This document shows positions 1 to 64,000 of a stretch of 64,000 bases of DNA, piece after piece. Source of the DNA: Deinococcales bacterium. Lineage in GTDB: Bacteria > Deinococcota > Deinococci > Deinococcales > JAAFIG01. Position 1 is the first letter of the stretch; every line of letters starts with the position of its first letter. Position numbers and translations under genes: made by a program. The notes under the pieces were generated by a model. It was not told where the DNA came from. It did no database searches and worked only from the letters and a program-made list of their open reading frames with translations. The stretch is from contig JAYWGM010000079.1 in the NCBI GenBank assembly GCA_043778225.1, positions 14,094 through 78,093 of the forward strand. Reading direction: 5' to 3'.

Positions 1-1959
1 CCGCCACCTACGCTAGGCATTGTTCGGGTACAACAAGCCGCCGGCGAGGTTTTACGCAGCGTGGCGGTCAATACCCAAGTGCAATTCTCGGCAACCCTCG
101 ACGGTCAGCCGACCACCAATGTCAGTTGGAGCGTGGTCGAAGGCGCAACTCGAGGCACGATGGATGCTAATGGCAATTATACCGCCCCAGCCGCCGTACC
201 ATCGCCCGCCACCGCCACCATTCGCGCCACCAACAAAAGCGTGACGACTCAATTTGGCGAATTCCAACTGACGGTCGTCACCAGTGGCGGAATCAGTGGC
301 ACAGTTACCCTTGGGGCGGGTTTACTTGGCGCTCCAAATGCCCAAGTCCAAACAGTACGTCTCGAGCCACAAGCTGTCCGTTCGGCTAAAGCCGATTGGA
401 ATGCGCCACGAATTCAAGGTGAAGTGCTGATTGTCAGCACCAGCAACCTGCAAAGCCTCTCGAGCCAAAGTGCCAGTTTACGCAGCACCAGCAGCAAATC
501 CGAAGCTGGGTTTGTTCGCGTCCGTGTTCCAAGTGGTACAACCGACCGCGCCTTTGCCGAAAAACTCGCCCTCGAGACCGGTGCAACCGTACAACCCAAT
601 TACCGTTACCGTTTACTTGAAGCCCCAAACGATACTTTATTTAATGACCAAGCCAACCTGACCCAAATAGATGCGGCTGGTGCTTGGTTTACCCAAGTCA
701 ATGTGCCAGATAACCTGATTGCTGTGTTGGATACGGGTATCAACGCCAGTCATCCAGACTTGGTGGGGCGGATTAACGCTGGTAAAGATTTTTGCCCAAC
801 CTTTACCACTTCTTGCACAGGCGAAGACAACGACCCAACCGAATTGACCGTTGCCCAAGGTGGCGGACACGGCACATTTGCGACTGGAATTGTTGGCGCA
901 ACCACCAATAACAAAGCTGGTATTGCTGGCATCACCCAAGGCGGCAAAATTTTAGCCGTTAAAGTCTTTGGCGCAGACGCTGGCGGCGCGATTGCCGATA
1001 CCGTAGCACTTTCAAAAGGCATTAAGTACGCTGCCGACCAAGGTTCAAAAGTGATTAGTATGTCACTTGGAGTCTGTATTACCCAAGCCAATGCCTTTGA
1101 CACCCCAGATAAACTGACCGAAAATGCAATTACTTATGCGGTTGGTAAGGGTGCGGTTTTGGTGGCTGCGTCGGGCAACAACGGTGTCAATCCAAATGCC
1201 CAATGTGGTACAGATACAGCCGTGCAATTTCCAGCCAGCAACCCGAATGTGATTGCCGTTGGTTCGGTCAACAACAGCAATGCTCGCTCGAGCTTTAGTG
1301 CCACAGGAGCAGCCCTCGACTTGGTTGCGCCCGGCGAAGCCCTGACCTCGTTGCGCTTTGACAATGCTGCTTATGAACAAAAAAGTGGCACAAGTTTTGC
1401 CGCTCCACAAGTCTCAGCAGTGGCTGGTTTAATTTTTGCAGCCAATCCAGCTTTAACCCGAATTGAAGTCCAGAGCATTCTCGAGTCCACCGCTAAGGAC
1501 TTAGGTACAGCTGGCAAAGACACCGATTTTGGGGCGGGTTTACTCCAAGCAGGAGCAGCCGTTTCTAAAGCCAAAGTTTTTTCAAACCCTAATCCAGCCC
1601 CAACCGCCAAAACCAGTGTCTATATGTACGCCGACCGTCTGCGTACTGCCCCAAATCCAACCGCAGGTTGTGTGGTCGTCGAAGCCAGCAACCGCAACTG
1701 TTACGACGGTGCAAGCACCTTGGCTGGGCGTGGCGTGGTCACGATCAACGGCACAAGTGGCGCAGTCGCCTACAGCATCACCCTCTCGAGAGATGGCAAC
1801 CCATTACAACCCGGTACATACCGAGTCGTGGCGTGTGTCAATAAAAACTCCAATGCTTTAGCCTGCGACCCCGGCGACCTTGGTGCAGAAAGTAACGTCA
1901 ACATCAACTATCCAGGCGGAACTTTACCGGGCATTAACTTGACCTTAGCTGCCCTCTAA
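1..1959 (+). CDS. Subtilisin-like S8 serine peptidase with N-terminal Ig-like region (5' end outside window)
   Basis: Frame open from base 1; catalytic motifs VLDTG, GHGT, GTSFAAP. Confidence 0.93.
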   Translation, partial: PPPTLGIVRVQQAAGEVLRSVAVNTQVQFSATLDGQPTTNVSWSVVEGATRGTMDANGNYTAPAAVPSPATATIRATNKSVTTQFGEFQLTVVTSGGISGTVTLGAGLLGAPNAQVQTVRLEPQAVRSAKADWNAPRIQGEVLIVSTSNLQSLSSQSASLRSTSSKSEAGFVRVRVPSGTTDRAFAEKLALETGATVQPNYRYRLLEAPNDTLFNDQANLTQIDAAGAWFTQVNVPDNLIAVLDTGINASHPDLVGRINAGKDFCPTFTTSCTGEDNDPTELTVAQGGGHGTFATGIVGATTNNKAGIAGITQGGKILAVKVFGADAGGAIADTVALSKGIKYAADQGSKVISMSLGVCITQANAFDTPDKLTENAITYAVGKGAVLVAASGNNGVNPNAQCGTDTAVQFPASNPNVIAVGSVNNSNARSSFSATGAALDLVAPGEALTSLRFDNAAYEQKSGTSFAAPQVSAVAGLIFAANPALTRIEVQSILESTAKDLGTAGKDTDFGAGLLQAGAAVSKAKVFSNPNPAPTAKTSVYMYADRLRTAPNPTAGCVVVEASNRNCYDGASTLAGRGVVTINGTSGAVAYSITLSRDGNPLQPGTYRVVACVNKNSNALACDPGDLGAESNVNINYPGGTLPGINLTLAAL

Positions 1960-1976
1960 AATACTTCTCCCTCGAA

Positions 1977-2005
1977 CCTCCTAGCTTTGGTTAGGAGGCT
2001 TTTTC
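1977..2005 (+). terminator. Rho-independent terminator
   Basis: Stem CCTCCTAGC/GTTAGGAGG followed by CTTTTT just after the S8 stop. Confidence 0.75.
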
Positions 2006-2057
2006 ATGCTTCTCATTGCCACAACGTATCATTGGATTCTCGAGCCAACTCGAGCTT

Positions 2058-3221
2058 ATGAAACGATTTCTTTTCCCGCTTTTACTTTTGCTGGCACTGG
2101 TGGCGTGCGGTGCTTGGACTTATCCAGCTTGGGGCGTTATCTCGAGATTTGCGGCTTTTCCGGCTGCGCCAAGTCAACCGATTACTTTTTTACTGGCTGG
2201 GGTTGGGCATCATTATGTCGGCTACCACACCCGAGGTACACTCGAGAACGATTTTACGCTTGGTTTGACCGACACAATGGTGCTGGTGCAACTGAATCCG
2301 ACGCAAAAAGCCATCAAATTGCTTTCGATTCCTCGAGACACCCACGTTGGGGCTGGCAACACCACGAGGGACAAAATTAATGCTGCCATGCTTGGTGGTT
2401 TTGACTCGAGTGTTCGGGCAGTCGAAGGGTTGCTAAACCTAAAACTAGATGGCTACTTATTTGTTTCGATTGATGGCACACGTGCCTTGGTGGATGCCCT
2501 AGGCGGGGTGCGGCTGTTTGTGCCACAAGCCATGCAGTACAAAGACAGCGCCGCCAAACTCGAGATTAACCTACAGCGCGGTTGGCAGGTCTTAAACGGC
2601 AAACAAGCCGAAGGATTTGTGCGCTTTCGCTACGATAATCTTGGCGATATTGGGCGCACCCAACGTCAACAGGCTTTTTTTCGGGCATTGCTCGAGAAAC
2701 TGCAAACCCCAGAAGCGTGGGTCAAACTGCCGCAGTTAGCCAAGGTCTTTGAAACCCACGCTCGCACCAATTTAACGCGGCGTGAAGTTGGAGCAGCTTT
2801 GGGTTTTTTGGTGCAGCGTCCTCGAGTCGATACTTTGTTGCTGCCCGGTGATTTTGGGCGTTTGGGGCGCTATTCGTTTTGGATTCCAGACGAAAATGCG
2901 GTTCGTGCCTTGGTCAATTCTAATTTACGCAACAACAAAGAAATCCAAGGTCGTGACCCGTTTGAACTGAGCATTGCAATTGTGGCTACCGATACGGCTC
3001 GAGCCAAACGCGCCCAAAGCCAACTGCGGGCGGCTGGGTTTCGTTTTGTCTGGCTTGCCGACTCGATTCCCGGCGACCCAACAAAAACTGAAGTGCTGTC
3101 CTCGAGCAACTTAATTGAAGCTCGAGTGATTCGTACTCAACTTGGTGCGGGAACAGAGCGAATCAGTGGTGAGGGTGTTTTGGGTGCAGATATAACGGTG
3201 CGACTTGGGACAGATTTTTAG
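2058..3221 (+). CDS. LCP (LytR-CpsA-Psr) family protein with LytR C-terminal domain
   Basis: N-terminal TM; TDTM, SIPRDT, KINAA, FVRFR, GDIGRTQRQQ motifs; C-terminal ADITVRLG; start placed at ATG 2058. Confidence 0.92.
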   Translation: MKRFLFPLLLLLALVACGAWTYPAWGVISRFAAFPAAPSQPITFLLAGVGHHYVGYHTRGTLENDFTLGLTDTMVLVQLNPTQKAIKLLSIPRDTHVGAGNTTRDKINAAMLGGFDSSVRAVEGLLNLKLDGYLFVSIDGTRALVDALGGVRLFVPQAMQYKDSAAKLEINLQRGWQVLNGKQAEGFVRFRYDNLGDIGRTQRQQAFFRALLEKLQTPEAWVKLPQLAKVFETHARTNLTRREVGAALGFLVQRPRVDTLLLPGDFGRLGRYSFWIPDENAVRALVNSNLRNNKEIQGRDPFELSIAIVATDTARAKRAQSQLRAAGFRFVWLADSIPGDPTKTEVLSSSNLIEARVIRTQLGAGTERISGEGVLGADITVRLGTDF

Positions 3222-3422
3222 GTAATTGACCTTGCTGCACCAATTCACGCAAAGCGGCTCGGCGCTGGCTTGGGACAAAAAAGCAACTTGTTCTTCCAAA
3301 GCCACCTGCATTTTAAGCAACTCGAGGGCTTCCACCAGAACTTCGTTGGTATCAGCATAAACGCCAGCTTGGACTTGCGAAGAAACCCAAGTCTCGAGTT
3401 GAGTTGGCAAAGTAACAATCAT
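3220..3422 (-). pseudogene. Orphan, probably truncated ParD-type ribbon-helix-helix antitoxin
   Basis: MIVTLPTQLETWVSSQVQAGVYADTNEVLVEALELL resembles the ParD at 22795; ORF runs into the convergent LCP gene; no toxin follows. Confidence 0.6.
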
Positions 3423-3517
3423 GGTATCGGGGTAGCACATCAAAAGCATAAAAGCCTCGAGAAGCTAAGGCATAAGCTCGAGCCGAGAAACCCCGCCTAC
3501 ACTTGAGTTATACCAAA

Positions 3518-3937
3518 TTAACTTAATTTGGTATTAATCCGTTTTTTCACAACTGGAATATGTACTACCCATTGCTGAAGAATATGTTTGAGTGCTTCAG
3601 AGTGAAAATCAACTGCTCTATCGGTTGTGAACTTTATGCAAGCGCGATCTGGTCCAAGCCACTTGAGTATACCACTGGGGTCTTGGATGACACCAACAGG
3701 CATTTCATTCTTCTTTGCTCCCATATGAAGAATAAGCTGTAGAGGTGGCTTTCCGTTAAGGCGCATAGTCGCAAAATGCTCACCGATATAAAAGCTCGGT
3801 GCATTCCATTTAACCGCCTCACCAATCTTAGGGTCAATAGATAGGATTAACATACGAAGTTCTTGAATGTCTAGTTTCAAGGGATGGACTAGAGTTTCTA
3901 AAAATTGCTCTACAGATGGTTCTGTCGTGACTGCCAT
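3518..3937 (-). CDS. DUF1801 (YdhG-like) domain protein
   Basis: IGEAVKWNAPSF, LILHMGAK motifs; AT-rich; no CTCGAG seen. Confidence 0.8.
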   Translation of the reverse strand: MAVTTEPSVEQFLETLVHPLKLDIQELRMLILSIDPKIGEAVKWNAPSFYIGEHFATMRLNGKPPLQLILHMGAKKNEMPVGVIQDPSGILKWLGPDRACIKFTTDRAVDFHSEALKHILQQWVVHIPVVKKRINTKLS

Positions 3938-4054
3938 GGCGACCTCTTACGGATTGGTGCGTGAACCTCAAAGCGTTCAGATTTAAGCTCAAGAACCAAA
4001 GAATTGATATTTGAAACACTTGAACGACAAGGGAGATTTAGGGTTCAGTAGTGT

Positions 4055-4131
4055 TGGTGCGCCCGATCCGAATCGAACGGATGACCTAAGCGTTAGGAGT
4101 GCTTTGCTCTATCCGACTGAGCTACGAGCGC
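4055..4131 (-). tRNA. tRNA-Arg(CCT), copy 1
   Basis: Cloverleaf: acceptor GCGCTCG/CGGGCGC, anticodon loop CTCCTAA, TTCGATT T-loop, encoded CCA. Confidence 0.92.
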
Positions 4132-4292
4132 ATTATACTACGGCAAGAAGATTACCATGCCATTAAAGTTTTGTAAAAGTCCTAAAACTTGGCAATGTGG
4201 TGAAAATCTTTTATCGTAACAACGCAAAAGAATCTTGCACTCCGAAAAGAAAACCCTGTGAAATAGGAAGTTGTTTTGGTTCTTCTTTTTTA

Positions 4293-4359
4293 TTGACATG
4301 GTAAACGGCAATGACACTTAAAACGGAAACCACTGACAAACAAAACGGAAATTGACAAA
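4293..4359. repeat. Imperfect direct repeats TGACA-N4-5-AAACGGMAA (about 3 copies) abutting a tRNA 3' end
   Basis: tgacatggtaaacggcaa / tgacacttaaaacggaaa / tgacaaacaaaacggaaa / tgaca. Confidence 0.6.
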
Positions 4360-4436
4360 TGGTGCGCCGAGAGGGAATCGAACCCACGACCTAAGCCTTA
4401 GGAGTGCCTCGCTCTATCCTTCTGAGCTATCGGCGC
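4360..4436 (-). tRNA. tRNA-Arg(CCT), copy 2
   Basis: Cloverleaf: acceptor GCGCCGA/TCGGCGC, anticodon loop CTCCTAA, TTCGATT T-loop, encoded CCA. Confidence 0.92.
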
Positions 4437-4495
4437 ATGGCAGCAAGAAGTTTATCATACTTTAACGACTCTTTTTGCGCTAAACTACTGCCACT

Positions 4496-5188
4496 GTGGC
4501 AAAAGTTTTGGTGGTCGAAGACGAAGTTGAATTAGCCAATATCATCGCGGAGCATCTGCGCTCCGAAGGTCACTTGGTGGCACTCGAGGGCAATGGCGCA
4601 AAAGCCCTTGAACGAGCCAATCTCGAGGCATTTGATTTACTGATTCTGGATTTAATGCTGCCTAGCCTTGATGGTCTCGAGGTGGCTCGGCGCTTGCGGC
4701 GCTCAAGTGGCGCAACCAACGCCACTGTGCCAATTTTAATGCTGACCGCTCGAGCCGAAGAAACCGACCGTGTGCTGGGTTTTGAAGTTGGCGCAGACGA
4801 TTATATTGTTAAGCCGTTTAGCCTGCGCGAATTTCTGGCTCGAGTTCGGGCAATGCTGCGCCGCTCAAAAATTATCGAAGATGAAAGCCGCGTGGCAGTG
4901 CTGCGTTTTGGGCGTTTTGAACTTGATAGCAATGCCAGAGCCGTCAAAATTGGCGAAAAATTAACCGATTTAACGCCTCGAGAATACGAATTACTTTTAA
5001 TGTTGGCGCGTCATCCGGGGCGAACCTTTACGAGGGATTACTTACTCGAGCGCATTTGGGGAACAGAATACGATGGTTCTGACCGAGTCGTGGACACCAC
5101 CGTGGTGCGTTTACGGCGCAAGTTAAGCCATGAAGGCGAGCGGGTCATCAGTGTTTGGGGCGTAGGCTACCGCTTTGATGCAGCTTAA
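4496..5188 (+). CDS. OmpR/PhoB family response regulator
   Basis: REC (VVEDE, ILDLMLP, ADDYIVKPF) plus winged helix (LTPREYELL, VWGVGYR). Confidence 0.95.
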   Translation: MAKVLVVEDEVELANIIAEHLRSEGHLVALEGNGAKALERANLEAFDLLILDLMLPSLDGLEVARRLRRSSGATNATVPILMLTARAEETDRVLGFEVGADDYIVKPFSLREFLARVRAMLRRSKIIEDESRVAVLRFGRFELDSNARAVKIGEKLTDLTPREYELLLMLARHPGRTFTRDYLLERIWGTEYDGSDRVVDTTVVRLRRKLSHEGERVISVWGVGYRFDAA

Positions 5189-5270
5189 AAGGCAGGTGAA
5201 AAGGTCAAAAGGTCAAAGGGGAAAAAGGAGAAACATTGAACCTTTTAACCTTTTGACCCTTTAACCTTAG
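5187..5270. repeat. (GTNAAAAG)n array followed by its inverted complement
   Basis: gtgaaaag gtcaaaag gtcaaagg ggaaaaag ... ccttttaa ccttttga ccctttaa. Confidence 0.85.
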
Positions 5271-5274
5271 TTCT

Positions 5275-7302
5275 ATGGATGAGCGCTGGCGGGTTTTTGT
5301 TGCGCCTCGGATGGCGGCTGACGAACAGGTTGTGTCGTACTGGGCGGCTTACTCGAGGTCATTTTGGATAACTTTGTTCGAGGCGTTGTGGCTGGCTTTG
5401 TTTTTTCGTGGAGTGGCAGTGGTGCTGACTCGAGTTGGGGTGGTTGCACCTTGGGCAGAATTGTGGGCGCTTTTGAGCGAACACGTCTTGTGGTTTTGGG
5501 CAGCGCTGCGCTTAACGCGGCTGACCGAAGCGACTTGGTGGTGGCGGGTGTTGCGGGTAGCCATGGTTGGGGTTTTATTGGGTTTGGGTTTTGCGATTGC
5601 CAATGTTATTTTGGTTAGTTTTTTAGCCCCAACCCGTACTTTTTTTGCACTGCAAGCCATCATTGCTCCAGAGCCGGCTCGAGTTTCGTTTGAAGCAATG
5701 ATGTTGACAACTGTATTGCGCTTTGGTTTTGTTTACGCCATCCGCGAGGTCTGGCTCGAGGGGCGGCGCAATTTGCGTTGGCGCTTAACCGCTTTGGCGC
5801 TGTTTGGTGGGGTTTTTGCTGCCAGTGTAGTGGCAATTTTACCGGGTGTGATTACGCTTTTGCGCGACCCAAGCGCCCGTCTAACCTCCGAGGCGCTGCG
5901 TGATGCGACCAATCTCGCCAAGGCGTTCCAAGGCGCACTGAGCAGTGGTTCTAACCAAGACCAACTCAAACGTTTATTTAACTTTTTAGAAGGTGGTTTT
6001 GATTCACGGCGCTCGAGTTTACTCGAGGATGCCGAAAGACCACAGGATTCACGGCGCATTGCTTTACTGATTGCTGGCACTGGCGAAGTTTTAGAGTCCA
6101 ACCGAGTTGACCGTTTTTCTCAAGGCGATACTTTCCAGACCCCAGAACTTGCACCGTGGGCAGAAATTTTGATCACGGCTTCTGGCGGGCGTTGTCGGGC
6201 TTTGGTGGTTGGTTTAGAAGTGATTGCCGGTTGCCCTGCCATTTCCCAAGACCCAAATGTGCCTAGTGTGGTGCTTGGGGTGGTACAGAGTACCCAAAAC
6301 TCGAGTCCTCCGGGCGATATTGCGGCGCAGATTAGTTCAGATTTTAGCAATGCCCTCGATACCCTTTCGCAGTCTTTTTTGGCATTTTTTCTGGGGTTGG
6401 GCTTTCTTGGCTATGCGGTCAGTTTGCGATTAACCCGTCCGCTCGAGCAGCTTTTACAGGGTGTCCAAGCCCTTGAGGGCGGGCAACTCGAGGCTCGGGT
6501 TCATATTGATGGCGAGGACGAAGTAGCACGGTTATCGCAGACTTTTAATAAAATGGCAACGCGGCTTGAGGGCAATGTCTTGGCGCTGCGCCGCGAAAAA
6601 CAAAATGTCGAGAATTTGCTCGAAGCCAAAAAAGGTTTAACCGCCAATGCTTCGCACGAGCTTCGCACCCCGATTGCAGTGCTGCGGGCGCGGCTTGAGA
6701 GCGCCGAATTGCGCGGCGAAAGCATTAAACCACAGACGCTTCTGAACGAAGTCCAACGCTTAGAGCGGTTGGTTGAGGATTTGTTTGCACTGGCTCGAGC
6801 CGACCTCGAGCAAATCGAATTTCAGCAACAAGCGGTTTTACTGTCCGAATTGGTCGGGCAACTCTTAGAAAGTTTTACACCATTAGCCAAAGCCAGCAAC
6901 CTGATTTTACTCAACGATGTCCCAGAGCGAATTATCCCAGTTCGAGCCGACCGCGAACGGCTTGAGCAGGTCTTACGGAACTTGGTCATAAACGCCATTC
7001 GTTATACCCCAGAAGGTGGCATTGTGCGAATTGCAGCTCGAGCCAGAGTAGATTTTGTTGAATTGACAGTCGAGGATACTGGCATGGGCATCGAGACCGA
7101 AGATTTAAGCCGCATTTTCGAGCCGTTCTATCGTTCTGACCCAGCCCGCGCTCGAGCCACAGGCGGGGCGGGGCTAGGTTTAGCCGTAGTACGCGAACTG
7201 ATGCAGCGCATGGACGGCACAGTTCGGGCGACCAGCACCCTTGGGCAAGGCAGTACCTTTACGCTCGAGCTACCTGTGGCTCGAGAACAGCTTGAGCTTT
7301 AG
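5275..7302 (+). CDS. Multi-TM HAMP-domain sensor histidine kinase
   Basis: HAMP (LTRPL..GEDEVARL), H-box SHELRTP, N-box NLVINAIRY, G-boxes DTGMG and GAGLGL. Confidence 0.93.
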   Translation: MDERWRVFVAPRMAADEQVVSYWAAYSRSFWITLFEALWLALFFRGVAVVLTRVGVVAPWAELWALLSEHVLWFWAALRLTRLTEATWWWRVLRVAMVGVLLGLGFAIANVILVSFLAPTRTFFALQAIIAPEPARVSFEAMMLTTVLRFGFVYAIREVWLEGRRNLRWRLTALALFGGVFAASVVAILPGVITLLRDPSARLTSEALRDATNLAKAFQGALSSGSNQDQLKRLFNFLEGGFDSRRSSLLEDAERPQDSRRIALLIAGTGEVLESNRVDRFSQGDTFQTPELAPWAEILITASGGRCRALVVGLEVIAGCPAISQDPNVPSVVLGVVQSTQNSSPPGDIAAQISSDFSNALDTLSQSFLAFFLGLGFLGYAVSLRLTRPLEQLLQGVQALEGGQLEARVHIDGEDEVARLSQTFNKMATRLEGNVLALRREKQNVENLLEAKKGLTANASHELRTPIAVLRARLESAELRGESIKPQTLLNEVQRLERLVEDLFALARADLEQIEFQQQAVLLSELVGQLLESFTPLAKASNLILLNDVPERIIPVRADRERLEQVLRNLVINAIRYTPEGGIVRIAARARVDFVELTVEDTGMGIETEDLSRIFEPFYRSDPARARATGGAGLGLAVVRELMQRMDGTVRATSTLGQGSTFTLELPVAREQLEL

Positions 7303-7304
7303 CC

Positions 7305-8117
7305 TTAGGCAAAGGCTTGTTGCAAACTTGGCATCTGGCGGCTGGCAAGGTAACGCACGGTACTTGGCACACTTGGGGCAGTCACAATCAGGGCTAAGGC
7401 ACTGGTGTCGTTGATGCGGCTGACCAAAAGGCTTTTGCCTTGATACTCGAGCGAAAAACTATGTAAGTCCACGCCACCTAAATTCATCCCTAGACCATTG
7501 GAAATACTGGTCAGGGTACGCACATAGGTACCAATCAAAGGCGCTTCCTCGAGTGGTCTACCGTGTTCCGCTAAAACGCTGGCATCTACCGTGGTGGCAA
7601 TAATCAGCACCGTTTCAACTTCGGGTTTCTCGAGAAATGGCGCAAGGTGCAGTGTAAAGTCCACCCCATGACCAGTCTTTGGCTTGGCGATTTCTGGCAC
7701 GATGGCTGCCACGGCTGGTTGCACTTGGGCTTGGGCGGCAGCTTGGGCTTGCCCACTTTTAGCCAGAGCCGCATCTATGCGTGGAAAAAGGTCTTCTGGG
7801 GTAAATGGCTTACTGACCACACCTTCTGCGCCAGCTTCTTTGGCTTGGGCAGTGACTGCCGAGTCAACAATGCCGCTAATCAACAAAATTGGCACATGGC
7901 GAAAACGGTCAAGGCTTTTTAAGCGAGAGGTGAGTTCAAAGCCGTTCATGTTGGGCATCACCACATCGGCAATGATTAGATTTGGCACATCGTTGGCAAT
8001 CAGTTCCATGGCGTGTTCGGCACTCGAGGCACTCAAGACACTGTACTGACGCGGCGACAACAGGCGCTCGAGGGCTTTTCGAACACTGACTGAATCGTCT
8101 ACAATAAGGATTTTCAT
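7305..8117 (-). CDS. Response regulator with C-terminal Roadblock/LC7-like domain
   Basis: REC (IVDDS, ADVVMP, SKPF), AQ-rich linker, about 120 aa alpha/beta C-terminal domain; Roadblock call is by eye. Confidence 0.75.
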   Translation of the reverse strand: MKILIVDDSVSVRKALERLLSPRQYSVLSASSAEHAMELIANDVPNLIIADVVMPNMNGFELTSRLKSLDRFRHVPILLISGIVDSAVTAQAKEAGAEGVVSKPFTPEDLFPRIDAALAKSGQAQAAAQAQVQPAVAAIVPEIAKPKTGHGVDFTLHLAPFLEKPEVETVLIIATTVDASVLAEHGRPLEEAPLIGTYVRTLTSISNGLGMNLGGVDLHSFSLEYQGKSLLVSRINDTSALALIVTAPSVPSTVRYLASRQMPSLQQAFA

Positions 8118-8144
8118 GATTTATCGCTCCTATTTTGCCGCGAA

Positions 8145-8876
8145 TTACCTTGCAACGCTTTCAAAGTTTGCAAGTTCCATTAAAAGTTGAAACAAAGATT
8201 TTCGGATTGTTCGGGTTTGTAAATCCAAAGCATCTGGCTCGAGTTTTTCAAACGAAAAATGCCCTTGGACTGCATGGCTGGCTTGCCCAAAAAGTCGGAT
8301 CACAGCTTCTTCGCCAATTCGTCCATTATACTCAGCATGGGTTGGTCTACCTTGTGCAAAATAGATACCGCCATAAGCACCATCCATATGAATCAGCAAT
8401 TTTCCAGTGCTGTTGGACTTGGCTAACCACTGCACGAGATTCAGTAAATCGGCATCGTCCAAAGAACCTCCAATACTTGGAGCGCGTTCTTGACTGGCGC
8501 GAACTTCGCTGTGGACTTGTTGTAAAACCTCTTGCACAAGCCGCTTGGCAATCAGGGCAATGTCATTAGGGTTGGAGTTCGGGTTCATCACCAAATCGTG
8601 TTTACGCATTTCAAATTCGCTTGGTTTTTCGGTTGCCAATAAAATAAACCCAGTCGTCACAAGGCTTGGGTCACCACGCACGATTTCATGTAAATCACAG
8701 CCGCTCATGTCCGAGAGTTCGCTTTCAGAAATCATCACATCGGGTTGTGAGCGCTCGAGAATACTGGCGGCGTGCATGGCGGTTGGGGCAATCTCGACTT
8801 CAAAATCGCTGTTGCGTAATGGTGGCTCGAGACTCCGCACCCGATTGGGGTCGGCACTGATAATCATGGCTTTCAT
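8145..8876 (-). CDS. Pseudo-receiver plus DUF4388 (PATAN-like) protein
   Basis: GSLDDADLLNLVQWL..TGKL..GIYFAQGRPTHA..GEEAV..GHFSF pattern; REC lacks the phospho-Asp. Confidence 0.8.
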   Translation of the reverse strand: MKAMIISADPNRVRSLEPPLRNSDFEVEIAPTAMHAASILERSQPDVMISESELSDMSGCDLHEIVRGDPSLVTTGFILLATEKPSEFEMRKHDLVMNPNSNPNDIALIAKRLVQEVLQQVHSEVRASQERAPSIGGSLDDADLLNLVQWLAKSNSTGKLLIHMDGAYGGIYFAQGRPTHAEYNGRIGEEAVIRLFGQASHAVQGHFSFEKLEPDALDLQTRTIRKSLFQLLMELANFESVAR

Positions 8877-8882
8877 GCTTCA

Positions 8883-8941
8883 CCCATGCAGGACTGGTTT
8901 GTTCCCATGCAGGACTGGTTTGTTCCCATGCAGGACTGGTT
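8883..8941. repeat. 21-bp tandem repeat x2.8 (CCCATGCAGGACTGGTTTGTT)
   Basis: Exact copies at 8883 and 8904, partial copy at 8925. Confidence 0.95.
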
Positions 8942-11784
8942 CATAGCCGGACACCTTCGTTGCGAACTCGAGTCAAAAAGCGCTCGAGGCGAGTTTCATC
9001 GATTGGCTTAGAAAAATATTCAGAAACACCAAGCGCCAAGGCAAATTCGCGGTGTTTATCAGAAGCACGGGTGGTGAGCATGGCAACTGGCAGTTTAGCA
9101 AATGCTGGGCGGCGGCGCAGTTCATCGAGCAATTCAAAGCCGCTTTTGCGCGGCATCTCGAGGTCGGTGATGATCGCGTCAAATTCGGCTTCGCTGGTCA
9201 TCAAGTTTAGCGCTTCTTCACCATCAGCCGCCGTGGTCACATCGCAACCCATGCGGGTCAGTAAGCCAGCCACAATTTTACGCACCGACAACGAATCGTC
9301 GACCAAGAGCAGCCGCGTCCGACGGGCAGTCGCCACGGTGCTTGGGGCTTGGATTTCGCCGCGCTCGAGTTTGGCTAAACCGTTGGGGTCGAGCATCAAA
9401 ATCACTTCGCCCTCGGCACTGACCGATGCTCCCGACAAGTGAGCAATTTGGTCAAATGGGGCATCCAATTGGCGCACCACAGCTTGCTCGAGTCCAAGCA
9501 TGGCATCCACTTCATAAGCCAAACGTCCGACTTCCGACTCGAGAATCATCACCACAAGGCGTTTAGCATCGCTTGGGCTGCGCGGCAATTCGAGAATATC
9601 CGCCAGATGATTCAGCACAAAATCCTCGCCCTGAAAAGTAAATTGGCGCTCTAAACCTTCGGTCGTGACCACTTGGCGAATCTCGGCAACATCTAAGCTA
9701 CGCAGCGCCCGAACCGTTTCGGCTGGCACGGCAAACTGCTCGCCAGAAACTTGGATACTGAGAATATCCGAGACAATCAAATTGGCTGGAATACGCAGGC
9801 TAAAACGTGTTCCTAAGCCGTTTTCAGTTTGGATGCTGACCGCTCCTTTTAAGCGGCGCAGGTTATTAGCCACCACATCCATACCCACCCCGCGTCCGGC
9901 TCGATCGGTGACGCTTTTGGCGGTGCTGAGTCCGGGCAAGAAAATTAACTCGGCTGCCATTTCGTCGCTCATGGCAAGCACTTCTTCGGCGGTTCTTAAA
10001 CCGCGCTCGACTGCCCGACGGCGAACGGCTTGTAAATCAATCCCCGCGCCATCGTCTTGAACCTCGAGAACCAAATTTGCACCACGGCGCAGCGCCGTAA
10101 TTTTTAAGACCCCCGAGGCTTCTTTGCCAGCCCGACGGCGCACATCTGGGGCTTCGATGCCATGAATCACAGCATTGTTGACCAAATGGGTGAATGGGTC
10201 TACCAGACTTTCCAAAACCAAGTTGTCGATTTCGACATTTTCGCCGCTCAGTTCAAGTTGCACCATTTTGCTGACCGATTCGGCGGTGGTGCGGACTTGC
10301 CGCCGCAAACGCTGATACAACCTCGAGAGTGGCACAAGCCGCAAACGCCCCGCCTCGAGCCGCAAAGAACGGGTCAGTTTTTCAAAGTCTTGGGTTTCGC
10401 GCTTAAAGCCTTTGCCTAAATCCTCGAGTTCAAGTTGCAACTCAGAAATATCTGCCGTCAACTCGGCGACTCCTCGAGCAATCAAACTGGTGTCGTCGTA
10501 GCGGTCAAACTCAAGTTCAGAAAACATTGCCCGCACATCTTCAATCAACTGGCTTTGTGGTTCGGCTTGGGTTTCGGGTTCGGTATTTTCGGCTAAGAAT
10601 TTCGGGTTGCCAAAGCGTTCGGTAATGTCGGCACTGGTTTTTTCTAAGCGCTGACGGCTGCCTGATAAAAGTTCGTTGAGTTCCTCGAGCCGACGCGCAA
10701 AATTATCGAAACGCGCCCGTGTCAGGAGCACCTCACCCGATAAATTTAAGACTCGCTCGAGTCGATTTAAGCCCACCCGCAAAGTCACATTGGCAGTTGG
10801 GGCAGTCTCGGGGGCAGCCGTTGGGATTGGTACTGGTGTTGCCGTCACCTCAGGAGGCTGGACTGGCGCTGCTCGCAGCCCAAGAATCAAATCCAAGGCT
10901 TGGTGTGTGCCTTCAAGCGCTCCCGCCAAGGCAACCTCGCGTCCTTCGGCGGTGGCAATCATCCTCGAGAGGGCATCTATGCCCTGTGCTACCGCATTAC
11001 CAAATTGCTCATTCCAAGTGGTGTTGCCGTCGCGCACCAAGACCAGTGCATCCTCGAGCCGGTGCGCCAGTTTACCGAGCGGGTCGCAACCGACCGAATA
11101 GCTTGCCCCTTTGACGGTGTGAAAACCACGAAAAATCTCGTCTATGGCAGCTTTGGGCGATTCTGGGTCGAGGGTTTCTAAGCCGTGTGCCACCAATTCA
11201 AGATTCTCGAGGACTTCTGGCGCAAAATATTCCCAAACCTCGGGTTGACTACGAAAATACTGGCGCAACTCCTCAACCAGACTTAATGGGGCTGGTTCTT
11301 CAAATTGTAAGACTAGCTCTGGCTCGGATTCTTCTATAAAACCCAAGCTGTCGCCCATTTGGGCTTCAGTGCGCTTAAAGTGGCTTGGATTTTTGACCAA
11401 CAAACGCTGGAGCAGGTCTCCTCCACCCAAAGCTGCCAAGGCTAAGCCCGGTTCGCCTTCATCGCCAGTGGTCTGGATGCGTTCTAAGGCTTCAGACAGC
11501 ACAGCGGTGACTTGCGCTGAGAAGTCGAGCGCCAAGCGCCGTTGGTCGGTGGCAAATAAATGAGCGCTTTCAAAAACCCGCTCGAGCAAACCCGCCAAAC
11601 TCGAGACTTCGGCATACTGATACAAGCCAGCACTGCCTTTTAAGCGGTGCGAAGCCACCACCAAACGGCGCATTCCGTCGGGGTGCGCCATTAAAAACGG
11701 GGCAGACTCGAGTTCGCCAGTTGTTTCCCAGGCTTCGGCTAAGAAACTTTCAATCAGGTCTGGGGGACGAGTATAAGCAGTCAT
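8941..11784 (-). CDS. cheA: CheA/ChpA-like hybrid histidine kinase (2 Hpt, HATPase, CheW, REC)
   Basis: Hpt motifs SHRLKGSA and FHTVKGAS; HLVNNAVIHGIE; GRGVGMDVV; C-terminal REC. Confidence 0.93.
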   Translation of the reverse strand: MTAYTRPPDLIESFLAEAWETTGELESAPFLMAHPDGMRRLVVASHRLKGSAGLYQYAEVSSLAGLLERVFESAHLFATDQRRLALDFSAQVTAVLSEALERIQTTGDEGEPGLALAALGGGDLLQRLLVKNPSHFKRTEAQMGDSLGFIEESEPELVLQFEEPAPLSLVEELRQYFRSQPEVWEYFAPEVLENLELVAHGLETLDPESPKAAIDEIFRGFHTVKGASYSVGCDPLGKLAHRLEDALVLVRDGNTTWNEQFGNAVAQGIDALSRMIATAEGREVALAGALEGTHQALDLILGLRAAPVQPPEVTATPVPIPTAAPETAPTANVTLRVGLNRLERVLNLSGEVLLTRARFDNFARRLEELNELLSGSRQRLEKTSADITERFGNPKFLAENTEPETQAEPQSQLIEDVRAMFSELEFDRYDDTSLIARGVAELTADISELQLELEDLGKGFKRETQDFEKLTRSLRLEAGRLRLVPLSRLYQRLRRQVRTTAESVSKMVQLELSGENVEIDNLVLESLVDPFTHLVNNAVIHGIEAPDVRRRAGKEASGVLKITALRRGANLVLEVQDDGAGIDLQAVRRRAVERGLRTAEEVLAMSDEMAAELIFLPGLSTAKSVTDRAGRGVGMDVVANNLRRLKGAVSIQTENGLGTRFSLRIPANLIVSDILSIQVSGEQFAVPAETVRALRSLDVAEIRQVVTTEGLERQFTFQGEDFVLNHLADILELPRSPSDAKRLVVMILESEVGRLAYEVDAMLGLEQAVVRQLDAPFDQIAHLSGASVSAEGEVILMLDPNGLAKLERGEIQAPSTVATARRTRLLLVDDSLSVRKIVAGLLTRMGCDVTTAADGEEALNLMTSEAEFDAIITDLEMPRKSGFELLDELRRRPAFAKLPVAMLTTRASDKHREFALALGVSEYFSKPIDETRLERFLTRVRNEGVRL

Positions 11785-13715
11785 TAGGCAGGCAACCTAA
11801 AGCGCTCAAGGCTTTGCGATAAAGACTGCGACAGGGTTTGCAATTCGCCGGCTGCCACACCACCTTGGCGGGTATTGGTTTCGGTGACTTGGGCAGTTTT
11901 TACAATCCGCGTCACGTTCTCGCGCACCACTTCGACCGACTCGGCTTGTTGACTTGCCAAACTGGCAATGTCGGAAGCAACCTGCACCGACTGACGTGCT
12001 AAATCCGAAATGCGCTCCAAGCGTTCGCTGGCTTGCGCCGCCACTTGTGTCCCCATCTGGACTTGCTCGGCGCTAACCGTCGCCCGACCCGAGAGCGTCT
12101 GAATTTCGTTTTGGACATCTTTTACAATGCTGGTGATACGACTGGCGGCTTTTGCCGAGTCATCTGCCAAAGAACGCACCGCATTTGCCACCGCCCCGAA
12201 ACGCGCTCCTGCCGTACCCGCTCCGGCTGCCTCGAGCGACGCACCCAGAGCCAAAAGGTTAGTCTGCGAAGCAAAGCGCGAAATCGTGCGGACGACTTCA
12301 GAAATTTCGTCCGAACGCCGCGCCAAGCCTTGCATCCCTTGGGTCATGCTGAGCATCTGGTCACGAATCTGAACCAACTGTTCACGGGTTTGGGTCACGG
12401 CTTGCGTTCCAGCACTCGAAGCCTCGAGCGTAAACTGAGCCGCACTCGCGCCCTTATCGGCAGTGGCTGCCAAGGACTGCATGGCTTGTGCCACAAGGTT
12501 GGTCTGGTTTTGTGCGCCCTGAGCCAAACTGGCTTGCGATTGGGCATTCTCGAGAATCCCCTGCGAAGTTTGGGTCATTGAATTGGCACTCGAGGAAACC
12601 CGCTCGGCAGCCGAACGGACATTGCCCAATAAAACACCAAACTCATCGGTCATGATATTAATTGCATCTACCACGTTACCCAGCACATCATCGGTAACTG
12701 CCCCTTTTTTGGTCAGGTCGCCGCCAGCAATATCCATGGCGACATTTAAGAATTCCGAAACGTTTTCTTGGAGTTTAACGCCTTTTTGGCGCTCGAGGTC
12801 TTGTTCGATACGCACAGCACGAAGTTGGGTAATTGAGGCATTCAAAGCCGTCGAGACCGAACCAATTTCATCGCGTCCACGGACATCTGACTGGACATCC
12901 AAGTTACCACTGCGAAGTTCTCTGGCTGCCGACTCAAGTTTTGAAAGCCGCAAAGTAATCGAGCGCCCAATCAAAAACACCAACAACGCTCCAAAAACCA
13001 AAATCGCCAAAAAGACCAAAATAGAATTGCGTTGACTGGCAGCGCTGGCTTCATCCGCATCGGCAGCCGACAACTTAGCAAACTCGAGGTTTAAGGACAC
13101 CAAATCTTGTAAACGGTCACTGATTTCAAAATAACCACCAGTCAATTCTGCCAGTGCCATCTCGCCATTTTTACCCTTGGTTTTAATAAAGGCAGCCAAG
13201 CTGGTTTTCATTCGGTTATTGAGGGTTTTTAACTCGCCAAATTGCAGCACTTCGCGGTCTTGGAGTTTGGTTTGTTGTTTGGCTTTGAGCAAAGCCGTAA
13301 ATTCAGGTTTAATCGTGGTAATCCAAAGTTTTTCGTACTGCTCGAGAACCGCATTTAAGCGCTTAGAGTAATCAAGCGACTGCTCTAAAACACCATCCAC
13401 CTGCTCTTGGTCTAAACTCGAGGCACTGGTCTGTAAAACTTCCAAAGTACGCACCGTGGCAATCGAAGAAATACGGGCTTCTTGTAAGCTGTTGATTGGC
13501 AGCAACTCGAATTCGTACAAGTTATTGGTGTGGTACGAGAGTGTGGCATTTGTGGTCTGATTGACCAACAACAACACCAAAGTACCCAAAGCCAGCACCA
13601 AACTCAACAAGCCAATTTTCCACAACACCCCAAGGTTATCGAGAATGCCAGCACTTTGACGTTCACCGCCGCCCAACTGGGTGGTGGTTATTCGAGATTT
13701 TCGAGCTTCTAGCAT
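11784..13715 (-). CDS. Methyl-accepting chemotaxis protein (four-helix-bundle-type sensor, HAMP)
   Basis: Two TMs, HAMP RDEIG, signalling tip QTNLLAL. Confidence 0.92.
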   Translation of the reverse strand: MLEARKSRITTTQLGGGERQSAGILDNLGVLWKIGLLSLVLALGTLVLLLVNQTTNATLSYHTNNLYEFELLPINSLQEARISSIATVRTLEVLQTSASSLDQEQVDGVLEQSLDYSKRLNAVLEQYEKLWITTIKPEFTALLKAKQQTKLQDREVLQFGELKTLNNRMKTSLAAFIKTKGKNGEMALAELTGGYFEISDRLQDLVSLNLEFAKLSAADADEASAASQRNSILVFLAILVFGALLVFLIGRSITLRLSKLESAARELRSGNLDVQSDVRGRDEIGSVSTALNASITQLRAVRIEQDLERQKGVKLQENVSEFLNVAMDIAGGDLTKKGAVTDDVLGNVVDAINIMTDEFGVLLGNVRSAAERVSSSANSMTQTSQGILENAQSQASLAQGAQNQTNLVAQAMQSLAATADKGASAAQFTLEASSAGTQAVTQTREQLVQIRDQMLSMTQGMQGLARRSDEISEVVRTISRFASQTNLLALGASLEAAGAGTAGARFGAVANAVRSLADDSAKAASRITSIVKDVQNEIQTLSGRATVSAEQVQMGTQVAAQASERLERISDLARQSVQVASDIASLASQQAESVEVVRENVTRIVKTAQVTETNTRQGGVAAGELQTLSQSLSQSLERFRLPA

Positions 13716-13728
13716 AGAATCCCCTCCT

Positions 13729-16047
13729 TTAGACCGGCAAGCGGAAACGCTCGAGGTTGGCAGCTAAGTTTTGTGCCAATTGACGAAGTTGTTCGGCGTT
13801 TTCTTGACCACTCTGACTCTGTTCACGGGCGGATTGTGCAGTTGCGGCAATCGTCTGAACGGCTTGAGTTACGGTTTGGACCCGACCGACTTGGTTGCGA
13901 GTAACATCCGAAATACGGGTTGCAAAATCTGAGGATTGCTGTGCCAACTGGGCGATTTGCTCGAGTTGATTACCGGCTTGCGAAGCGATTTTATAGCCCT
14001 GCTCGACTTCTTTTGTTCCGTCCTCAATACCAATCACCAAGCCCTGAATTTCGGTTTGAATGCTCTTGATTAAGCCAGCCACACGGCTGGTGGACTTTGC
14101 CGAGTCTTCTGCCAAGCGCCGCACCTCGTCTGCCACAATCGCAAACCGTGCGCCAGCTTCACCTGCACCAGAAGCCTCGATGGCGGCATTTAAGGAAAGC
14201 AAGTTGGTCTGGGCGGCAATACCCGAAATCGTATCGACAATTTCTTGAATCTCGAGCGAGCGGTCAGAAAGGCTCTTAACCGACTTAGAAATGTTACTAA
14301 CCTCACGACGAATTGAGTTCATACCCGTTAGGGTTTCCTGCACTGCCGCCTGCCCTTCACGGCTGGCATCGAGGGTGCGTTGGGCAATCACGGCGGTGTC
14401 GGAGGCGGTGTTGGTCAATTCCTCGAATTGCTGACTGACCTCGAGTGCTTGGGTCTGGGCTTCTTGTGCCACTTCTTCTTGTGAAACCGCACCTTGCACA
14501 ATGTTGCGACTGGCGTGGGTTAATTCTCGAGCGCCGGAGTTGACTTGTTCGGTGGTCGTCTGGACATCTTTAAGCAGGTAGCCAATTTCTTCGGTCATCA
14601 GGTTAATTGCGTCAATCACGTTACCGAGTACGTCTTCTGTAACCCGACCTTTTTTGGTAAAGTCGCCGCCCGAAATATCCATGGCGACATTCAAAAACTC
14701 ACCAATGTTCTCTTGGAGTTGCTTAGAGCGCATCGCTTCATCGCGTTGGGCATCCACAAAGTCGCGGAGTTGCAAAACCGAGTTGTTAAAAGCCACACCA
14801 AGCTGACCAATTTCGTCTCTTGAACGCACCGCCATGGTTTGTGACAAATCGCCCGAACCAAATTTCTCGGCAACTTTGACCATCTGCGAAAGCGGGTTGG
14901 TGATTGAACGGGTCGTTAAAAAAGCCCCCAACAGCACCAACAAGACCAGCACCAACAAAGCTCCAAGAACCAAACGTTGAGTATTTTGTAAATTATTAAC
15001 ACGTTCTTCAAGCAATTCATTGAGTTTGGCTAAAGCATTGTCATACAAGCTGTAGTAATTCACCAACAAGCGATTCATCCCACTGACAAAAGTTTCGATT
15101 GGATAGCGCCCAATTTCGGTTGAATCGCCACCTTCTTGAATGAAAGTGCGCGAAACAACATCATCGAGTGTCCCTTGGGCAGCGCGATTAAAACCAACCG
15201 TCTGCAAACTAAACTGACTGAGTTGCTTTGGGTTGGCAGTTGCCGCAAAGGCGGCGGAGCGCTCGGCTTCACTGGAATCGTCGCGAATACGTGCCAGCAA
15301 AACATTTAAGCGAAATTTTTCGTCTTCAACAATCCGCTTACGGGTCAAAATACCAACCCCCACACCTGCCACCTGACCAATGTCGTCCACAATGCTAGGC
15401 AACTTATTGGTGGTCAAATCTACGGTGTAAAAAGTATCGAGTTGTGGGTCAAGAATTAAGTTTGAGTTATTGGCAACGATTCGCAACAAATCAAACATTT
15501 CGACCCGAATTAAGCGATTATGGGCTTCAAAGTTGGCATCTACGGTGCTGGTGACCAGATTCTCTTCAATGCTGCGCCAGTTGGCTTTGACTCGCTCATA
15601 ACTTTCTTTGCTCTTAAAAGACCCACCAAAACGGTTATTCAAAGCATCGGTGCTTGCCAAAAGGGTATTGATTTCTTCGGCTTTCTTTTGCCGCGTCTGG
15701 ATTGCTGTACCGCCAGAACGCTGCTGGGTGACCAAACCACGGTGTTCAGAAAAACGTTGCAAAAGATTACCAAGGCTGCGAAGGTAAACTGCACCATCGC
15801 GTTCACGCAAACTAAAATTAATTTGCTGCTGTTGCTGATTTAATAAGAAAAATACCGCCAAACCCAAAGGGATGAGCAACGACAGCACCAAAAAAAGCAG
15901 ACGGGTCGAAACCAAAAAGCCGCCACGTGGGGCAGAAGTTGCCAGATCGCCAACCGATTCAAATTCAACCGAAGTGATGCTGGCGCTGGGTGATTCGGCT
16001 TTTTTAGCACCGAACAACGAGAATTTTGGTTTTTTGGTCGTGTTCAT
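13729..16047 (-). CDS. Methyl-accepting chemotaxis protein
   Basis: Two TMs, SNLILDP sensor motif, [29 protein letters not shown]. Confidence 0.95.
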
Positions 16048-16096
16048 CAGTGGACCTCCTGTGGCGTGTTCATCTTATGAACCTCCTGTGGCGTGT
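16039..16096. repeat. Tandem duplication (about 27 bp) of a Shine-Dalgarno plus start-codon region
   Basis: cgtgttcatc-N5/6-acctcctgtgg occurs twice. Confidence 0.85.
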
Positions 16097-16103
16097 GGTG
16101 ATT

Positions 16104-16571
16104 TCATGAAAGTACCTGAGCCGTAGGTTGTACAAAAACCACACGGCTGCTTTGGGGGGCAAAGACTGCCGAAAGTTGCTCCAAGACTTTTGGTAGATTC
16201 AAGAGTGGAATGGTGCTGTTGGCGTAGCGCATCGCCCCAAAGCAAATTGGCTCGAGGTCTGGCTCGAGCATGGCATTGGCGGCTTCAAATGCCACAAAAC
16301 CCAGAGCGGCATCAATTGCCACCCCAAATTGTCGCCCTTCAAACTCGAGTTGCACCGCAAAGTCATGTTTAGGGATTGGTAAACCAAGAAGCGGCTCAAG
16401 TGCCACAATTGGAATCACTTGTGAGCGCACCGCAAACAAGCCAAGCAAAGCACTGGCAGCCCGTGGCGCTCGGCGTAAATCGGTTAAGCCATGCACCTGA
16501 CGGGTGTATGCTCCAGCTATCCCGATTAAGGATTGCCCTATTTGCACCACACAAGCCCGTTGCACAATCAT
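16104..16571 (-). CDS. cheW: CheW-like adaptor protein
   Basis: APRAASALLGLFAVRSQVIPIV; FGVAIDA; IPLLNL; operon context. Confidence 0.85.
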   Translation of the reverse strand: MIVQRACVVQIGQSLIGIAGAYTRQVHGLTDLRRAPRAASALLGLFAVRSQVIPIVALEPLLGLPIPKHDFAVQLEFEGRQFGVAIDAALGFVAFEAANAMLEPDLEPICFGAMRYANSTIPLLNLPKVLEQLSAVFAPQSSRVVFVQPTAQVLS

Positions 16572-16572
16572 A

Positions 16573-16941
16573 TTACCTTCCTGTGGTTAAACGCGCCACC
16601 ATATTTAACAAAGCATCAGCGGTGTAGGGTTTTGGCAAATAATCGGTTGCCCCTTGACGTTTGCCCCATTCGATGTCGGTCGGTTGGTCTTTACTCGAGA
16701 TGATACAGACTGCCAAGTCTTTGCTGTTGGGGTCGCGGCGGAGTTTTCGCAGAATTTCATAGCCATTGCGCTGCGGCATGACCACATCCAAAAGAATCAA
16801 ATCTGGCTGCTCGGCTTCGATTAACGCCTCCACCCCTTCGCCATTGATACAAAGCGCGACCCGATGGGCAGCGCTCACCAGAATAGATTCCGCCAGCTTT
16901 AAGTCTGCCATTGAGTCGTCGACTGCGATAATTTTTGCCAT
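16573..16941 (-). CDS. Single-domain response regulator (PilH/CheY-like)
   Basis: VDDS, LLDVVMP, DIEWGKRQGA, PKPY. Confidence 0.92.
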   Translation of the reverse strand: MAKIIAVDDSMADLKLAESILVSAAHRVALCINGEGVEALIEAEQPDLILLDVVMPQRNGYEILRKLRRDPNSKDLAVCIISSKDQPTDIEWGKRQGATDYLPKPYTADALLNMVARLTTGR

Positions 16942-17104
16942 AATTTACCTCGAGAATAAAAAATTGAGAGCTGCTTAACGGCTCGATACAACTAGCGTAT
17001 CAGACTTCTTTAGCCAGCAGTGCCTAAAGTCGACACGACTATTCTAAACCAAGTATAAGTTTTTACCTGTTAAGATGAGATGTGCAAGAAAACTGGCAAG
17101 CAAC

Positions 17105-19720
17105 ATGAGTCTCGAGATACGGGCAGCTTCGGCTGGGACAGGAAAAACCACCAGTTTAGTGCTGCTGTACTTAGAAGCCCTAAAAACCACTCCAGCACGA
17201 CGTATTGCCGCCGTAACCTTCACGCGGGCTTCGGCTCGAGATTTACGGACACGTTTACGGGCGGGCTTATTGGAGTTGCTGCAAACGGGGCGCTACTTGG
17301 ATGTGGTGCTGCACACCCGTGAACCTTTTGAACGGGCGCTAAAAGAACTGGACTCGAGTGCAATATCAACCATCCACGGATTTTTTCGGGTTTTGCTGCG
17401 CTTAAATGCCCCAAGCCTTGGTTTAGACCCTGAGTTTACCAACCTCGATGAATCCCAAGCCAAAGAAATCTACCGAGCGGCGTGCAGCAGTTTATTGGCT
17501 CGAGCCGCCCTGCTTGGCGAAACGGGTACGGCTTTACTCGCCACGTATGGCTGGGAAGAAGCCCTATCTGCCCTCGAGACACTTTTTGAAAAACGGGTTT
17601 ACGCACCATTTTTTGGCGACGACCAAAATTTATTAGAAACCTACAACGCCGCCAACGCGCTCTACCAAGCTCGACTGGCAAACAGCAGTTTATCGGCAAC
17701 CGATATTGAACTTAAAACCCTTGAATTGCTCGAGCAGCCAGCTTGCGTTGCCCGAATCCAAAGCCGTTTTCAGATTTTATTGGTGGATGAGTTTCAGGAT
17801 GTCAATCCACTGCAAGCCAAAATTTTTACCCGCCTGAACTTGCAGCGCACGATTTTTGTCGGAGATGCCAAACAGAGCATCTATGCCTTTCGGGATGCCG
17901 ATGTGACGGCGTTTCTCGAGATGTACCAACAAGCCAAGTCACTTGCGCCTTTGACCACAACTTACCGGCATGGAAAAGCCTTATCTGAGTTTTACTCGAG
18001 CTTGTCCGAAAAATTATTTCCAGAATTCTCGGAGCGAGGCTTACCCGCCACCGTCTCGAGTGGGCGCACAAATGCCACCTCGAGTGCCGAAATGCACCTG
18101 ATTGAAGCCAGCCATTTAGAAAGCGGACGCAGCACCGAAGCGCGAATTATCGCCAAAAGGCTTTGGGAACTGCACCAAGCTGGCTATGCGTGGCGCGAGA
18201 TGGCAATTCTGTTGCGAACCAGAACCTCTTTAACCAACCTTGAACCCAGTCTGCGCCATGCTCAAATACCGTTTTTGGTCGGCAGTGGACAGCGCTATTA
18301 CGACCGCCGAGAAATCCGCGATGCGATTCAGCTGTTACGCGCTAAGCTCCAGCCAGAAGCGCCCGAAGTGTTGGCAGCCTTGGCACGGCTACCGAGCATC
18401 AATTTACCACTCGAGAAAATAGAAAACCTCTTGACAAACACAAAACGCGCCTTACAAGACCCCGACTTCGCGCCACTTGTGGCACTGCTTGAGGTGATTT
18501 ATGGCGCAAGTGATGCCCTTGGCTTGCTCGAGGCGGCTTGGATGCACCTTGGCACAAACTTGACCCGCGAAGCCCAAAGTTACGCCAATTTGGATGGTTT
18601 ACTCTATCAATTGGCAGCCAGAGGCGCACGCGACCCACGGGCTGCGCTGACGTTTCTCGAGCAAGCCCAGTTGGGCGAAGCCGAAGGCGACGAACCACTC
18701 GAGGGACAAGACGCAGTGCGAATTTTAACGATTCATGCTTCCAAAGGACTTGAGTTTCCAGTCTGTGTGGTCTACGACCTAGCGCGAGGCGAGCGCAACA
18801 CTGCCGAAGCCTTGGCAGTCCACCCAAACGGCGAAGTGGCTTGGCGCGGCACAGCCAGCTACATCAGCACCCAGAAGCACTGGAACGCCCGCCGCGATGG
18901 CGAAGCCAATCGTTTGTTGTACGTTGCCCTGACTCGAGCCAAAGATGTTTTAATCCTGACTGGCTCGAGTACCGGCACTGCCCGAGGCTGGTTGGCGAAC
19001 TTTGAAAAAATTGGCTCGTTGCCACACTTAGAGGTTGTGACCCATGCCGAAGACCAAAGTCTACCGCTTGAGATAACAACCAATCCGCAGTCTTTTCTGA
19101 CTTTAATGCCCAATTTAGAGCTTGCTAAAGCCAGTTTTAAGCGCCACACCCCAAGGGTTCGTGCGCCGACTCGCTCGCCAGAAGCCCACGAAACAGACAC
19201 CAGCCCAGACGAACTGCGACTGGATTTACACAGCGAATCCATCCCCGAAGCCGACCGTGTGATAGGCACACTGGCACACTATGCGATTGCCGAAAATTTC
19301 TCGAGCCAGAACATGGCACAACGCCAGATTCTAAGCGCCCAATATGTCCTGCACCCCTATAGCCCACTCGAGTGCCAAACCATGATTGAACGGGCTTGGT
19401 GGTATTTAACCCAATATGAAAAACTGTATCCAGACCGCAGTCAGCGCCTTGTGGATTATGCCGAACTGCCCTTTGCCTACCAAGACGGCAAAACCACATG
19501 GCAAGGCATCATAGACCGCCTCTACCAAGAAGAAAACGGCACTTGGATACTCGAGGATTACAAAACCGACAGCCTTCCCTTGCCAGAAATCCCACAGCGT
19601 GCCAGAGCTTACGAGCGCCAGCTTGGCATTTACCGCGAAGCCGTAAAAAGCGCCAGAAAACTCGAGCCAGAAGTTCGCCTGACGTTTTTGCACCACGGGA
19701 TTGTTTATAAACTAGGGTAA
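17105..19720 (+). CDS. UvrD-family helicase with C-terminal PD-(D/E)XK nuclease (AddA-like)
   Basis: ASAGTGKT, DEFQD, VGDAKQSIYAFR, TIHASKGLEF, LYVALTRA, GIIDRL..EDYKT; start placed at ATG 17105. Confidence 0.9.
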   Translation: MSLEIRAASAGTGKTTSLVLLYLEALKTTPARRIAAVTFTRASARDLRTRLRAGLLELLQTGRYLDVVLHTREPFERALKELDSSAISTIHGFFRVLLRLNAPSLGLDPEFTNLDESQAKEIYRAACSSLLARAALLGETGTALLATYGWEEALSALETLFEKRVYAPFFGDDQNLLETYNAANALYQARLANSSLSATDIELKTLELLEQPACVARIQSRFQILLVDEFQDVNPLQAKIFTRLNLQRTIFVGDAKQSIYAFRDADVTAFLEMYQQAKSLAPLTTTYRHGKALSEFYSSLSEKLFPEFSERGLPATVSSGRTNATSSAEMHLIEASHLESGRSTEARIIAKRLWELHQAGYAWREMAILLRTRTSLTNLEPSLRHAQIPFLVGSGQRYYDRREIRDAIQLLRAKLQPEAPEVLAALARLPSINLPLEKIENLLTNTKRALQDPDFAPLVALLEVIYGASDALGLLEAAWMHLGTNLTREAQSYANLDGLLYQLAARGARDPRAALTFLEQAQLGEAEGDEPLEGQDAVRILTIHASKGLEFPVCVVYDLARGERNTAEALAVHPNGEVAWRGTASYISTQKHWNARRDGEANRLLYVALTRAKDVLILTGSSTGTARGWLANFEKIGSLPHLEVVTHAEDQSLPLEITTNPQSFLTLMPNLELAKASFKRHTPRVRAPTRSPEAHETDTSPDELRLDLHSESIPEADRVIGTLAHYAIAENFSSQNMAQRQILSAQYVLHPYSPLECQTMIERAWWYLTQYEKLYPDRSQRLVDYAELPFAYQDGKTTWQGIIDRLYQEENGTWILEDYKTDSLPLPEIPQRARAYERQLGIYREAVKSARKLEPEVRLTFLHHGIVYKLG

Positions 19721-19836
19721 AAAGGAAAAAAGGAAAAAGCGACCCAGCCCGCAGGGTGCGTGTTTAGGGTCAAGAAAGGTTAAGAGTTTAGACGGGTTTA
19801 CTTTTAACCTTTTAACCTTTTGACCTTTTAACCTTT
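19716..19836. repeat. (GTNAAAAG)n inverted array interrupted by a 38-bp micro-element
   Basis: Purine arm 19716-19785; pyrimidine arm cttttaac/cttttgac 19801-19836. Confidence 0.8.
19739..19776 (+). mobile_element. 38-bp structured micro-element, copy A
   Basis: GCGACCCAGCCCGCAGGGTGCGTGTTTAGGGTCAAGAA; aligns with 58408-58446 (+) and 58329-58366 (-). Confidence 0.65.
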
Positions 19837-19847
19837 AGAATGCTCAA

Positions 19848-20309
19848 GTGAGCTTGCCCGACCTCGACCCAAACGTACCCTTGCACCTTCGCAAAGCAGC
19901 GATGCGCGATGTTGAAGCAATGCTGCAACTGATTGCCCACTGGGCAAGGCGTGGCGCGATGCTGCCCAAATCTCGAGATGTGCTGTACACCCAAATCCGC
20001 GATTTTTACTTGCTCGAGACGATAGACAACGGCATGGCTGGGATTATCGGGCTGCATATTTTATGGTCAGACCTTGCCGAAGTGCGCTCTTTGGCGATTC
20101 ATCCCAATTTTCAGGGAAAAGGCTTGGGCAAACAGTTGGTCTACGGCATCGAACCCGAAGCTCGAGAACTCGGCATTTTGCGCTTATTTGCTTGGACACT
20201 CGAGCCGACTTTTTTTGTGCGCTGTGGTTACACCGAAATTCCGCTCGAGGAATTGCCACCCAAGGTTTATAAGGAATACCATAAGAACGCCATGGTCAAA
20301 CGGCTTTAA
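19848..20309 (+). CDS. GNAT N-acetyltransferase, short N-acetylglutamate synthase (ArgA)-like
   Basis: MLPKS, DLAEVRSLAI, QGKGLG, LPPKVY. Confidence 0.8.
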   Translation: MSLPDLDPNVPLHLRKAAMRDVEAMLQLIAHWARRGAMLPKSRDVLYTQIRDFYLLETIDNGMAGIIGLHILWSDLAEVRSLAIHPNFQGKGLGKQLVYGIEPEARELGILRLFAWTLEPTFFVRCGYTEIPLEELPPKVYKEYHKNAMVKRL

Positions 20310-20324
20310 GCGTAGAATCTGAGC

Positions 20325-20690
20325 ATGAATAGAAATGTGCTTGGAACAGACCTCGAGACTTGTTGCAGTAAACCATTGACTGGATATTTTAGAGATGGCT
20401 TGTGCCGCACCGACCAGACCGACCAAGGTTCGCACGTGATATGCGCCCGCGTGACCGACAAATTTCTCGAGTTCAGTCAATCCGTCGGCAATGACCTAAG
20501 CACCCCACGCCCAGAATACCGATTTAATGGCTTAAAACACGGCGATTGCTGGTGTTTGTGCGCCCTGCGCTGGGCAGAAGCCCTCGAAGCTGGAGTTGCA
20601 CCGCCTGTGCGCTTAGGCAGCACCAATATTAAAGCCCTTGAGTTTGTCGAGCTTGCAGACCTAAAGCAACACGCGCTCGAGATGAATTAA
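20325..20690 (+). CDS. DUF2237 family protein
   Basis: NVLG, PLTGYFRDG, GNDLSTPRP, WCLCALRW. Confidence 0.92.
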   Translation: MNRNVLGTDLETCCSKPLTGYFRDGLCRTDQTDQGSHVICARVTDKFLEFSQSVGNDLSTPRPEYRFNGLKHGDCWCLCALRWAEALEAGVAPPVRLGSTNIKALEFVELADLKQHALEMN

Positions 20691-21775
20691 CCGCGCCAGT
20701 CACGGCGCAGTAATCCGTACCTTTGCCAATCGTGGAAACGGGCATACAACCATTCGGCATCTCGAGTGACCGATTCTGGCTTAAACCCAAGGCGTTCAAT
20801 CACGGCTTTTGAAGCCGTATTCTCGAGCGCATGGGCAATCGAAACTCGGTGCAGATGAAGTTCAAAAAAAACATAGTCCAGCATGGCTCGAGCCGCTTTA
20901 TTCATGATGCCCCGACCCGTAAAATCTTTGGCAAGCCAATAGCCAAATTCGGTATCTTGGTGTTCCCAATCTATGAAGTGTAAGCCAATGATGCCGACCA
21001 GCCCACCGTCTAACCAGATTCCAGCACTAAAGCCATCAAAGTTCTTAAATTGATCTAAACTCGAGGAAATAAAATTTTTGAAATGCGCTGGCGAGGTATT
21101 CAAATCCACCCATGGCAAAAACCTGCGAAGGTGTTCACGGCTGGGTTCAATCGCCTCAAAAATGCTTTGGGCATGATTTAACTCGAGCAGACGCAGTTCT
21201 AAAGCATCACCAAGCGGTTTGGAAAAATATGCTGCCCGACTTCGCCTATCCCTGTCCAACAACGACCAGACCTGATGCGAAACCCTCGAGCCTCGTAAAG
21301 TGCGGTCTTCTCGAGCCAGACCCTCGAGCAAAAACCCAAGTTTTTCGGCAACCCGCTGGCTTGGCTTATTATCAGTCGCACAACAGAGTTGAATTCGATT
21401 GAGACCAAGTTCAGAAAAAGCGTAATCGAGTAAGCTCGAGACCGCCTTGGTGATGATGCCCCGACCCGCAAAAGGCGCTCCAATCCAATAGCCGACTTCG
21501 GCTTTACGATGGGTTGTATTGACATCAAATAAACTGACCACCCCAACCAATTGCGCACCGAGCCAAATTCCAAAATTCCCAGAACCATCTTTGATGTATT
21601 TTTCTCGAGAGCGACGAATAAAGTCCTCGGCAGTAATCAGCGTTGCCAAATCCACAAAACCAAGGTAACGCCGCAAGTGGGTTCGGCTTGAGTTTATTAA
21701 AGCAAACAAAATTTCGCTGTGATGCAATTCAAAATGCCGCAACTCGAGATTTGGTTCTATTGCTAAAGAAAACAT
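20687..21775 (-). CDS. Tandem-domain GNAT acetyltransferase (RimJ/RimL family)
   Basis: Two repeats of the EVGYW/EFGYW..GRGI..N..S..V.EKLGF module. Confidence 0.88.
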   Translation of the reverse strand: MFSLAIEPNLELRHFELHHSEILFALINSSRTHLRRYLGFVDLATLITAEDFIRRSREKYIKDGSGNFGIWLGAQLVGVVSLFDVNTTHRKAEVGYWIGAPFAGRGIITKAVSSLLDYAFSELGLNRIQLCCATDNKPSQRVAEKLGFLLEGLAREDRTLRGSRVSHQVWSLLDRDRRSRAAYFSKPLGDALELRLLELNHAQSIFEAIEPSREHLRRFLPWVDLNTSPAHFKNFISSSLDQFKNFDGFSAGIWLDGGLVGIIGLHFIDWEHQDTEFGYWLAKDFTGRGIMNKAARAMLDYVFFELHLHRVSIAHALENTASKAVIERLGFKPESVTRDAEWLYARFHDWQRYGLLRRDWRG

Positions 21776-21785
21776 GGGTTAAACT

Positions 21786-22457
21786 TTAACGCAACTCGAG
21801 CAGGTCAGCCAATGCCTGCGGGTTGACCACCCAAACACGTCGTTTCTCGAGCCGAATAAACCCCATGCGGTAAAACTCGCCAAGTTTACGCGAAACCAAT
21901 TCTGGCACAGTCCCCAATTCGGAAGCCAACAACGAATTTGGCGGCAACAACCAACCGCTCGAATCCGCATTCTCGAGCAAGACCCGCGCCACTCGAGCAT
22001 TCAAATCGGCAAAAAACACTTGGTCTACCCGACGCAACAACGCCCCAGACCGCGAAACCACAAAACGCAATAATGTATTGGCTAAAGCTGCATCAGAAGT
22101 CACCAACGCCTCGAGTTGCAAAGCATCCAGACTCAGCACCACACCCACCTCGAGCATTTGAGCAGAAACCGAATAACACCGTTCAGAAGACCATAAACTC
22201 TGGATACCCAGTACGGCTCGAGCCGACAAGACCGCCACCGTGAATTCTCGAGCTAGACTGGTTAAGCAAAATGTTCTGGCAACACCCGAGACAATCACAA
22301 AAACTCGAGAAACCGAATCGCCTGCGGCAAAAAGTAACTCGCCACGCTGCAAAGTTAAGCACATACTGCCCTCGAGAAGTCGCTCAAGCATTGGCACAGT
22401 CAGACCACGAAAAGCGGCTGTTCGCTGCAAAACAAGAACTTGCTGCTCGAGAACCAT
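21786..22457 (-). CDS. Crp/Fnr family transcriptional regulator
   Basis: cNMP-like domain (GELLFAAGD) plus HTH LASELGTVPELVSRKL. Confidence 0.88.
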   Translation of the reverse strand: MVLEQQVLVLQRTAAFRGLTVPMLERLLEGSMCLTLQRGELLFAAGDSVSRVFVIVSGVARTFCLTSLAREFTVAVLSARAVLGIQSLWSSERCYSVSAQMLEVGVVLSLDALQLEALVTSDAALANTLLRFVVSRSGALLRRVDQVFFADLNARVARVLLENADSSGWLLPPNSLLASELGTVPELVSRKLGEFYRMGFIRLEKRRVWVVNPQALADLLELR

Positions 22458-22465
22458 GACCTATT

Positions 22466-22711
22466 CTACAAAGCAAAATGGGAATGCGCCTTGGCGATAA
22501 AACTTGTCCATTCTGGAGGCACATCGTCATTCGCAAAAATTGCACCTGTCGGACAGACACTGATACACATTCCGCAAATAATGCACTCGTCAGGATGAAT
22601 AAAAAACTGGTCTTCACCCTCATAAATACAATCCATAGGGCAAACCTGAACACAAGCGCCATCTTTTTTGCCAATACATGGCTCGGTAATCACTGCATAA
22701 GAATTTTTCAC
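22466..22711 (-). CDS. Dicluster ferredoxin
   Basis: [21 protein letters not shown] and [12 protein letters not shown]. Confidence 0.93.
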
Positions 22712-22745
22712 ACGTTCAGTTTGCCTCGAGCAGCCAAAAAAGTCT

Positions 22746-22759
22746 TTGACTTAGGTCAA
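22746..22759. promoter_or_regulatory. Crp/Fnr-type binding site TTGAC-N4-GTCAA
   Basis: Perfect palindrome centred 41.5 nt upstream of the ferredoxin GTG. Confidence 0.7.
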
Positions 22760-22794
22760 GCACAAAAAATAGCAAAATTTACTAGAATTGAGTT

Positions 22795-23025
22795 ATGAAT
22801 ATCTCTCTAACCAACGAACTGCAACAATGGATTCAACAAAAAGTGGCTTCTGGACATTATCAAACCTCGAGCGAGTTCGTGCGCGAAGCCCTACGCGCTC
22901 AAATTCAACGAGAAGAAAAACTCGAGTCTTTACGCAGCACCATCAACGAAGGCTGGCAAGACCTTGAAGCGGGGCGCACCATCAGTCTCGAGGAGTTAAA
23001 AGCACGAACCCAAAACAAAATATGA
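22795..23025 (+). CDS. ParD-type antitoxin (RHH)
   Basis: MNISLT..VASGHYQTSSEFVREALR. Confidence 0.9.
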   Translation: MNISLTNELQQWIQQKVASGHYQTSSEFVREALRAQIQREEKLESLRSTINEGWQDLEAGRTISLEELKARTQNKI

Positions 23026-23309
23026 TTCCAATTATTACCGAACGCGCTGCCTCAGATATTCTTGGAATTTTTGACTTTCGAGGCGAAAAATCAGCGCAAT
23101 TAACGGTCAATGAAATCCTTAAAACAATTACTGACCTTGAAATTTTCCCATTGCTTGGGCGTTCTCGAGACGAATTGCGAAAAGGCACACGCAGCCTCGT
23201 GATGCGAAAATACCTGATTTTTTACACGATTTTTCAAAACACACCCGTTATACCGAGGGTCGTTCATGGCAGTCGTGACCCCGAGACTTTATTTGAAAAC
23301 GAACCATGA
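23022..23309 (+). CDS. ParE/RelE family toxin
   Basis: AASDI..FPLLGRSRDEL..YLIFY..RVVHGSRD; ATGA overlap with antitoxin. Confidence 0.9.
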   Translation: MIPIITERAASDILGIFDFRGEKSAQLTVNEILKTITDLEIFPLLGRSRDELRKGTRSLVMRKYLIFYTIFQNTPVIPRVVHGSRDPETLFENEP

Positions 23310-23331
23310 GCCTTTAAGGTTAGAATAACCC

Positions 23332-24450
23332 ATGCAAGAAATTCATAATTACCTAGGACAAAACACCAACGCCATGCTGACCGACATCGAAAAATTGGTG
23401 CGGCTCGAGTCACCATCTCGAGATGCCGCCGCGATTAACCTTGTGCAAGATGCGCTGCAAACCATGCTCGAGCCAATGGGAACAGTCAAACGCCACAGTC
23501 ACGAATTGGGCGATATTCTGCACGTCCAGATTCAAGGAAACTCGAGTGAGCGCGTGCTGCTGATGGGTCATGCTGACACGGTTTACCCGCACGGCACTTG
23601 GAAAAGTAATTGGCGGGTCGAAGGCGAAAAAGTCTTTGCGCCCGGCAGCTATGACATGAAAGCCGGTATTATCCAAGCAATTTGGGCATTAAAAGCGATT
23701 TTTGAGGCTGGCAAAACCCCAAGTTGCACCGTGGATTTTCTGGTCACACCCGACGAGGAAATTGCCAGTCATGCCGGACGACCGTTTATCGAAGGACTCG
23801 CCAAAGGCGCAAAAGCGGTGCTGGTTCTCGAGCCACCGCACTTAAATGGAGATTTGAAAGTCGCACGAAAAGGTGTAGGCGGCTACCGTGTTTTTATTCG
23901 TGGCAAAGCCGCTCACCAAGGCACAGAACCCGAAAATGGACGCAATGCAATTGTCAGCACAGCGCATTTAATTACCGAAGTGATCAAACTCCAAGATTTA
24001 GCCAAAGGCACGACCCTCGGACCAAACGTGATTCAAGGCGGCAGTGTCATGAATGTAGTCGCCGACGAAGTTTACCTCGAGATTGACATTCGTGTTTGGA
24101 CAGAGGAAGAAGCGACTCGAGTAGACCAAGAAATTCGTAAAATCGTACCGCTCGAGGGAACAACTTATGAAATTTTGGATGGCTTAAACCGCCCCGCAAT
24201 GGAACCCTCTGACGGCACTTGGGTACTGCTCGAGAAAGCCCAGAAAATTGCTAATGCCCTAGGCTTTAACCCGGGCGCGGCTCGAGTTGGCGGCGGTTCA
24301 GATGGAAATTTCACCGCGAAACTCGCACCAACCATAGATGGCTTTGGCGCATTTGGCGCAAACGCCCATCAGAAGGAACTCGAGTACATAAACATTCCAA
24401 GCCTTGCGCCACGGGCAGCCCTCATAGCTGGAATGCTCCTCGAGATTTGA
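23332..24450 (+). CDS. M20 family metallopeptidase (glutamate carboxypeptidase-like)
   Basis: GHADTV, DMKAG, PDEE, LEP, GGGSDGN, AH motifs. Confidence 0.92.
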   Translation: MQEIHNYLGQNTNAMLTDIEKLVRLESPSRDAAAINLVQDALQTMLEPMGTVKRHSHELGDILHVQIQGNSSERVLLMGHADTVYPHGTWKSNWRVEGEKVFAPGSYDMKAGIIQAIWALKAIFEAGKTPSCTVDFLVTPDEEIASHAGRPFIEGLAKGAKAVLVLEPPHLNGDLKVARKGVGGYRVFIRGKAAHQGTEPENGRNAIVSTAHLITEVIKLQDLAKGTTLGPNVIQGGSVMNVVADEVYLEIDIRVWTEEEATRVDQEIRKIVPLEGTTYEILDGLNRPAMEPSDGTWVLLEKAQKIANALGFNPGAARVGGGSDGNFTAKLAPTIDGFGAFGANAHQKELEYINIPSLAPRAALIAGMLLEI

Positions 24451-24453
24451 GCC

Positions 24454-24915
24454 ATGCTAAAGTTTCGAGAAGCCACCATAGCCGACCTGAACCAAATGCT
24501 CATTTGGCGCGGTCAATCCCAAGCATCCCAAGAAGCCATTACTCGAGAATTTGATTCATTAGAAACAGGAAAAACAACTATTTTTCTGGCATTTGAAGCA
24601 CAACAATTGATTGGAACAGTGCAACTGAGCTTCGACCACACCGACCCTGAAATGATTCGTGACGCTGTTTACTTGCAAGCAATCGAGGTTCACAGTGCAT
24701 TCAGACAACAAGGCATTGCCACTGCCTTATGCCAGTTGCTCGAGACCAAAGCAGCCCAAAAAGGATATTCACGAATCACCGTAGAAATCGAACCCGATAA
24801 CTTACCGTCAATCAGATTTTTTCAAAAATACGATTACCTCGAGTTCAAACAATCCGAATTTACGTGGGACGGCGAAATACTGCCCGTGATTTGCTTTGAA
24901 AAATACCTCAAATAA
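24454..24915 (+). CDS. GNAT N-acetyltransferase
   Basis: V.SAFRQQGIA motif A; N..SIRFF. Confidence 0.85.
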   Translation: MLKFREATIADLNQMLIWRGQSQASQEAITREFDSLETGKTTIFLAFEAQQLIGTVQLSFDHTDPEMIRDAVYLQAIEVHSAFRQQGIATALCQLLETKAAQKGYSRITVEIEPDNLPSIRFFQKYDYLEFKQSEFTWDGEILPVICFEKYLK

Positions 24916-24916
24916 A

Positions 24917-24943
24917 ACGGGGATTTGCAGAACAAATCCCCGT
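24917..24943. terminator. Hairpin between convergent GNAT and nuoN; likely terminator of the nuo operon
   Basis: ACGGGGATTTG-5nt-CAAATCCCCGT, T-run on the minus strand. Confidence 0.75.
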
Positions 24944-24959
24944 GCAAAAGTACAAACAA

Positions 24960-26390
24960 TCATCTCGAGGCAATAATGCCGATATTAGCAACCAAGTTTG
25001 TGACCAGACTTGGCAGAACACCGAGCAACACAACGCCAATTGCACAGACAATCATCACGGCTCGAGACATACCGCTTGAAAGGTCTGGGAGGGCAAAACC
25101 TTTGGGTTCGGCGAACCACATTAGGGCAACAGGTCGCAGGTAATAGTAGACACTGACTGCACTGGTGAGGGCTGCCAGAATGACCAAACCGTAAAAACCA
25201 GCTTGGGCAGCGCCAGCAAAAATCAGGTACTTGCCCATAAAACCAGCCAAGGGCGGAATGCCAGCCAAGGCAATCAGAAAAAGCGCCAGCATTGAAGCTA
25301 AGAACGGGTTTCTCGAGCCTAGTCCAGCTAAACTGTCCACTTTAATACCATCATCGGATGGAGAGATGCTGTTTAAGACTGCAAATGCACCCGCATTCAT
25401 CAGGGCATAGGCTGCCATGTAAAAAAGTGCCGCAGGAAATGCCTGTGCTGGACTCGAGAGAACCGCCAAACCAATGTAGCCCGCATGGGCAATACTCGAG
25501 TACGCCAGCATTCGCTTAAAATTGGTTTGACGCAGTGCAGCTAAATTACCAATCATTAGGGTTAGCGCAATTAAGAACTGGGCTGGCGTTTGCCAACCCG
25601 CCACGCTCGGCAGTGCCTCACCAAAAATTCGGAGCATCCCCGCAAAGGCTGCGGCTTTGACACCAACACTCATGTACTGCGTAACGGCGATGGGCGCACC
25701 TGTGTAGACATCTGGAGTCCACTGGTGAAACGGCGCAAAAGCAACCTTAAAACCAAAGCCAATCAGAATAAAAAGCGCTCCGACCGCCACAATTGGCGTA
25801 TTGGCAGGTGAACTCGAGACAGCGGTACGGATTGCCTCGAGCGCAAAAGTTCCCGTGCCACCAAAAACCAAGGCAATACCAAAAATTAGAATCGCACTGG
25901 CAAAAGAACCCAAGAGAAAATACTTCATGCCAGCTTCTTCGGATTGCTGTCGGGCTTGGAAACTGGTCAGAATATAGACACTAAGGCTCATGACTTCAAA
26001 ACCGATCAGCATCACAATTAAATCCTTGGAATGAACCAACAACATCGTGCCACAAATGGCGTACAACATAATCGCGTAGAACTCGGCGGGAAACGAACCC
26101 GAGCGCACGATTCCGTCGCTGCTCGAGGCAATCGCCGCAATACCAGCCAGAATCAGAATGACACTGAAACCCAAGGCAAAATTATCCGCCAAAAACGCAC
26201 CATTAAAACTCGAGAGACGCTGATTCCACAAGGCAACCGTCCAGCCAAGCGCCACCACAAGCCCCATTGCCGACAGCCCCGCGATGCCACGGCGAGTTGT
26301 ATAAAATGGCAAGACCGTTGCAAAAACAGCCGTGATTAAAACCACAAGAATGGGCATCAAAGACAACACGTTGACATCTGGCGGGGTCAT
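24960..26390 (-). CDS. nuoN: NADH-quinone oxidoreductase subunit N
   Basis: EAGMKYF, FKVAFAPFHQWTPDVYTGAP, KRMLAYSSIAH. Confidence 0.95.
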   Translation of the reverse strand: MTPPDVNVLSLMPILVVLITAVFATVLPFYTTRRGIAGLSAMGLVVALGWTVALWNQRLSSFNGAFLADNFALGFSVILILAGIAAIASSSDGIVRSGSFPAEFYAIMLYAICGTMLLVHSKDLIVMLIGFEVMSLSVYILTSFQARQQSEEAGMKYFLLGSFASAILIFGIALVFGGTGTFALEAIRTAVSSSPANTPIVAVGALFILIGFGFKVAFAPFHQWTPDVYTGAPIAVTQYMSVGVKAAAFAGMLRIFGEALPSVAGWQTPAQFLIALTLMIGNLAALRQTNFKRMLAYSSIAHAGYIGLAVLSSPAQAFPAALFYMAAYALMNAGAFAVLNSISPSDDGIKVDSLAGLGSRNPFLASMLALFLIALAGIPPLAGFMGKYLIFAGAAQAGFYGLVILAALTSAVSVYYYLRPVALMWFAEPKGFALPDLSSGMSRAVMIVCAIGVVLLGVLPSLVTNLVANIGIIASR

Positions 26391-27883
26391 TTATTTGCCT
26401 CCAATACAATTCCGTACAGTTGCGCCACAACAGGTTTGACCAACTCGAGGGCAGGGGCGCTGTACACGCCAAAGAACACAACCAGTGCGACAATAGGTAC
26501 AAGAACTCGCCATTCTCGAGGTGATAAGTCTGCAACGGTGTGTGTGGCTTCTTCGTACCAAGTTTTTTGATAAGCCGTCAGCGCGAAGGCTGCACTGGCA
26601 ACCACCGTAGTGACAGCAATAGCAGCCATCCACGGGTTGGCTTGGTATGCGCCTAGTAAAATGCTGTACTCGCCAATAAAACCAGCTAAGCCCGGCACGC
26701 CAATGCTGGCAAACCAGAGCAGCAATGCCACTCCTGCAAAGGCTGGGGCGCTTGCAGCGAGTCCGCGAACCCGTCCAATCTCGAGGGCGCGGTCAAGGGC
26801 TTTTTCTTTGGTTTCGTCGCCGCCCTCGAGCATAATAAAACGTCGTTCGAGCATCCCGACCACCAAGAACAACCCGCTCGAGTAAATGCCTTGGAAGGCA
26901 AGCAGCAGCATTGCGCCACTTGCTCCAGCTGGATGCAGACTGAACACGCCAAGAGCAACCAAGCCCATGTGGGAGATGCCTGAGTATGCCAGTAAGCGCT
27001 TAAAATCGGTTTGGGCAAAGGCAATCCACGCGGCATAAATAGCAGTGAAGGCAGCCAGTAGCATCCAAATCCATTGGTAATTATTAGCAACATCTGGAAA
27101 GAGTGGCAAGGCAAACCTAAACAAACCGTAGCCTCCAACTTTGTAGAGTGTTCCCATTAAGTCTGCCACACCACTCGGATGATTCTGGGCGTGAAATTCT
27201 GGCAACCAAGCGTGCATAGGAAACAACGGGGTTTTGACCGCGAAAGCAATCAAGAAGCCAAGGAACAACCAGACCTGCTGCCATTCTGGGATATTCCGTA
27301 CACCACGCAGCAAATCCTCGAGCAGAAAGGTTGGCGAACCCGACAAAAGGCGTGTAGCAATGATACTGACCAGCATCAGCAAACCACCAAAAACCGTATA
27401 AAGCGCCATTGTGGTTAGCGCTTTGACTCGAGTGATGCGACCATACCGCCCAAGCAAAAATAAACTCGGGATAAGCGTCGCCTCAAAGAACACATAAAAC
27501 AGAATCAGGTCTCGAGCCGCGTAAATACCAAGAATACCAGTCTGCATGGCAAGGGCAAGCGGATAGAACGCAGCTAACTTGCCATCGTCTCGAGTGGTTA
27601 AGTAATACAAGCCAAGCGGAACCATCAGTGCTGTGACCAACGAAAGCAGTAACGAAACACCATCGGTACCGACTGCAAATTTAACGCCCAGACCGGGCAA
27701 CCAATCCACAACCGTTGAGAATTTCTCGAAACTCGAGCCACCCAACCAAATGTACACACCCAAAGCTAAATGTGCCACGCCAGCCAGCACGGCGAATTTT
27801 CCTCGAGATGCCTTAGGTACTGCCAAAGACAAAAACGCCACCAGCAACGGCACAAAAATAAAAGCAATCAAAACCCAATTCAT
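26387..27883 (-). CDS. nuoM: NADH-quinone oxidoreductase subunit M
   Basis: FYVFFE, VKTPLFPMHAWLP, LAYSGISHMG. Confidence 0.95.
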   Translation of the reverse strand: MNWVLIAFIFVPLLVAFLSLAVPKASRGKFAVLAGVAHLALGVYIWLGGSSFEKFSTVVDWLPGLGVKFAVGTDGVSLLLSLVTALMVPLGLYYLTTRDDGKLAAFYPLALAMQTGILGIYAARDLILFYVFFEATLIPSLFLLGRYGRITRVKALTTMALYTVFGGLLMLVSIIATRLLSGSPTFLLEDLLRGVRNIPEWQQVWLFLGFLIAFAVKTPLFPMHAWLPEFHAQNHPSGVADLMGTLYKVGGYGLFRFALPLFPDVANNYQWIWMLLAAFTAIYAAWIAFAQTDFKRLLAYSGISHMGLVALGVFSLHPAGASGAMLLLAFQGIYSSGLFLVVGMLERRFIMLEGGDETKEKALDRALEIGRVRGLAASAPAFAGVALLLWFASIGVPGLAGFIGEYSILLGAYQANPWMAAIAVTTVVASAAFALTAYQKTWYEEATHTVADLSPREWRVLVPIVALVVFFGVYSAPALELVKPVVAQLYGIVLEANK

Positions 27884-27911
27884 GCCAGACCCCCAACCAT
27901 CACACCGCGAT

Positions 27912-29873
27912 TCATGCGAACCCCCGCAGAATTAAAAAGCCAATCAGGGCGACTGTGCCAATCAGGATCGAAATGCCGTAACCTCGAGCAAATCCATTTT
28001 GCCAGAACGACAAACTCGAGCCAGCCTCACCGACCTGTTCGCCAAGCACTTGCGCGCTGGCTTGCACACCGCTTTTGTCCACAATGCCAAGAAATAAAGC
28101 TGCGACTTGAGACGGATTACCCAGCACAAAATCGTAGACCTTATCCAGAAAAAGCGCGTTTCTCGAGGCATTCCCAAAAGAATTTGGAATTTCTGCCACG
28201 ACTCTTGCGCCGTCACGTTTGAGGAAATAATTTGTTACAAAGTAACCCAAAATAACCGCCAAAACACTAAAAATAATCGGAAGGAATTCGACAATTCCCT
28301 CGAGTTTGATCATCCCATCAGCGTTATGGGCAACTTTCTCGAGGTACGGTTCGATGAGGTTCACGTTCTTACCCAGAAAATGCGGTAATCCGATGAATCC
28401 ACCAATCACACTGAAAACCGCCAGAATCATCAGTGGTACGGTCATGACTACGCCAGATTCGTGCGGATGCTCATGACCTCGGTAATCGCCTAGGAAGACC
28501 AGTGCGTACCAACGCCACATATAGGCAGCCGTCATTGAAGCAACAATCACCATAACCGCAAATAAAAGTACATTGCCCGCCTCGCCGCCAACAAACGGCG
28601 ATTTAAGCGTACCCTCGAGAATCGCGTCCTTCGAGAAAAACCCAGCCAGTAGTGGCACGCCCATAATCGCCAGCGTCCCAATCAACGAAACAAGATGTGT
28701 GGTTGGTAGCGCCCCACGTAAGCCGCCCATTTTCCGCACATCCTGCTCACCTTCGAGGGCATGAATGACACTGCCCGACGATAAAAACAAGAGGGCTTTG
28801 AAGAACGCATGGGTTAGCACATGGAAAATACCAGCCCAGTACGCACCGCAACCCACCGCCACGAACATAAACCCAAGTTGCGAAACGGTACTGTATGCCA
28901 GAATTTTCTTAATATCAGTTTGGGCAATGGCACATACCGCGCCATAAGCAGCGGTTGCCGCGCCAACCCAAGCCACCCAACCCGAAGCCACGGGTGCATT
29001 GGCAAAAAGCTCTGAGTTTCGTGCCACGAGGTACACACCAGCCGTGACCATCGTCGCCGCGTGAATAAGGGCGCTTACTGGAGTCGGACCCGCCATTGCA
29101 TCGGGCAACCATGTCGAAAGTGGCAACTGAGCGCTTTTACCTGCCGCACCAAGCATCAAGAACAAACACGCCAACTCGAGACCGGGTGCGCCATACGCCA
29201 CCGTGTTCCTCGAGACTTGCCCCACCAGTGGCACATTGACCGAACCAAAGGATTCTTTAAGTTCGTGCAGATTAAGCGTACCGAATTCCTTAAAAAGTAA
29301 AAACATCCCGAGCATCAAAAACGCATCGCCAATCCGATTGACGATAAAGGCTTTACGCGCCGCATTAGAATTATTGAAATCCTTGTACCAAAAACCAATT
29401 AAAAGAAAACTCGCCACGCCCACGCCTTCCCAACCAATAAACAGCACAGGCAAAGAATCGGCAAGCACCAGAATCAGCATGAATGCCACGAAGAAATTGA
29501 GGTAGGCAAAGAACCTCGAGAAACCAGGGTCTTTGTGCATATACCCAATCGCAAAGACATGAATCAGAAACCCAATCCCCGTGATAATTAGGGTCATCAG
29601 GCTCGAGAGTTGATCGAGGGCAAAACCCATGTACAACGATTTGCCCTCGCCACCAATGAATGGTAAGAATTCCCAAAGCTGCACGTGCCACTGCTTACCT
29701 TCGGCTAAACCAAGCGTACCAAAGAAACCAAGCACCGCCATCACAAACGACACCAGAATCATACCACTTGCCACAAAACCCGAAGTCGGCTCAGGAAGTT
29801 GCTTACCAAACGCAATTAGAAGCAACCACCCAAGAAGCGGTGGAACAATCATCAAATAAAAAATAGATTCCAC
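27912..29873 (-). CDS. nuoL: NADH-quinone oxidoreductase subunit L
   Basis: GWEGVG, NRIGD, KSAQLPL.TWLPDAMAGPTPVSALIHAATMV. Confidence 0.96.
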   Translation of the reverse strand: MESIFYLMIVPPLLGWLLLIAFGKQLPEPTSGFVASGMILVSFVMAVLGFFGTLGLAEGKQWHVQLWEFLPFIGGEGKSLYMGFALDQLSSLMTLIITGIGFLIHVFAIGYMHKDPGFSRFFAYLNFFVAFMLILVLADSLPVLFIGWEGVGVASFLLIGFWYKDFNNSNAARKAFIVNRIGDAFLMLGMFLLFKEFGTLNLHELKESFGSVNVPLVGQVSRNTVAYGAPGLELACLFLMLGAAGKSAQLPLSTWLPDAMAGPTPVSALIHAATMVTAGVYLVARNSELFANAPVASGWVAWVGAATAAYGAVCAIAQTDIKKILAYSTVSQLGFMFVAVGCGAYWAGIFHVLTHAFFKALLFLSSGSVIHALEGEQDVRKMGGLRGALPTTHLVSLIGTLAIMGVPLLAGFFSKDAILEGTLKSPFVGGEAGNVLLFAVMVIVASMTAAYMWRWYALVFLGDYRGHEHPHESGVVMTVPLMILAVFSVIGGFIGLPHFLGKNVNLIEPYLEKVAHNADGMIKLEGIVEFLPIIFSVLAVILGYFVTNYFLKRDGARVVAEIPNSFGNASRNALFLDKVYDFVLGNPSQVAALFLGIVDKSGVQASAQVLGEQVGEAGSSLSFWQNGFARGYGISILIGTVALIGFLILRGFA

Positions 29874-29876
29874 AAT

Positions 29877-30179
29877 TTATCCCTTCAAACTCGAGAGTTC
29901 ATCCACATTCGTAGAAACCCGTTTACGGAAAATTGCCACGATAATCCCAAGCCCAATGGCAACTTCGGCAGCCGCCAGCGTCAGAATAATAAACACGGCT
30001 GTTTGCGCCTCGAGATTGCCCCAAGCCCGAGCAAACGCTACCAACACCAGATTAGCACTGTTCAGCATTAACTCGACACACAAGAACATTTGAATCACAC
30101 TACGGCGCATCAAAAAACCAACTGCGCCAATCGAAAATAAAATACCCGCAAGGGCAATGTAATACGGCGTTTCAACCAT
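29877..30179 (-). CDS. nuoK: NADH-quinone oxidoreductase subunit K
   Basis: ELMLNS, AAAEVAIGL. Confidence 0.95.
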   Translation of the reverse strand: MVETPYYIALAGILFSIGAVGFLMRRSVIQMFLCVELMLNSANLVLVAFARAWGNLEAQTAVFIILTLAAAEVAIGLGIIVAIFRKRVSTNVDELSSLKG

Positions 30180-30194
30180 GATGTCCTCTCAGTT

Positions 30195-30218
30195 GGGCGA
30201 GGCAAGCCCCGCCCCTAC
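30195..30218 (-). repeat. GTAG-type REP
   Basis: Minus strand GTAGGGGCGGGGCTTGCCTCGCCC; identical to 32210-32233. Confidence 0.85.
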
Positions 30219-30230
30219 GGTGATTTTGGG

Positions 30231-30794
30231 TCATGCGACAACCTCCTCGGGGGTGTGGGTGGCACGTTCCTCGAGGGTTTCTCGAGCTTGCTTGCCTTCT
30301 GGTTCGCGCTTGACCAATGCCACTGCACCAACCACAGCAATAATCAGCAGCAACGAAACTGCTTCAAAAGGCAACAGAAATTTTGTGAACAGCACTTCGC
30401 CCACAGGACCCGGTGTACCACCTTGCAATGCCTTGGCTGCTGTCTCGAGAACCTTTGGGGCTTTGTACAAAAATGCCATGTACGCCAATGCACCCGCCAG
30501 CACAATCCCACCTGCAATCGCCACAGGAGCAACAAGCGGCAATGGGTCTTCGGCTTGGTCTGGATACTGCGCGTTCAAAAGCATAATCACAAACAAAAAC
30601 AGCACCATAATCGCACCCGCATACACAATCACTTGGACACTGGCTAAGAACTGCGCCTCGAGCGTCACAAAAATACAGGCTAAAGTCAGCAGCGTTCCTA
30701 CCAACGACAACGCACTATAAAGCGCGTTCTTCCACAGCACCGTACCAAGCGCCCCAGCTATTGCCAATAAGGACAATAATACGAAAACAATCAC
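30231..30794 (-). CDS. nuoJ: NADH-quinone oxidoreductase subunit J
   Basis: [20 protein letters not shown]. Confidence 0.95.
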
Positions 30795-31471
30795 CGTTTC
30801 ACTCCTTCCTTATGTGGAGCTATTGGTGCATCGTGAACTCGAGACGGACTCGAGCGGCTGATGTCATCCCCAGCATCCCGCACCACCGATTCTACACCCA
30901 CACCCGAGGCTGGCAAACTCGAGACTCGCTTATTCGGGTTTTTCAGTGCCTCGAGCGCCTCTGCGACCTCGGCTCGAGGGGTGATGGTGTAACCAGGTTT
31001 GACTGGCTTATTTTTAGCGCTGGCTTCGCGGCGTTGCGGTTTTGTACCCGTTACCCCGACCATCATGTCTTCTTTACCGTAGACAAAATCTCGAGACTTA
31101 TAGTCTGCCAATTCAAAATCTGTACCCAGAATAATTGCACCAGTTGGACACGCCTCCTCGCACATTCCACAGAAAATGCAGCGCAGCATATTGATTTCGT
31201 AGACCGAAGCGTACCTCTCCCCTGCCGAAACCGTGTTGCTCGAGGTATTCTCGGCAGCTTCGACATAAATCGCATACGCAGGGCAAGCTGCGGCGCAAAG
31301 CGAACAGCCAATGCACTTTTCGAGTCCATTAGCGTGCTTTGTGAGAATATGCCGACCACGAAAACGCGGTTGCAAACGAATAGGGCTTTCCGGATAAGAA
31401 ACGGTTAGCGGCTTTTGGAACAATTTGCCAAGGGTTGTACCCATCCCTTTAGCGATCTCGAGAACACCCAT
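30791..31471 (-). CDS. nuoI: NADH-quinone oxidoreductase subunit I
   Basis: [12 protein letters not shown] and [15 protein letters not shown] 31471 with GGAGG. Confidence 0.95.
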
Positions 31472-31506
31472 TTTAAGAACCTCCACAGCAACGCAGAATA
31501 GTATCA

Positions 31507-32103
31507 CTAATTAACATAAACCAATTCGTCCAATTTTTGGAATAAACTCTTTGAATCAATGACCCAAAATCCATTTTCTTTGTTTACTAGAACATTCAAA
31601 ACATAAGATTCTGTATTAAAATTACCAGAATTAATGTCTTTTCGGACATTTTCCGCAATGGCTGACTCAACATCAACATTTTGGGCTTTCTTTTTTGCAA
31701 TATCCGTCGCTATTGCAAATGTAGCAAGCATAGAAACTCTTGATAAATCTGGCACTTCAGCAAAGATTTTAACTTTGGTACGACTTTCTTCTTGGAAAAT
31801 TTCTGAGACTTGAAATCGCATCTTTTGAAAAGCCAGAATATTCAGCGTTTTGCTGCTCTTCATAAGATTTGCGAATTTCTTTGAATTCATCAATAGAAGT
31901 TCAACTTCAGATGCTTTAGCAAAATATGCACTCAACTGGGTATTAAACATATTTTTTTGATCAAGCTCATCAGAACTTCCAAATAACTTTGTACCAGTAT
32001 AATAACCAGCAAAAGCGATAAGAAGCATCCGCGAAACACGCCAGAACTTTTGACGGTTTTGTTCTTGCATTTCAGCTTGTTTGATAATTTTTTCAGTATC
32101 CAT
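31507..32103 (-). CDS. Hypothetical membrane-anchored protein inserted between nuoH and nuoI
   Basis: 198-aa AT-rich ORF, one N-terminal hydrophobic segment, no CTCGAG seen. Confidence 0.75.
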
Positions 32104-32209
32104 AATAATTCGCTCTATCAGCCAGCAGCATTAGCTCGATCAGGGGCTACTCGGCAATATGCCTAAAATAAACTTCCCAAATTGAGAATGAAATATCATT
32201 AACCGCAAA

Positions 32210-32278
32210 GGGCGAGGCAAGCCCCGCCCCTACGACAAAAACTGTCTTCAGCCGTAGGGGTTGGGCTTGCCCAACCCC
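32210..32278. repeat. Divergent GTAG-REP doublet
   Basis: 32210-32233 (-) and GTAGGGGTTGGGCTTGCCCAACCCC 32254-32278 (+). Confidence 0.85.
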
Positions 32279-32279
32279 A

Positions 32280-32467
32280 CCATTCACAAATTTTATTTCT
32301 GGACAAATCCTAGGTATTTTCATGGGCGCAATTCCTCGAGTTCTTCGGCTATGCGTTGTGCTGGCGTTCCCATATCAAGCATAGGACTCCAAATTTCAGC
32401 ATACTTCGGCATACGGCATACTCAGGTCTTCAGAAACAGCTTGGTACGGAAACTTAACGTAGCTCAT
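32280..32467 (-). pseudogene. Chain of short gene relics (MSYVKFPYQ..., MLDMGTP..., MKIPR...)
   Basis: Short ORFs, two starting at ATGA overlaps; resemble N-termini of an aspartyl-protease-like partner and HicA-like genes (by eye). Confidence 0.4.
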
Positions 32468-32676
32468 GCTTTTAGACTTTGGAGTAATTCCTGGAAAGGA
32501 GTGGGTGGTTCATGTGAGAGCATTGGAGAACGCAACTCAATCTTCTTACCTTTCCATCGCTTTGCAGCTTCGTGACTAGCGCGAATCAATTGAATTTCCT
32601 CGAGTTCAAATTCCAACTCAGTCAATTCTTCAGGGTTAAACCCATCTAGTTGGGCAATTACTTCTTGTACATTCAT
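32464..32676 (-). CDS. Small antitoxin-like hypothetical protein
   Basis: GGAGGTG SD before ATG 32676; acidic helical N-terminus. Confidence 0.6.
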   Translation of the reverse strand: MNVQEVIAQLDGFNPEELTELEFELEEIQLIRASHEAAKRWKGKKIELRSPMLSHEPPTPFQELLQSLKA

Positions 32677-32701
32677 GCCGTTCACCTCCAACATCATTCT
32701 A

Positions 32702-33826
32702 TCAGTCACCAGCACTGGCTCGAGCAGGTGCTGGTCGCACAGGGTTTCTCGAGGTAATCACAAAAATGAGTATCAGGGCAACAAAGCTAATTCCGCCCAG
32801 AATCCACGGGCTGCCAGTTGGTAAGTACCCTCTGAATCCTGCTGCCACAAGCGTATTGCCAAGTGCCACTGGGAATAAGAACTTCCAACCAAACTGCATT
32901 AACTTGTCGTACCGCATCCGTGGCAGTGTGGCACGAACCCAGATGAAAATAAACAAGAACACACCGATTTTGGCGTACAACCAAATGAATGGAATGTTCC
33001 CAATGTTAAACCCAGCTATCTCGAGATTCGGTCCTTTATACCCACCAAAGAACAGGGTCGCCATGACCGCCGAAGCCGTAATCATTGCGACGTACTCCGC
33101 CATTTGAAACAATGCCCATTTGATACTCGAGTATTCGGTTAGGAAACCCGCCACCAGTTCTTGTTCGGCTTCTGGAAGGTCAAACGGTGAGCGATTCGTT
33201 TCGGCAAAGGCTGCCACAAAAAAAGTCATGAATGCCACACATTGAAACAGAATTAACCAACCATTCGCGGTTTGCCATTTGACAATCTCGAGCAGGTTCA
33301 TGCTGCCCACCAGAATCAGCAGTCCAAGTACACTTAAACCCATTGCAAGTTCGTAGCTGATGACTTGAGCGCTGGCACGAAGCCCGCCCAGAAGCGGGTA
33401 TTTGCTGCCCGAAGCCCAACCGCCAAGGAAAATTCCGTACACACCCATGCTGGTCGTACCAAGAATAAACAACAACCCAATGTCAAGGTTAAACACCCAA
33501 GGGTCAGTGCCGAATAGACTGCCCGCAGGACCGGCTGGAATTGCACCAAAAGCCGTTAAGGACATGGTAATGGCAATCAGAGGCGCAAGCCAATAAACAA
33601 ATTTATCTGCCAGTGTAATGTTGACATCTTCCTTGAAAATACTTTTAATTGCATCAGCAAGAGGTTGTGCCAAGCCAAGCGGACCACCAACCCGATTCGG
33701 ACCGTGACGCATTTGGAAACGCCCAAGCAAACGGCGTTCGATTAGGGTCATATAGGCGAAAGTAGTTAATAACCCGAGGGCTACGCCAACGGCTTTTAGT
33801 AAAACAATAAGTATCTCGAGAATCAT
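32702..33826 (-). CDS. nuoH: NADH-quinone oxidoreductase subunit H
   Basis: [46 protein letters not shown]. Confidence 0.96.
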
Positions 33827-33833
33827 ATTTTCC

Positions 33834-34442
33834 TTATGGATTGAGATTGAATGGGTCAAGATTACTTTGAGCTACACGGAATTTTTCATCGCCAGTACCA
33901 CGGTTCACTACAATCGTAAAAGAAAACGTTTTATCTATATTTGCCAAGTCACTTAGATTTAGTTGATCGAAATCGTATCTCAAGCCCGGCAACACACCTT
34001 CCACGGTAGCATTGCGGAGTTGCGCGAACTCTTTACCATCTTTATCTTCTAAGGAAAGATACAACGAAACTTTTTTGAAATCTGTTTCTTTAGTAAATAC
34101 AACAACATGAGCATGGGCATCTCTGACTTGTTGCTTGAACGCACTTGAAGAAAAATATTGATCTCGAGCAGCAGGTGTTTGCAATACAAAACTAAGAAGT
34201 TGGCAAAAAATACCAACCTTACCTGGTGTTGACATAAAATTAACAGCACCATTTGCTGAAGCAAAAGGCTTCTGACCCACATAGTTTCCAGGCGATTGGG
34301 TCACAGCAGCTGTACACCCCTTTTGCGCTGCACTTTCTGATGCCACAAAAACTGTCCTTGACCAACTTTCACCACCTATTGTTCCAGGGGCGCAGCTAAC
34401 AACCAGTCCCAAGAAAACAAAAATCATTACTTTTTTCACCAT
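33834..34442 (-). CDS. Putative lipoprotein inserted between nuoG and nuoH
   Basis: Signal peptide with lipobox-like LVVSC; AGAGG SD. Confidence 0.7.
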
Positions 34443-34454
34443 AAATAACCTCTC

Positions 34455-34712
34455 TTAACGATCATAAACTTCACTGCGATGCCCAACTCGAACAGCCGTT
34501 AGTTTCCGACCTTGTTCATCAACATCAAATAAAATTCGGTAATCTCCTACTCGAGTACGAAAATATGTTTCACCAGTCAATTAAATCACACCTTGTTTCT
34601 TTAGATTCTCGAGCAGCCCCTGCAATTCAAGTAGCACCCTTTTTTGAATACTTTGTTCTAATCGCTCAAATTGTTTTGCAAAGTCCTTACCTAAGATCAA
34701 TTCAAACCTCAC
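34455..34712 (-). pseudogene. RelE/ParE family toxin with one internal TAA (34581-34583)
   Basis: VRFELILGKDFAKQF..GVI*LTGETYFRTRVGDYRILF..VGHRSEVY; GTGA overlap with the upstream antitoxin. Confidence 0.85.
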
Positions 34713-34924
34713 AAATCCACACCTACTCTGGCTGCTAATGCTTTAATCGTGATTTGTTCACCATTTTCTCGAGCATCTGCAACCAATTGCGGCATTTGGG
34801 CTGCATCTCGAGCATCAAAGAGTTGATGAATGAGTTCTTCGTACTCCTCGAGCGGTAAGACGATATGAGTTTTATGCCCGTGAGTATTGGTTAAGTATTG
34901 ATGTTGATTCTGAATTTGCATCAT
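34709..34924 (-). CDS. Antitoxin (RelB/Phd-like)
   Basis: QYLTN..G.KTHIVLPLEEYEEL; directly upstream of the RelE pseudogene. Confidence 0.75.
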   Translation of the reverse strand: MMQIQNQHQYLTNTHGHKTHIVLPLEEYEELIHQLFDARDAAQMPQLVADARENGEQITIKALAARVGVDL

Positions 34925-35373
34925 TGATTATCGCCTCCAAATCTCATTTTGCAAGGATAGTTATGGGTTCGTAACGCTTCATAAAAAGCATTCATACCAT
35001 TCCTTTCATCTTCTACCATCAATTGGTATAAATCTAAAACCATTTCTTGGAGTTCAAGAAGCGTTCTGCCCTGAGTCACGAGTTGAGGATGACTTTCTAT
35101 CTGACCAAGCCAAAAATCTTCTTCTTTCCAATACTGCATTGTGATTTTAGGAGTTATTACTCGAGTTTTATAGGCTCGAGAACTCCAAGGGCGACTTTGT
35201 ACATTTTCCAAAAAAACTTGCTCTTCTTCGGTGCTGGTTGCAAGGGCTTGAGCGGCAGCTTTTAGGCGTTCGCGTTTTTGTTTTTGCAACAATACTTGAA
35301 TTTCCTCGAGTTGCACAGGATTTGACTTTTGAACATCTTCTATTACTTTTTGCAACGTGATCATTTTAATCAT
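34921..35373 (-). CDS. HicB-like protein, apparently a chimeric fusion
   Basis: C-half YWKEEDFWLG..HP..TQGRTLLEL resembles HicB; unrelated-looking N-half. Confidence 0.65.
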   Translation of the reverse strand: MIKMITLQKVIEDVQKSNPVQLEEIQVLLQKQKRERLKAAAQALATSTEEEQVFLENVQSRPWSSRAYKTRVITPKITMQYWKEEDFWLGQIESHPQLVTQGRTLLELQEMVLDLYQLMVEDERNGMNAFYEALRTHNYPCKMRFGGDNQ

Positions 35374-37732
35374 CGCCTCCTGCCATAACTGCTATTTTGA
35401 CACTCGAGAGCGCTCCAGACAAATCTGAATTTAAGGCTGGGAGTGTAGGCGCAGAGACTGCATCGTCAATCCGAACAGTCACGGCTCGAGACTTCCCGCC
35501 GACCTCAACTTCGAGGTTAAATCCGTCACGCACACCCATTTTTTGTGCGTCGCTCGAGTTGACGGTCAGGTAATCCGCGCCGATACTTTGGCGAATACGT
35601 TCGCTCGAAAGCATATTTTCAGTCCACATTCGCGGTACAATCAGCACCGTTTCACCCGTGGTTGAACGTACAATTGGTGCGGAACGACTCGAGACTGTTT
35701 TACTTGGGAATGCACCCTCTACAGCAATTTTGTCCATTTCGAGACCAAATTTATCTTGCAGTATTCGTTGGGCGCTGCGAGTTCCCCGAATCTCGAGTTT
35801 GGCACTCATGGCATCGGACAGCACTTGTAAAGCCCCAATCATGTCCACGCCTTGTCCGCCATCCACAGCAGCCCCAGCCAGTGGCAAAAGCCGACCCTCG
35901 AGGTTCATGGTTGTGCCGCGTTTCTCATAAGCAGTTAGGGCGGGCAGGACAACATCTGCCTCGAGTGCCGCGCCAGTCAAAGTATGGGTGTGAACCACCA
36001 AAAGCTCGAGCGATTTAGGGCGATTACTGAGCATAGAGCCTGACACAAACAAGCCTTTTAAGCCATCCCACTGCCCAAAACTCCGACCATTCTTAGCTGG
36101 TACAAGTTCGAGTGTCTCGAGTCCAGCGCCGTTAGCACCTGCGGGTATCGGCATGATTTTCCCACCGAGTTTCTTGGCGGCAGCCAGCACTTTCTCGGCA
36201 TCGGAGGCAAGTGCGAAACTACCCAATACAATCACAGGGTTTTTTGCACCAGCCAAAAGTTTACCCGCCGCATTTGCTTGGGCATTGCTCGAGTCACTGC
36301 CTGACTTGGCTTGGTTAATAGCGCTGAGTAACTCGAGTTCAGAACCCACCGCGTACAAACTCGAGATTCCTGCGTGACTCATTTGTTGCACTGGAATTGG
36401 CGCAAACACCGCGAGTTTAGAGCGCTTTCTATCCATGCGTTCTTTGAGGCGCAAATCGGCTAACGGCGCACCATGATTAAATTGCACATCCGAAGAAAGA
36501 ACACCCTTTAAGCTCTCCTCTATTCGCAGGTACGCCGTGCCAGATTCCTCGTATAAATCCGCACCAATCACAATAATCGCGTCGGACTTGGCAAGGTCGG
36601 TAAAGGTTGCTCGAGGCACACCACCCAAAGCACTGTTGTAACGCGGGAAGTGGTCTACGTTAATCGTGGCAATGGTCTTAGCAAACGACTCGAGTGCCAC
36701 GCCCTCCTCTAGCGTAATGTCCGCACTGGTGTACAACCCAAGGCTTTTCGGCTCGAGATTCGCGGCAATAATCCATTCCACAGCCTCATCAAAGGTCGCA
36801 GGCTCGAGTTTGCCATTCTTACGCACCATCGGCACACGCACCCGAGCATCGGCATCCACCCATTCATGCCCGAAACGCTGCGCGTCAGAAATCCAAATTT
36901 CATTAACCTCTTTGTTATGCGCGGCTCGAATCCGTTCAATCCGCCCAGTTCGGGCATCCACCCAGATACTCGAGCCATCAGCGTTGCTCATATCGGTGGT
37001 TTGGGTGCGGTCATATTCCCAGTTGCGCCCACGGAATCTCGAGACGTTATCCAGCAGCGCTCCGACAGGACAAAGGTCGTTGATGTTGCCACTAAAATTC
37101 CCGAGTTTTGCACCCGCCAAGTCTTCGGATTGGTAGGAATCTATGAAAGTATGCCCACCGCGTTCAATAAAATCCAGCACTTCCTCGCCCGGAATCTCCT
37201 CGAAGTACCGCACGCAGCGCTTACAGTGAATGCAGCGTTCCTTGTCCAGCACAATAAAATCTGATAGTGCATGGTGTTTGTCGGCATGACGGCGGGTAAA
37301 TTCAAAACGCGCCTCGCCGTAACCATATTCGTAAGCCCGGTCTTGGAGTTCACACGCGCCGCCCTTATCGCAGGTAGGGCAATCGAGTGGATGATTGATG
37401 AGGGTAAACTCCATCATGCCAGCCTGAGCCTTCACTGCCGCATCGGTTGTGGTTTTAATTACCATGCCTTCGGAAGTTGCCAACGTACAACTTGCCACTG
37501 TACCTGGAAAGAAAAACAGTTTCGGCACACCATTCTCGAGAATCCAAGAACCATCAGGATTCTTACGCGGCGAACCCGCTTCCACCAGACACATTCGACA
37601 CGCACCAATTGGCGAAAGGTACTCGTTCGAGCAGAAATAAGGCACATCGAAACCCGCTTGAAAAACAGCATCCAAAGCAGATGCACCATTAGGGACTTCG
37701 ATTTCACGATCATTCACGATTACTTTTGGCAT
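35366..37732 (-). CDS. nuoG: NADH-quinone oxidoreductase subunit G
   Basis: [39 protein letters not shown]. Confidence 0.96.
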
Positions 37733-37746
37733 TGAACTTCCTCCAC

Positions 37747-38079
37747 TTATTTACTCATTCGGACGATTGAAAAAGTAGCTTCTCGAGCCACACGATAAAA
37801 AGCTTGAAAACTCGAGTTGACCTCATGCAATTTTACTTTCTCAAGAATAAATTCACCTACAAAGTTTGTCTCATTTATAACTTCCTGAATTCCTTTTTGG
37901 ACTGCCGAGTCATAATTATCTATGTCTAACCAAATTACTTCTGAATGATATGAAAAAATAGCGTTTGGTATGTAATGAAGCGTAATTCCAGCTTGAATAT
38001 AGCGACCACCTTGGTACTCACAAAACTCAAGATCAAGTCGATTTGCACCAATCCCAGAAGTAGTCATAGCGATACTCAT
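37747..38079 (-). CDS. Hypothetical protein resembling a stand-alone EF-G domain IV
   Basis: YDSAVQKGIQE and HEVNSSFQAF recall EF-G YIPAVEKGI.E and H(D/E)VDSSEMAF. Confidence 0.55.
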   Translation of the reverse strand: MSIAMTTSGIGANRLDLEFCEYQGGRYIQAGITLHYIPNAIFSYHSEVIWLDIDNYDSAVQKGIQEVINETNFVGEFILEKVKLHEVNSSFQAFYRVAREATFSIVRMSK

Positions 38080-38143
38080 ATACCCACCTCGAGCGAAGCG
38101 TTTTTATCTTCTCGAGTATTGCCTTGTGGCTTTTGCATCGGCT

Positions 38144-38638
38144 TCATGCTTCACGCTCACTTTGCATCAGCTTAAAATGATTTTTGCCTGCTGAGAACAA
38201 CACATCAAACTCAAGGAAAAAATTCATTGTCCCCAGTATCAAACGTGCATCTAGACTTTGCGACCATGCAAAAACCAGCTTGACTGGCTTAAAATCTGCC
38301 ACTCGAGCTTGAAGTACCACACCTCGAGCTTTAGCTTGGGCAAGGTTGCCAGTCAGTGTTACAGGAATGTTTTGCTGATTCCAATCCAAGCCCAACTCGA
38401 GTCCGAGTTGAAATGGTAAGACATTCACGGTTGCACCCGTTGCAAGCAGAGCAATCGCCTCGGAGCGGCTTGAGCCAGATTGCAGGCAAATTGGCAGAAA
38501 CGGGGCAAATGTGTTTTCGGGAGTTTTTTGGAATTCAAAAGTCATGGTTTTCATGGCTCGAGCATAAGGCATGGAGCAAGGATGAACTGCACTTGCAAGA
38601 AGTAGGGTTAAAAAATAGGTTTGCAAGGCTTGATTCAT
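38144..38638 (-). CDS. Retropepsin-like aspartyl protease family protein, probably catalytically dead (alternative start 38554)
   Basis: ALLATGATVNVLP (DTGA changed to ATGA), LILGTMNFF. Confidence 0.65.
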   Translation of the reverse strand: MNQALQTYFLTLLLASAVHPCSMPYARAMKTMTFEFQKTPENTFAPFLPICLQSGSSRSEAIALLATGATVNVLPFQLGLELGLDWNQQNIPVTLTGNLAQAKARGVVLQARVADFKPVKLVFAWSQSLDARLILGTMNFFLEFDVLFSAGKNHFKLMQSEREA

Positions 38639-38659
38639 ACTTTCCTCCTTCTTCTTGAG

Positions 38660-39589
38660 CTAGGCAGCTTGATGTGCTACTTGAATGGATTGTGGTTCTT
38701 CTTGTGCGATCATGACACTGAATAAATCCGTTTGTGGGTTGGCTTGGTTGATTCGAGTTTGTGCCATTTCTTGGTATTTTTTGATTAGTTCGATGCCTAT
38801 AAATTGGCGTTGTAATTTTGTTGCGACAACTCCGGTTGTGCCTGAGCCTGCAAATGGGTCAAGAATAACATCGTGTTCTCGAGTTGAGGCGAGAATGCAG
38901 ATTTCGACGAGTTTTTCTGGGAAGACCGCAAAGTGTGAATCTCTAAATTTACTCAAGGGTATTTGCCATACAGTGCGTTTATTTCTGCCTTTAGGGTGGA
39001 ATGCTTGATCCCAGCGTCCGTCGTGAAGATTGCTGCTCCCTGCATTTTTGCCATTTTCGGGTGTGCCTCCTTCTTTGCCAAAATGGTTTCGTCCGCCTTT
39101 CATTCTGGATTGTTCGGTGAATGTAACGTGCGGTTCGCGGATAGCATCGGCATCGTAGTAATAATCTTGGTTGAGGGCGAATAAGAAAATATATTCATGG
39201 TCGGTGGTTGGACGGTTTTTGATACTCGAGGGCATGGCGTTGGGCTTGTGCCAAATAATGTCGGAACGCAGTAACCAACCATCATCTTGGAGTGCTAGTG
39301 CCACGCGCCATGGAACACCCAGTAAGCATTTGTCGCGGTAAGTATCGCCAAGGTTGAGCCAGAGTAAACCATTAGGTTTGAGTTTTTGTTTTAAGGGCTG
39401 AAAAATACTAACCAAGTTCGCCACATATTCTTGGAGTGTTGCTTCTTGTCCAATTTCCGCTTGATTTGGTTCTTCGGCGTAATTTCGTAAGCCAAAATAT
39501 GGTGGACTGGTGATAATGGCTTGAATAGACTGATTCTCGAGGTTAGGCGCAATCATTCGGGTATCCCCAAGGAGAACTTGATTGTTCAT
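38660..39589 (-). CDS. Beta-class amino DNA methyltransferase, likely N4-cytosine
   Basis: TSPPY near N-terminus, DPFAGSGTTG near C-terminus; DIIWHKPN, HEYIFL. Confidence 0.92.
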   Translation of the reverse strand: MNNQVLLGDTRMIAPNLENQSIQAIITSPPYFGLRNYAEEPNQAEIGQEATLQEYVANLVSIFQPLKQKLKPNGLLWLNLGDTYRDKCLLGVPWRVALALQDDGWLLRSDIIWHKPNAMPSSIKNRPTTDHEYIFLFALNQDYYYDADAIREPHVTFTEQSRMKGGRNHFGKEGGTPENGKNAGSSNLHDGRWDQAFHPKGRNKRTVWQIPLSKFRDSHFAVFPEKLVEICILASTREHDVILDPFAGSGTTGVVATKLQRQFIGIELIKKYQEMAQTRINQANPQTDLFSVMIAQEEPQSIQVAHQAA

Positions 39590-40551
39590 AATGCTTGTCC
39601 TTGCAATACTTTTTCGATGAATTGATTGAGTTGCACTTGTTTGGCTTGGTCAAAACCCATAAAGACATTGGGGTTCATGTTGAAATGAAAAACCAAGTCA
39701 ATTTGATTTTGAATCGTTTCGAGTTCATGCACAGACCAATTCTCGGCAATAATCACCACCACAATAAAACAATTGGCAGATTGAATATCGCTAATGGCAT
39801 TCATGATGTCTCGAGTGAACAGATGCGAATGCCCACCACCTTCGGTTTCTCGGGTTTTAACGGGAATAAAAATTTGTTGACTTTGGTTATTCTCGAGGAC
39901 TAAATTGGCAGATACATCTATGGTGTGATTTCCAACTTTGATTTGCTTATCAGCTATTTGAATTTCTTTGAATTGACCATAATTACCGTGAATCGAGTGA
40001 TACCATTGCAGGGCTATTCCCAGACCAATTCGCACATCAGCTTCTATTTTATTACCACTGATACTTCGTCTTGAACCTTCTAAACGATCAATCACCACTT
40101 CCCGAACAGCCTGCCATTCAAAACTCTTAACGGCTGACCTATACTCAAAAATCAGTTCGATTAAACCATCAGTTTCGGCTGTTATTTTCTCGATTTTGAC
40201 GAGCTTCTGCATTCTCGAGATCAGTGGTGCAAGTCGTTGTTGTGGAGCATCCCGTATCATCCATGCAAAAAAATAGAAGCAGGCTTTTTTATGCGGGTAT
40301 GGTCTGCCGACCCCATCAAACAGAAATGGTTTTTGTTGATTGCTTTGGTCATAGCAAGCCATGATTATGCTTTTAAGTTGTTCTTTTGAAGCAGTGAGTA
40401 GCAATTCATTCAACGTTAAGTGCGAACCTGTGACTTGTCGAGCAGTTCTTTCAATCCAATCATAAAAAGGTTTGGCTTGGTCGGCTAAAAGTGTTAGCTC
40501 AAGCAAGCGGTAATGTGCGATATTGACTTGGTGAACAATGATTTCTTTCAT
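39586..40551 (-). CDS. Putative type II restriction endonuclease
   Basis: ATGA-coupled to the MTase; ID..(x)n..PVKT nuclease-like core; LEGSRRSISG segment. Confidence 0.65.
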   Translation of the reverse strand: MKEIIVHQVNIAHYRLLELTLLADQAKPFYDWIERTARQVTGSHLTLNELLLTASKEQLKSIIMACYDQSNQQKPFLFDGVGRPYPHKKACFYFFAWMIRDAPQQRLAPLISRMQKLVKIEKITAETDGLIELIFEYRSAVKSFEWQAVREVVIDRLEGSRRSISGNKIEADVRIGLGIALQWYHSIHGNYGQFKEIQIADKQIKVGNHTIDVSANLVLENNQSQQIFIPVKTRETEGGGHSHLFTRDIMNAISDIQSANCFIVVVIIAENWSVHELETIQNQIDLVFHFNMNPNVFMGFDQAKQVQLNQFIEKVLQGQAL

Positions 40552-40673
40552 TTCCACCACTTCAAATGAGTTTGAGAATACCGAAAGCTAAACCCATCAT
40601 GCAGCTCGAAACTCGAGCTTTGTGGCTTTTGGAATACATCATTTTGCATCATGGGTTCACCTCCTCCTCGAGT

Positions 40674-42032
40674 TTATTCGTCTTTCCAACGATTGCCGTA
40701 CCCTGTGTACATGGGTTTGCCGTGTTGAGCAATGTATTCAAATTCATCTCGGAAATGCTTGAACGCACTTTGCACGGGCATGATGCACGAGTCAGCGAGT
40801 AAGCAAAATGATTTTCCGCGAATGTTGCCCATTAAATCCTCGAGGATTTTCACATCGTTAGGGTCGCCTTGTCCTGCAATCAGTTTTTGGAAGATACGAT
40901 TCATCCAAGTGCCGATTCCTTCGCGGCATGGGGTGCATTTGCCGCAAGATTCATGTCCATAGAAACGCACGAGGTTGTACATCATGTTGACAATATCAGC
41001 ATTTTTGGGAATAAGGATAATACCACCAGTACCAAGGCTCGAGCCTTTGCTAGAAACATTTTCGTAATCTGCTCCCATATCTAGTATTTCGTCAGTAAAA
41101 GGTAAGATTGGCATACTCGAGCCGCCGGGATGAAAGCCTTTTATCTCCTCGGTTGGTCCGCCGCCCCATGTGTAAATGATTTCGCGGTAAGTCGTGCCAA
41201 GCGGTAATTCGTATACTCCGGGGCGCTTAACAGGTCCAGAAATATGAAACAAGAAATTACCCTTACTTTTTTCTGTTCCCATGCTCGAGAACCAATCTGC
41301 ACCATGGCGCATAATCAGGGCAGCCGAGGCAATACTGACGACATTGTTGACGGTACTCGGCATTCCAAAAATTCCGGCTTGGGCTGGGAACGGTGGTTTT
41401 AGGCGCGGATTGGCTCTCAGCCCCTCGAGTGAATTCATCAGTGCGGTTTCTTCGCCGCAAATGTATGCCCCTGCGCCACGATGCACAAAAACTTCCATGC
41501 TCTTACCAAAGCCAAGCGCATTATCGCCAAGAAGCCCTGCGGCTCGAGCTTCGGCAATGGCAGCGTTTAAGCGGTTTGCGCCAAGGATATACTCGCCGCG
41601 AATATAAATATATCCAACATTGGCGCGAATGGCGTGCATTCCAATCAGCATTCCCTCGAGTAACTGGTGTGGGTCGGCTTCCATCAAATAACGGTCTTTG
41701 TACGTTCCGGGTTCGGATTCATCGGCGTTACAAACCAAGTAATGCGGTTTGCCATCTTCTTTGGGCATAAACGACCATTTTAAGCCCGTCGGGAAACCCG
41801 CGCCGCCACGTCCTCGCAGACCAGATTTCTTTACTTCGTCTTGCACACTTTCTGGTGTTCCAGCCAAGGCGCGTTTTGCACCTTCGTAAGCCCCATGACG
41901 CAGTGCATACTCGAGCGTCCACGAATTATTCTGTCCAACGTGTTCGTACAATCTTGGTTTGAAACGCGGGTCAAGACCACTGGTAATGCTGGTCGGTTTC
42001 TCGAGAACGGGTGCATCGGCAACTAAAGTCAT
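40674..42032 (-). CDS. nuoF: NADH-quinone oxidoreductase subunit F
   Basis: [49 protein letters not shown]. Confidence 0.97.
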
Positions 42033-42610
42033 AAACTTGCTCCTTCGGCAGTGATTTGGCTCACCACATCGCCATTTCTTTGAATAAACACTGGGGCTTG
42101 GGTATCCGATTCGGGCATACTGCCATCACCTCGAGACTTGAAATCAGCAAGCAGGGCATTCAAGCGTTTTTTGGTCAGGCATTCGTAATAACCACTGTCC
42201 GAAACTTGCATCAGAGGCGCAGTGCCACACGAGCCTAGGCATTCGACTTTTTGCACACTGAACAAACCATCAGCCGTCACATCGCCCACGCCAATATCCA
42301 GCGTTTCACACAAGTAATCCCACATTTGGTCAGAGCCTTGCAGCGCACACGAAAGGGTCATGCAGACTTGGAGGTGATACTTACCCGTTGGGCTGCTCGA
42401 GTAGGTGCTGTAGAAGCTCATCACCGATTTAACTTCGGTTGGTGTGCTTTCGATTAACTGCGCGATTTCGGCAACTCGAGCATCAGAGATGTAGCCTTCG
42501 GCGTTCTGTACTTCGCGCAGAAGCGGCATGACCGCACTGCGTTTACGATTGGCTGGATAACGAGAAAGAATATCAGCGACGAGTGGTTGTTTATTGGTAA
42601 AGAAATTCAC
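42029..42610 (-). CDS. nuoE: NADH-quinone oxidoreductase subunit E
   Basis: CMTLSC and [10 protein letters not shown] 2Fe-2S ligands. Confidence 0.95.
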
Positions 42611-43029
42611 AGTTGAACCTCCAAGGCTCGAGCCAGTACGACAATGTGTTTGATGGTAATTCCCATAAAAGCAAAGTAGAAAACCATGACGAGGGTATAA
42701 GGCATTTGCCAGTAATCATTGGGAGACTGAAAGAACGCAATTATTGGTACAGAAAGTGGGATAAAGCCACCACAAAGCATAAGTGCGTACCATTTTTTAT
42801 GGTTTATCTGATTCTGATACCAAATGGCTCGCAACAGTCCAAAAGCAGCAATACTACCTAACAGTGCCAGTATTGCCAATCCAAGATTCACGAATTGTTC
42901 GCCTTTAAGAAAGAAGAAAAGCACCATTAAAAAACCAATACTGCCCCAAATAAAGCAGATGAGTGCTGGCACAAAACCAAAAATTAGCTCAAACCAACGC
43001 CCAATAGTAGGTAATGCGACTCGAGTCAT
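42607..43029 (-). CDS. Hypothetical 4-TM membrane protein
   Basis: Four hydrophobic segments; overlaps both neighbours; similar to 43026-43448. Confidence 0.75.
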   Translation of the reverse strand: MTRVALPTIGRWFELIFGFVPALICFIWGSIGFLMVLFFFLKGEQFVNLGLAILALLGSIAAFGLLRAIWYQNQINHKKWYALMLCGGFIPLSVPIIAFFQSPNDYWQMPYTLVMVFYFAFMGITIKHIVVLARALEVQL

Positions 43030-43448
43030 AAGCTCACCTTTTGTGTACCTCGAGAAAGTAAGTAAATTTGTTTAGCTGCCACCAGCACAAGGCTTATGGC
43101 AAAGAATGGAAAAACGATTTTCAAATTGTCTATGTAACCAACTGGGCTTGGAAAAATAAATAAGATGATACTCGCAGCGATACCAAGGGCTAACAACCCA
43201 GTAATGAGCATTTTTGAACGGGTGTTTTCTCGAGCTACACTGACATAAATTAGGCTTATGCAGGCTAATAATCCGCAGAGTGAGATTACAAAAAGTAAAA
43301 TAATTCCAAGTCCATCGTTATTAAATTTGCTACCAAAAAAGGTTATCGTGGAATAACAACCTAAAACTGCCCAAAAAGCAAAGTATAGCGCAGGCAAAAC
43401 GCCAAACAGCACGTCAATAACTCGAGATGATGGGCTGTTCCAATTCAT
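43026..43448 (-). CDS. Hypothetical 4-TM membrane protein
   Basis: Four hydrophobic segments; TAATG overlap with the Uma2 gene. Confidence 0.75.
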   Translation of the reverse strand: MNWNSPSSRVIDVLFGVLPALYFAFWAVLGCYSTITFFGSKFNNDGLGIILLFVISLCGLLACISLIYVSVARENTRSKMLITGLLALGIAASIILFIFPSPVGYIDNLKIVFPFFAISLVLVAAKQIYLLSRGTQKVSL

Positions 43449-44170
43449 TACCACCACCTGATTTGCACATCTAGAAACTCGAGTGGCGTGGCTAGTTGTC
43501 CTTTTTCGAGCTTAACTTGATGCAAGAATTCCACACCGTCTGAGTCTGCATAAATCTCAAGTTGTTGGGTATTTGTATTCAGCACCCAGAGTTCTGGGAC
43601 GCAAGCTCGAGCATAGGCTGAAAGTTTGTAATCCCAATACTTGGGTTTTTCGGCTAAAACTTCGACCAATAAGTACACATCGCCGAGAGTAGCGTTGTGG
43701 TGATTGTATCGTTCCCGAGGGGCTTGTAGAATAGCAATTTCTGGGGACACCACAAATTTTGCACCAAGTTCGATGTCGTAACCGCCCCGAGCAACAATAT
43801 CGTCACCTAACCCTCTAAGCATTTCGGTGCTTAAATCAATGGCTGCATTGGTTTGGGCTTGTGTGGATATTGGTGTTTTGAAAAAATGTCCGTTAATCAG
43901 TTCGACACGCTGGTCTGGTGTGAGTATTCTCGAGTGATACAGTTTTTTCATGTCGTCAGCGTCGTAAGTAACGAGAATTCCTTCGCCCCAGACTTGACCG
44001 TTTAAGAGTTCAATAGGTTTATAAAAAAGGATTTCTTGGGCAAACATTTCGTAAAACTGCTCGAGTTTGAATTGGTGTAAGTCAGACTTAAATTCTCGAG
44101 TAAAGTCCACACTGTTATTGACTGCTTGGGTCAGTCGTTCCATGTATTCTTGCTCGGCAGTTTGACTCAT
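43448..44170 (-). CDS. Uma2 family (DUF820) endonuclease-fold protein
   Basis: RVELING, LLVEV, K...YARA.VPE.W.LN. Confidence 0.85.
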   Translation of the reverse strand: MSQTAEQEYMERLTQAVNNSVDFTREFKSDLHQFKLEQFYEMFAQEILFYKPIELLNGQVWGEGILVTYDADDMKKLYHSRILTPDQRVELINGHFFKTPISTQAQTNAAIDLSTEMLRGLGDDIVARGGYDIELGAKFVVSPEIAILQAPRERYNHHNATLGDVYLLVEVLAEKPKYWDYKLSAYARACVPELWVLNTNTQQLEIYADSDGVEFLHQVKLEKGQLATPLEFLDVQIRWW

Positions 44171-44174
44171 ATTC

Positions 44175-45437
44175 TCACCTGTCTACGTCGCCCATCACGG
44201 GGTCAAGGCTGGCAATTACGGTAATCAGGTCGGCGAATAATCCACCAATGCCAATCACGGGCAGGGCTTGCAAATTCACAAAGCTCGGGGCGCGGAAATG
44301 AATGCGGTATGGCATACTGCCGCCGTCTGAAACAATGTAACAACCCAGTTCGCCTCGAGCGCTTTCGGTTGGCACGTAAGCCTCGCCTTTGGGTGGATGG
44401 TAGCCTTCGGTCACGAGCTTAAAATGGTGAATTACAGCTTCCATGCTGGTCTCGAGTTCTTCGCGTGGTGGCAGACTGATTTTGCGGTTTGGGTCTTGGA
44501 TTGCGCCGGGCTTTAATCTCGAGAGGGCTTGGCGGCAAATTTTAGCCGATTCGCGCATCTCTTGGACGCGCACCACAAACCTATCAAAGCTATCGCCGTG
44601 CGTACCGAGCGGAATATCAAAATCGTATTGTTCGTATCCCGAGTAAGGCGTGGTCTTGCGGTGGTCGAGTGCTACACCAGAGGCGCGTAAGTTTGGTCCA
44701 GTGATGCCCAAATCCAGCGCTACAGCTTCGGACATAATGCCAACGTTCTGGGTTCGCTCGAGAAAAAGCGGATTGGTTTTGAAGAGTTTTTCGTAAGTAT
44801 CCACTTTACTATCAAACGTGTCCAAAAAATTCTTGACCATGGTTTCAAAACCATCTGGCGTATCTTTGGCAACGCCTCCGACACGAAAATAGCCTTGGTG
44901 CAAGCGTTGTCCGCCAATTGCTTCAAAAATATCTAAAATCGCTTCACGTTCGACAAACGTATAGAAAAACGGCGTTAAAGCGCCCAAATCCAGTAAACCT
45001 GTGCCTAAGAAAACCAAGTGGCTCGAGATACGGTTTAACTCGACCAACAGCACCCGAATTTCTCGAGCGCGGTCTGGGACTTCTGCGCCTACAAGTTGCT
45101 CGACAGGCAGGGCATAGGCAAGTTCGTAGCCAAAACCATGCAAGTAATCCATGCGTGGTGCGAACGTAAAATTTTGGGCATAAGTGCGGTTCTCCATGGT
45201 TTTTTCAAAGCCCGTATGCAAATACCCAATGTGCGGCTCGACCCGTTTAACGTACTCGCCTTCCATGTCCACCACGACCCGCAGTACACCGTGGGTACTT
45301 GGGTGTTGTGGTCCGACATTCAAGCGCATAATTTCGGTGTGCAACAAGCCAGAACCCGTTAAACTCGAGTGGGTTTGGGGAATAAGCACTTCGGCTCGAG
45401 ACTCGAGTTTAAGCGATTTTTCTTGTAACTGGGTCAT
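44175..45437 (-). CDS. nuoD: NADH-quinone oxidoreductase subunit D
   Basis: [27 protein letters not shown]-terminus. Confidence 0.97.
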
Positions 45438-45439
45438 GG

Positions 45440-46042
45440 TTAATTACTCCTTTCTGGCACTGCGGTAGGGAGTTTTGGAATCAGACTCGAGTCTATGCGC
45501 GACCCGCCTCGCCAACCCGATAAACCTGTGTCTTTGCCGCTCAAACCAGCCCGAAACGCTGATGGGTCTAAAAAGCGTCCTTCACGGAAAAGTGTTGGCG
45601 TTTCACCAAGTGGAAAATCCTTACGCAGTGGATGTCCATCCAAATCCTCTGGCGTGAGGATTTTTCGCAAGTCTGGATGGTCGGAGAATTCGATGCCCAT
45701 TAAATCGTAGACTTCGCGTTCATGAAATTCGGCAGTGCGCCAAATGTCGGTGACAGTTGGTAATTTTTCACCGTCTGGCAGGTAAACCTTGACCAGAATC
45801 CGCTCACCGTTTTTGGCATTCAGTAAGTTGTAAATAACCGCAAAACGCTCAGGCATAAATTCGGTGTACTCGAGGTAATCCACGCCCATGAGATCGGCAC
45901 AGATACTAAAACCAGTGGCTTTACATTCAAATAAAAAGGCTTTGAAGGTATCACGGCTTGCAACAACCGTTTTGAATGCTCCCTCGAGAATCGGGTATTC
46001 GCGCAAGGTAGCTTTCTCGAGGGCAGTGGTTAAGGAATTCAT
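45440..46042 (-). CDS. nuoC: NADH-quinone oxidoreductase subunit C
   Basis: [30 protein letters not shown] overlap with nuoB. Confidence 0.95.
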
Positions 46043-46578
46043 CTTGTCCATGCTTCCACCATTGGCAACGGCGTACCAAAATCATCCATTGCTTCGCCAC
46101 GAACCTTTTTTTGCAGTTGCATCACGGCGTAAATCAGTCCTTCGGGGCGTGGTGGGCAGCCGGGGACAAAAATATCCACGGGGACAACACTATCGACATT
46201 TTGGACGATTGCATAATTGTTAAACATTCCGCCGCTCGAGGCACACGCGCCCATACTAATCACCCATTTTGGGTCGGGCATTTGGTCGTAGACACGGCGC
46301 ATCACAGGTGCCATTTTTTTGCTTAAACGCCCAGCCACAATCAAGACATCCGATTGGCGTGGGCTGGCACGGAAAACTTCTGAGCCAAACCGAGCAAGGT
46401 CGTTGCGGGCATCGGTAGATGCCATCATTTCTATGGCACAACACGCCAAGCCAAAGGTCATGGGCCAAAGGCTATTGCTGCGCCCCCATGCCACCAGTTT
46501 CTCGAGGGTCGCAAAAACAATCCCCTCATTCTCGAGTTCTTGGACATCTTTTTCAAATAAATCTTTTAGAGTAGACAT
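46039..46578 (-). CDS. nuoB: NADH-quinone oxidoreductase subunit B
   Basis: [29 protein letters not shown]. Confidence 0.97.
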
Positions 46579-46593
46579 TGATAGCTCCTTTGG

Positions 46594-46668
46594 AGAGGTT
46601 AAAAGGTAAAAGGTTGAAAAGGTGAAAAGTGCTTCTCAAGGGCTTATTTTTACTTTAATCTTTCGCCT
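46594..46668. repeat. (GTNAAAAG)n inverted array, degenerate
   Basis: gttaaaag gtaaaag gttgaaaag gtgaaaag ... tttactttaatctttcgcc between nuoA and nuoB. Confidence 0.75.
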
Positions 46669-46672
46669 ATTC

Positions 46673-47026
46673 TTATTTCCAGTCGAGAATGCCTTTTTTG
46701 AGAATGTAAAAGTAGCCAATACCAACCAGCGCCACAAACGCCAGTGCTTCGTAGAAAGCAAAAAGCCCAAGTTTATTGTAAGCCACTGCCAATGGATAGA
46801 AAAAGGCAGTTTCAATGTCGAAAATAATAAAAAGCATCGCCACCAAATAAAAATGCACCGGAAAGCGTTCTCGAGCGCTGCCAATCGGGTCATTGCCGCT
46901 TTCGTAACTCATATTTTTGGCTCGAGATGGTTTCTTGGGTCCCAAAACCGCGCCAACCAGCAAGGCAAGCACGCCAATGCCTGCGGCGACCAGAAACATA
47001 ATAAAGACGTTGAGGTATTGATTCAT
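46673..47026 (-). CDS. nuoA: NADH-quinone oxidoreductase subunit A
   Basis: YESGNDP, FYLVAMLFIIFDIE, KKGILDW. Confidence 0.96.
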   Translation of the reverse strand: MNQYLNVFIMFLVAAGIGVLALLVGAVLGPKKPSRAKNMSYESGNDPIGSARERFPVHFYLVAMLFIIFDIETAFFYPLAVAYNKLGLFAFYEALAFVALVGIGYFYILKKGILDWK

Positions 47027-47053
47027 ACGATTTCCTCCATAAAAAACAAGTTG

Positions 47054-47083
47054 CTCGTGCTAACTTTCACGAGTTTAAGTATA
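47054..47083 (-). promoter_or_regulatory. Rex-like operator (CTCGTG-N8-CACGAG, 47054-47073) next to a -10 box
   Basis: GTG-N8-CAC palindrome matches Rex spacing; TATACT/TAAACT at 47072-47083 on the minus strand, upstream of nuoA. Confidence 0.68.
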
Positions 47084-47130
47084 CAAGAACAGCCGTATTT
47101 TAACAAATGCCTTGGACGAAAAAAAGCCCT

Positions 47131-47781
47131 CTATTCGGTCAATTGGGAATCGGCTTGCTCGACTGGCAGCGTACCCGCTTGCCAAGCATTCATCAAGGCA
47201 TTGACCACCATTGGGTCAAAATGTGTACCAACGTTTTTCGAGACTTCCAAAACGATGTCGCGTGGACTGCGGCGCTTCTGGTAGACCCGCCCATTGAGCA
47301 TCACATCAAGGCTGTCTGCCACCGCCACAACCCGCGCCAAAAACGGAATATCTACCCCGACCAGATTATCTGGATACCCAGCCCCATCAAAACGCTCATG
47401 GTGTGAACGGGCAATCGGTGCAAAACGCTCGAGTCCGGGCATATGTTGTAAAAACTCAAAGCCCAAAACTGTATGGTTTTTGACCAAAGTAAACTCGTGC
47501 GACTCAAGTTTTGCAGGTTTATTAAGGATGCCCAAATTGACCGATATTTTACCAATATCGTGCAGCAAAGCCCCAAGTCGCAAGGTCTCGAGTTCATCAG
47601 CACTAAGATGCAGTTCTTCGCCGATTCGCAGCACCAGCCTCGAGACTCGCTCCGAGTGGGCATAAGTATCTGGGTCGCGCTGTGCCAACATCCGCAAAAT
47701 TAGACCTGCGGCTGCCGAATCCAAAACGCCCAACAAGTCAAAATTGTACGACCCCTGAGTGCTGTTGGTCTCATCTGGCAT
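47131..47781 (-). CDS. HD-GYP domain phosphodiesterase
   Basis: HSERV, LHDIGK, HHERFDGAGYP, VAD. Confidence 0.93.
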   Translation of the reverse strand: MPDETNSTQGSYNFDLLGVLDSAAAGLILRMLAQRDPDTYAHSERVSRLVLRIGEELHLSADELETLRLGALLHDIGKISVNLGILNKPAKLESHEFTLVKNHTVLGFEFLQHMPGLERFAPIARSHHERFDGAGYPDNLVGVDIPFLARVVAVADSLDVMLNGRVYQKRRSPRDIVLEVSKNVGTHFDPMVVNALMNAWQAGTLPVEQADSQLTE

Positions 47782-47825
47782 ACAAAAAGTTTAACACGTT
47801 CAGGAAGTCAGAACGTTAGTAAAAA

Positions 47826-48965
47826 TTACATCACCTGTAAAAGCGCATACTTTAAGTAGCGACTCTCTGGGAAATTCAGCACCTCGGGGTGACAGGCAGC
47901 CTGGCTGCGACGCTCGAGAATTCGCACCATTCGCCCAGCATCAGCCGCCGCATCCTCGAGCATGATGTAAAAGTCGGCTTCTGAAACATGAAAGCTGCAA
48001 CTGGCAGTGCCTAGAAAACCGCCCGGCTCGAGCAATTTTAACGCCCGTAAGTTGAGTTCTTTGTAGGCTCTGTACGCGCCATCCAAGTCTTTGCGGGCTT
48101 TGGCGAGGGCGGGGGGGTCCAAAGAAATCGTGTGGTAGCGGTTTGAAGTATCGGTCTGGTGCAACCAATCAAAAGCGTTACTTTCGGTAAAAGTCATGTT
48201 AGAAATGTTATTCAAACGGGCATTTTCTTCGGCACGTTCAAGGGCTGGCGCACTCGAGTCAATACACTCGACCGAATCGCAGACCTTAGCTAAATGCAAG
48301 CCAAACGAAGCATGGTAACTAAAAATGTCCAGCGCCCGACCAAAACCAACTTCAGCAAGCGCCGCGCGGTTATCGCGCTGGTCCAAAAAACCACCCGTTT
48401 TTTGACCGCGCCACGGGTCTATGCGGTACTTGATTTCGCCTTCCGAGCAGGTAATCCACTCGGGGACATCGCCGTACAGCACTTCAACTTTAGCTTCTAA
48501 CCCCTCGAGGGTGCGGATTTTGGAGTCAAAGCGCCCAAGAATGCCTTTTAATTTGTATTCGCGTTTTAAGACCCGCAGCATATCTAGTAAATATGGCTCG
48601 AGGGCAGCGCAATTTTGCTGAATCACCAAGTAATCGTTGTACTTATCGATCGTTAAACCGGGCAGACCATCGGCATCTGAGTGTACAACCCGAAACGAAT
48701 CACCGTTGACGTGCAAAAAGCGCCTGAATTCAATGGCTCGTTCTAAGCGCTGCAAGATATTTGGACGTGCCGAACCTTTAGAAATAAAACGCACTGTAAT
48801 CTCGGAGGCTGGATTGACCGCCGCCCAGCCAAGATGATTACCACGGATGTCTTGGATGTCCTCGAGTCCAGGTTTCTCGGGCAGTTTGGCAATATCGGAT
48901 TTATAAACCCACGGATGCCCCGTGTCGTAGCGGCTTTTGCCTCGCGGTGCAAGAATCACAGTCAT
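47826..48965 (-). CDS. RlmI-family rRNA m5C methyltransferase
   Basis: GHPWVY, DGLPGL, GQKTG.FLDQRDNR, LDPP, YLK. Confidence 0.9.
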   Translation of the reverse strand: MTVILAPRGKSRYDTGHPWVYKSDIAKLPEKPGLEDIQDIRGNHLGWAAVNPASEITVRFISKGSARPNILQRLERAIEFRRFLHVNGDSFRVVHSDADGLPGLTIDKYNDYLVIQQNCAALEPYLLDMLRVLKREYKLKGILGRFDSKIRTLEGLEAKVEVLYGDVPEWITCSEGEIKYRIDPWRGQKTGGFLDQRDNRAALAEVGFGRALDIFSYHASFGLHLAKVCDSVECIDSSAPALERAEENARLNNISNMTFTESNAFDWLHQTDTSNRYHTISLDPPALAKARKDLDGAYRAYKELNLRALKLLEPGGFLGTASCSFHVSEADFYIMLEDAAADAGRMVRILERRSQAACHPEVLNFPESRYLKYALLQVM

Positions 48966-49114
48966 GAGTGGAGCATATCAGGAATAAAACTGGGAGTTTA
49001 TGAACCAAGCTCTGGGCAGTTGAGCCTCGACTGAACCAAAACATGAAGTCCAATTCTAAGCCATACGTCAAAGGGCTTATTCAGGTTCAAGGAAACTTGA
49101 GTTATCTTAAAACC

Positions 49115-49603
49115 ATGTCTTACGTCAACACACCGCAAATAGAAGCCTACTGGCAAGCATTTCTCGAGTCACTGCCAGAAGAATCGCTGCAACGCGCCGA
49201 AGCCTTGCTGAGAACACCAATTGCCGAAGCATGGGGCGATAATGCCGAGCTTGCCGACCGACTTGGCAATTTAATTGTGGCTGGGGTCAAGACCGCCACC
49301 TGCTCGAGTTTATGGGATTGGGAAATTCGTCAAGAACCACTGCCAGAGATTGGTTTGAAAACCATTGTTTTGAACAGCCAAAACCAACCGATGTGCATTG
49401 TAGAGACCACCGAAGTCACGATTCGAGTGTTTGAAGCTGTGGATGGCAATTTTGCTTTTGATGAAGGCGAAGGCGAGCGCAGCCTCGAGTCTTGGCGTGC
49501 TGGGCATTGGCGTTTTTTTACACGCACCCTCAAGCCGCTTCACTTGCAACCCACGCTCGAGATGCCATTAGTTTGTGAGCATTTTAAGGTTATTTACCGC
49601 TAG
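49115..49603 (+). CDS. ASCH domain protein
   Basis: GVKTATCS, EGEGERSLESWR..H. Confidence 0.88.
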   Translation: MSYVNTPQIEAYWQAFLESLPEESLQRAEALLRTPIAEAWGDNAELADRLGNLIVAGVKTATCSSLWDWEIRQEPLPEIGLKTIVLNSQNQPMCIVETTEVTIRVFEAVDGNFAFDEGEGERSLESWRAGHWRFFTRTLKPLHLQPTLEMPLVCEHFKVIYR

Positions 49604-49613
49604 AATAGTCTCT

Positions 49614-50378
49614 ATGCAGCAACTTTTATTGGCACGTCTCGAACAAATTGGGGTCTCACTCGAGCAATCCCAAAAAGCTGTGGCGTTGATTGGACTTGGT
49701 TCAGTTGGCTTAGAATTGGAACGTTTGGATGAATTTTCAGACCTAGATTTCTTTGTGATTGTTAAAGACGGACAAAAGCAAGGTTTTTTCGAGGATTTAT
49801 CGTGGCTGACTAATCTTGCAGCAGTCGCCTATGTTTTTCAGAATACTGCCGATGGGTTTAAGTTGCTTTTTGAAGATGATGTTTTTTGTGAATTTGCAAT
49901 CTTTGAAATACACGAATTAAGTAACATTCCCTTTGCGGCTGGGCGCATTGTTTGGAAAGCAGATGACAGTCAAGATGAGATTCCCATGCCTTCTCAAGGC
50001 TCAAAGCCGCCTGCACATTCAAATAATCTCGAGTTTGTGCTTGGCGAGTGCTTAACCAATTTATATATTGGCGCAAAACGCTTTGCTCGAGGTGAAAAAC
50101 TCAGTGCTGCTCGGTTTGTTCAGCAGTACGCAGTGGACCGAGTTCTCGAGTTAAACCAACAAATCGAAAAAGCCCAGAATGATTTTGCCGACCCGTTTAG
50201 TCGGGAACGAAGGATTGAGCAGCGTTATCCTATTTTGAATCAAGTGCTACCATTGTTCGTTCAGGGGTACGAGCGCACACCTGAATCTGCCTTAGCTATT
50301 TTGGTTTGGCTTGAAACTAGATTTAAGATTAACCAAGCTATTGCCAAAGCAATCCGAAAGGTCATAGACAATGTTTAA
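49614..50378 (+). CDS. Nucleotidyltransferase-fold protein (Lnu/AadE-like)
   Basis: GLGS..DEFSDLDF signature; RGE, RRIE. Confidence 0.7.
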   Translation: MQQLLLARLEQIGVSLEQSQKAVALIGLGSVGLELERLDEFSDLDFFVIVKDGQKQGFFEDLSWLTNLAAVAYVFQNTADGFKLLFEDDVFCEFAIFEIHELSNIPFAAGRIVWKADDSQDEIPMPSQGSKPPAHSNNLEFVLGECLTNLYIGAKRFARGEKLSAARFVQQYAVDRVLELNQQIEKAQNDFADPFSRERRIEQRYPILNQVLPLFVQGYERTPESALAILVWLETRFKINQAIAKAIRKVIDNV

Positions 50379-50910
50379 GCCTATAAAAACCGCCCGATTA
50401 GTCTTGCGGGCTTTTGAACCAGACGATGCCGCCAATTTTGCGGCATACCGCAATCACCCCGAGGTAGCACGTTTACAGACTTGGGAAAGTTACACGCTCG
50501 AGCAAGCCCAGATGTTAATTGCCCAAATGCAGCGACTCCAGCAGCCAACCCCTAACCAATGGTATCAAATTGCCGTGACCCTCGAGGGGAAGTTAATTGG
50601 CGATGTGGCTTTTAAGCTACAAGACCGCCAAGCCGAAATCGGTTTTAGTTTTGACCCAACTTTTCAAGGACAAGGCTTTGCTTTTGAGGCTGTAACCGCC
50701 GTTCTCGAGTTTGCTTTTACACACTTAAAACTGCATCGGCTGCACGCCACCACCGACCCGCGCAATACTGGCTCAATTCGCTTGCTCGAGAAATTGGGCT
50801 TTAGAAAAGAAGGACATCTACTCGAGAATTTTTGGTTTAAGGGTGCTTGGGCAGACGACTTATTGTATGGCTTATTGGCTCGAGAATTTACTGCACCCCA
50901 AATTCCTTAA
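50371..50910 (+). CDS. GNAT acetyltransferase (RimJ/RimL family)
   Basis: TARLVLR, EIGF, QGQGFA, LEKLGF. Confidence 0.88.
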   Translation: MFKPIKTARLVLRAFEPDDAANFAAYRNHPEVARLQTWESYTLEQAQMLIAQMQRLQQPTPNQWYQIAVTLEGKLIGDVAFKLQDRQAEIGFSFDPTFQGQGFAFEAVTAVLEFAFTHLKLHRLHATTDPRNTGSIRLLEKLGFRKEGHLLENFWFKGAWADDLLYGLLAREFTAPQIP

Positions 50911-51619
50911 AAATGGCTCGAAAACCCTCAATCGGCAGTGCGCCAGCAAATTTATAGCCATTGATGATAAACGATGGTGTCCCCTCGAGTTCAAGCCGAA
51001 TTCCCATCTCATAATCGGCTTGGATGTCAGCATCATGTTTGGTGCTTTGGATACAGGTTTTGAGGGTTTTTTGGTCTACGGCTAAATTACGACTGCGCTC
51101 GAGTAAATCGGCTTGGATTTTTTCGGGATACACTTTTGACCAATCGCGCTGTGATTCAAAGAGCATTTTTTTCATCGCGACAAACTGCCCTTGGTCTTTG
51201 GCACAAGCCGCAAAACGGGCAGCAAGCCGAGCGTGTTGGTGCTGCGGCAGGGGCATATCCCGAAAATAGAGCTTAATTTTGCTAGTCTGGACAAATTCGC
51301 TTTCGATAACCGTCTCGGCAGTTTGGTTATACGCACCACACAACGAGCATTGAAAATCGGCAAATTCAGTCATCGTCACTTTGGCGCTGTTCCTCCCACT
51401 CGAGAACCGAGCGCCCGTCACAACATCGGTTTGTATTTTGACCAACAGCACATCGCGCTCTATAACGCCAGCCGTGGTGGGTAGCCCAAAACGAATCGTT
51501 TTGACCAATGCCTCATCTGGTTTTTTCTGGCTTGGGCTTGCCACCAAAATAGCTGCCAGACCAATCAGGGCAAGGACACCCATGCCAATCAAAAATGTGT
51601 TGCGTTGTTGTACCTTCAT
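50888..51619 (-). CDS. DsbA/thioredoxin-fold protein
   Basis: N-terminal TM; EFADFQCSLC; GTPSF. Confidence 0.88.
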   Translation of the reverse strand: MKVQQRNTFLIGMGVLALIGLAAILVASPSQKKPDEALVKTIRFGLPTTAGVIERDVLLVKIQTDVVTGARFSSGRNSAKVTMTEFADFQCSLCGAYNQTAETVIESEFVQTSKIKLYFRDMPLPQHQHARLAARFAACAKDQGQFVAMKKMLFESQRDWSKVYPEKIQADLLERSRNLAVDQKTLKTCIQSTKHDADIQADYEMGIRLELEGTPSFIINGYKFAGALPIEGFRAIFKEFGVQ

Positions 51620-51641
51620 GGATTTATCGTAACATCTCTTT

Positions 51642-52151
51642 ATGTCTACCGATTTACACCGCCAAACCGCCATCAAACAAGTCCGCGCTGCCATTCTGAC
51701 GATTTCTGATACGCGCAGCCTCGAGACCGACTCGAGTGGCGCATTTTTAGAAACTGCCTTGCTTGAAGCTGGGCATTTGGTGCTGGCTCGAGAACTGGTT
51801 AAAGACGACCCCGAAGCGATTCAAGCCCAACTCCAGACTTGGTTAGCCCAGCAAGAAGCCCAGATTATTTTAACGACGGGCGGCACAGGCATCACCAAGC
51901 GCGATAACACCATCCCGATTATTGAAAGTTTAATCAGTAAACCAATGCCCGGTTTTGGCGAATTGTTCAGGATGCTCTCGTATCAAGAAGTTGGGGCAGC
52001 CGCAATGCTCTCGAGGGCAACTGGCGGACTGGCAGATGGCGGTCACTGCCTGATTTTTGCCATGCCGGGTTCGTTAAATGCGGTTCAGACGGCTTGGAAT
52101 GGCATTTTTGCCAAGGAGATAAGCCATCTGGTTTTTGAAGTGGTGCGGTAA
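51642..52151 (+). CDS. moaB: Molybdenum cofactor biosynthesis protein MoaB/Mog
   Basis: TISD, TTGGTG..RD.T, GFGELFR, AMLSRA, PGS. Confidence 0.88.
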   Translation: MSTDLHRQTAIKQVRAAILTISDTRSLETDSSGAFLETALLEAGHLVLARELVKDDPEAIQAQLQTWLAQQEAQIILTTGGTGITKRDNTIPIIESLISKPMPGFGELFRMLSYQEVGAAAMLSRATGGLADGGHCLIFAMPGSLNAVQTAWNGIFAKEISHLVFEVVR

Positions 52152-52165
52152 GCTATACTCGAGCC

Positions 52166-53176
52166 ATGAAGATACTGGTGACAGGGGCTGGTGGCTATAT
52201 TGGTTCGGTGGCGAGTGGATTGCTGCTCGAGGCGGGTTTTGATTTGGTCTGTCTCGAGAATTTTGTGCGTGGTTACAAACAGCCACTCGAGTTGTTGCAA
52301 GCACAATTTGGAGCGGAACGGTTGCTGCTCGAGCAAGCCGACTTGAGTACCTCTGACTTGAGTCAGATTTTTACACGCCACCAGATTAGCGCCGTGATGC
52401 ACTTTGCGGCACTCCTCAACGTTGGCGAGAGTATGCACCAACCCGTCGAGTATTTTAGTAACAATGTGGTCGGTACGCAGCGCCTGATTGAAGCCATGCA
52501 CCAAGCCAAAGTGCGCCAACTGGTCTTCTCGAGCAGTTGCACCGTCTATGGCAATGCCCAATACCTGCCGATAGACGAGGCACACCCTGTGGTGCAACCC
52601 GAAAGTGTCTATGGGGCTTCTAAAAAAATCTGTGAAGATATGCTTAGCTGGTATGGCAAACTTGGCATTCTCGAGTATGTTGCTTTGCGCTACTTTAATG
52701 TTTGTGGTGCAACCGACGATGGCGCAATTGGCGACTCAAAACGCCCAAGTTTTCATCTGATGCAGAACGCGGTGCTGGGCGCAATGGGCTTACGCGATTT
52801 TACCTTTAATTATGCCACCGTGGACACGCCAGACGGCAGCCCAATCCGCGATTATGTGAATGTCGTGGATTTAGGGCAAGCCCATGTCGCAGCCCTGCAA
52901 TTTTTACAGCGCGAAAAACGCACCGAAATTTTTAACCTTGGCACTGGTTCTGGCAACAGCGTTCTCGAGATTGTCAATATGGTCAAACAAGTCACGGGCA
53001 AAGATTTTGCGGTTGCAGCCGACCCAAACCGCCGTACAGGAGAAGCCAATAGCATGGTTGCCGATTACCAAAAAGCCAAAAAATTACTCGGTTGGACACC
53101 ACAACGCAGCTTAGAACAAAGCGTCCAAAGCCTGATTACTTGGTACTCGAGCCACCCCAAAGGCTGGGAGCGGTGA
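52166..53176 (+). CDS. galE: UDP-glucose 4-epimerase
   Basis: GAGGYIG, HFAA..VGES, YGASK, LRYFNV, RDYVNV. Confidence 0.92.
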
Positions 53177-53967
53177 GGCAGTATCACGAATTTCTCAAGC
53201 ATATCCTCGAGCATGGGATAGAAAAATCCGACCGCACTGGCACGGGGACAAAAAGTGTTTTTGGTTATCAAATGCGTTTTGATTTGGCACAAGGCTTTCC
53301 GCTTGTGACCAGCAAAAAAGTCCATTGGAAAAGCATTGTTGGCGAACTGTTGTGGTTTTTAGCGGGCGACACCAACAACAACACCCTAGAAGCCATGGGC
53401 ATTCGGATTTGGCGCGAATGGGCAAAAACCGACGGTTCGCTTGGACCGATTTATGGGCATCAGTGGCGTTCTTGGAATACCCCAAATGGTCAGACCATAG
53501 ACCAAATGGCGTGGTTGCTCGAGGAAATTAAGAAAAACCCAGACTCGAGGCGCTTAATTATCAGTGCTTGGAATGTGGCTGACCTACCCAAAATGGCACT
53601 TTTACCGTGTCATACGATGTTTCAGTTTTATGTGGCAGACAATAAACTATCCTGCCAGCTTTATCAGCGCAGTGGCGATGCGTTTTTGGGTGTGCCGTTT
53701 AACATTGCTTCTTATGCACTTTTAACCCAGATGATTGCCCATGTTCGCAAGCTCGAGCTAGGCGAATTTATTCATACTTTTGGCGATGCCCATATTTACA
53801 ACAATCACCTCGAGCAAGTGCAGTTACAGCTTTCTCGAGAACCACGAGACCTACCAACGGTGCGCCTAAATCCCGACATCAAAGACTTATTTGCGTTTAG
53901 GCTCGAGGATATAGAATTACAAAATTACAAGCCGCATCCACGTATCCAAGCCGAAGTAGCAGTATAA
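53173..53967 (+). CDS. thyA: Thymidylate synthase
   Basis: DRTGTGT, ELLWF, LLPCH, YQRS.D.FLGVPFN; GTGA overlap with galE. Confidence 0.97.
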
Positions 53968-54009
53968 GGTACGACAATCTCCATCCAAATTGTGTGGGAC
54001 GGTTTTATC

Positions 54010-54033
54010 GTAGGGGCTAGGCTTGCCTCGCCC
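54010..54033 (+). repeat. GTAG-type REP
   Basis: GTAGGGGCTAGGCTTGCCTCGCCC between thyA and folA. Confidence 0.8.
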
Positions 54034-54099
54034 CAGTGACAGATAACAGTTTGGCATCTACAATTTACAAAAATCATTAAACAAAAGAGGAACGAAGAA

Positions 54100-54591
54100 A
54101 TGGGGATTTTACGCAAGATTGAGATGATTGCCGCTATTGACCAAAATCATGCGATTGGTTTTGGCGATGCCATGCCTTGGCATTTGCCCGACGACCTGAA
54201 ATACTTTAAGCGCGTCACCCTAGAAAAAACTGTGCTGATGGGGCGCAAAACCTTCTCGAGCATCGGGCGGGCTTTGCCAAAACGACGCAATCTTGTGCTG
54301 ACAAGGGACACCGATTTTACAGCAGAAGGCATCGAAATCGTGCATTCATTTGAACAAGCGCTGATTCTCGAGCCAAATTTAATGGTTATTGGTGGCGGCG
54401 AAATCTACAGACTAGCACTGCCACACGCCACTAAACTGCACTTGACTTTGGTCAACACCCAAGTGCCAAAAGCGGATGCGTACTTCCCAGTATTCAATCA
54501 AAAAAAGTGGCAAGAAGTCTCGAGAATTCATCACGAAGCAGATGAAAAACATATTTTTAGTTTTGATTGGATTGTGCTAGAGCGAATTTAG
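54100..54591 (+). CDS. folA: Dihydrofolate reductase
   Basis: MPWHLPDD, MGRKT, LPKRRN, IGGGEIY. Confidence 0.96.
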   Translation: MGILRKIEMIAAIDQNHAIGFGDAMPWHLPDDLKYFKRVTLEKTVLMGRKTFSSIGRALPKRRNLVLTRDTDFTAEGIEIVHSFEQALILEPNLMVIGGGEIYRLALPHATKLHLTLVNTQVPKADAYFPVFNQKKWQEVSRIHHEADEKHIFSFDWIVLERI

Positions 54592-54926
54592 CGTGGAATC
54601 AGCAATTGCAAGCCATGCAGCACAAGCTCAAAGGCATCTGCATCCAAAAGCCCAACAGATTCGGTCAAGAAAGACTTATCAGCAGTGGTCAGCTGGGTAA
54701 TATTGACGACTGCATCTCGAGGTAAGCCGCTTTCTTCTTTTTCGATAAATACATTTCCGGGCATTTCTGCCAATTTTAGATTGGTGGTGATTATCACCAC
54801 AGTCACGGTTTTAATCGCGCTTTGATTATATTGGTCGCTCGAGACAATCAACACAGGTCGCCTGCCGCCCGGTTCGCTACCAAGTGGCTCTGGGAGACTT
54901 GCCCACCAAATTTCGCTTCGTTTCAA
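54588..54926 (-). CDS. MazF/PemK family toxin
   Basis: P.GSEPGGRRPVLIVS; TTGA overlap with antitoxin. Confidence 0.9.
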   Translation of the reverse strand: MKRSEIWWASLPEPLGSEPGGRRPVLIVSSDQYNQSAIKTVTVVIITTNLKLAEMPGNVFIEKEESGLPRDAVVNITQLTTADKSFLTESVGLLDADAFELVLHGLQLLIPR

Positions 54927-55171
54927 AACCAATCCTCGGCTGGTTGGGATTGAATCACTCGAGCGCTGAGGTGTTGCAAGAAAGCGTCTGGTGTGGTGTC
55001 TATCTTTTCACAAAGCGCATTGATTTGTTCGGTAATGCTGGTTGGCTCGTGACGCTCGAGATATTCCTTTAAGGCTTTGCTGTACAACTCAGAACGACTC
55101 AGCCGATGCTGATTAGCAAATCGCTCGGCGGCTCGAAAAGTTGCTTCTGGTACACTGATTGCCGTCTTCAC
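54923..55171 (-). CDS. RHH antitoxin (ChpI-like)
   Basis: MKTAISVP..SRSELY. Confidence 0.88.
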   Translation of the reverse strand: MKTAISVPEATFRAAERFANQHRLSRSELYSKALKEYLERHEPTSITEQINALCEKIDTTPDAFLQHLSARVIQSQPAEDWF

Positions 55172-55194
55172 AACAAAAGTATAACAGATTTATA

Positions 55195-55956
55195 CTAACT
55201 TGCCAGTAACTCGAGAACTTGGTGATGAAGCGCATCGTTTGTTCCAACCGCATCTGAGCCGTGAATCGTGGGAACGCCAGCCCAAGTCGTAAAATGCCCA
55301 CCCGCTTCCTCGAGAATCGGTTGCATTGGCGCACAATCCCAGACGTTCATACCTGCATCGAGCATGATGTCGGCTCTGCCTGTTGCCACAAGAACGTATC
55401 CAAAACAATCGCCCCAACCACGGGTTAAATGCACTCGAGCCGCCAGATGATCGTACTGCCCACCTCGTTTTCGGCACGATTCAGAACTGGTGGTTAAAAG
55501 CGTTGCTTCTTCAAGATTTTTGGTACTCGAGACCCTTGCAATGCGCCCATTCAAAAAAGCCCCCATACCTTTGGCGGCGTACAGCATTTCGTTCTGGACT
55601 GGCAAATAGACCGCGCCAACACTGGCAACACCTTCTATCTCGAGCGCCACCAATGTGCCGTACAGTGGTGCGCCACGAATAAAGGATTTTGTACCATCCA
55701 AAGGGTCAATAATCCAACGCATATCGGCTGCACCGACCTCGAGTCCAGCTTCTTCACCAATAATGCTGTGGCTGGCGTAATCGCGCTTAATCCGTTCCCG
55801 AATGACCATCTCAGCTTCGCGGTCGGCAACGGTCACAGGCGTATCGTTATTTTTGGTCTCGACCATCACGCCTGTATTAAAATACGCCAAAGTACGTTTC
55901 CCACCAAGGTAAGCAGCGTCTATACAGGTCTCGAGGTAGTCACGAAGATTCGGCAT
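55195..55956 (-). CDS. hisN: Inositol monophosphatase family protein, histidinol-phosphatase-like
   Basis: PVTVADREAE, IIDPLDGTKSF, GWGD, WD. Confidence 0.75.
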   Translation of the reverse strand: MPNLRDYLETCIDAAYLGGKRTLAYFNTGVMVETKNNDTPVTVADREAEMVIRERIKRDYASHSIIGEEAGLEVGAADMRWIIDPLDGTKSFIRGAPLYGTLVALEIEGVASVGAVYLPVQNEMLYAAKGMGAFLNGRIARVSSTKNLEEATLLTTSSESCRKRGGQYDHLAARVHLTRGWGDCFGYVLVATGRADIMLDAGMNVWDCAPMQPILEEAGGHFTTWAGVPTIHGSDAVGTNDALHHQVLELLAS

Positions 55957-55974
55957 GGCAGGAGCTTAACACCA

Positions 55975-56049
55975 GAGATGAAAAGGGTAAAAGGTCAAAA
56001 GGTCAAAGTAAAAACTTTTCACCTTTTCTACTTTTGACCTTTTCACCTG
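55975..56049. repeat. (GTNAAAAG)n inverted array
   Basis: gtaaaag gtcaaaag gtcaaag ... cttttcac cttttcta cttttgac cttttcac. Confidence 0.85.
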
Positions 56050-56053
56050 CCCC

Positions 56054-57028
56054 TCACGGCATCGCATGGCGTTTGGCGCTCGAGTAGCGCCCAGTTACGT
56101 AATGCTCGAGTTGCCGTTCGATGTCGGTTAAAAGTCCACTTGCACCAAAGCGAAAAAGATGTGCTTCGCACCACGGTGTGCCAAGTTCATCGTGCATTAA
56201 AAACAGATACTCGAGGCAGTTTTTAGCGCTGCGAATGCCACCAGCTGGTTTATAACCCACGCGGTAGCCCGTGCGCTCAAGGTAGGTGCGGATTTGGCGC
56301 ACCATCACCAAAGTGACTGGCAGGGTGGCATTGGCGCTTTCTTTGCCGGTACTGGTTTTAATAAAATCTGCGCCAGCCATCATCGCGGTTTGGCTTGCCC
56401 TTGCGACATTGGTTAAACTGCCCAGTTCGCCCGTGGCTAAAATCACTTTCAGTCTCGAGTGACCGCAGGCTTCGCGGACTTGGCGCACTTCGTCGTACAG
56501 CGCTTCCCACTTGTTGCCCAGCACAAGTCCTCGAGTAATCACCATGTCAATTTCGCTCGCACCATCGGCGACACTTGCCCGAACTTCCTCGAGTCGGGTT
56601 TTCATTGGTGCAAGACCCGCCGGAAAAGCGGTGCTGACAGCTGCAACAGGTACACCACTGCCTTCGAGGGCTTTAATGGCAGTTTTCACAAACGGATGAT
56701 AAACACAAATCGCCCCAGTGGTGATGCCCAAATCTGTTGCACCCAATGCCTCGAGTAAATCTAAGCGCACAGGGTTACGGGCTTTGGCGCAAAGACGCTG
56801 TACGTTGGTATCGGTATCATCGCCCGAAAGTGTGGTCAGGTCTATCAGCGTAATGGCACGCAGTAACCAAGCCGCTTGAAATTCTTTTTTGACACTACGG
56901 CGTGTGCCAATTGTGGCAGCCCGCCGCTCAATAGCGCTTTTGTTGATTCGGGTTTCCTCGAGCCACGACAAATCAAAAGGCATTCCAGAATTGCGCTCGA
57001 GCCAAAGGTCAGTGCTTGCAAGGGTCAT
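56054..57028 (-). CDS. deoC: Deoxyribose-phosphate aldolase
   Basis: IDLTTL, EIDMVI, LKVILATG, FIKTSTGK, KPAGGI, RFGASGLL. Confidence 0.95.
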   Translation of the reverse strand: MTLASTDLWLERNSGMPFDLSWLEETRINKSAIERRAATIGTRRSVKKEFQAAWLLRAITLIDLTTLSGDDTDTNVQRLCAKARNPVRLDLLEALGATDLGITTGAICVYHPFVKTAIKALEGSGVPVAAVSTAFPAGLAPMKTRLEEVRASVADGASEIDMVITRGLVLGNKWEALYDEVRQVREACGHSRLKVILATGELGSLTNVARASQTAMMAGADFIKTSTGKESANATLPVTLVMVRQIRTYLERTGYRVGYKPAGGIRSAKNCLEYLFLMHDELGTPWCEAHLFRFGASGLLTDIERQLEHYVTGRYSSAKRHAMP

Positions 57029-57042
57029 GGGGATAGTTTACG

Positions 57043-58233
57043 CTAAAAAGTGATGCGACGAATCAGCAATTGATTTTTTTGGCAATAACCAAGCAAGAGT
57101 TTTTTGTCGGTGGTAAAAGCAAAATCCTCGAGTTTGGCTGGGATTGCCGCCAACCAACGCGGTTTATTGTTTGGTGTGTGAAGCATTACTTTTTGTTCAT
57201 CTAAAAAAATAACCTCGCCTGTTGGATAGGTCTTGGCATAAAAATCCCCTAACTCGAGCGAGTCAAGACCCTGAGAATCCATACGCACACCTCGCTCGTT
57301 AAACCAATCTACATACCAAGTGAGCTTATCGCCTTGTGGTGAATTATCTGTACCAGAAACAAAAACTAGACCACCTTTTGGCATGATTTGCAAAGAACGA
57401 TAATAACCAATGTCATTTGGGGCGGAGTCAATATCCACCCCATCCTGACTAAAACTTGGCTCGAGAAAACCAGCATTGCTCAATTTAGCCACAAATAAAC
57501 GTAGACCTCTAAATTGAATTCCACCTGTCAGGGCAAAATTCCCCGCCACATCCATCGCCAAACTGTAGGCGGTCACGGCTGGCGTTCCAGAACCAAAGGC
57601 GCTCAGAAGCTCGAGAATTTTTGGACTGATAACGCTAAATTCAGCGTAGCCTTGGGTTGCAAAACTGGTATCAAGGTCTAACTCACCTCGATTTGAAAGG
57701 GTGTAGCGCACAAAAACAACCCTTTGATTGGCTTCGTCATCAAATGCCAACAATAAACGCTGACCAGACCAAACCCAAGCATACGCCACGACTTCATCAA
57801 ACTTTGGCAAATCCAAATTAACCCGAAATTTTACTTTTCCAGCCGCCGAAATCAACACCAAACGCGTCGAAACAAAAGCATCCTCGGCAAAACCTTGAAG
57901 GTCAGACCCAACAATCAAGACATCCGAATTATTTTGTTGAATCACTTGAGTATCCTGCACATCCCAATCTGGAAGGCGCAACACCGCCTGATTCGCAAAA
58001 CTGGTGTCCCATTTGCCTGCTCGAGTCAGTTTTAAGAGCGTTAGGATTTTTTGAGATTGTTTGACCAACAATACACTTCGGTCTGGGAAATCTAGCATGG
58101 TCAGCAAGCCACAAATCCCAGCTTGGGTCGTACCTTGATTGCCAAAACTCGAGTCGGGCTTGCCAATCCGAGACTGCGAAAAAGCTGTCACCGAAAAAAC
58201 CAGCAAAGCCAATATCAATATTACTCGAGTCAT
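57043..58233 (-). CDS. Secreted beta-propeller-like protein with delta-60-like repeats
   Basis: Signal peptide; repeated G..D.SF...G motifs. Confidence 0.7.
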   Translation of the reverse strand: MTRVILILALLVFSVTAFSQSRIGKPDSSFGNQGTTQAGICGLLTMLDFPDRSVLLVKQSQKILTLLKLTRAGKWDTSFANQAVLRLPDWDVQDTQVIQQNNSDVLIVGSDLQGFAEDAFVSTRLVLISAAGKVKFRVNLDLPKFDEVVAYAWVWSGQRLLLAFDDEANQRVVFVRYTLSNRGELDLDTSFATQGYAEFSVISPKILELLSAFGSGTPAVTAYSLAMDVAGNFALTGGIQFRGLRLFVAKLSNAGFLEPSFSQDGVDIDSAPNDIGYYRSLQIMPKGGLVFVSGTDNSPQGDKLTWYVDWFNERGVRMDSQGLDSLELGDFYAKTYPTGEVIFLDEQKVMLHTPNNKPRWLAAIPAKLEDFAFTTDKKLLLGYCQKNQLLIRRITF

Positions 58234-58328
58234 GGCAGCAGCATAGCGCAAAAGGCAAAAGCCATGTTTACTTTAGAGCCTCCAAAAGAATGCCATTTCA
58301 TCATTAGTAACAGGACAGACACAGGGGT

Positions 58329-58366
58329 GTCTTGACCATAAGCGCGCACCTTACGGGCATAGTCGC
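58329..58366 (-). mobile_element. 38-bp structured micro-element, copy C
   Basis: GCGACTATGCCCGTAAGGTGCGCGCTTATGGTCAAGAC on the minus strand. Confidence 0.65.
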
Positions 58367-58407
58367 CTGTCCCTACAATCTTGGCATAAAAATGCTTGAG
58401 GTAGGGG

Positions 58408-58446
58408 GCGACCCAAGCCCGTTAGGTGCATCTTTAGGGTCAAGAA
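58408..58446 (+). mobile_element. 39-bp structured micro-element, copy B
   Basis: GCGACCCAAGCCCGTTAGGTGCATCTTTAGGGTCAAGAA. Confidence 0.65.
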
Positions 58447-58529
58447 CGAACCCCCGTGTTCGCCCTGTTTTTTCATTCACGCGTTTGACGAAAATTTCTA
58501 ACAATTTCGGAACTTTCGGAGGCTCTATG

Positions 58530-58570
58530 TTTACTTTCGCCTTTTGACCCTTTCACCTTTTTACCTTTTT
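58530..58570. repeat. Half (pyrimidine arm) of the GTNAAAAG array
   Basis: ctttcgc cttttgac cctttcac ctttttac cttttt. Confidence 0.7.
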
Positions 58571-59745
58571 TAATTCAGCAATTCAAAAATCCCAGCCGCG
58601 CCCTGCCCACCACCAACGCACATCGTCACCATGCCATACCGCCCACCACGCCGACGAAGTTCGTTGATTAAAGTTGTGGTCAGTTTTGCACCCGTACAAC
58701 CCAAGGGATGACCCAGCGCAATTGCCCCACCATTAACATTGAGTTTATTCATATCAATCCCGATTTCTCGAGCCACCGCCAAGGCTTGGGCGGCAAATGC
58801 CTCGTTGAGTTCAAAAAGGTCAATATCCTTTAGCTCGAGACCCGCCAGTTTAAGCGCCTTGGGAATCGCAGCAATTGGACCAATACCCATGATTTCTGGG
58901 GCAACGCCAACACTGGCAAAACTCACAAAACGCGCCAAGGGCTTCAAGCCAAGGTCAGCCGCTCGAGCCGCGCTCATCAGCACCGCTGCCGCCGCACCAT
59001 CGGAGAACGGACTTGAGTTTCCAGCCGTGACGCTGCCGCCCTCTCTGAACGCACCACGCAGCTTACCCAGCCCCTCAAGACTGGTATCGCGGCGCAAAAG
59101 TTCATCGGTGTCAAACATCATTTCGCTCGAGATGGTTTTTGTACCTTTGAGTTTATCCACCCGCACTGGCACAGACACGATTTCATCTTTAAATTTTCCA
59201 GCATCCTGTGCCGCCGCCGCCCGTTGGTGCGACTCGAGGGCAAAGGCATCCATGTCCGCACGGTTCACGCCGTACTTATCCGCTACGTTCTCGGCAGTAT
59301 GACCCATACCGATGTACGCACCCGGTCTCGAGTCCACGAGGGCATTATTGGCGCTAAAAGCAAAACCAGACATTGGCACAAGGCTCATGCTTTCCGCACC
59401 ACCAGCGATTAAACAATCGTTGCTGCCGCTACGGATGGCTTGGGCAGCCATAGCAATAGTCTGCAAACCAGAGGCGCAAAAACGGTTAATCGTCACACCA
59501 GCCACGGAATCGGGCAGACCAGCGCGGAGACTCGAGAGACGCGCAAAGTTTAGCCCTTGCGAACCCTCGGGCATGGCACAACCTAGAAAGACATCCTCGA
59601 CTAAGTTTGGGTCAACGCCCGCCCTCGAGACGGATTCTTTAAGGACGATTGCCGCGAGGTCATCGGCTCGAGTGTTTGACAGTGTGCCTTTTAAGCCACG
59701 ACCAACGGCGGTGCGGACGGCGGAAACGATAACAGCTTCATTCAT
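58570..59745 (-). CDS. fadA: Acetyl-CoA C-acyltransferase (thiolase)
   Basis: NRFCASG, NEAFA, GHPLG, CVGGGQG. Confidence 0.93.
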
Positions 59746-60419
59746 GGGGTTACTCCTTTTGATTGTTCAGATGCTTTAGCGGCACTATCCTCGGTAAGAA
59801 ATACCTTACTGGCAATTTGACCAATAGCTTTTGTCGAAAAACCATCAATCGTACCGCCAACAATCCCCCCAGCTATTGGTATTAGTTTTCCAAGATTAAC
59901 AATGCCTTTTTCACCAAATTTTGTAATAAGCCTAAAACCAACTCGTTGATTGATAACTTTGAGTGCCTGACCAGATATGCTATTGATGGCACTTTTTGTT
60001 AGTTTTGTAGTTAAACTAATTCCTGCACCTTTAAGTAAATCTTTGAGAGAAGCGCCTGTTAAACAAGCATAAACCAATGTTTTGACCCGATCATCGTGTG
60101 GATTATACCCACCCATAATTGCAATCGCAGCAATCATTCTCATTTGGATAAAAGTGACAGAAGTGAAACTTGCAGGAAGTGTGAGTGGTAAAAGTATCAA
60201 ACCACCAAGACCAGCTAAGAATCCTGTAGTTGTAGCTTTCGCAATTTGCCAATTTACTAAACTAGAGATAATTTTCTTATTAGACTTTCCAGCATCCATA
60301 AAATTATCCGCCAATTGTTGGGCAGACTCAACTCCAGGAATCCCATTTATAGCTTTTTCATAAATCCAATCAAGAATCTGTTGAATAGACTCTTCGGTTA
60401 ATTTGGTAACTTTGTTCAT
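59742..60419 (-). CDS. EcsC family protein
   Basis: [31 protein letters not shown]-rich, no CTCGAG seen. Confidence 0.85.
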
Positions 60420-60476
60420 AAAATCCTCTAAATCATTGCATGATGTGGTACGAAATACACTTACTGTTTCCTGTGT

Positions 60477-60707
60477 TTAATCTGCGGCTGCCATCTCGAG
60501 GGGTTCTACTATCATTGGTAACTCGAGTTTGCCTTGTCTTGCGCTTACATCCATAATCTCGAGGCATTCAATTGCATGGGTTATTGGGTTGGTTCTTGCG
60601 ACAACACCACTGGCAATTTCGGTGGAATCTTGTCCTCGGTATGGTTTGCAGAAATGAATGGTCATCAGGTCGCCGTCTGGATCAAACTTTATTTCGATTT
60701 TTCCCAT
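60477..60707 (-). CDS. DUF2283 family protein (putative antitoxin)
   Basis: FDPDGDLMTIHF..EIASGV..IECLEI. Confidence 0.75.
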   Translation of the reverse strand: MGKIEIKFDPDGDLMTIHFCKPYRGQDSTEIASGVVARTNPITHAIECLEIMDVSARQGKLELPMIVEPLEMAAAD

Positions 60708-61012
60708 ATCACCACATCCTGTTTTGAGAGTTTCCGTGAGAAGTACGCCGTCATGATTTTATAAATGTTGTCTCGTTTTATTTTATTGACTGCAACGATT
60801 AAAAACGTGTTTCCAAGGTCTATAACAAAAAGCAGTGAACCCGTTGGGCGTTGTCTGATTTGATTGGGTTGTTGAATCGCAGCCTTGAGGTCTTCGTCAC
60901 CATCATCGAACACTTCGGCGTGTTCCTCGAGAATATGCAATCTGCGTTCGGGTGTAAGTACGACTTCTTGATTGAGGTGTGGACAAAATATCCAAATTTT
61001 TCCTTCTCCCAT
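60689..61012 (-). CDS. Putative BECR-fold RNase/toxin paired with DUF2283
   Basis: LTPERRLHILEEH..IQQP..IMTAY; overlaps the DUF2283 gene. Confidence 0.6.
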   Translation of the reverse strand: MGEGKIWIFCPHLNQEVVLTPERRLHILEEHAEVFDDGDEDLKAAIQQPNQIRQRPTGSLLFVIDLGNTFLIVAVNKIKRDNIYKIMTAYFSRKLSKQDVVIWEKSK

Positions 61013-61020
61013 AAGTCATT

Positions 61021-61455
61021 TCACCTTACGAAACCAATACCAGCTTGATATTGAATTGGCTGTCCTACTGGAATACCTTTTTCGCCCCAGTCGTACTCTG
61101 GTAAAGCCTCACCCATGTCTGCCTCGAGCCAGCGCTGGGTTTCGGTGTCTAATTCATGGGCTGAAATCAGGGCTTCGTACTCTGCAATTGGTAGCAGTGC
61201 AAAGGTTTTTTTGCCTTGTTCATTGTAAACAAATTGGTGTTGGCTGGTACTCATACTTCCTCCTTTAATCTGCGGCTGCCCTTGCTCGAGCCGAGCCATA
61301 AAACTTTGAATATCTAAATTCTCGAGTTCACCTGTGCTGGTGTTAAATCGTCCTAGCATTTCATTAGCTACATGATCCGAAATTTGTGTGGCATTGCGTG
61401 GCACAAAGTCGAATGCCAGTGTATCGCTGGTTTTGTCGTATGAAACTGTGGTCAT
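61021..61455 (-). CDS. In-frame fusion of a DUF2283-like module and an antitoxin-like module (own SD and ATG at 61254)
   Basis: YDKTSDTLAF N-half; QHQFVYNEQGKKTFALLPIAEYEAL C-half; AAGGAGGAAGTATG inside. Confidence 0.65.
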   Translation of the reverse strand: MTTVSYDKTSDTLAFDFVPRNATQISDHVANEMLGRFNTSTGELENLDIQSFMARLEQGQPQIKGGSMSTSQHQFVYNEQGKKTFALLPIAEYEALISAHELDTETQRWLEADMGEALPEYDWGEKGIPVGQPIQYQAGIGFVR

Positions 61456-61518
61456 GTTTTACCTCCTCGTCTCGAGTCTAGCGGATTTTGTTAGTGGCTT
61501 GGGCTTGGGGCAGGGCAA

Positions 61519-61542
61519 GGGCGAGGCAAGCCCCGCCCTTAC
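61519..61542 (-). repeat. GTAG-type REP (GTAA variant)
   Basis: One mismatch from 30195-30218. Confidence 0.8.
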
Positions 61543-61551
61543 GGTTTGGGT

Positions 61552-63822
61552 TTAATTGCGGAGCGGCTTACCAGTTTTCAGGGTGTGTGCAATCCGTTCT
61601 TGGGTTTTTCGTGTGCCGCACAGGTACAAAAAGGCTTCTCGCTCGAGGTCAAGAAAATGCTGCTCGGGCAGTTTTGCTTGGCGATTCATGTTGCCACCCG
61701 CCAGAATTTTTGCAAGCTGCATCGCCACCACGCCGTCGTGTTCGGAGGCTTGACGGCTCAGTTGTAAGCCGTGAACAGCAACTTTAATGTTGGCTATCGC
61801 ACTTTCGCCCATCGCAATAATCTCGGCTCGAGGCTGTGGTTGCACATAGTCTTTTGCCATCTCGAGAATCTTGGTTTTGGCATCAGAAAGTAGCCTATCG
61901 CGGTTCATAGTGATGCCATCGGAGCGCTTTAAGTAGCCTAAGTCCCTTGCCTCGAGTGCGGAGGTGCTGGTTTTTGCCAGCGCAATTTGTTCAAAGGCTT
62001 TACGGACAGCACTAAACGGGTCTTCATTGGGCAAAAGCGCTTCGGTAAAACGAGCCAGCATTTCGGTTGTGCCACCACCGCCGGGAATTAAGCCCACCCC
62101 AGCCTCGACCAAGCCCATGTACAGTTCGGCATGAGCTTGTACATGGTCGGCGTACAAACTAATCTCGCAGCCACCACCGAGCGCCAAGCCAAATGGTGCG
62201 GAAACTGTTGGGAATGGGCCATAGCGCATCGAGAGAACGAATTTTTGAAACTGACGAATAGACAAATCAATCTCGTCAAAATCGCCTTCTTGGGCTTGGA
62301 GCAGCAGCACCGCCAAATTCGCACCAGCGCTGAAATTATCACCTTGATTGCCGACAACCAGACCAGCAAAAGACTCTGGGACAACTTTCTGAGCGTGCTG
62401 CATGGCACGAACCATGTCTTCGCCTAAGGCATTGGCTTTACTATGAAACTCGAGCAGCGCCACACCATCACCAATATCCACCAGACTCGCGCCTTGCCAT
62501 GCTTTAATAATTTTGCTCGAGTCGCGTTTTAAGTCGCGCAGCAGCAATTTACCATCGGTTTTTTGTCCAGCACTTTCGGGATAAAAAGCACTCCCCTGCT
62601 CGAGAAGCGGCGGTACATCCAAGCCCAGTGCCTTAATCCCAGCAATCACATTGTCGTGTCCGAGGGCATCGGTCAGGTCAAACGCACCAATTTCCCAGTT
62701 GAAGCCCCATTTCAGGGCATTGTCCACCTCGAGTACCGTGTCGGCACAGGCGGGGATATTTTTCGCCGCAAACCAAATTAAGCCGTAGACATTGCGGCGC
62801 ACCAATTCGCCGATTGAATTCTCGAGCTTTAAGAGCGCCTTAATTCGCGCTACAGCATTTGGTAAGGCACGAATATCATCTGGAACACGCACCCGACCAT
62901 TATCTTTGTACTCGAGTGTTTCGTAATCAAGGGTTAAAATAACGCTTTTACCATCCTTACCTTTGACGCGCTTAAAAAAGCCTTCGCCAGTCTTTTCGCC
63001 TAAGCGCCCCATTTCGACCAGTTTTTCCCAAATGGCTGGCGGCGCATAATCAAAACCGGTACTCGAGCCAAGGTTTTTGGCAACTGCCAAACCAATGTCT
63101 AAGCCCGATAAATCGTTGGTGCGAAAACTGGCACTCGAGGCTCGACCAACCAATGGACCAAGAATCGCATCCACTTCGTCGGGACGCAAACCAAGCTCGA
63201 CTGCATCGCGCACCGTATGCACCATGCCCCACACACCAATACGGTTGGCAATAAATCCAGCCACGTCTTTGGCAACAACCACGCCTTTGCCAAGAATTTT
63301 ATCGCCAAACTCGGAGACGGCGGCAATCACTTCTGGGGCTGTGTCGGCGGTCGGAATGACCTCGAGCAGTTTCAGGTAACGCGGCGGATTAAAAAAGTGT
63401 GTACCGACAAAACGCTGCTTAAACTCGAGACCTCGGTCTTGGATTTGTAAGTGCATTGGAATTCCGCTCGAGTTGCTGCTGACGATTGCCTTTGTACCTG
63501 TGGCTTCGACTTTAGCCCAGAAATCTTGTTTGACATCTAAGCGCTCGAGAATTGCTTCAAAAATCCAGTCCACACCCGTTAATTTGCTAATGTCGTCCTC
63601 GAGATTGCCAAGGGTGATAAGTTGGGCGCACTTGGGGTGCATAAAGGCAGCCGGTTTGGCTTTTAGCGCCCGCTCGAGACCTTTTTTAACAACTTCGTTT
63701 TTGTCCGCGCCAGTGCCAGCAATATCTAAAAGCAGGACGGGAATACCAGCATTTGCCAGATGTGCAGCGACAGCCGCACCCATTGTACCAGAGCCGACGA
63801 CGGCAGCTTTACGAATCTTCAT
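61552..63822 (-). CDS. fadN: 3-hydroxyacyl-CoA dehydrogenase/enoyl-CoA hydratase family protein (FadN-like)
   Basis: GSGTMG, SNSSG, HFFNPPRY, FSAGANL, GGGCE, GKPLRN C-terminus. Confidence 0.9.
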   Translation of the reverse strand: MKIRKAAVVGSGTMGAAVAAHLANAGIPVLLLDIAGTGADKNEVVKKGLERALKAKPAAFMHPKCAQLITLGNLEDDISKLTGVDWIFEAILERLDVKQDFWAKVEATGTKAIVSSNSSGIPMHLQIQDRGLEFKQRFVGTHFFNPPRYLKLLEVIPTADTAPEVIAAVSEFGDKILGKGVVVAKDVAGFIANRIGVWGMVHTVRDAVELGLRPDEVDAILGPLVGRASSASFRTNDLSGLDIGLAVAKNLGSSTGFDYAPPAIWEKLVEMGRLGEKTGEGFFKRVKGKDGKSVILTLDYETLEYKDNGRVRVPDDIRALPNAVARIKALLKLENSIGELVRRNVYGLIWFAAKNIPACADTVLEVDNALKWGFNWEIGAFDLTDALGHDNVIAGIKALGLDVPPLLEQGSAFYPESAGQKTDGKLLLRDLKRDSSKIIKAWQGASLVDIGDGVALLEFHSKANALGEDMVRAMQHAQKVVPESFAGLVVGNQGDNFSAGANLAVLLLQAQEGDFDEIDLSIRQFQKFVLSMRYGPFPTVSAPFGLALGGGCEISLYADHVQAHAELYMGLVEAGVGLIPGGGGTTEMLARFTEALLPNEDPFSAVRKAFEQIALAKTSTSALEARDLGYLKRSDGITMNRDRLLSDAKTKILEMAKDYVQPQPRAEIIAMGESAIANIKVAVHGLQLSRQASEHDGVVAMQLAKILAGGNMNRQAKLPEQHFLDLEREAFLYLCGTRKTQERIAHTLKTGKPLRN

Positions 63823-63848
63823 AGTTACTCCTGAGTTAAAAATAGAAT

Positions 63849-63865
63849 TTTATACTAAGTACAAA
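63849..63865. promoter_or_regulatory. Imperfect palindrome upstream of fadN; candidate repressor operator
   Basis: TTTATACT-A-AGTACAAA (8-1-8, one mismatch). Confidence 0.45.
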
Positions 63866-64000
63866 TTGTAGAACACTTGGGGCGCAAAATCTAGTTGCTC
63901 GAGTCTAAGAGCGTGTTTATAAAGTGGGTAAAGTCGGTCAGAATTAAGCTGTGAAACAAAAAACCTATACCAGTAGCCTTACCCGTGAACAGTTTAAGCG

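Follow-up and report, generated by a model that had tools for sequence, protein, structure and literature searches.

HIP1 (GCGATCGC) of cyanobacteria is a short hyper-abundant palindrome that occurs within genes in all reading frames as well as between them, is shared across a clade with exceptions, is retained above background, and is scarce in foreign DNA (PMC4390886, PMC5861425). Its density is given as 300-2,700 per Mb and it is accompanied by conserved orphan methyltransferases (Elhai 2015, PMC4390886), a 10-90 kb periodicity of its sites has been reported (Xu, Lawrence and Durand 2018, PMC5861425), and a case is now made for it as a transformation signal that depends on methylation (PMC13756078). 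Alternate HIPs are described for single cyanobacteria, namely GGCGCC in Calothrix PCC 7103, GCsGC, and rCCGGy (Elhai 2015, PMC4390886). Within Deinococcales, the tables of Blow et al. include three cultured members that methylate CTCGAG (m6A at 94-99.5% of sites; Blow et al. 2016, PMC4752239, S3 Table), and M.Mru1279II, M.Mch9957IV, and M.Mhy14884I are given there as CTCGAG methyltransferases with no restriction partner listed (S3/S5 Tables).

The 64,000-bp stretch of DNA analyzed here (the window) and the Deinococcales genome from which it was taken carry CTCGAG in a comparable manner. The sequence-only reading of the window had likened this word to HIP1, which is linked to DNA methyltransferases, and had proposed a methylation/repair-driven or an uptake/recombination-related motif. 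The HIP1-like behavior held, in that CTCGAG is a short palindrome that is hyper-abundant genome-wide, in all frames and in noncoding DNA, common to a clade apart from exceptional genomes, retained between relatives, and apparently scarce in foreign islands, as judged from sequence; a methyltransferase cause gained no such backing, since no profiled enzyme tracks the trait. The two systems differ in word and phylum, in length (a hexamer rather than an octamer), in density (about 6,170 per Mb for CTCGAG), and in that HIP1 has its conserved orphan methyltransferases whereas CTCGAG has no tracking enzyme among those profiled. The alternate cyanobacterial HIPs provide a second parallel because another palindrome, even a hexamer, can fill the HIP role and the trait switches between relatives; unlike those single-genome replacements inside the HIP1 clade, CTCGAG is fixed over five genera and recurs in an unrelated genome. 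A search of the literature found no published report of hyper-abundant CTCGAG in this clade.

Abundance and exactness of the word

The window contained 409 CTCGAG sites, compared to a mean of 9.3 (SD 3.0, maximum 18) in 100 dinucleotide-preserving shuffles. The iteration noticed in the sequence-only reading was thus borne out far above what had been counted there, and its tally for the Crp/Fnr-type regulator gene was reproduced exactly. The source genome (G000, a MAG in 107 contigs that is 89% complete and in which a search for a 16S rRNA gene returned none) possessed 24,877 copies in 4,029,277 bp, or one per 162 bp. The Markov-corrected hexamer count that the same reading had proposed placed CTCGAG 15 to 27 times over expectation genome-wide, with observed/expected ratios of 26.7 from base composition and 15.1 from an order-2 Markov model; the ratio fell to 1.16 at order 4 because the pentamers inside CTCGAG are themselves enriched. 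CTCGAG was the top hexamer of the genome, 2.9-fold ahead, and the sole palindromic hexamer at more than three times expectation. Among other palindromes, the window held 0 copies of GAGCTC, 2 of GGCC, and 34 of GATC.

Table 1. Positions in the window of the CTCGAG field, the CTCGAG-free stretches, and the genes discussed in the text.
Feature	Position	Strand	Remarks
CTCGAG field	1..64000	.	409 sites, 6.4 per kb, 3 to 22 per 2-kb bin
Second-longest CTCGAG-free stretch, 1,106 bp	3477..4583	-	two tandem tRNA-Arg(CCT) genes
tRNA-Arg(CCT) pair	4055-4131 and 4360-4436		within 3477..4583
Longest CTCGAG-free stretch, 1,725 bp	14526..16251	-	chemoreceptor gene, N-terminal part
Crp/Fnr-type regulator gene (cNMP_binding + HTH_Crp_2)	21786..22457	-	11 CTCGAG in 672 bp
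Type II restriction-modification islet	38144..40560	-	inserted between nuoG and nuoF
Islet gene PDC-M52B	38144-38638	-	
Islet gene N6_N4 methyltransferase	38660-39589	-	
Islet gene REase_II	39586-40560	-	

The chemoreceptor gene that contains the longest gap encodes a single Leu-Glu within its first 500 residues, and its same-genus homologues possess 3 to 5 CTCGAG in the corresponding part. The restriction-modification (R-M) islet had 4.1 CTCGAG per kb, under the window mean, and is an ordinary mobile unit rather than the agent behind CTCGAG.

With crude longest-ORF gene calls (at least 100 aa), the whole genome showed 13,202, 4,493, and 4,639 sites in the three coding frames and 2,531 in noncoding DNA, corresponding to densities of 6.18 per kb (coding) and 6.11 per kb (noncoding). 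When synonymous codons were shuffled with proteins and global codon usage held fixed, coding DNA contained 1,851 CTCGAG compared to the 22,402 observed, a residual excess of 12-fold. The sequence-only reading had allowed that the enrichment might vanish after correction for codon and dipeptide usage or be confined to one frame; neither holds, and the excess across all frames therefore does not reflect a codon or dipeptide artifact. Enrichment persisted from 49% to 60% GC, which removes base composition as the cause. The word is also exact. Base frequencies in the flanks ranged from 0.17 to 0.31 and thus carried almost no information, so a longer true motif is out, and the one-mismatch neighbors occurred 290 to 2,762 times each versus 49,754 for CTCGAG (both-strand counts), making them 18-170 times rarer. 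Such exactness is a hallmark of type-II-like dimeric recognition.

The word has left its mark on codon choice and on proteins. CTC accounted for 74.7% of Leu codons preceding Glu and 9.2% of those elsewhere, GAG outside CTCGAG was a minority codon (22.6%), and 69% of Leu-Glu dipeptides were spelled CTCGAG. The observed/expected ratio of the Leu-Glu dipeptide was 2.33, and relative to outgroups its gains exceeded its losses (531:256 and 314:120), with EL, LD, VE, and AE going in the opposite direction. The word has raised the Leu-Glu content of proteins, and the force behind it works on the DNA sequence itself rather than at the RNA or protein level.

Retention, spacing, and distribution

Where Leu-Glu was conserved within one genus (g5), the CTCGAG spelling was kept in 410 of 442 cases (93%), compared to 443 of 844 (53%) for control dipeptides of Leu with a 2-fold partner, and in noncoding DNA of the same genus CTCGAG was kept in 67 of 84 cases (80%) versus 4,488 of 9,777 (46%) for controls, all of these figures being pooled from five non-independent comparisons. 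Pairwise conservation reached 81-89% for CTCGAG and 44-55% for other hexamers. Terminal branches showed change at 47 of 630 CTCGAG sites versus 6,296 of 32,071 for background, and the singleton share of CTCGAG was the lowest among 152 hexamer classes. The word is created as well as kept, in both respects beyond every other hexamer. A strict terminal-branch test for gain had 101 opportunities and only 2 events, not enough for a verdict, so a broader singleton test was used; it gave 28 gain-like singletons per 540 neighbor occurrences, rank 1 of 3,611 hexamers. The 47 losses on terminal branches outnumbered these 28 gain-like singletons, and 32 of the losses were C-to-T or G-to-A transitions.

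The share of Leu-Glu spelled CTCGAG was 31% when another site lay within 12 bp, rose to 78% at 96-384 bp, and was just 13.5% where the nearest site was more than 768 bp away. Use of the word drops when a neighboring copy is closer than about 50 bp, which indicates that its benefit saturates. Beyond about 25 bp, the spacing was near Poisson (CV 0.91-1.0), so that short-range exclusion is present and regular spacing is out. Between 18% and 26% of G000 sites were common to another genus, with a positional odds ratio of 1.7; the density of CTCGAG is conserved more than its position.

All 19 genomes of one family (f1, five genera) were CTCGAG-rich, at 4.3-6.8 per kb. Outside this family, 8 of 246 genomes in a 251-genome sample of the phylum had at least 3 CTCGAG per kb. 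Among CTCGAG-rich genomes, G253, which is unrelated to f1, had 7.0 per kb compared to 0.3 per kb in its congener G197, and several genera, including g13, g18, and g19, were intermediate, as was G196. CTCGAG abundance has been gained and lost within the order and is not restricted to a family. In a separate scan of viral and genome contigs for clustered CTCGAG (three sites), the matches listed were mostly GC-rich DNA that also held GAGCTC.

Candidate enzymes and competing explanations

Distributions across either 41 genomes or the 251-genome sample were determined for nine G000 enzymes of the methyltransferase or R-M kind, for two groups of outgroup methylases, and for two additional classes of enzyme. 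None tracked the CTCGAG trait, a result to be read with the provisos that specificity is not readable from sequence and that non-orthologous replacement may have occurred. The TaqI_C-type enzyme L010 was present in 3 of the 19 f1 genomes and is paired with a nuclease; the C5-class enzymes L016 and L018 were patchy, with two genomes (G002 and G010) lacking a match to either query; L012 had a homologue in G006 only; and the N6_N4 class was missing from the closed genome G013. Patchy distributions also were seen for the 540-580-aa gamma-class groups, the D12 class (L021 and a 282-aa D12 orthogroup), and the HsdM-like 480-500-aa enzymes of other f1 genomes, while a C93 type IIG-like fusion occurred in 2 of the 19 f1 genomes and additionally in CTCGAG-depleted genomes. 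An XhoI-type nuclease (PF04555) gave no match in a search whose profile was silent in all 14 control genomes too. MutL possessed the endonuclease motif (a motif match only), suggesting that mismatch repair probably needs no methyl mark.

The methyltransferases of Blow et al. (PMC4752239) share with the present case the identical word and the order Deinococcales, and no cognate nuclease is listed for them. The M.TaqI-like outgroup family, by comparison, has no f1 orthologue (0 of 19 genomes), and its outgroup carriers (G025, G022, G026, and G038) had about 1 to 2.9 CTCGAG per kb versus 4.3-7 per kb in CTCGAG-rich genomes; a methylase of that family is therefore clearly not sufficient. In the CTCGAG-methylating enzymes of Blow et al., which have no listed restriction partner, the methylation idea keeps a real precedent.

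We tentatively favor the reading that CTCGAG is a HIP-type word, a bare 6-bp sequence present about once per 160 bp, kept by a DNA-level force, and serving as the site of a putative CTCGAG-specific enzyme. The word would be the recognition site of a predicted homodimeric DNA enzyme, for which the likeliest candidate may be a restriction-less N6-adenine methyltransferase of the kind at work in Meiothermus and Marinithermus cultures. Marked sites could then watermark DNA as "self" for processes such as the uptake of kin DNA, recombination with it, or repair after replication, and CTCGAG-bearing alleles would be preferentially kept or copied. A more specific version, in which the word is a kin-DNA watermark that guides natural transformation or recombination in the order and is read in methylated form by a horizontally mobile reader, appears rather unlikely.

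We hold it to be similarly unlikely that CTCGAG is an uptake or recombination signal that molecular drive has spread with no part for methylation. In that account, the machinery of competence or recombination would prefer CTCGAG-bearing DNA, as modelled for USS and DUS. Deinococcales is an order known for natural competence. The USS of Pasteurellaceae and the DUS of Neisseriaceae are longer, non-palindromic words with informative flanks that occur about once per kb. The syndrome is alike, with over-representation in all frames genome-wide, a peptide imprint (the Leu-Glu excess), scarcity in foreign islands, a saturating benefit, and scope for molecular drive; the near-absence of other palindromes, an extreme purge, is a sign of intense DNA traffic; and less-conserved proteins were richer in Leu-Glu in the G013 set, whereas the G019 set showed no conservation trend. 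Against this account, those uptake words are asymmetric 9-12-mers, whereas CTCGAG is a palindromic hexamer with no asymmetric core and a density about 6 times theirs, and no receptor candidate was found.

An architectural or replication-linked role is improbable in our estimation. An abundant dimeric nucleoid, segregation, or replication-timing protein would bind CTCGAG, and selection would keep a minimum density. The conservation of density over position fits this proposal, and the short-range exclusion is compatible with a protein footprint, but the near-Poisson spacing forms no regular array and no candidate protein emerged. There are precedents in that a role in chromosome structure has been suggested for HIP1 (Xu 2018, PMC5861425) and that a Nocardia orphan CTCGAG methylase is described with origin-proximal motif clusters (Blow 2016, PMC4752239).

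Neutral biased repair, in which a very-short-patch-like process turns near-cognate mismatches into a functionless CTCGAG, is likewise improbable. Retention and creation at synonymous and noncoding sites would fit such a conversion bias, as would the predominance of C-to-T and G-to-A changes among the losses. However, unlike Dcm/Vsr-type over-representation, Vsr (PF03852) was not found in G000 (a MAG that is 89% complete), and the T-containing deamination neighbor CTTGAG/CTCAAG was the commonest rather than depleted (2,762 versus 1,963 expected from base composition). Moreover, C5 methyltransferases are not universal in f1, and a site-autonomous process predicts no mutual suppression out to about 50-100 bp. 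Finally, the notion that CTC-GAG is merely a common Leu-Glu codon pair is practically untenable: although 59% of coding sites lie in that frame, noncoding density is equal, the 12-fold excess stands with proteins and codon usage fixed, both codons are minor outside the word, and the trait spans 49-60% GC.

Implications for Deinococcales

CTCGAG in Deinococcales is a second, denser counterpart of HIP1 and is independent of it. HIP1 has been unexplained for three decades, partly because it was limited to one phylum, and a second iterated palindrome lets methyl-directed repair, an uptake watermark, and chromosome structure be compared. For these MAGs, the word provides a strong signature for binning and for spotting contamination, its absence flagging imported DNA, and its skewing of codon usage and Leu-Glu content calls for care with composition-based inference on these genomes. 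The system also offers handles that HIP1 does not: cultured relatives that already methylate CTCGAG, a graded series within one order that runs from depleted through intermediate to hyper-abundant, and a congeneric pair (G253 and G197) with and without the trait, for which a gene-content contrast should expose the determinant. If the kin-DNA watermark were to apply, gaining the mobile reader would start a genome-wide build-up of CTCGAG, with the full syndrome in one member of that pair and none in the other.

An iterated palindrome at the DNA level

CTCGAG occurred 409 times in the window, compared with a mean of 9.3 and a maximum of 18 in dinucleotide-preserving shuffles. The enrichment that the sequence-only reading had described across the window was thus confirmed, and its count of 11 copies within a Crp/Fnr-type gene proved exact. 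The whole assembly (G000; 4.03 Mb in 107 contigs, 48.7% GC, 89% complete by markers, with the window on contig C79) contained 24,877 copies, or one per 162 bp, which is 26.7 times the expectation from base composition and 15.1 times that from an order-2 Markov model; CTCGAG was the top hexamer, 2.9-fold above the next. The maximal-order Markov ratio (1.16) is uninformative because the constituent pentamers themselves consist of CTCGAG. By crude gene calls (longest ORFs, minimum length 100 aa, n = 3,531, covering 89.7% of G000; mis-framing is possible in GC-rich outgroups), the three reading frames carried 13,202, 4,493, and 4,639 copies and non-coding DNA 2,531, with densities of 6.18/kb in coding and 6.11/kb in non-coding sequence. 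A genome-wide shuffle of synonymous codons, which held every protein (thus every dipeptide) and global codon usage, yielded 1,851 coding copies versus the 22,402 observed. Outside the word, CTC and GAG were minority codons (9.2% of Leu and 22.6% of Glu codons); within Leu-Glu their shares were 74.7% and 78.5%. The CTCGAG spelling accounted for 69% of the 19,108 Leu-Glu dipeptides, and in the other two frames the word was present in 56% and 42% of compatible tripeptides. Codon and dipeptide usage therefore do not account for the enrichment, since the excess persisted with proteins fixed, and it is not limited to a single frame, since all three frames as well as non-coding DNA carried the word; these were the two outcomes that the sequence-only reading had named as refuting it. 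The iterated palindrome CTCGAG is real and very strong, and it operates at the DNA level.

The flanks of the word were nearly uniform (base frequencies of 0.17-0.31). Its nine one-mismatch neighbor classes numbered 290 to 2,762 each versus 49,754 for CTCGAG (both-strand counts), and the commonest were transition neighbors, as expected if the neighbors are mainly decay products of CTCGAG. Sites showed short-range exclusion, the chance of a next site being ∼8-fold lower at <10 bp and 2-fold lower at 10-20 bp, and farther out nearly constant apart from a slight peak around 70-100 bp; the coefficient of variation of the spacing was 0.91-1.0, and a regular array is therefore ruled out. An exact 6-bp spacing, which would generate GAGCTC (a hexamer nearly absent from G000), had zero cases in the genome. 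Codon choice at Leu-Glu depended on the CTCGAG neighborhood: the share written CTCGAG was 31% where the nearest other site lay at <12 bp, 52% at 12-24 bp, 67% at 24-48 bp, 74% at 48-96 bp, ∼78% at 96-384 bp, and 13.5% at >768 bp. In one frame the word imposes TCG-AGN codons, and AGG/AGA usage may be raised; to link such usage to the duplicated tRNA-Arg(CCT) genes of the window would be pure speculation.

Coordinates of genes, operon insertions, and repeat-like stretches discussed in the text
Feature	Location	Content or setting
Crp/Fnr-type gene	window 21786-22457
tRNA-Arg(CCT), first tandem gene	window 4055-4131
tRNA-Arg(CCT), second tandem gene	window 4360-4436
Short stretches, 40-130 bp	window ∼19737-19835, 4730-4866, 5195-5270, 14158-14220
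nuoG	window 35366-37732	complex I operon
Complete type II R-M unit	window 38144-40560	REase_II, N6_N4 methyltransferase (38660-39589), PDC-M52B gene
nuoF	window 40674-42032	complex I operon
Uma2-family putative endonuclease gene	window 43448-44170	between nuoE and nuoD
Type IIG-like fusion, 1,341 aa	G000:C93:55695-59720 (L562:3696-7721)	HSDR_N_2, N6_Mtase, Eco57I, weak TaqI_C

Retention between relatives and effect on proteins

Since genomes of the same genus shared only 72-80% DNA identity with G000, genus g5 (83-92% identical) was chosen for retention tests. Five congeners were aligned to three contigs (56 kb) of the g5 genome G017, with overlapping HSPs and those below 78% identity removed; the counts pool five phylogenetically non-independent comparisons, and their p-values are overstated. 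Pairwise conservation of G017 sites was 81-89% for CTCGAG versus 44-55% for other hexamers. Where all other taxa agreed, the focal taxon had changed at 47 of 630 CTCGAG sites versus 6,296 of 32,071 for all hexamers. Spelling at conserved dipeptides (g5, pooled) was identical in 410 of 442 cases for CTCGAG, the controls being 443/844 for Leu plus a 2-fold residue and 58/140 for Leu-Glu in other codons, and aligned non-coding DNA kept 67/84 CTCGAG versus 4,488/9,777. The singleton share of CTCGAG (3.0%) was the lowest of 152 hexamer classes (median 18.6%), and its gain-like singletons per neighbor occurrence (28/540, or 0.052; median 0.014) were at the top of 3,611 hexamers, with a small margin over the runner-up (0.047). 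Three results cut the other way with respect to creation and stability of the word: the strict gain test gave just 2 events per 101 opportunities, losses on terminal branches (47) exceeded gain-like singletons (28), and 32 of the 47 losses were C-to-T or G-to-A transitions. That the present sites are what pure loss has left of a still denser ancestral set is conceivable. Between genera, positions were only loosely kept. At conserved Leu-Glu, the closed genome G013 had CTCGAG in 49.8% of cases if G000 had it and in 37.0% if not (odds ratio 1.69), and the fraction of G000 sites common to G013 was only 26%, 18%, and 18% in the three frames.

Leu-Glu was the most over-represented dipeptide of G000 (observed/expected 2.33; Glu-Leu, 0.97). 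Its ratio was 2.16 in G013 (same family, other genus, 60.5% GC) and 1.18, 1.49, and 1.04 in the outgroups G019, G021, and G028. In reciprocal-best-hit alignments (pairs with <100 aligned residues discarded; 120 retained with G019, 68 with G021 and G028, and 180 with G013), aligned Leu-Glu was G000-only in 531 cases versus 256 that were G019-only, and 314 versus 120 against G021 and G028; the same ratio for control dipeptides was 0.84 (EL), 0.66 (LD), 0.49 (VE), and 0.59 (AE). KI, KN, and similar AT-rich dipeptides had asymmetries larger than that of Leu-Glu, which stem from the differing GC contents of the genomes and have no relation to CTCGAG. Total Glu was lower in G000 than in G019 (5.9% versus 7.3%); therefore, the gain is specific to the Leu-Glu dipeptide. 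Across terciles of identity to G013, Leu-Glu per 100 aa was 2.26 in the least and 1.42 in the most conserved proteins (rho -0.25), no conservation trend was found in the G019 comparison, and the most conserved tercile still stood at 6.3 CTCGAG/kb.

Distribution in the order and the purge of other palindromes

All 18 other genomes of the family f1 (five genera) carried 4.3-6.8 CTCGAG/kb and 22 genomes of four sister families 0.03-2.9/kb, densities that rest on rounded genome sizes. In the wider survey, a 251-genome phylum sample, at least 3/kb was reached by 8 of 246 non-f1 genomes. Density was 7.0/kb in G253 of f3:g36 (24,536 copies over 3.5 Mb, and just 30 of GAGCTC), 3.6/kb in G196 of f3:g35, 1.4-3.5/kb in genera g13, g18, and g19 of f5, 0.6-1.6/kb in g9, 0.3/kb in G197 (also labeled f3:g36), and 0.01-0.27/kb in g7 (92 genomes). 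A 39-kb sample of G253 (51.5% GC) showed the whole CTCGAG syndrome, with 7.35/kb (9.2/kb in non-coding DNA), zero GAGCTC, Leu-Glu observed/expected of 2.35, and 81% of Leu-Glu spelled CTCGAG; its proteins were only ∼46% identical to those of G000, and it is therefore at least as distant from G000 as the other outgroups are. The syndrome was absent from a 96-kb sample of G197 (49.6% GC; 0.30/kb, Leu-Glu 1.20) and intermediate in G196 (3.5/kb, Leu-Glu 1.88). G253 and G197 (loci L543-L555), which share a genus by classification label, are a natural with-and-without pair, with a 23-fold density gap at similar GC. Across the order, then, the survey and the samples show a graded and patchy trait, not a single-family character.

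CTCGAG was the sole palindrome of G000 running opposite to a broad purge. The share of palindromic hexamers that fell under 10% of their order-2 expectation was 32/64 in G000 (41/64 below 30%), 13/61 in G013, 8/64 in G019, 0/47 in G021, and 1/47 in G028. The purged words of G000 included GGGCCC, AGGCCT, and GACGTC (1 site each), GGCGCC (3), and GAGCTC (24), and the tetramers GGCC and GATC had 131 and 2,061 sites; the window held 0 GAGCTC, 2 GGCC, and 34 GATC. This purge indicates that G000 has long been exposed to numerous restriction systems. The purged sets were partly different in the genera of G013 and G019. GAGCTC, which has the half-sites of CTCGAG swapped, was nearly absent (0-25 sites) from most f1 genomes, the exceptions being G010 (568), G012 (161), and G002 (114). 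In the window, the type II R-M unit was inserted in the complex I operon between nuoG and nuoF, and the Uma2-family gene lay in the same region (Table). For the short stretches, all five genomes of the same genus gave dozens of matches (72-97% identity) at scattered positions; from these matches, the stretches look like small dispersed repeat families.

Candidate enzymes and a possible role

Active type II m6A enzymes with CTCGAG specificity are listed for three cultured members of the order in the S3 Table of Blow et al. 2016 (PMC4752239): Marinithermus hydrothermalis (94.6% of sites), Meiothermus chliarophilus (94.1%), and Meiothermus ruber (99.5%). That table enters no cognate nuclease for any of the three, and the S5 annotation gives Eco57I-type and HsdM-like, i.e., gamma-class, enzymes; for Nocardia, the main text reports an orphan methylase of CTCGAG specificity, with clusters close to the origin. 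Among outgroups, an M.TaqI-like family, which matched the solved M.TaqI structure at E 1e-126, was present only in G025, G022, G026, and G038, and no orthologue was found in f1 genomes. The four carriers had merely ∼1 to 2.9 CTCGAG/kb, so an M.TaqI-like methylase is insufficient for hyper-abundance. G000 orthologues of two further gamma-class groups, and of the HsdM-like 480-500-aa enzymes from other f1 genomes, were not found either. The precedent for CTCGAG methylation is real, yet sequence comparison did not carry it over to f1. One 482-aa HsdM-like locus (L392, G017:C263; L393, G016:C976) was 95.7% identical in DNA between genomes that are 87-92% identical elsewhere, which suggests recent exchange of the gene within the genus.

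G000 was rich in DNA methyltransferases (N6_N4, N6_Mtase/Eco57I, C5, and D12 family matches), and candidates were profiled over the same 41 genomes as the family survey. The association between methyltransferase presence and enrichment that the sequence-only reading had proposed to check did not emerge among the profiled candidates, which were patchy. The TaqI_C-type L010, partnered with a type II nuclease, had orthologues only in G001 and G003. L012 had a single homologue (43%, G006) and also a nuclease partner, and the closed genome G013 gave no match of the N6_N4 class. The C5 enzymes L016 and L018 were patchy, with no C5 matches to either query in G002 and G010, also two of the GAGCTC exceptions. 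Of the 18 other f1 genomes, 17 had D12 enzymes, yet of several lineages: L021 was confined to G003, G005, and outgroup G034, and a 282-aa orthogroup, whose members in G013, G001, and G019 are 54-61% identical, had no counterpart in G000 and, by bit-score and length pattern, was also missing from G003, G006, and G007. The type IIG-like gene, which has a native CTCGAG density, lay in housekeeping surroundings, between infB/SDR and a DAG-kinase gene; its full-length orthologues spanned three families (G009, G253, G167, and several CTCGAG-depleted g7 genomes), and it is rejected as the agent by its absence from 17/19 f1 genomes and presence in g7. A search for XhoI-family nucleases gave zero matches, as did its control, and Vsr was not found in the 89% complete assembly. 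Motif matches to a MutS-like protein and to a MutL with an endonuclease motif suggest that mismatch repair in G000 requires no methyl mark.

Our tentative reading, plausible yet somewhat short of probable, is that CTCGAG is a methylation-linked self-mark. A dimeric CTCGAG-specific enzyme would read the mark, and DNA bearing it would be favored in recombination, uptake, or repair. The data show both the recognition logic and the saturating benefit of the word, and we infer the enzyme that reads it and the process that favors it. In the cyanobacterial literature, Elhai 2015 (PMC4390886) treats HIP1 in cyanobacteria only, with 0 mentions each of CTCGAG and "Deinococc"; Xu et al. 2018 (PMC5861425) argue for selection from the conservation of HIP1 sites, and Rodriguez-Cruz et al. 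2026 (PMC13756078) for HIP1 as a methylation-dependent uptake watermark. We found no published report of CTCGAG hyper-abundance in Deinococcota in a search of largely open-access literature. CTCGAG is a new palindrome of the HIP kind, in a phylum other than that of cyanobacterial HIP1. The patchy, graded spread of the trait, together with the with-and-without pair that shares a genus label, is the most useful new fact, as it makes the determinant findable.

Follow-up and report, generated by a model that had tools for sequence, protein, structure and literature searches.

Exchangeable accessory-gene arrays at four junctions of the complex I operon in uncultured relatives of Deinococcus

Four junctions of the complex I (nuo) operon carry exchangeable arrays of accessory genes, and they do so throughout a family of uncultured Deinococcus relatives. 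In the window, as we call the 64,000 nt stretch of Deinococcales DNA analysed here, nuoD/E, F/G, G/H and H/I jointly hold 7.3 kb of co-oriented, tightly coupled cargo (Table 1). We think it probable that the four junctions are turnover sites that operate without an integrase, their arrays being assembled when the host recombines with DNA of relatives that it has taken up.

Table 1. Genes, cargo and repeats of the nuo operon in the window, in operon order
Feature	Positions	Strand	Match or remark
nuoA	46673..47026	-	PF00507
A/B spacer, 94 nt, degenerate heptamer repeats, non-coding	46579..46672	-	fold not significant (z 0.57)
nuoB	46039..46578	-	TIGR01957
nuoC	45440..46051	-	TIGR01961
nuoD	44175..45437	-	TIGR01962; 95% identity to G003 in last 150 nt vs 85% in gene body
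D/E cargo 1, Uma2 (PD-(D/E)XK-type)	43448..44170	-	PF05685
D/E cargo 2, hydrophobic membrane-protein gene	43026..43448	-	in the window genome, family seen here only
D/E cargo 3, hydrophobic membrane-protein paralogue of cargo 2	42607..43029	-	
nuoE	42029..42610	-	TIGR01958
nuoF	40674..42032	-	PF01512, NF010120
F/G relic ORF, 34 aa, first after nuoF	40548..40652	-	
F/G type II restriction endonuclease	39586..40551	-	PADLOC PDLC03531, E 8.5e-88; also in G003
F/G N6/N4 DNA methyltransferase	38660..39589	-	PF01555, PADLOC MTase_II
F/G retropepsin-like gene fused to 87-nt linker	38144..38638	-	PDC-M52B match; own start probably 38551
F/G stub ORF, 23 aa	38076..38147	-	ATGA overlap at each end
F/G 110-aa gene	37747..38079	-	weak EF-G domain IV match, PF03764, E 9e-4, below cut-off
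nuoG	35366..37732	-	TIGR01973
G/H fusion ORF, antitoxin-like N-terminus and HicB-like C-terminus	34921..35364	-	
G/H RelB-like antitoxin gene	34709..34924	-	PF18506, E 1.5e-3, below cut-off
G/H RelE/ParE-type pseudogene, internal stop	34455..34712	-	PF05016; G001 and G004 copies intact
G/H lipoprotein-like orphan	33834..34442	-	
nuoH	32702..33826	-	PF00146
nuoH 3' end and first post-stop bases	32698..32732	-	source of downstream duplicate
H/I small gene	32464..32697	-	in relatives, such genes precede retropepsin-like genes
H/I relics: 23-aa retropepsin-like gene start, 30-aa and 58-aa remnants	32147..32467	-	retropepsin-like gene intact in G007
H/I REP doublet	32196..32290	.	long hairpin (z -6.6)
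H/I decayed displaced copy of nuoH 3' end	32114..32148	-	insertion scar
H/I AT-rich orphan	31507..32103	-	34% GC, no CTCGAG; most foreign-looking window gene
nuoI	30791..31471	-	TIGR01971
nuoJ	30231..30794	-	PF00499
J/K single REP	30195..30218	-	31 similar genome copies
nuoK	29877..30179	-	PF00420
nuoL	27912..29873	-	TIGR01974
L/M spacer, 28 nt	27884..27911	-	
nuoM	26387..27883	-	TIGR01972
nuoN	24960..26390	-	TIGR01770

The first-pass annotation of this DNA, made from its letters, had described an intact nuo operon in canonical order with inserts at seven junctions. All 14 ORFs are indeed open, in A to N order on the minus strand, each scoring above the cut-off for its own family profile. Gene cargo occupies D/E (spacer 1564 nt), F/G (2941 nt), G/H (1539 nt) and H/I (1230 nt), whereas the inserts claimed at A/B (94 nt), J/K (51 nt) and L/M (28 nt) are short and non-coding rather than cassettes, that at L/M looking like a remnant of the REP-bearing inserts of 85-166 nt found in G001, G003, G006 and G007. 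The description of the inserted genes as co-oriented and mostly joined by overlaps or gaps of a few bases was accurate: from nuoD to nuoI the gap is 21 nt or less at 20 of the 22 junctions that involve cargo and ATGA or GTGA overlaps occur at 10, in a count that takes in hand-chosen relic ORFs of 23-58 aa. Relics, stubs, fusions or broken ORFs make up 6 of the 16 cargo ORFs listed in the window. Selection for unbroken translation is the likely source of this tidy geometry, from which transcription of the cargo by the nuo promoter may also be predicted. Scans for promoters and terminators gave counts near those of shuffled sequence (20 vs 24.9, and 28 vs 21.6 with sd 5.0), and the argument makes no use of them.

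Could the arrays be an artefact of assembly? The assembly is 89% complete and in 107 contigs, but contigs from two samples run across each of the four arrays at flat depth, without any other letters (both samples come from one study and each is possibly the source of the window DNA), and separately assembled relatives have the same individual cassettes and junctions. Misassembly, which the earlier annotation had wished to see excluded, is contradicted by these contigs and its probability is negligible.

Comparison with relatives, one genome per species and hence revealing turnover between species rather than strains, shows how mobile the content is. From nuoD to nuoI the distance is 9.7-18.0 kb in every one of the five family genomes that could be measured, compared with 6.4-7.9 kb in 62 of 62 genomes from four other families. 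Among relatives the spacers range from 12 to 1963 nt at D/E, 116 to 6584 at F/G, -1 to 1723 at G/H and 172 to 1843 at H/I; the E/F overlap is kept in 16 of 17 genomes. Array content differs from species to species, and there are empty sites at G/H in G002 and G010 and at D/E in G010, all of which agrees with the recurrent gain and decay that had been proposed and is not what identical inserts across relatives would look like. Cargo can be more alike than the core genes around it: the D/E Uma2 gene is 94.5-94.9% identical to the G003 and G005 versions, nuoEF only 85.5-86.9%, and in 3 of 10 cargo-sharing pairs the shared cargo is 94.5-96.5% identical against 85.5-88.4% for the core, with no such excess in the other seven. 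The end of the upstream gene is likewise more alike in two cargo-sharing pairs (G000/G003 nuoD, rising from 85 to 95%, and G006/G007 nuoF, from 89 to 95%) but not in others that share cargo (G000/G003 nuoF 80%, G004/G006 nuoH 68%, G017/G018 nuoH 77%), and the nuoD ends of G000 and G001 are 93% identical without common cargo; as a test of anchoring in the flanking core gene, these comparisons are inconsistent. A metagenome scan gave one further array-bearing locus, L039, without a nuo-end scar.

The cargo itself is varied. The Uma2, restriction endonuclease, methyltransferase and RelE pseudogene assignments of the first-pass annotation are borne out by profile matches; those of a G/H antitoxin and an EF-G-IV-like gene have matches too, both below cut-off. 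Its HicB-like gene is HicB-like in its C-terminal part, which is fused to an antitoxin-like N-terminus; homology to G005 ends exactly at CTCGAG, and G005 places a PIN gene between the two parts. Its protease-like gene does belong to a retropepsin-like family, although Ala replaces the catalytic Asp of relatives; the 87-nt linker to which it is fused is common to G001, G003 and G005. At each end the 34-aa relic behind nuoF matches the corresponding end of the Uma2 gene lying after nuoF in G001 (19/21 and 18/21 nt), and a Uma2 gene with an internal deletion is its probable origin. Neither the endonuclease nor the retropepsin-like protein gave anything useful in PDB sequence searches, and the ESM Atlas returned only unnamed clusters for the lipoprotein-like protein. 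In relatives the other cargo is mostly RM, Mrr, PIN, HicA, RelE and AAA-ATPase genes or their relics. Of ten short minus-strand ORFs in relatives, two overlap plus-strand retropepsin-like matches.

Some families are tied to place: all 12 matches of the lipoprotein-like family in the host family sit at nuoG/H, 17 of 22 retropepsin-like matches lie inside nuo arrays, and a Uma2 ORF is the first cargo in 12 of the 13 family D/E spacers longer than 500 nt. Some nuo operons contain urf genes, and one might envisage the recurring lipoprotein, D/E membrane proteins and Uma2 as accessory parts or regulators of complex I. The fixed positions of the lipoprotein and Uma2 genes suit such a role. Against it, the lipoprotein-like gene occurs in 10 of 19 genomes (doubled in two, at 22-88% identity) rather than as a conserved single copy, it is absent from the fully read G/H junctions of G002, G005, G007, G010, G011 and G017, and most of the remaining cargo is of the restriction, toxin and ATPase kinds just listed, or relics; we regard an accessory role as very improbable.

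A clue to the mechanism is a set of scars. A displaced copy of the last 23-53 bases of the upstream nuo gene is present in 9 of 57 arrays and in 0 of 684 controls (two earlier strong matches, which are real gene ends at contig edges, are excluded from the nine), and in eight of the nine the alignment exceeds 30 nt. In G000, G003 and G007 the nuoH linkers are mutually related, so that the nine represent about six independent lineages; in the other 48 arrays no nuo-end scar was detected, and D/E yielded none. The window scar at H/I is related to linkers in G003 (two), G004, G006 and G007, and up to three or four repeated linkers occur inside a single array. This nuoH 3'-end copy is a feature that the first-pass annotation did not mention.

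Nor is the insertion process specific to nuo. Insertions of the same kind are carried by V-ATPase A/B, valS and gdh, with scars outside nuo of 161 nt at valS, 94 nt at C91 and 76 nt at C92. At valS, G000 and G003 have both cargo and copy, and G006 and G007 have the bare site. The copy in G000 is nearer to the working end of G003 (146/160) than the own end of G000 is (132/161). Genome-wide, distant partial copies of 3' ends number 12 against 3, eight of the 12 being scar-like rather than paralogue-like, and copies of 5' ends are unenriched (7 against 6). It had been suggested that the process targets, or is tolerated only at, stop/start junctions. As two of the six gene-bearing 3' scars outside nuo, at operon-end sites of the window genome, have cargo on the opposite strand, and as the ribosomal S10-spc-alpha cluster has no inserted genes, tolerance fits better than targeting. 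Two simpler rules were rejected: that the newest cassette is always proximal (the most foreign-looking window gene is distal), and that inserts lie only at the borders of complex I modules (F/G is within the NADH module).

At the att sites of islands the target gene regains its 3' end through a direct repeat, and the repeats seen here have the same effect. The genome also has genes for three tyrosine recombinases. The cassettes might be non-autonomous integrative elements, with nuo ends as att sites and circles moved by a tyrosine recombinase encoded elsewhere. We consider this improbable, less so than an accessory role for the cargo, for the repeats range in length from 23 to 53 nt at nuo and from 32 to 161 nt in other places, and their targets are mutually unrelated. 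Integrase families have no match in the 14 window cargo proteins, as the first-pass annotation had it for integrase and transposase alike, or in 90 cargo proteins of relatives (90 of 151 cargo ORFs, the ten short minus-strand ones lying outside the Pfam scan); among these 90 a 144-aa protein matches HTH_Tnp_1 and none has a catalytic domain. The contigs of the two samples, in which rare variants are dropped, contain no joined cassette-free or cassette-skipping form. Shuffled sequences fold as well as the scar region 32104-32160 (z -0.58), which, judged by fold rather than by an attC covariance model, has nothing attC-like, its repeats being gene-end copies. IntI (TIGR02249) reaches at best 39.5 bits against a cut-off of 265, on other contigs of this 89% complete genome, in keeping with the earlier description of a cassette-like array without an integron. 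REPIN-RAYT does not fit either: the REP doublet is present, but the sole Y1 transposase found adjoins a TnpB-like gene, and its surroundings contain no REP core.

Does the palindrome CTCGAG steer recombination? It is the commonest 6-mer, at 6.2 per kb, several breakpoints fall exactly on it, and arrays and word co-occur in the host family. Scars begin on it in G011, G016, gdh and C92, and a Uma2-end copy in G007 falls on it too. When boundaries were searched for shared motifs, as the first-pass annotation had advised, CTCGAG was at 23 of 102 alignment ends (23%) against 7.5% in a simulated positional null. HIP1 of cyanobacteria is linked to site-specific recombination (Elhai 2015, PMC4390886), and in Synechococcus it makes integration more efficient (Kamoku and Nielsen 2024). 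One may imagine CTCGAG as an analogue of HIP1 or Chi, an active signal at which a host enzyme cuts, nicks or pairs and so makes the scars and swaps. We judge this unlikely. The 23% is within the 9-32% expected of passive microhomology for 6-10-mers (CTCGAG is part of 21-32% of the 8-10-mers that are identical by chance), the word is within 3 nt of the start in only four of nine nuo scars, 79 of the 102 ends are away from it, many at start codons, and G010 and G002 have it at 4.2-4.5 per kb with junctions that are nevertheless empty or near-empty where measured. Its maximal-order Markov O/E of 1.16 is uninformative because sub-words inherit the excess. An XhoI-type endonuclease (PF04555) was found neither here nor in control genomes, and none of eight Eco57I-type methyltransferase matches can be linked to CTCGAG. 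The breakpoint preference thus has a rate that passive microhomology can explain. The wider proposal of an integrase-free cassette system in which CTCGAG is a genome-wide crossover signal and the complex I junctions a standing, expressed landing array with a locus-bound gene pool is similarly doubtful; were it true, this would be a natural genomic footprint of the purpose of a highly iterated palindrome.

Arrays built by host recombination could have arisen as follows. Taken-up DNA would pair through long homology with a conserved nuo gene and its far end would join at a short match, in which CTCGAG would often be included since so many chance matches stem from it; a joint just within the upstream gene would leave its last 20-60 bases duplicated behind the newcomer. 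Scars, shared SD-ATG linkers and Uma2 ends would then become reusable short homologies, so that slots could be replaced, added by unequal crossover, or deleted. Comparison among relatives shows that deletions wear cargo down to relics and fusions. Selection in the operon would retain solely co-oriented, translationally chained outcomes, which would spare the downstream nuo genes polar effects and have the cargo transcribed from the nuo promoter. Genes for ComEC, DprA and Rho are present in the window genome, the first two suggesting that the host may be competent for transformation.

An essential operon serves here, across a family and without mobile-element machinery, as a multi-slot site of accessory-gene exchange, and its preserved scars reveal how such sites grow. 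Their natural breakpoints allow a test of whether highly iterated palindromes steer recombination, a question open since HIP1 was described. Membership of a nuo operon is not proof of a role in complex I. Defence genes can sit outside the reach of island-based searches; any benefit of the arrays to defence is putative.

An integron combines IntI and attC hairpins with single-gene units that share one orientation and lack promoters, and among which toxin-antitoxin, RM and orphan genes are frequent. The arrays resemble integrons in such units, here predicted to be promoterless, and differ in having no IntI above cut-off, no attC-like fold, and repeats copied from the ends of host genes or from cargo stubs.

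Closer is the insertion of RM genes with long target duplication described by Furuta et al. (2010, PMC2853133), who cite a first report from Helicobacter pylori; in their account the duplications vary in length over tens of bases, mobility genes are absent and the repeats span a translation stop or start, with one operon-like case and mostly naturally competent species. The repeats of more than 30 bp, inserts free of integrase and transposase and empty sites in relatives all recur here. Differing from that account, the insertions are repeated at four junctions of an essential operon, family-wide and as multi-gene arrays, and the cargo extends beyond RM genes: the scar-bounded nuo inserts hold other cargo than the paired R and M genes of the Furuta screen, and behind the RM pair at F/G in the window the nuoF-end copy is absent. 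In the displacement arrays of T6SS effector-immunity, Rhs and CDI loci (Kirchberger et al. 2017, PMC5361080), growth is proposed to occur both by homology-facilitated illegitimate recombination, with a conserved gene upstream as its anchor, and by ordinary replacement; those arrays too are likened to integrons without an integrase. They are anchored in a gene for toxin delivery, and what they retain are immunity genes under selection; here the anchors are respiratory core genes and the cargo is mixed. Hotspots of HGT between core genes that lack MGEs, linked to flank recombination and natural transformation (Oliveira et al. 2017, PMC5635113), share the fast, integrase-free turnover between the same core genes, seen here between species; the present sites, in contrast to those described, are within one operon, translationally chained, with 1-11 small genes per site, across species and genera. 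HIP1 is a likeness in being a hyper-abundant palindrome suspected of a role in recombination or transformation (Elhai 2015, PMC4390886; Kamoku and Nielsen 2024; Rodriguez-Cruz 2026, PMC13756078), though the word and the phylum differ and any such role of CTCGAG is putative. Searches by title and abstract for the CTCGAG palindrome and for nuo with TA or Uma2 inserts, which mostly did not cover the subscription literature, found no report of this system. As far as its sequence features allow comparison, it fits insertion with long target duplication combined with homology-anchored displacement arrays, repeated in an essential operon.

The inserted genes form arrays that are a real feature of the nuo operon. 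All 14 nuo genes of the window are open and in the order that the first-pass annotation described, and the cargo spacers at the D/E, F/G, G/H and H/I junctions (1564, 2941, 1539 and 1230 nt) total 7274 nt. From nuoD to nuoI the ORFs make a near-continuous chain, with gaps of at most 21 nt at 20 of 22 cargo junctions (the longest is 43 nt) and four-base overlaps at 10 of the 22, a count that is somewhat generous because it includes short relic ORFs of our choosing. That annotation's inventory of inserts is largely right, with some corrections; the inserts at A/B, J/K and L/M are non-coding (Table). The misassembly it wished to exclude finds no support, each array being bridged without differing letters by contigs of two sequencing runs, X1 and X2 (two samples of one study, both possible origins of the window DNA). 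The genome, G000, comprises 4.03 Mb in 107 contigs (89% complete, GC 0.487), with the window on contig C79, and the window DNA is present in biofilm metagenomes. Its nuo sequences and gene order point to an uncultured Deinococcota lineage.

Table. Features of the window and of other G000 contigs
Feature	Location	Remarks
A/B spacer		heptamer-rich, non-coding
J/K spacer		non-coding, one REP; 31 look-alikes in the genome
L/M spacer		non-coding remnant of a REP insert
Gene-end scar	window 32114-32148	
ParD/ParE toxin-antitoxin pair and 106-aa gene	window 22478-23309	just past the nuo operon; precede an M20 peptidase gene, co-oriented
Second nuo-like cluster	G000:C86:62909-69254	NuoB/C/D-like and NuoI/J/K-like by sequence; two genes have a near-identical C-terminal tail in common
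V-ATPase A/B junction (L054)	G000:C98:56767-57084	
valS-like gene (L046)	G000:C65:6711-9365	
5'-start copy, 57 nt	G000:C80:62942-63483	upstream of cargo preceding a metalloenzyme gene
5'-start copy, 36 nt	G000:C48:19045-20499	upstream of cargo preceding an aldehyde dehydrogenase gene; copy ends at the gene's CTCGAG site

Nuo stretches were retrieved from 17 of the family's 18 other genomes and from 7 that belong to other families; in G009, a family member 91% complete, matches to nuoD, nuoF, nuoH and nuoI were all absent under the thresholds applied, which is either an assembly gap or operon loss. Counting only family genomes with both flanking genes on one contig, spacers exceed 500 nt in 13/15 at D/E, 9/10 at F/G, 11/15 at G/H and 12/14 at H/I, while the E/F overlap is retained in 16 of 17. 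Some junctions are empty or near-empty in G002, G010, G011 and G017. Of 71 genomes sampled across the order, nuoD and nuoI matches shared a contig in 67, and the nuoD-nuoI span is 9.7-18.0 kb in 5/5 family genomes versus 6.4-7.9 kb in 62/62 from four other families, a single lineage-level contrast since kin are not independent. Small single inserts also occur outside the family, at D/E of G019, G028 and G031.

REP-bearing non-coding inserts at B/C, J/K, L/M and M/N of G001, G003, G004, G006 and G007 split overlapping stop-start junctions and introduce a new ribosome site, and the opening bases of nuoN are apparently duplicated at M/N of G003. Elsewhere, the V-ATPase A/B junction (inserts in 5/9 genomes and one short ORF) and the site after V-ATPase subunit D vary in their insertions across the family (L054, L067-L074). 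No inserted gene was found in the S10-spc-alpha cluster of G000.

The alignment of relatives that the first-pass annotation proposed gives array content that varies by genome, with empty sites, yet comes from a pool biased by junction. D/E and F/G have Uma2 genes, F/G and H/I have retropepsin-like genes accompanied by a small partner, and G/H has a lipoprotein family (12/12 matches among 19 genomes), the remainder including PIN, HicA, RelE, Mrr, RM and AAA-ATPase/DUF4276 genes. The lipoprotein and retropepsin-like families are tied to the locus, with at least 17 of 22 retropepsin-like matches in nuo arrays; Uma2, with 21 matches in G000, is not locus-tied. Cargo identity is far above core identity in three of ten cargo-sharing pairs (94.9 vs 85.5, 94.5 vs 86.9 and 96.5 vs 88.4%), which indicates recent between-species exchange; the other seven pairs have no such excess. 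The survey of relatives scanned 90 of 151 plus-strand ORFs for families, and the co-orientation claimed earlier holds for every nuo cargo gene with a family match in this plus-strand scan.

The arrays contain scars, in which the final 23-53 bases of the upstream nuo gene are repeated; in the cases displayed, a new ribosome site and then a gene start come next. They occur in 9/57 arrays (about six independent lineages), whereas none of 684 comparisons to nuo ends not adjacent to the array gave one. Two lie at H/I of G003, and in five genomes related linkers stand before different distal genes. Cargo ends and starts are also repeated: Uma2 ends recur in the arrays of G007 and of G008, and in G003 and G005 the F/G arrays contain one linker three to four times. 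Genome-wide, among 2375 G000 genes of at least 200 aa, distant partial 3'-end copies lie downstream in 12 instances versus upstream in 3. Eight of the 12 are scar-like (those of nuoH, genes we take to be valS and gdh, and DAG-kinase-like, SAM methyltransferase, peptidase, AlbA/RecG-domain and kinase-like genes) and four paralogue-like or ambiguous. The valS site carries cargo and copy in G000 and G003, and is empty in G006 and G007. The valS-like gene is itself mosaic (residues ~600-780 38-57% identical to genus relatives, flanks ~90%), suggestive of internal replacement by a distant homologue. A short-range cousin of scars is seen directly after about a dozen G000 genes (contigs C19, C20, C31, C51, C70, C72, C80, C86, C91, C94 and C101), where the final 19-32 bases of the gene are repeated in tandem.

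Our best reading is that the arrays are built by host recombination with relatives' DNA. Incoming DNA would pair over a long anchor, which lies in a nuo gene or in a linker, and its opposite end would be joined at a short match, at times duplicating a gene end; scars and shared linkers could then serve slot-wise replacement, expansion and deletion. G000 encodes ComEC and DprA. A genome profile search gave no IntI above cut-off, in keeping with the cassette-like array without an integron first envisaged, and three tyrosine recombinases are encoded elsewhere. The weakest link is the direct anchor test, whose outcome was mixed.

CTCGAG, with 24,877 copies (6.2 per kb) in G000, is about three times as numerous as the next commonest 6-mer. 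Many other 6-bp palindromes are extremely avoided (GGCGCC 3, GACGTC 1, CTTAAG 8 and GTGCAC 9 copies in the 4 Mb), and these word counts together suggest a long history of restriction pressure. Among boundary motifs proposed earlier, CTCGAG does lie within 6 nt of 23/102 de-duplicated alignment ends inside arrays, ends not independent of each other, against 7.5% in a random-cut simulation, and several fall exactly on it. The word is so common, occurring in 9% of the 6-mers, 21% of the 8-mers and 32% of the 10-mers that are identical by chance, that passive microhomology can explain the rate, and just four of the nine nuo scars begin no more than 3 nt from it. An active role of CTCGAG in directing recombination has a low probability.

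The orderly geometry of the arrays is probably the result of a filter, since two of the six gene-carrying 3' scars outside nuo have opposite-strand cargo, in contrast to the co-oriented nuo cargo, and Rho is present. Gaps after nuo stops in the window, at 1-21 nt, leave scant space for separate promoters, making transcriptional read-through from nuo into cargo a likely prediction.

The mechanism class is already known. Insertion of RM genes can leave target duplications that are long and variable, without a mobile element, often across start or stop sites and mostly in competent species (Furuta et al. 2010, PMC2853133); homology-facilitated illegitimate recombination is the proposed origin of T6SS displacement arrays (Kirchberger et al. 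2017, PMC5361080); mobility genes are absent from many hotspots, and their flanks recombine (Oliveira et al. 2017, PMC5635113); and small variable segments bear short repeats (Touzain et al. 2010, PMC2884548). Our literature search, on CTCGAG as an iterated palindrome and nuo operons with TA or Uma2 inserts, found no paper on these arrays, and they would escape notice in Spero et al. (2015, PMC4453560), because nuo genes were scored as colocalised with up to nine intervening ORFs. What is new is the repeated, family-wide use of four junctions of one essential operon, where the gene pool is bound to the locus and many breakpoints fall at a hyper-abundant palindrome.

Follow-up and report, generated by a model that had tools for sequence, protein, structure and literature searches.

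The window, a 64,000 nt stretch of a 4.03 Mb Deinococcales MAG (107 contigs, 48.7% G+C, completeness 89%), carries three members of a short repeat family that we term E, which consists of a core of 37-38 nt followed by a tail of 1-2 nt. Two of these members, copies B and C, are located in the 318 nt spacer between two minus-strand genes, one for a thiolase and the other a 402-aa ORF without a match in Pfam. Three layers of repeats are superimposed at this place: each E copy lies within a REP, and the REP doublet lies within a MITE-like repeat. The remaining member, copy A, is flanked on both sides by 8-mer repeats of the AAAAGG type, as an earlier note on this DNA had described. The repeat features of the window are the following.

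19739..19777, plus strand: E copy A, a 37 nt core (19739-19775) with an A tail of 1-2 nt
58274..58527, no strand assigned: MITE-like repeat of about 254 nt, including both E copies, that carries an inverted REP doublet
58313..58376, minus strand: host REP 1, a GTAG-tagged hairpin split by copy C into 58367-58376 and 58313-58328
58329..58366, minus strand: E copy C, a 37 nt core (58330-58366) with one tail base at 58329
58401..58465, plus strand: host REP 2, a GTAG-tagged hairpin split by copy B into 58401-58407 and 58447-58465
58408..58446, plus strand: E copy B, a 38 nt core (58408-58445) with an A at 58446

The pattern given in the earlier note finds exactly three places in the window (19739-19775 on the plus strand, 58330-58366 on the minus strand and 58408-58445 on the plus strand), with none expected from 100 shuffles. 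The limits it gave for the copies were off by one base: AAGA closes the core, and one or two more bases are inserted with it (58446 for copy B, 58329 for copy C). The MITE-like repeat at 58274..58527 has numerous matches in congeners, of about 215 nt or 134 nt, in which one or both E copies are missing. No Rfam family corresponds to E. Specifically, the window gives two tRNAs only at the gathering threshold, and a search of 58200-58600 returned nothing relevant at an E-value of ≤10.

Read from 5′ to 3′, E is composed of GCG, the first arm of a covarying stem of 6-7 bp, the apical segment GCCCG-NNA-GGTGC, a 6 nt bulge, the return arm of the stem, AAGA and the tail. More than 10 stem versions were observed, among which GACCCA, GACCAT, GACCAC, GATCCT and GATTCC are the commonest arms after GC; one group of copies has a 7 nt arm with two central G/A mismatches. 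The bulge comprises about 6 unpaired bases, the final two of which are mostly TT. Covariation of the outer stem, which had been proposed from the three window copies, holds among 76 distinct copies, where five of the six pairs change on both sides. In the outer helix of 76 distinct 37 nt copies, 96.5% of cells are paired; shuffled versions give 85.6%, and all 500 of them fall short of the observed figure. With the partner slid, at most 45% of cells are paired. The three inner pairs (the CC-GNNR-GG hairpin) are invariant and hence carry no information on structure. The last base of the apical loop is A in at least 90% of E copies (G in copy A), and otherwise identical copies differ most at the two middle bases of the loop. 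The invariance of GCG, GCCCG, GGTGC and CAAGA in our alignments is partly circular, being imposed by the patterns with which copies were collected. What is conserved in the stem is its shape; in the tails and the apical motif it is the sequence. As had been noted, E has no terminal inverted repeats; its inverted parts are the internal stem.

The strict pattern (regex) of the earlier note has 46 matches in the genome to which the window belongs. When up to 3 substitutions are permitted, this genome contains 91 E copies, of which 76 have 37 nt and 15 have 38 nt, together with 132 left halves and 103 right halves. The covariance model that had been suggested for finding further copies was built from 76 distinct E copies taken from other genomes and the window. 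It identifies at least 134 copies in the same genome (E-value ≤0.01), and this number is a lower bound because only 150 of 2470 first-look candidates were scored. Copy A is among these matches (C79:33832-33868, 54.4 bits).

Spread was assessed with a pattern that fixes the apical motif and the 3′ end of E only. This pattern is present in all 18 other genomes of the same family, which represent five genera and are all incomplete MAGs like that of the window, with 1-146 matches each (89 in the window's own genome); it is found in none of 22 genomes from four other families of the order. Across 301 sampled genomes from the phylum, all nine members of the family carry the pattern, as do both genomes of genus g36 from another family (11 and 39 matches). 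The large genus g7 gives a single chance-like match in one of its 100 genomes, and six genomes of family f2 give 1-2 matches each. Since the reversed control pattern yields 7 single matches in the same 301 genomes, single matches elsewhere in the phylum are at the level of chance. The complete E layout is present in G246 (two matches) and G280 (one match), both of genus g14. Among the matches listed from other sequence records, 78 of 80 carry the title ‘MAG: Deinococcales bacterium’ or ‘Deinococcota’; the other two, Synechococcus and an alphaproteobacterial MAG, have single matches, which is about the chance number for this pattern. Viral contigs were considered as carriers and rejected: they contain 16 pattern matches, none with the 5′ part or the stem of E, and we therefore regard these as chance matches in coding DNA. 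E is confined to a clade, and the dominant stem version differs from genus to genus.

A BLAST search for empty sites within the window's own genome revealed an empty paralogue for 66 of 103 E cores. The filled and empty forms make up 49 distinct contexts, and the difference in length is 38 nt in 15 of them and 39 nt in the other 34. Sliding ambiguity, or microhomology, of at least 1 nt is present at 48 of 49 junction contexts, and copies B and C have zero microhomology. Copy B is a 39 nt insertion in the 5′ arm of host REP 2, and copy C is a 38 nt insertion in host REP 1, the other REP of the doublet. Removal of either copy leaves a GTAG-type REP hairpin, in line with the earlier note, and a single paralogue on contig C64 of the same genome has the empty forms of both sites, letter for letter. 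Furthermore, a contig from another metagenome (run X4) skips exactly 58408-58446, the 39 nt of copy B, and the orthologous spacer of G001 has REP 1 without copy C, an exact 38 nt difference. Two other comparisons were set aside. The orthologous locus for copy B in G001 is rearranged and could not serve as a simple empty site, and relatives have other repeats in place of the site of copy A, which makes it not comparable. Contigs from sequencing runs that cover the window locus reveal no within-population polymorphism and break at the borders of E; they contain paralogous or foreign empty REPs, and a nested copy.

Differences between congeners extend to essential genes. The gene for DNA polymerase III alpha, dnaE, contains an in-frame REP doublet that is common to all five congeners compared. 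A 39 nt E is present in the left REP of G000 alone, a different 39 nt E is present in the right REP of G007 alone, and G001, G003 and G006 are empty at both places. The differences between genomes, at copy C and in dnaE, are independent gains, or exact losses, that followed the split of the species. At a locus on contig C48, the entire 8-mer array together with its E is absent from G003 and G005, and G001 has the array without E. The tabulation of filled and empty sites that had been called for thus yields exact 38/39 nt pairs with fixed boundaries, including the empty orthologous site in G001.

These data support the central proposal of the earlier note: E is a non-autonomous element of very small size whose fold is conserved, it is inserted at many unrelated sites in both orientations, and it does not itself encode its mover. 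We consider it very likely that E is a mobile mini-element that is moved in trans. Sequence comparison further suggests that E is probably a family of gene-less mobile DNA hairpins, active now or very recently, in one uncultured Deinococcales family.

Junction statistics were compiled from 38 unique, non-tandem sites with a known empty form. Position -2 is a purine in 32 of the 38 sites, position -1 is A in 28, G in 8, C in 2 and T in none, position +1 is G in 24, and position +2 is G in 26. The entry point of E is purine-purine^G(G), and usually A^GG. The tail that follows AAGA is A at 19 sites, CA at 8, GA at 3, G at 3, C at 2, AA at 2 and CG at one. Its last base is the same as the base preceding E at 34 of 38 sites, comprising 28 of 28 sites with A and 6 of 10 sites with G or C, and all six tails that do not end in A repeat the preceding base. 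Tails of 2 nt equal the preceding 2 nt at 6 of 14 sites. Because the tail repeats the preceding base, the simplest description of E is an element of 37-39 nt with a 1 nt target repeat. The earlier note had seen no target-site duplication, which is correct for copies B and C, whose boundaries cannot slide and which are among the exceptions without the 1 nt repeat, but does not hold for the family as a whole.

At ten of the 38 sites E has entered the loop of another copy, between NNA and GGTGC. The apical loop of E (NNA^GG) is therefore a favoured target, and copies nest up to 3 deep; within a nest, the left and right halves of the outer copy remain matched to each other. The other 28 targets have no likeness to the E loop beyond purine-purine^G. 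Specifically, their mean matches to the loop flanks are 0.9 and 1.6 of 5, compared with 1.2 and 1.9 at control A^G sites. Hairpin loops in general are not a preferred target, as the proportion located in a predicted loop is 16 of 38, compared with 143 of 400 for control A^GG sites.

E also occurs in head-to-tail arrays with a period of 38 or 39, for which one deletion derivative exists. A CRISPR reading of these tandem arrays was rejected, the units being 1-2 nt apart with no spacers. Among 84 E clusters, 18 have multiple copies, and only 5 of those have mixed orientation. E is further found in AAAAGGTT-type 8-mer arrays (such arrays can also expand at a locus that lacks E), in GTAG REPs, which receive it in both relative orientations, and at a number of fixed positions within two MITE-like families (M1 and M2), most members of which are empty.

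Most copies (88 of 109) lie outside crude ORFs, which cover 88.5% of the genome. Several others are in frame within coding regions, as follows.

dnaE: in-frame E between the PHP and polymerase domains
dnaX: four tandem in-frame 39 nt E copies, which encode a 13-residue repeat
metH: in-frame E between two domains
purL-purQ fusion: in-frame E in the linker
nuoC-like and nuoI-like proteins: in-frame E in the C-terminal tails

Copies between co-directional genes have no preferred orientation, with 25 in the direction of transcription and 22 against it. Similarly, orientation is not linked to the local sign of GC skew (Fisher p 0.35-1.0 at three window sizes), although this test is weak because the direction of replication on the contigs is unproven.

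Small gene-less hairpin repeats of 21-27 nt, SDR1-8, were reportedly described by Elhai and co-workers in 2008 from Nostoc punctiforme and its relatives. These hairpins are said to have compensatory changes and to occur in tandem short repeats, in mini-transposons and in their own copies. E resembles them in being tiny and gene-less, in forming a hairpin with compensatory changes (five of six outer pairs), and in its presence in itself, in 8-mer arrays and in the MITE-like families M1 and M2. The differences are that E belongs to Deinococcota rather than Nostocaceae and measures 37-39 nt rather than 21-27 nt, in a comparison by description. Unlike the SDRs, E is a bulged hairpin with a fixed apical motif, has a 1 nt target repeat, and includes in-frame copies in essential genes. 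SDRs are reported only from Nostocaceae (PMC5861425). The likeness to the small Nostoc repeats that the earlier note had drawn therefore stands as a concept, for the hairpin and the nesting; the host is a Deinococcales bacterium and not a cyanobacterium, and the Nostoc repeats are thus an analogy rather than kin.

REPs and REPINs are described as hairpins of 20-40 nt with an unpaired GTAG or CGTC tag (PMC3116915; PMC3733652), and REP sub-families as differing by complementary stem changes (PMC3733652). E likewise is a hairpin with short unpaired tags, sub-families with complementary stems and, as with REPs, hundreds of copies, some in genes. Its tags are GCG(A) on the 5′ side and AAGA on the 3′ side, compared with the GTAG or CGTC of REPs, and it is single, tandem or nested as opposed to the inverted doublets of REPINs. 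In addition, E inserts into the GTAG REPs of its own genome. The pairing of REPs with RAYT genes is not matched, as no RAYT gene flanked by E was found in the 89% complete MAG.

Comparable repeats are also known from other genomes. The GC clusters of yeast mitochondria, such as the 42 nt GC42, are mobile hairpin repeats with AG or ACT at their flanks (Wu and Hao 2015, PMC4478555, where Weiller et al. 1989 is cited). They are single or tandem and present or absent between strains, and the suspected movers are intron-encoded endonucleases or reverse transcriptases (PMC4478555). E shares with them a length of about 40 nt, a hairpin, a very short direct repeat, single or tandem arrangement and presence/absence differences; the GC clusters, in contrast, belong to the organelle genome of a eukaryote and are unrelated in sequence. 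Within the phylum, 295 copies of ‘mosaic’ small noncoding repeats are reported from Deinococcus radiodurans (PMC1978522). Layered small repeats are thus known in Deinococcota, whereas the E pattern has only the one chance-like match among 100 g7 genomes. Our literature search found no description of E, which does not prove that one is absent.

The earlier note had suggested that HUH/RAYT transposases, IS110-type recombinases or reverse transcriptases might co-occur with E, but no enzyme family that we tested tracks E among these incomplete assemblies. The Y1 HUH transposase (PF01797) is present in 15 of 18 other genomes of the family and also in 3 of 22 genomes of E-free families, and it was not found in G010, which has 82 E copies and is 91% complete. 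The sole Y1 gene (PF01797) of the window's own genome is part of an ordinary IS605 (tnpA and tnpB), and no E copy lies within 1.5 kb of the seven Y1 loci examined, this one and six others. Y2/IS91 transposases were found in none of 41 genomes, a result that is uninformative because the control was silent everywhere. The window's own genome encodes both the IS110 domain DEDD_Tnp_IS110 and a reverse transcriptase; of the 18 other genomes in the family, the former was identified in 8 and the latter in 4. A REPtron-like gene situated between inverted E copies was also considered and rejected, as all eight ORFs so enclosed are ordinary genes (an oxidoreductase, TetR regulators, a lipocalin-domain protein, a zinc-binding dehydrogenase, a DUF4832 protein, a metallo-beta-lactamase-fold protein and a histidine kinase).

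The IS110 family has a direct relationship with E. An IS110-family element of 1163 bp that encodes an IS110-type recombinase (contig C26, L187:148-1310) interrupts the innermost E of a triple nest, exactly between the loop NNA and GGTGC. This is the same phosphodiester at which nested E copies are inserted. In 8 of 10 loci fetched from the family, the same IS110 element adjoins the left half of an E (left-end 14-mer, ≤2 mismatches), and these loci represent G000, G003 and G005 of genus g1, G012 of g2, and G014, G015, G016 and G018 of g5. The right end adjoins GGTGC in all six loci where that end was covered, and none of three loci from family f2 has IS110 beside E. At the junctions, the NA of the target is kept at the left and AA is found at the right. 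The IS110 element and E follow the same junction logic, and both lack terminal inverted repeats, begin with GC and end with A. The earlier note had allowed that E might match the end of a known IS. This was not observed; rather, E is the dedicated landing site of an IS110-family element.

Upstream of the recombinase gene, a 185 nt leader has a fold with an internal loop. On one side of this loop is a 6-mer identical to the left flank of the target, and on the other side is a 7-mer complementary to the core and right flank; a second region of the leader matches the end of the IS110 element itself. We take this layout to be that of bridge RNAs. The leader has no match in Rfam, and in G003 and G018 it holds a 39 nt E copy of its own. 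IS110-family elements with a bridge RNA were reportedly characterized by Durrant and co-workers in 2024, and IS elements that target REPs are said to have been described by Tobes and Pareja in 2006. The likeness to REP-targeting IS110/IS1111 elements is that the IS110 element here lands in a multi-copy hairpin and has guide-like matching segments. However, this parallel concerns what lands in E, with E as the target.

How E itself moves is best approached from its fold. Since many stems exist in one genome and all of them pair, E is probably read as a folded single strand and not as a duplex word. The fixed single-stranded tails on either side of a stem that is kept by its shape point in the same direction. 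The ends of IS200/IS605 elements and REPs are read as folded strands by HUH Y1 enzymes, and for this reason an HUH-like mechanism is favoured. E would be mobilized in trans by cut-or-copy-and-paste of single-stranded DNA. The enzyme would be a structure-specific nuclease or transposase, either of the HUH (IS200/RAYT-like) kind or of one not yet described, that cleaves at A^G on both sides of the E hairpin and at the target. Like E, IS200/IS605 elements and their miniature PATEs lack terminal inverted repeats and any real target duplication, and they rely on recognition of folded hairpins with conserved flanking single-stranded bases. They also carry a hairpin at each end, are inserted 3′ of a fixed word of 4-5 nt, and exhibit strong strand bias. 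Compared with a PATE, E has one hairpin, its left flank is only purine-purine and its right flank is only G(G); as regards strand bias, the orientation of E has no link to the sign of GC skew on contigs whose replication direction is unproven. The fit to known HUH elements is thus poor, because E lacks a fixed 4-5 nt adjoining target and has one hairpin instead of two. We hold the HUH-like single-strand mechanism only tentatively, as a possibility that falls short of an even chance.

The shared insertion point raises the alternative that an IS110-family (bridge-RNA) recombinase moves E as a miniature passenger, with a core of 1-2 nt common to the end-to-start junction and the target. Consistent with this alternative are the position of the IS110 element in the E loop at the phosphodiester used by nested copies, the common junction logic, the absence of terminal inverted repeats and the GC start and A end of both elements, the resemblance of the tandem E-tail-E junction to a donor junction, and the presence of DEDD_Tnp_IS110 in the window's own genome and in eight relatives. 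However, a double-stranded circle of 38 bp is physically implausible, and RNA-guided recognition of duplex DNA needs no stem covariation. Guide-based choice is also unsupported, as the targets outside E are no more like the flanks of the E loop than control sites are. Moreover, the left ends of E and the IS110 element agree at only about 5 of 9 positions and the right ends hardly at all, and the search for IS110 was negative in 10 of 18 family genomes, incomplete MAGs that include G008 with its 146 E copies. On balance, movement of E by this recombinase seems unlikely. A broader two-layer arrangement, in which E is moved either by an IS110 recombinase with a mode or guide not yet seen or by an undescribed class of hairpin-specific enzymes while the IS homes into E landing pads, strikes us as similarly doubtful.

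Two further explanations were weighed. Replisome or repair template switching at microhomologies, or gene conversion among repeats, could spread E with no dedicated enzyme if the hairpin served as a pause site that sets the boundaries. The microhomology found at nearly every junction context, the tandem arrays and their deletion derivative, the variable tail, and the expansion of 8-mer arrays at the same loci without E all fit such a process. But the boundaries do not shift by a single base among dozens of unrelated sites, including ones that have no homology (as with copies B and C), and the tails and apical motif are conserved while the stem drifts, which is what sequence-specific recognition predicts; we judge this explanation to be improbable. 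It is more improbable still, to the point that we give it very little credence, that E was multiplied because it is useful, as a cis-acting site under selection such as a protein-binding hairpin, a terminator or a small RNA module. Conservation of the motif in five genera and strong enrichment between genes would be expected of such a site, and some copies are located inside a MITE-like repeat between a promoter-like stretch and a ribosome-binding-like AGGAG. Against this stand the near-equal orientations relative to transcription (25 same, 22 opposite), the presence of E in protein-coding linkers, in other repeats and in its own copies, the positions that differ between congeners, and the lack of a matching Rfam family. 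The preferred reading accordingly remains a hairpin that is moved in trans, with an HUH-like enzyme as the tentative candidate.

E is among the smallest mobile DNA elements seen, a hairpin of 38 letters at over a hundred places in a genome. Its 13-codon insertions are tolerated in the linkers of core replication and metabolic enzymes. The IS110-family element that lands in E offers a natural case in which bridge-RNA-like guides are set on a multi-copy mini-element, and if the IS110 recombinase moved E as well, E would be the first miniature passenger of the bridge-RNA family. How elements of a few dozen bases move has been a standing question since the SDRs and the mitochondrial GC clusters. 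For this question E constitutes an unusually clean data set, with boundaries fixed to the base, a simple junction rule, stem variants that pair, self-nesting, and differences between congeners even in dnaE. The chief limitation is that its hosts are all uncultured. The restriction of E to one clade makes it possible to look for the mover by phylogenetic profiling.

The apical loop of element E, the mobile hairpin family that has three copies in the window, is itself the insertion site of an IS110-family element in eight of the ten loci fetched for that element from the E-carrying family of Deinococcales; these eight represent three genera. The leader of this IS110-family element contains segments matching the target flanks and the element's own end, and in these two respects it resembles a bridge RNA. 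A search of Rfam returned no match for the leader. The sole Y1 transposase match in the assembly of the window's own genome (G000) is the tnpA of an ordinary IS605-type element. In the window, only two tRNA genes are matched by Rfam at the gathering threshold.

Locus L187:148-1310, G000 contig C26: IS110-family element, 1163 bp (further examples in L190-L196)
G000 contig C28:82574-85927 (locus L114): IS605-type element encoding tnpA (163 aa) and a tnpB-like ORF
Window 4058-4131 and 4363-4436: two minus-strand tRNA genes (Rfam)

The G000 assembly is broken by two MITE-like families, one of about 135 bp with inverted ends beginning ATACC and the other with ends beginning TAAGTA. Each family offers several fixed entry sites for E, and most copies of either family are empty.

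Many G000 contig ends, e.g. C12:1-170, C6:1-120 and C105:1-200: the two MITE-like families

Repeats also lie within replication genes of G000. The dnaE doublet of GTAG-tagged hairpin repeats (REPs) is in frame, with the PHP domain on one side and the polymerase domain on the other, and is kept in all five congeners compared. The E array of dnaX, read on the opposite strand, yields a 13-residue protein repeat; its region gave no alignment in congeners G001, G003 and G007. Elsewhere in G000, within a tandem array on contig C1, a shortened E of 25 nt (~26236-26260) has lost the apical part by deletion.

C15 ~5300-5560 (locus L147; orthologues L154-L157): inverted GTAG REP doublet in dnaE
C51 ~61141-61305 (locus L148/L201): E array in dnaX, with four copies of 39 nt in tandem

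Where 8-mers of the AAAAGG type form an array, the inverted version of that array often comes next.

Window 19713-19738 and 19776-19835: AAAAGG-type 8-mer arrays
C48 ~78200-78440 (locus L206:2700-2940): AAAAGG-type 8-mer array

At the C48 locus, compared among congeners, G000 has a long array and G001 a short one devoid of E, and no array is present in G003 and G005. Therefore, these arrays expand independently of E.
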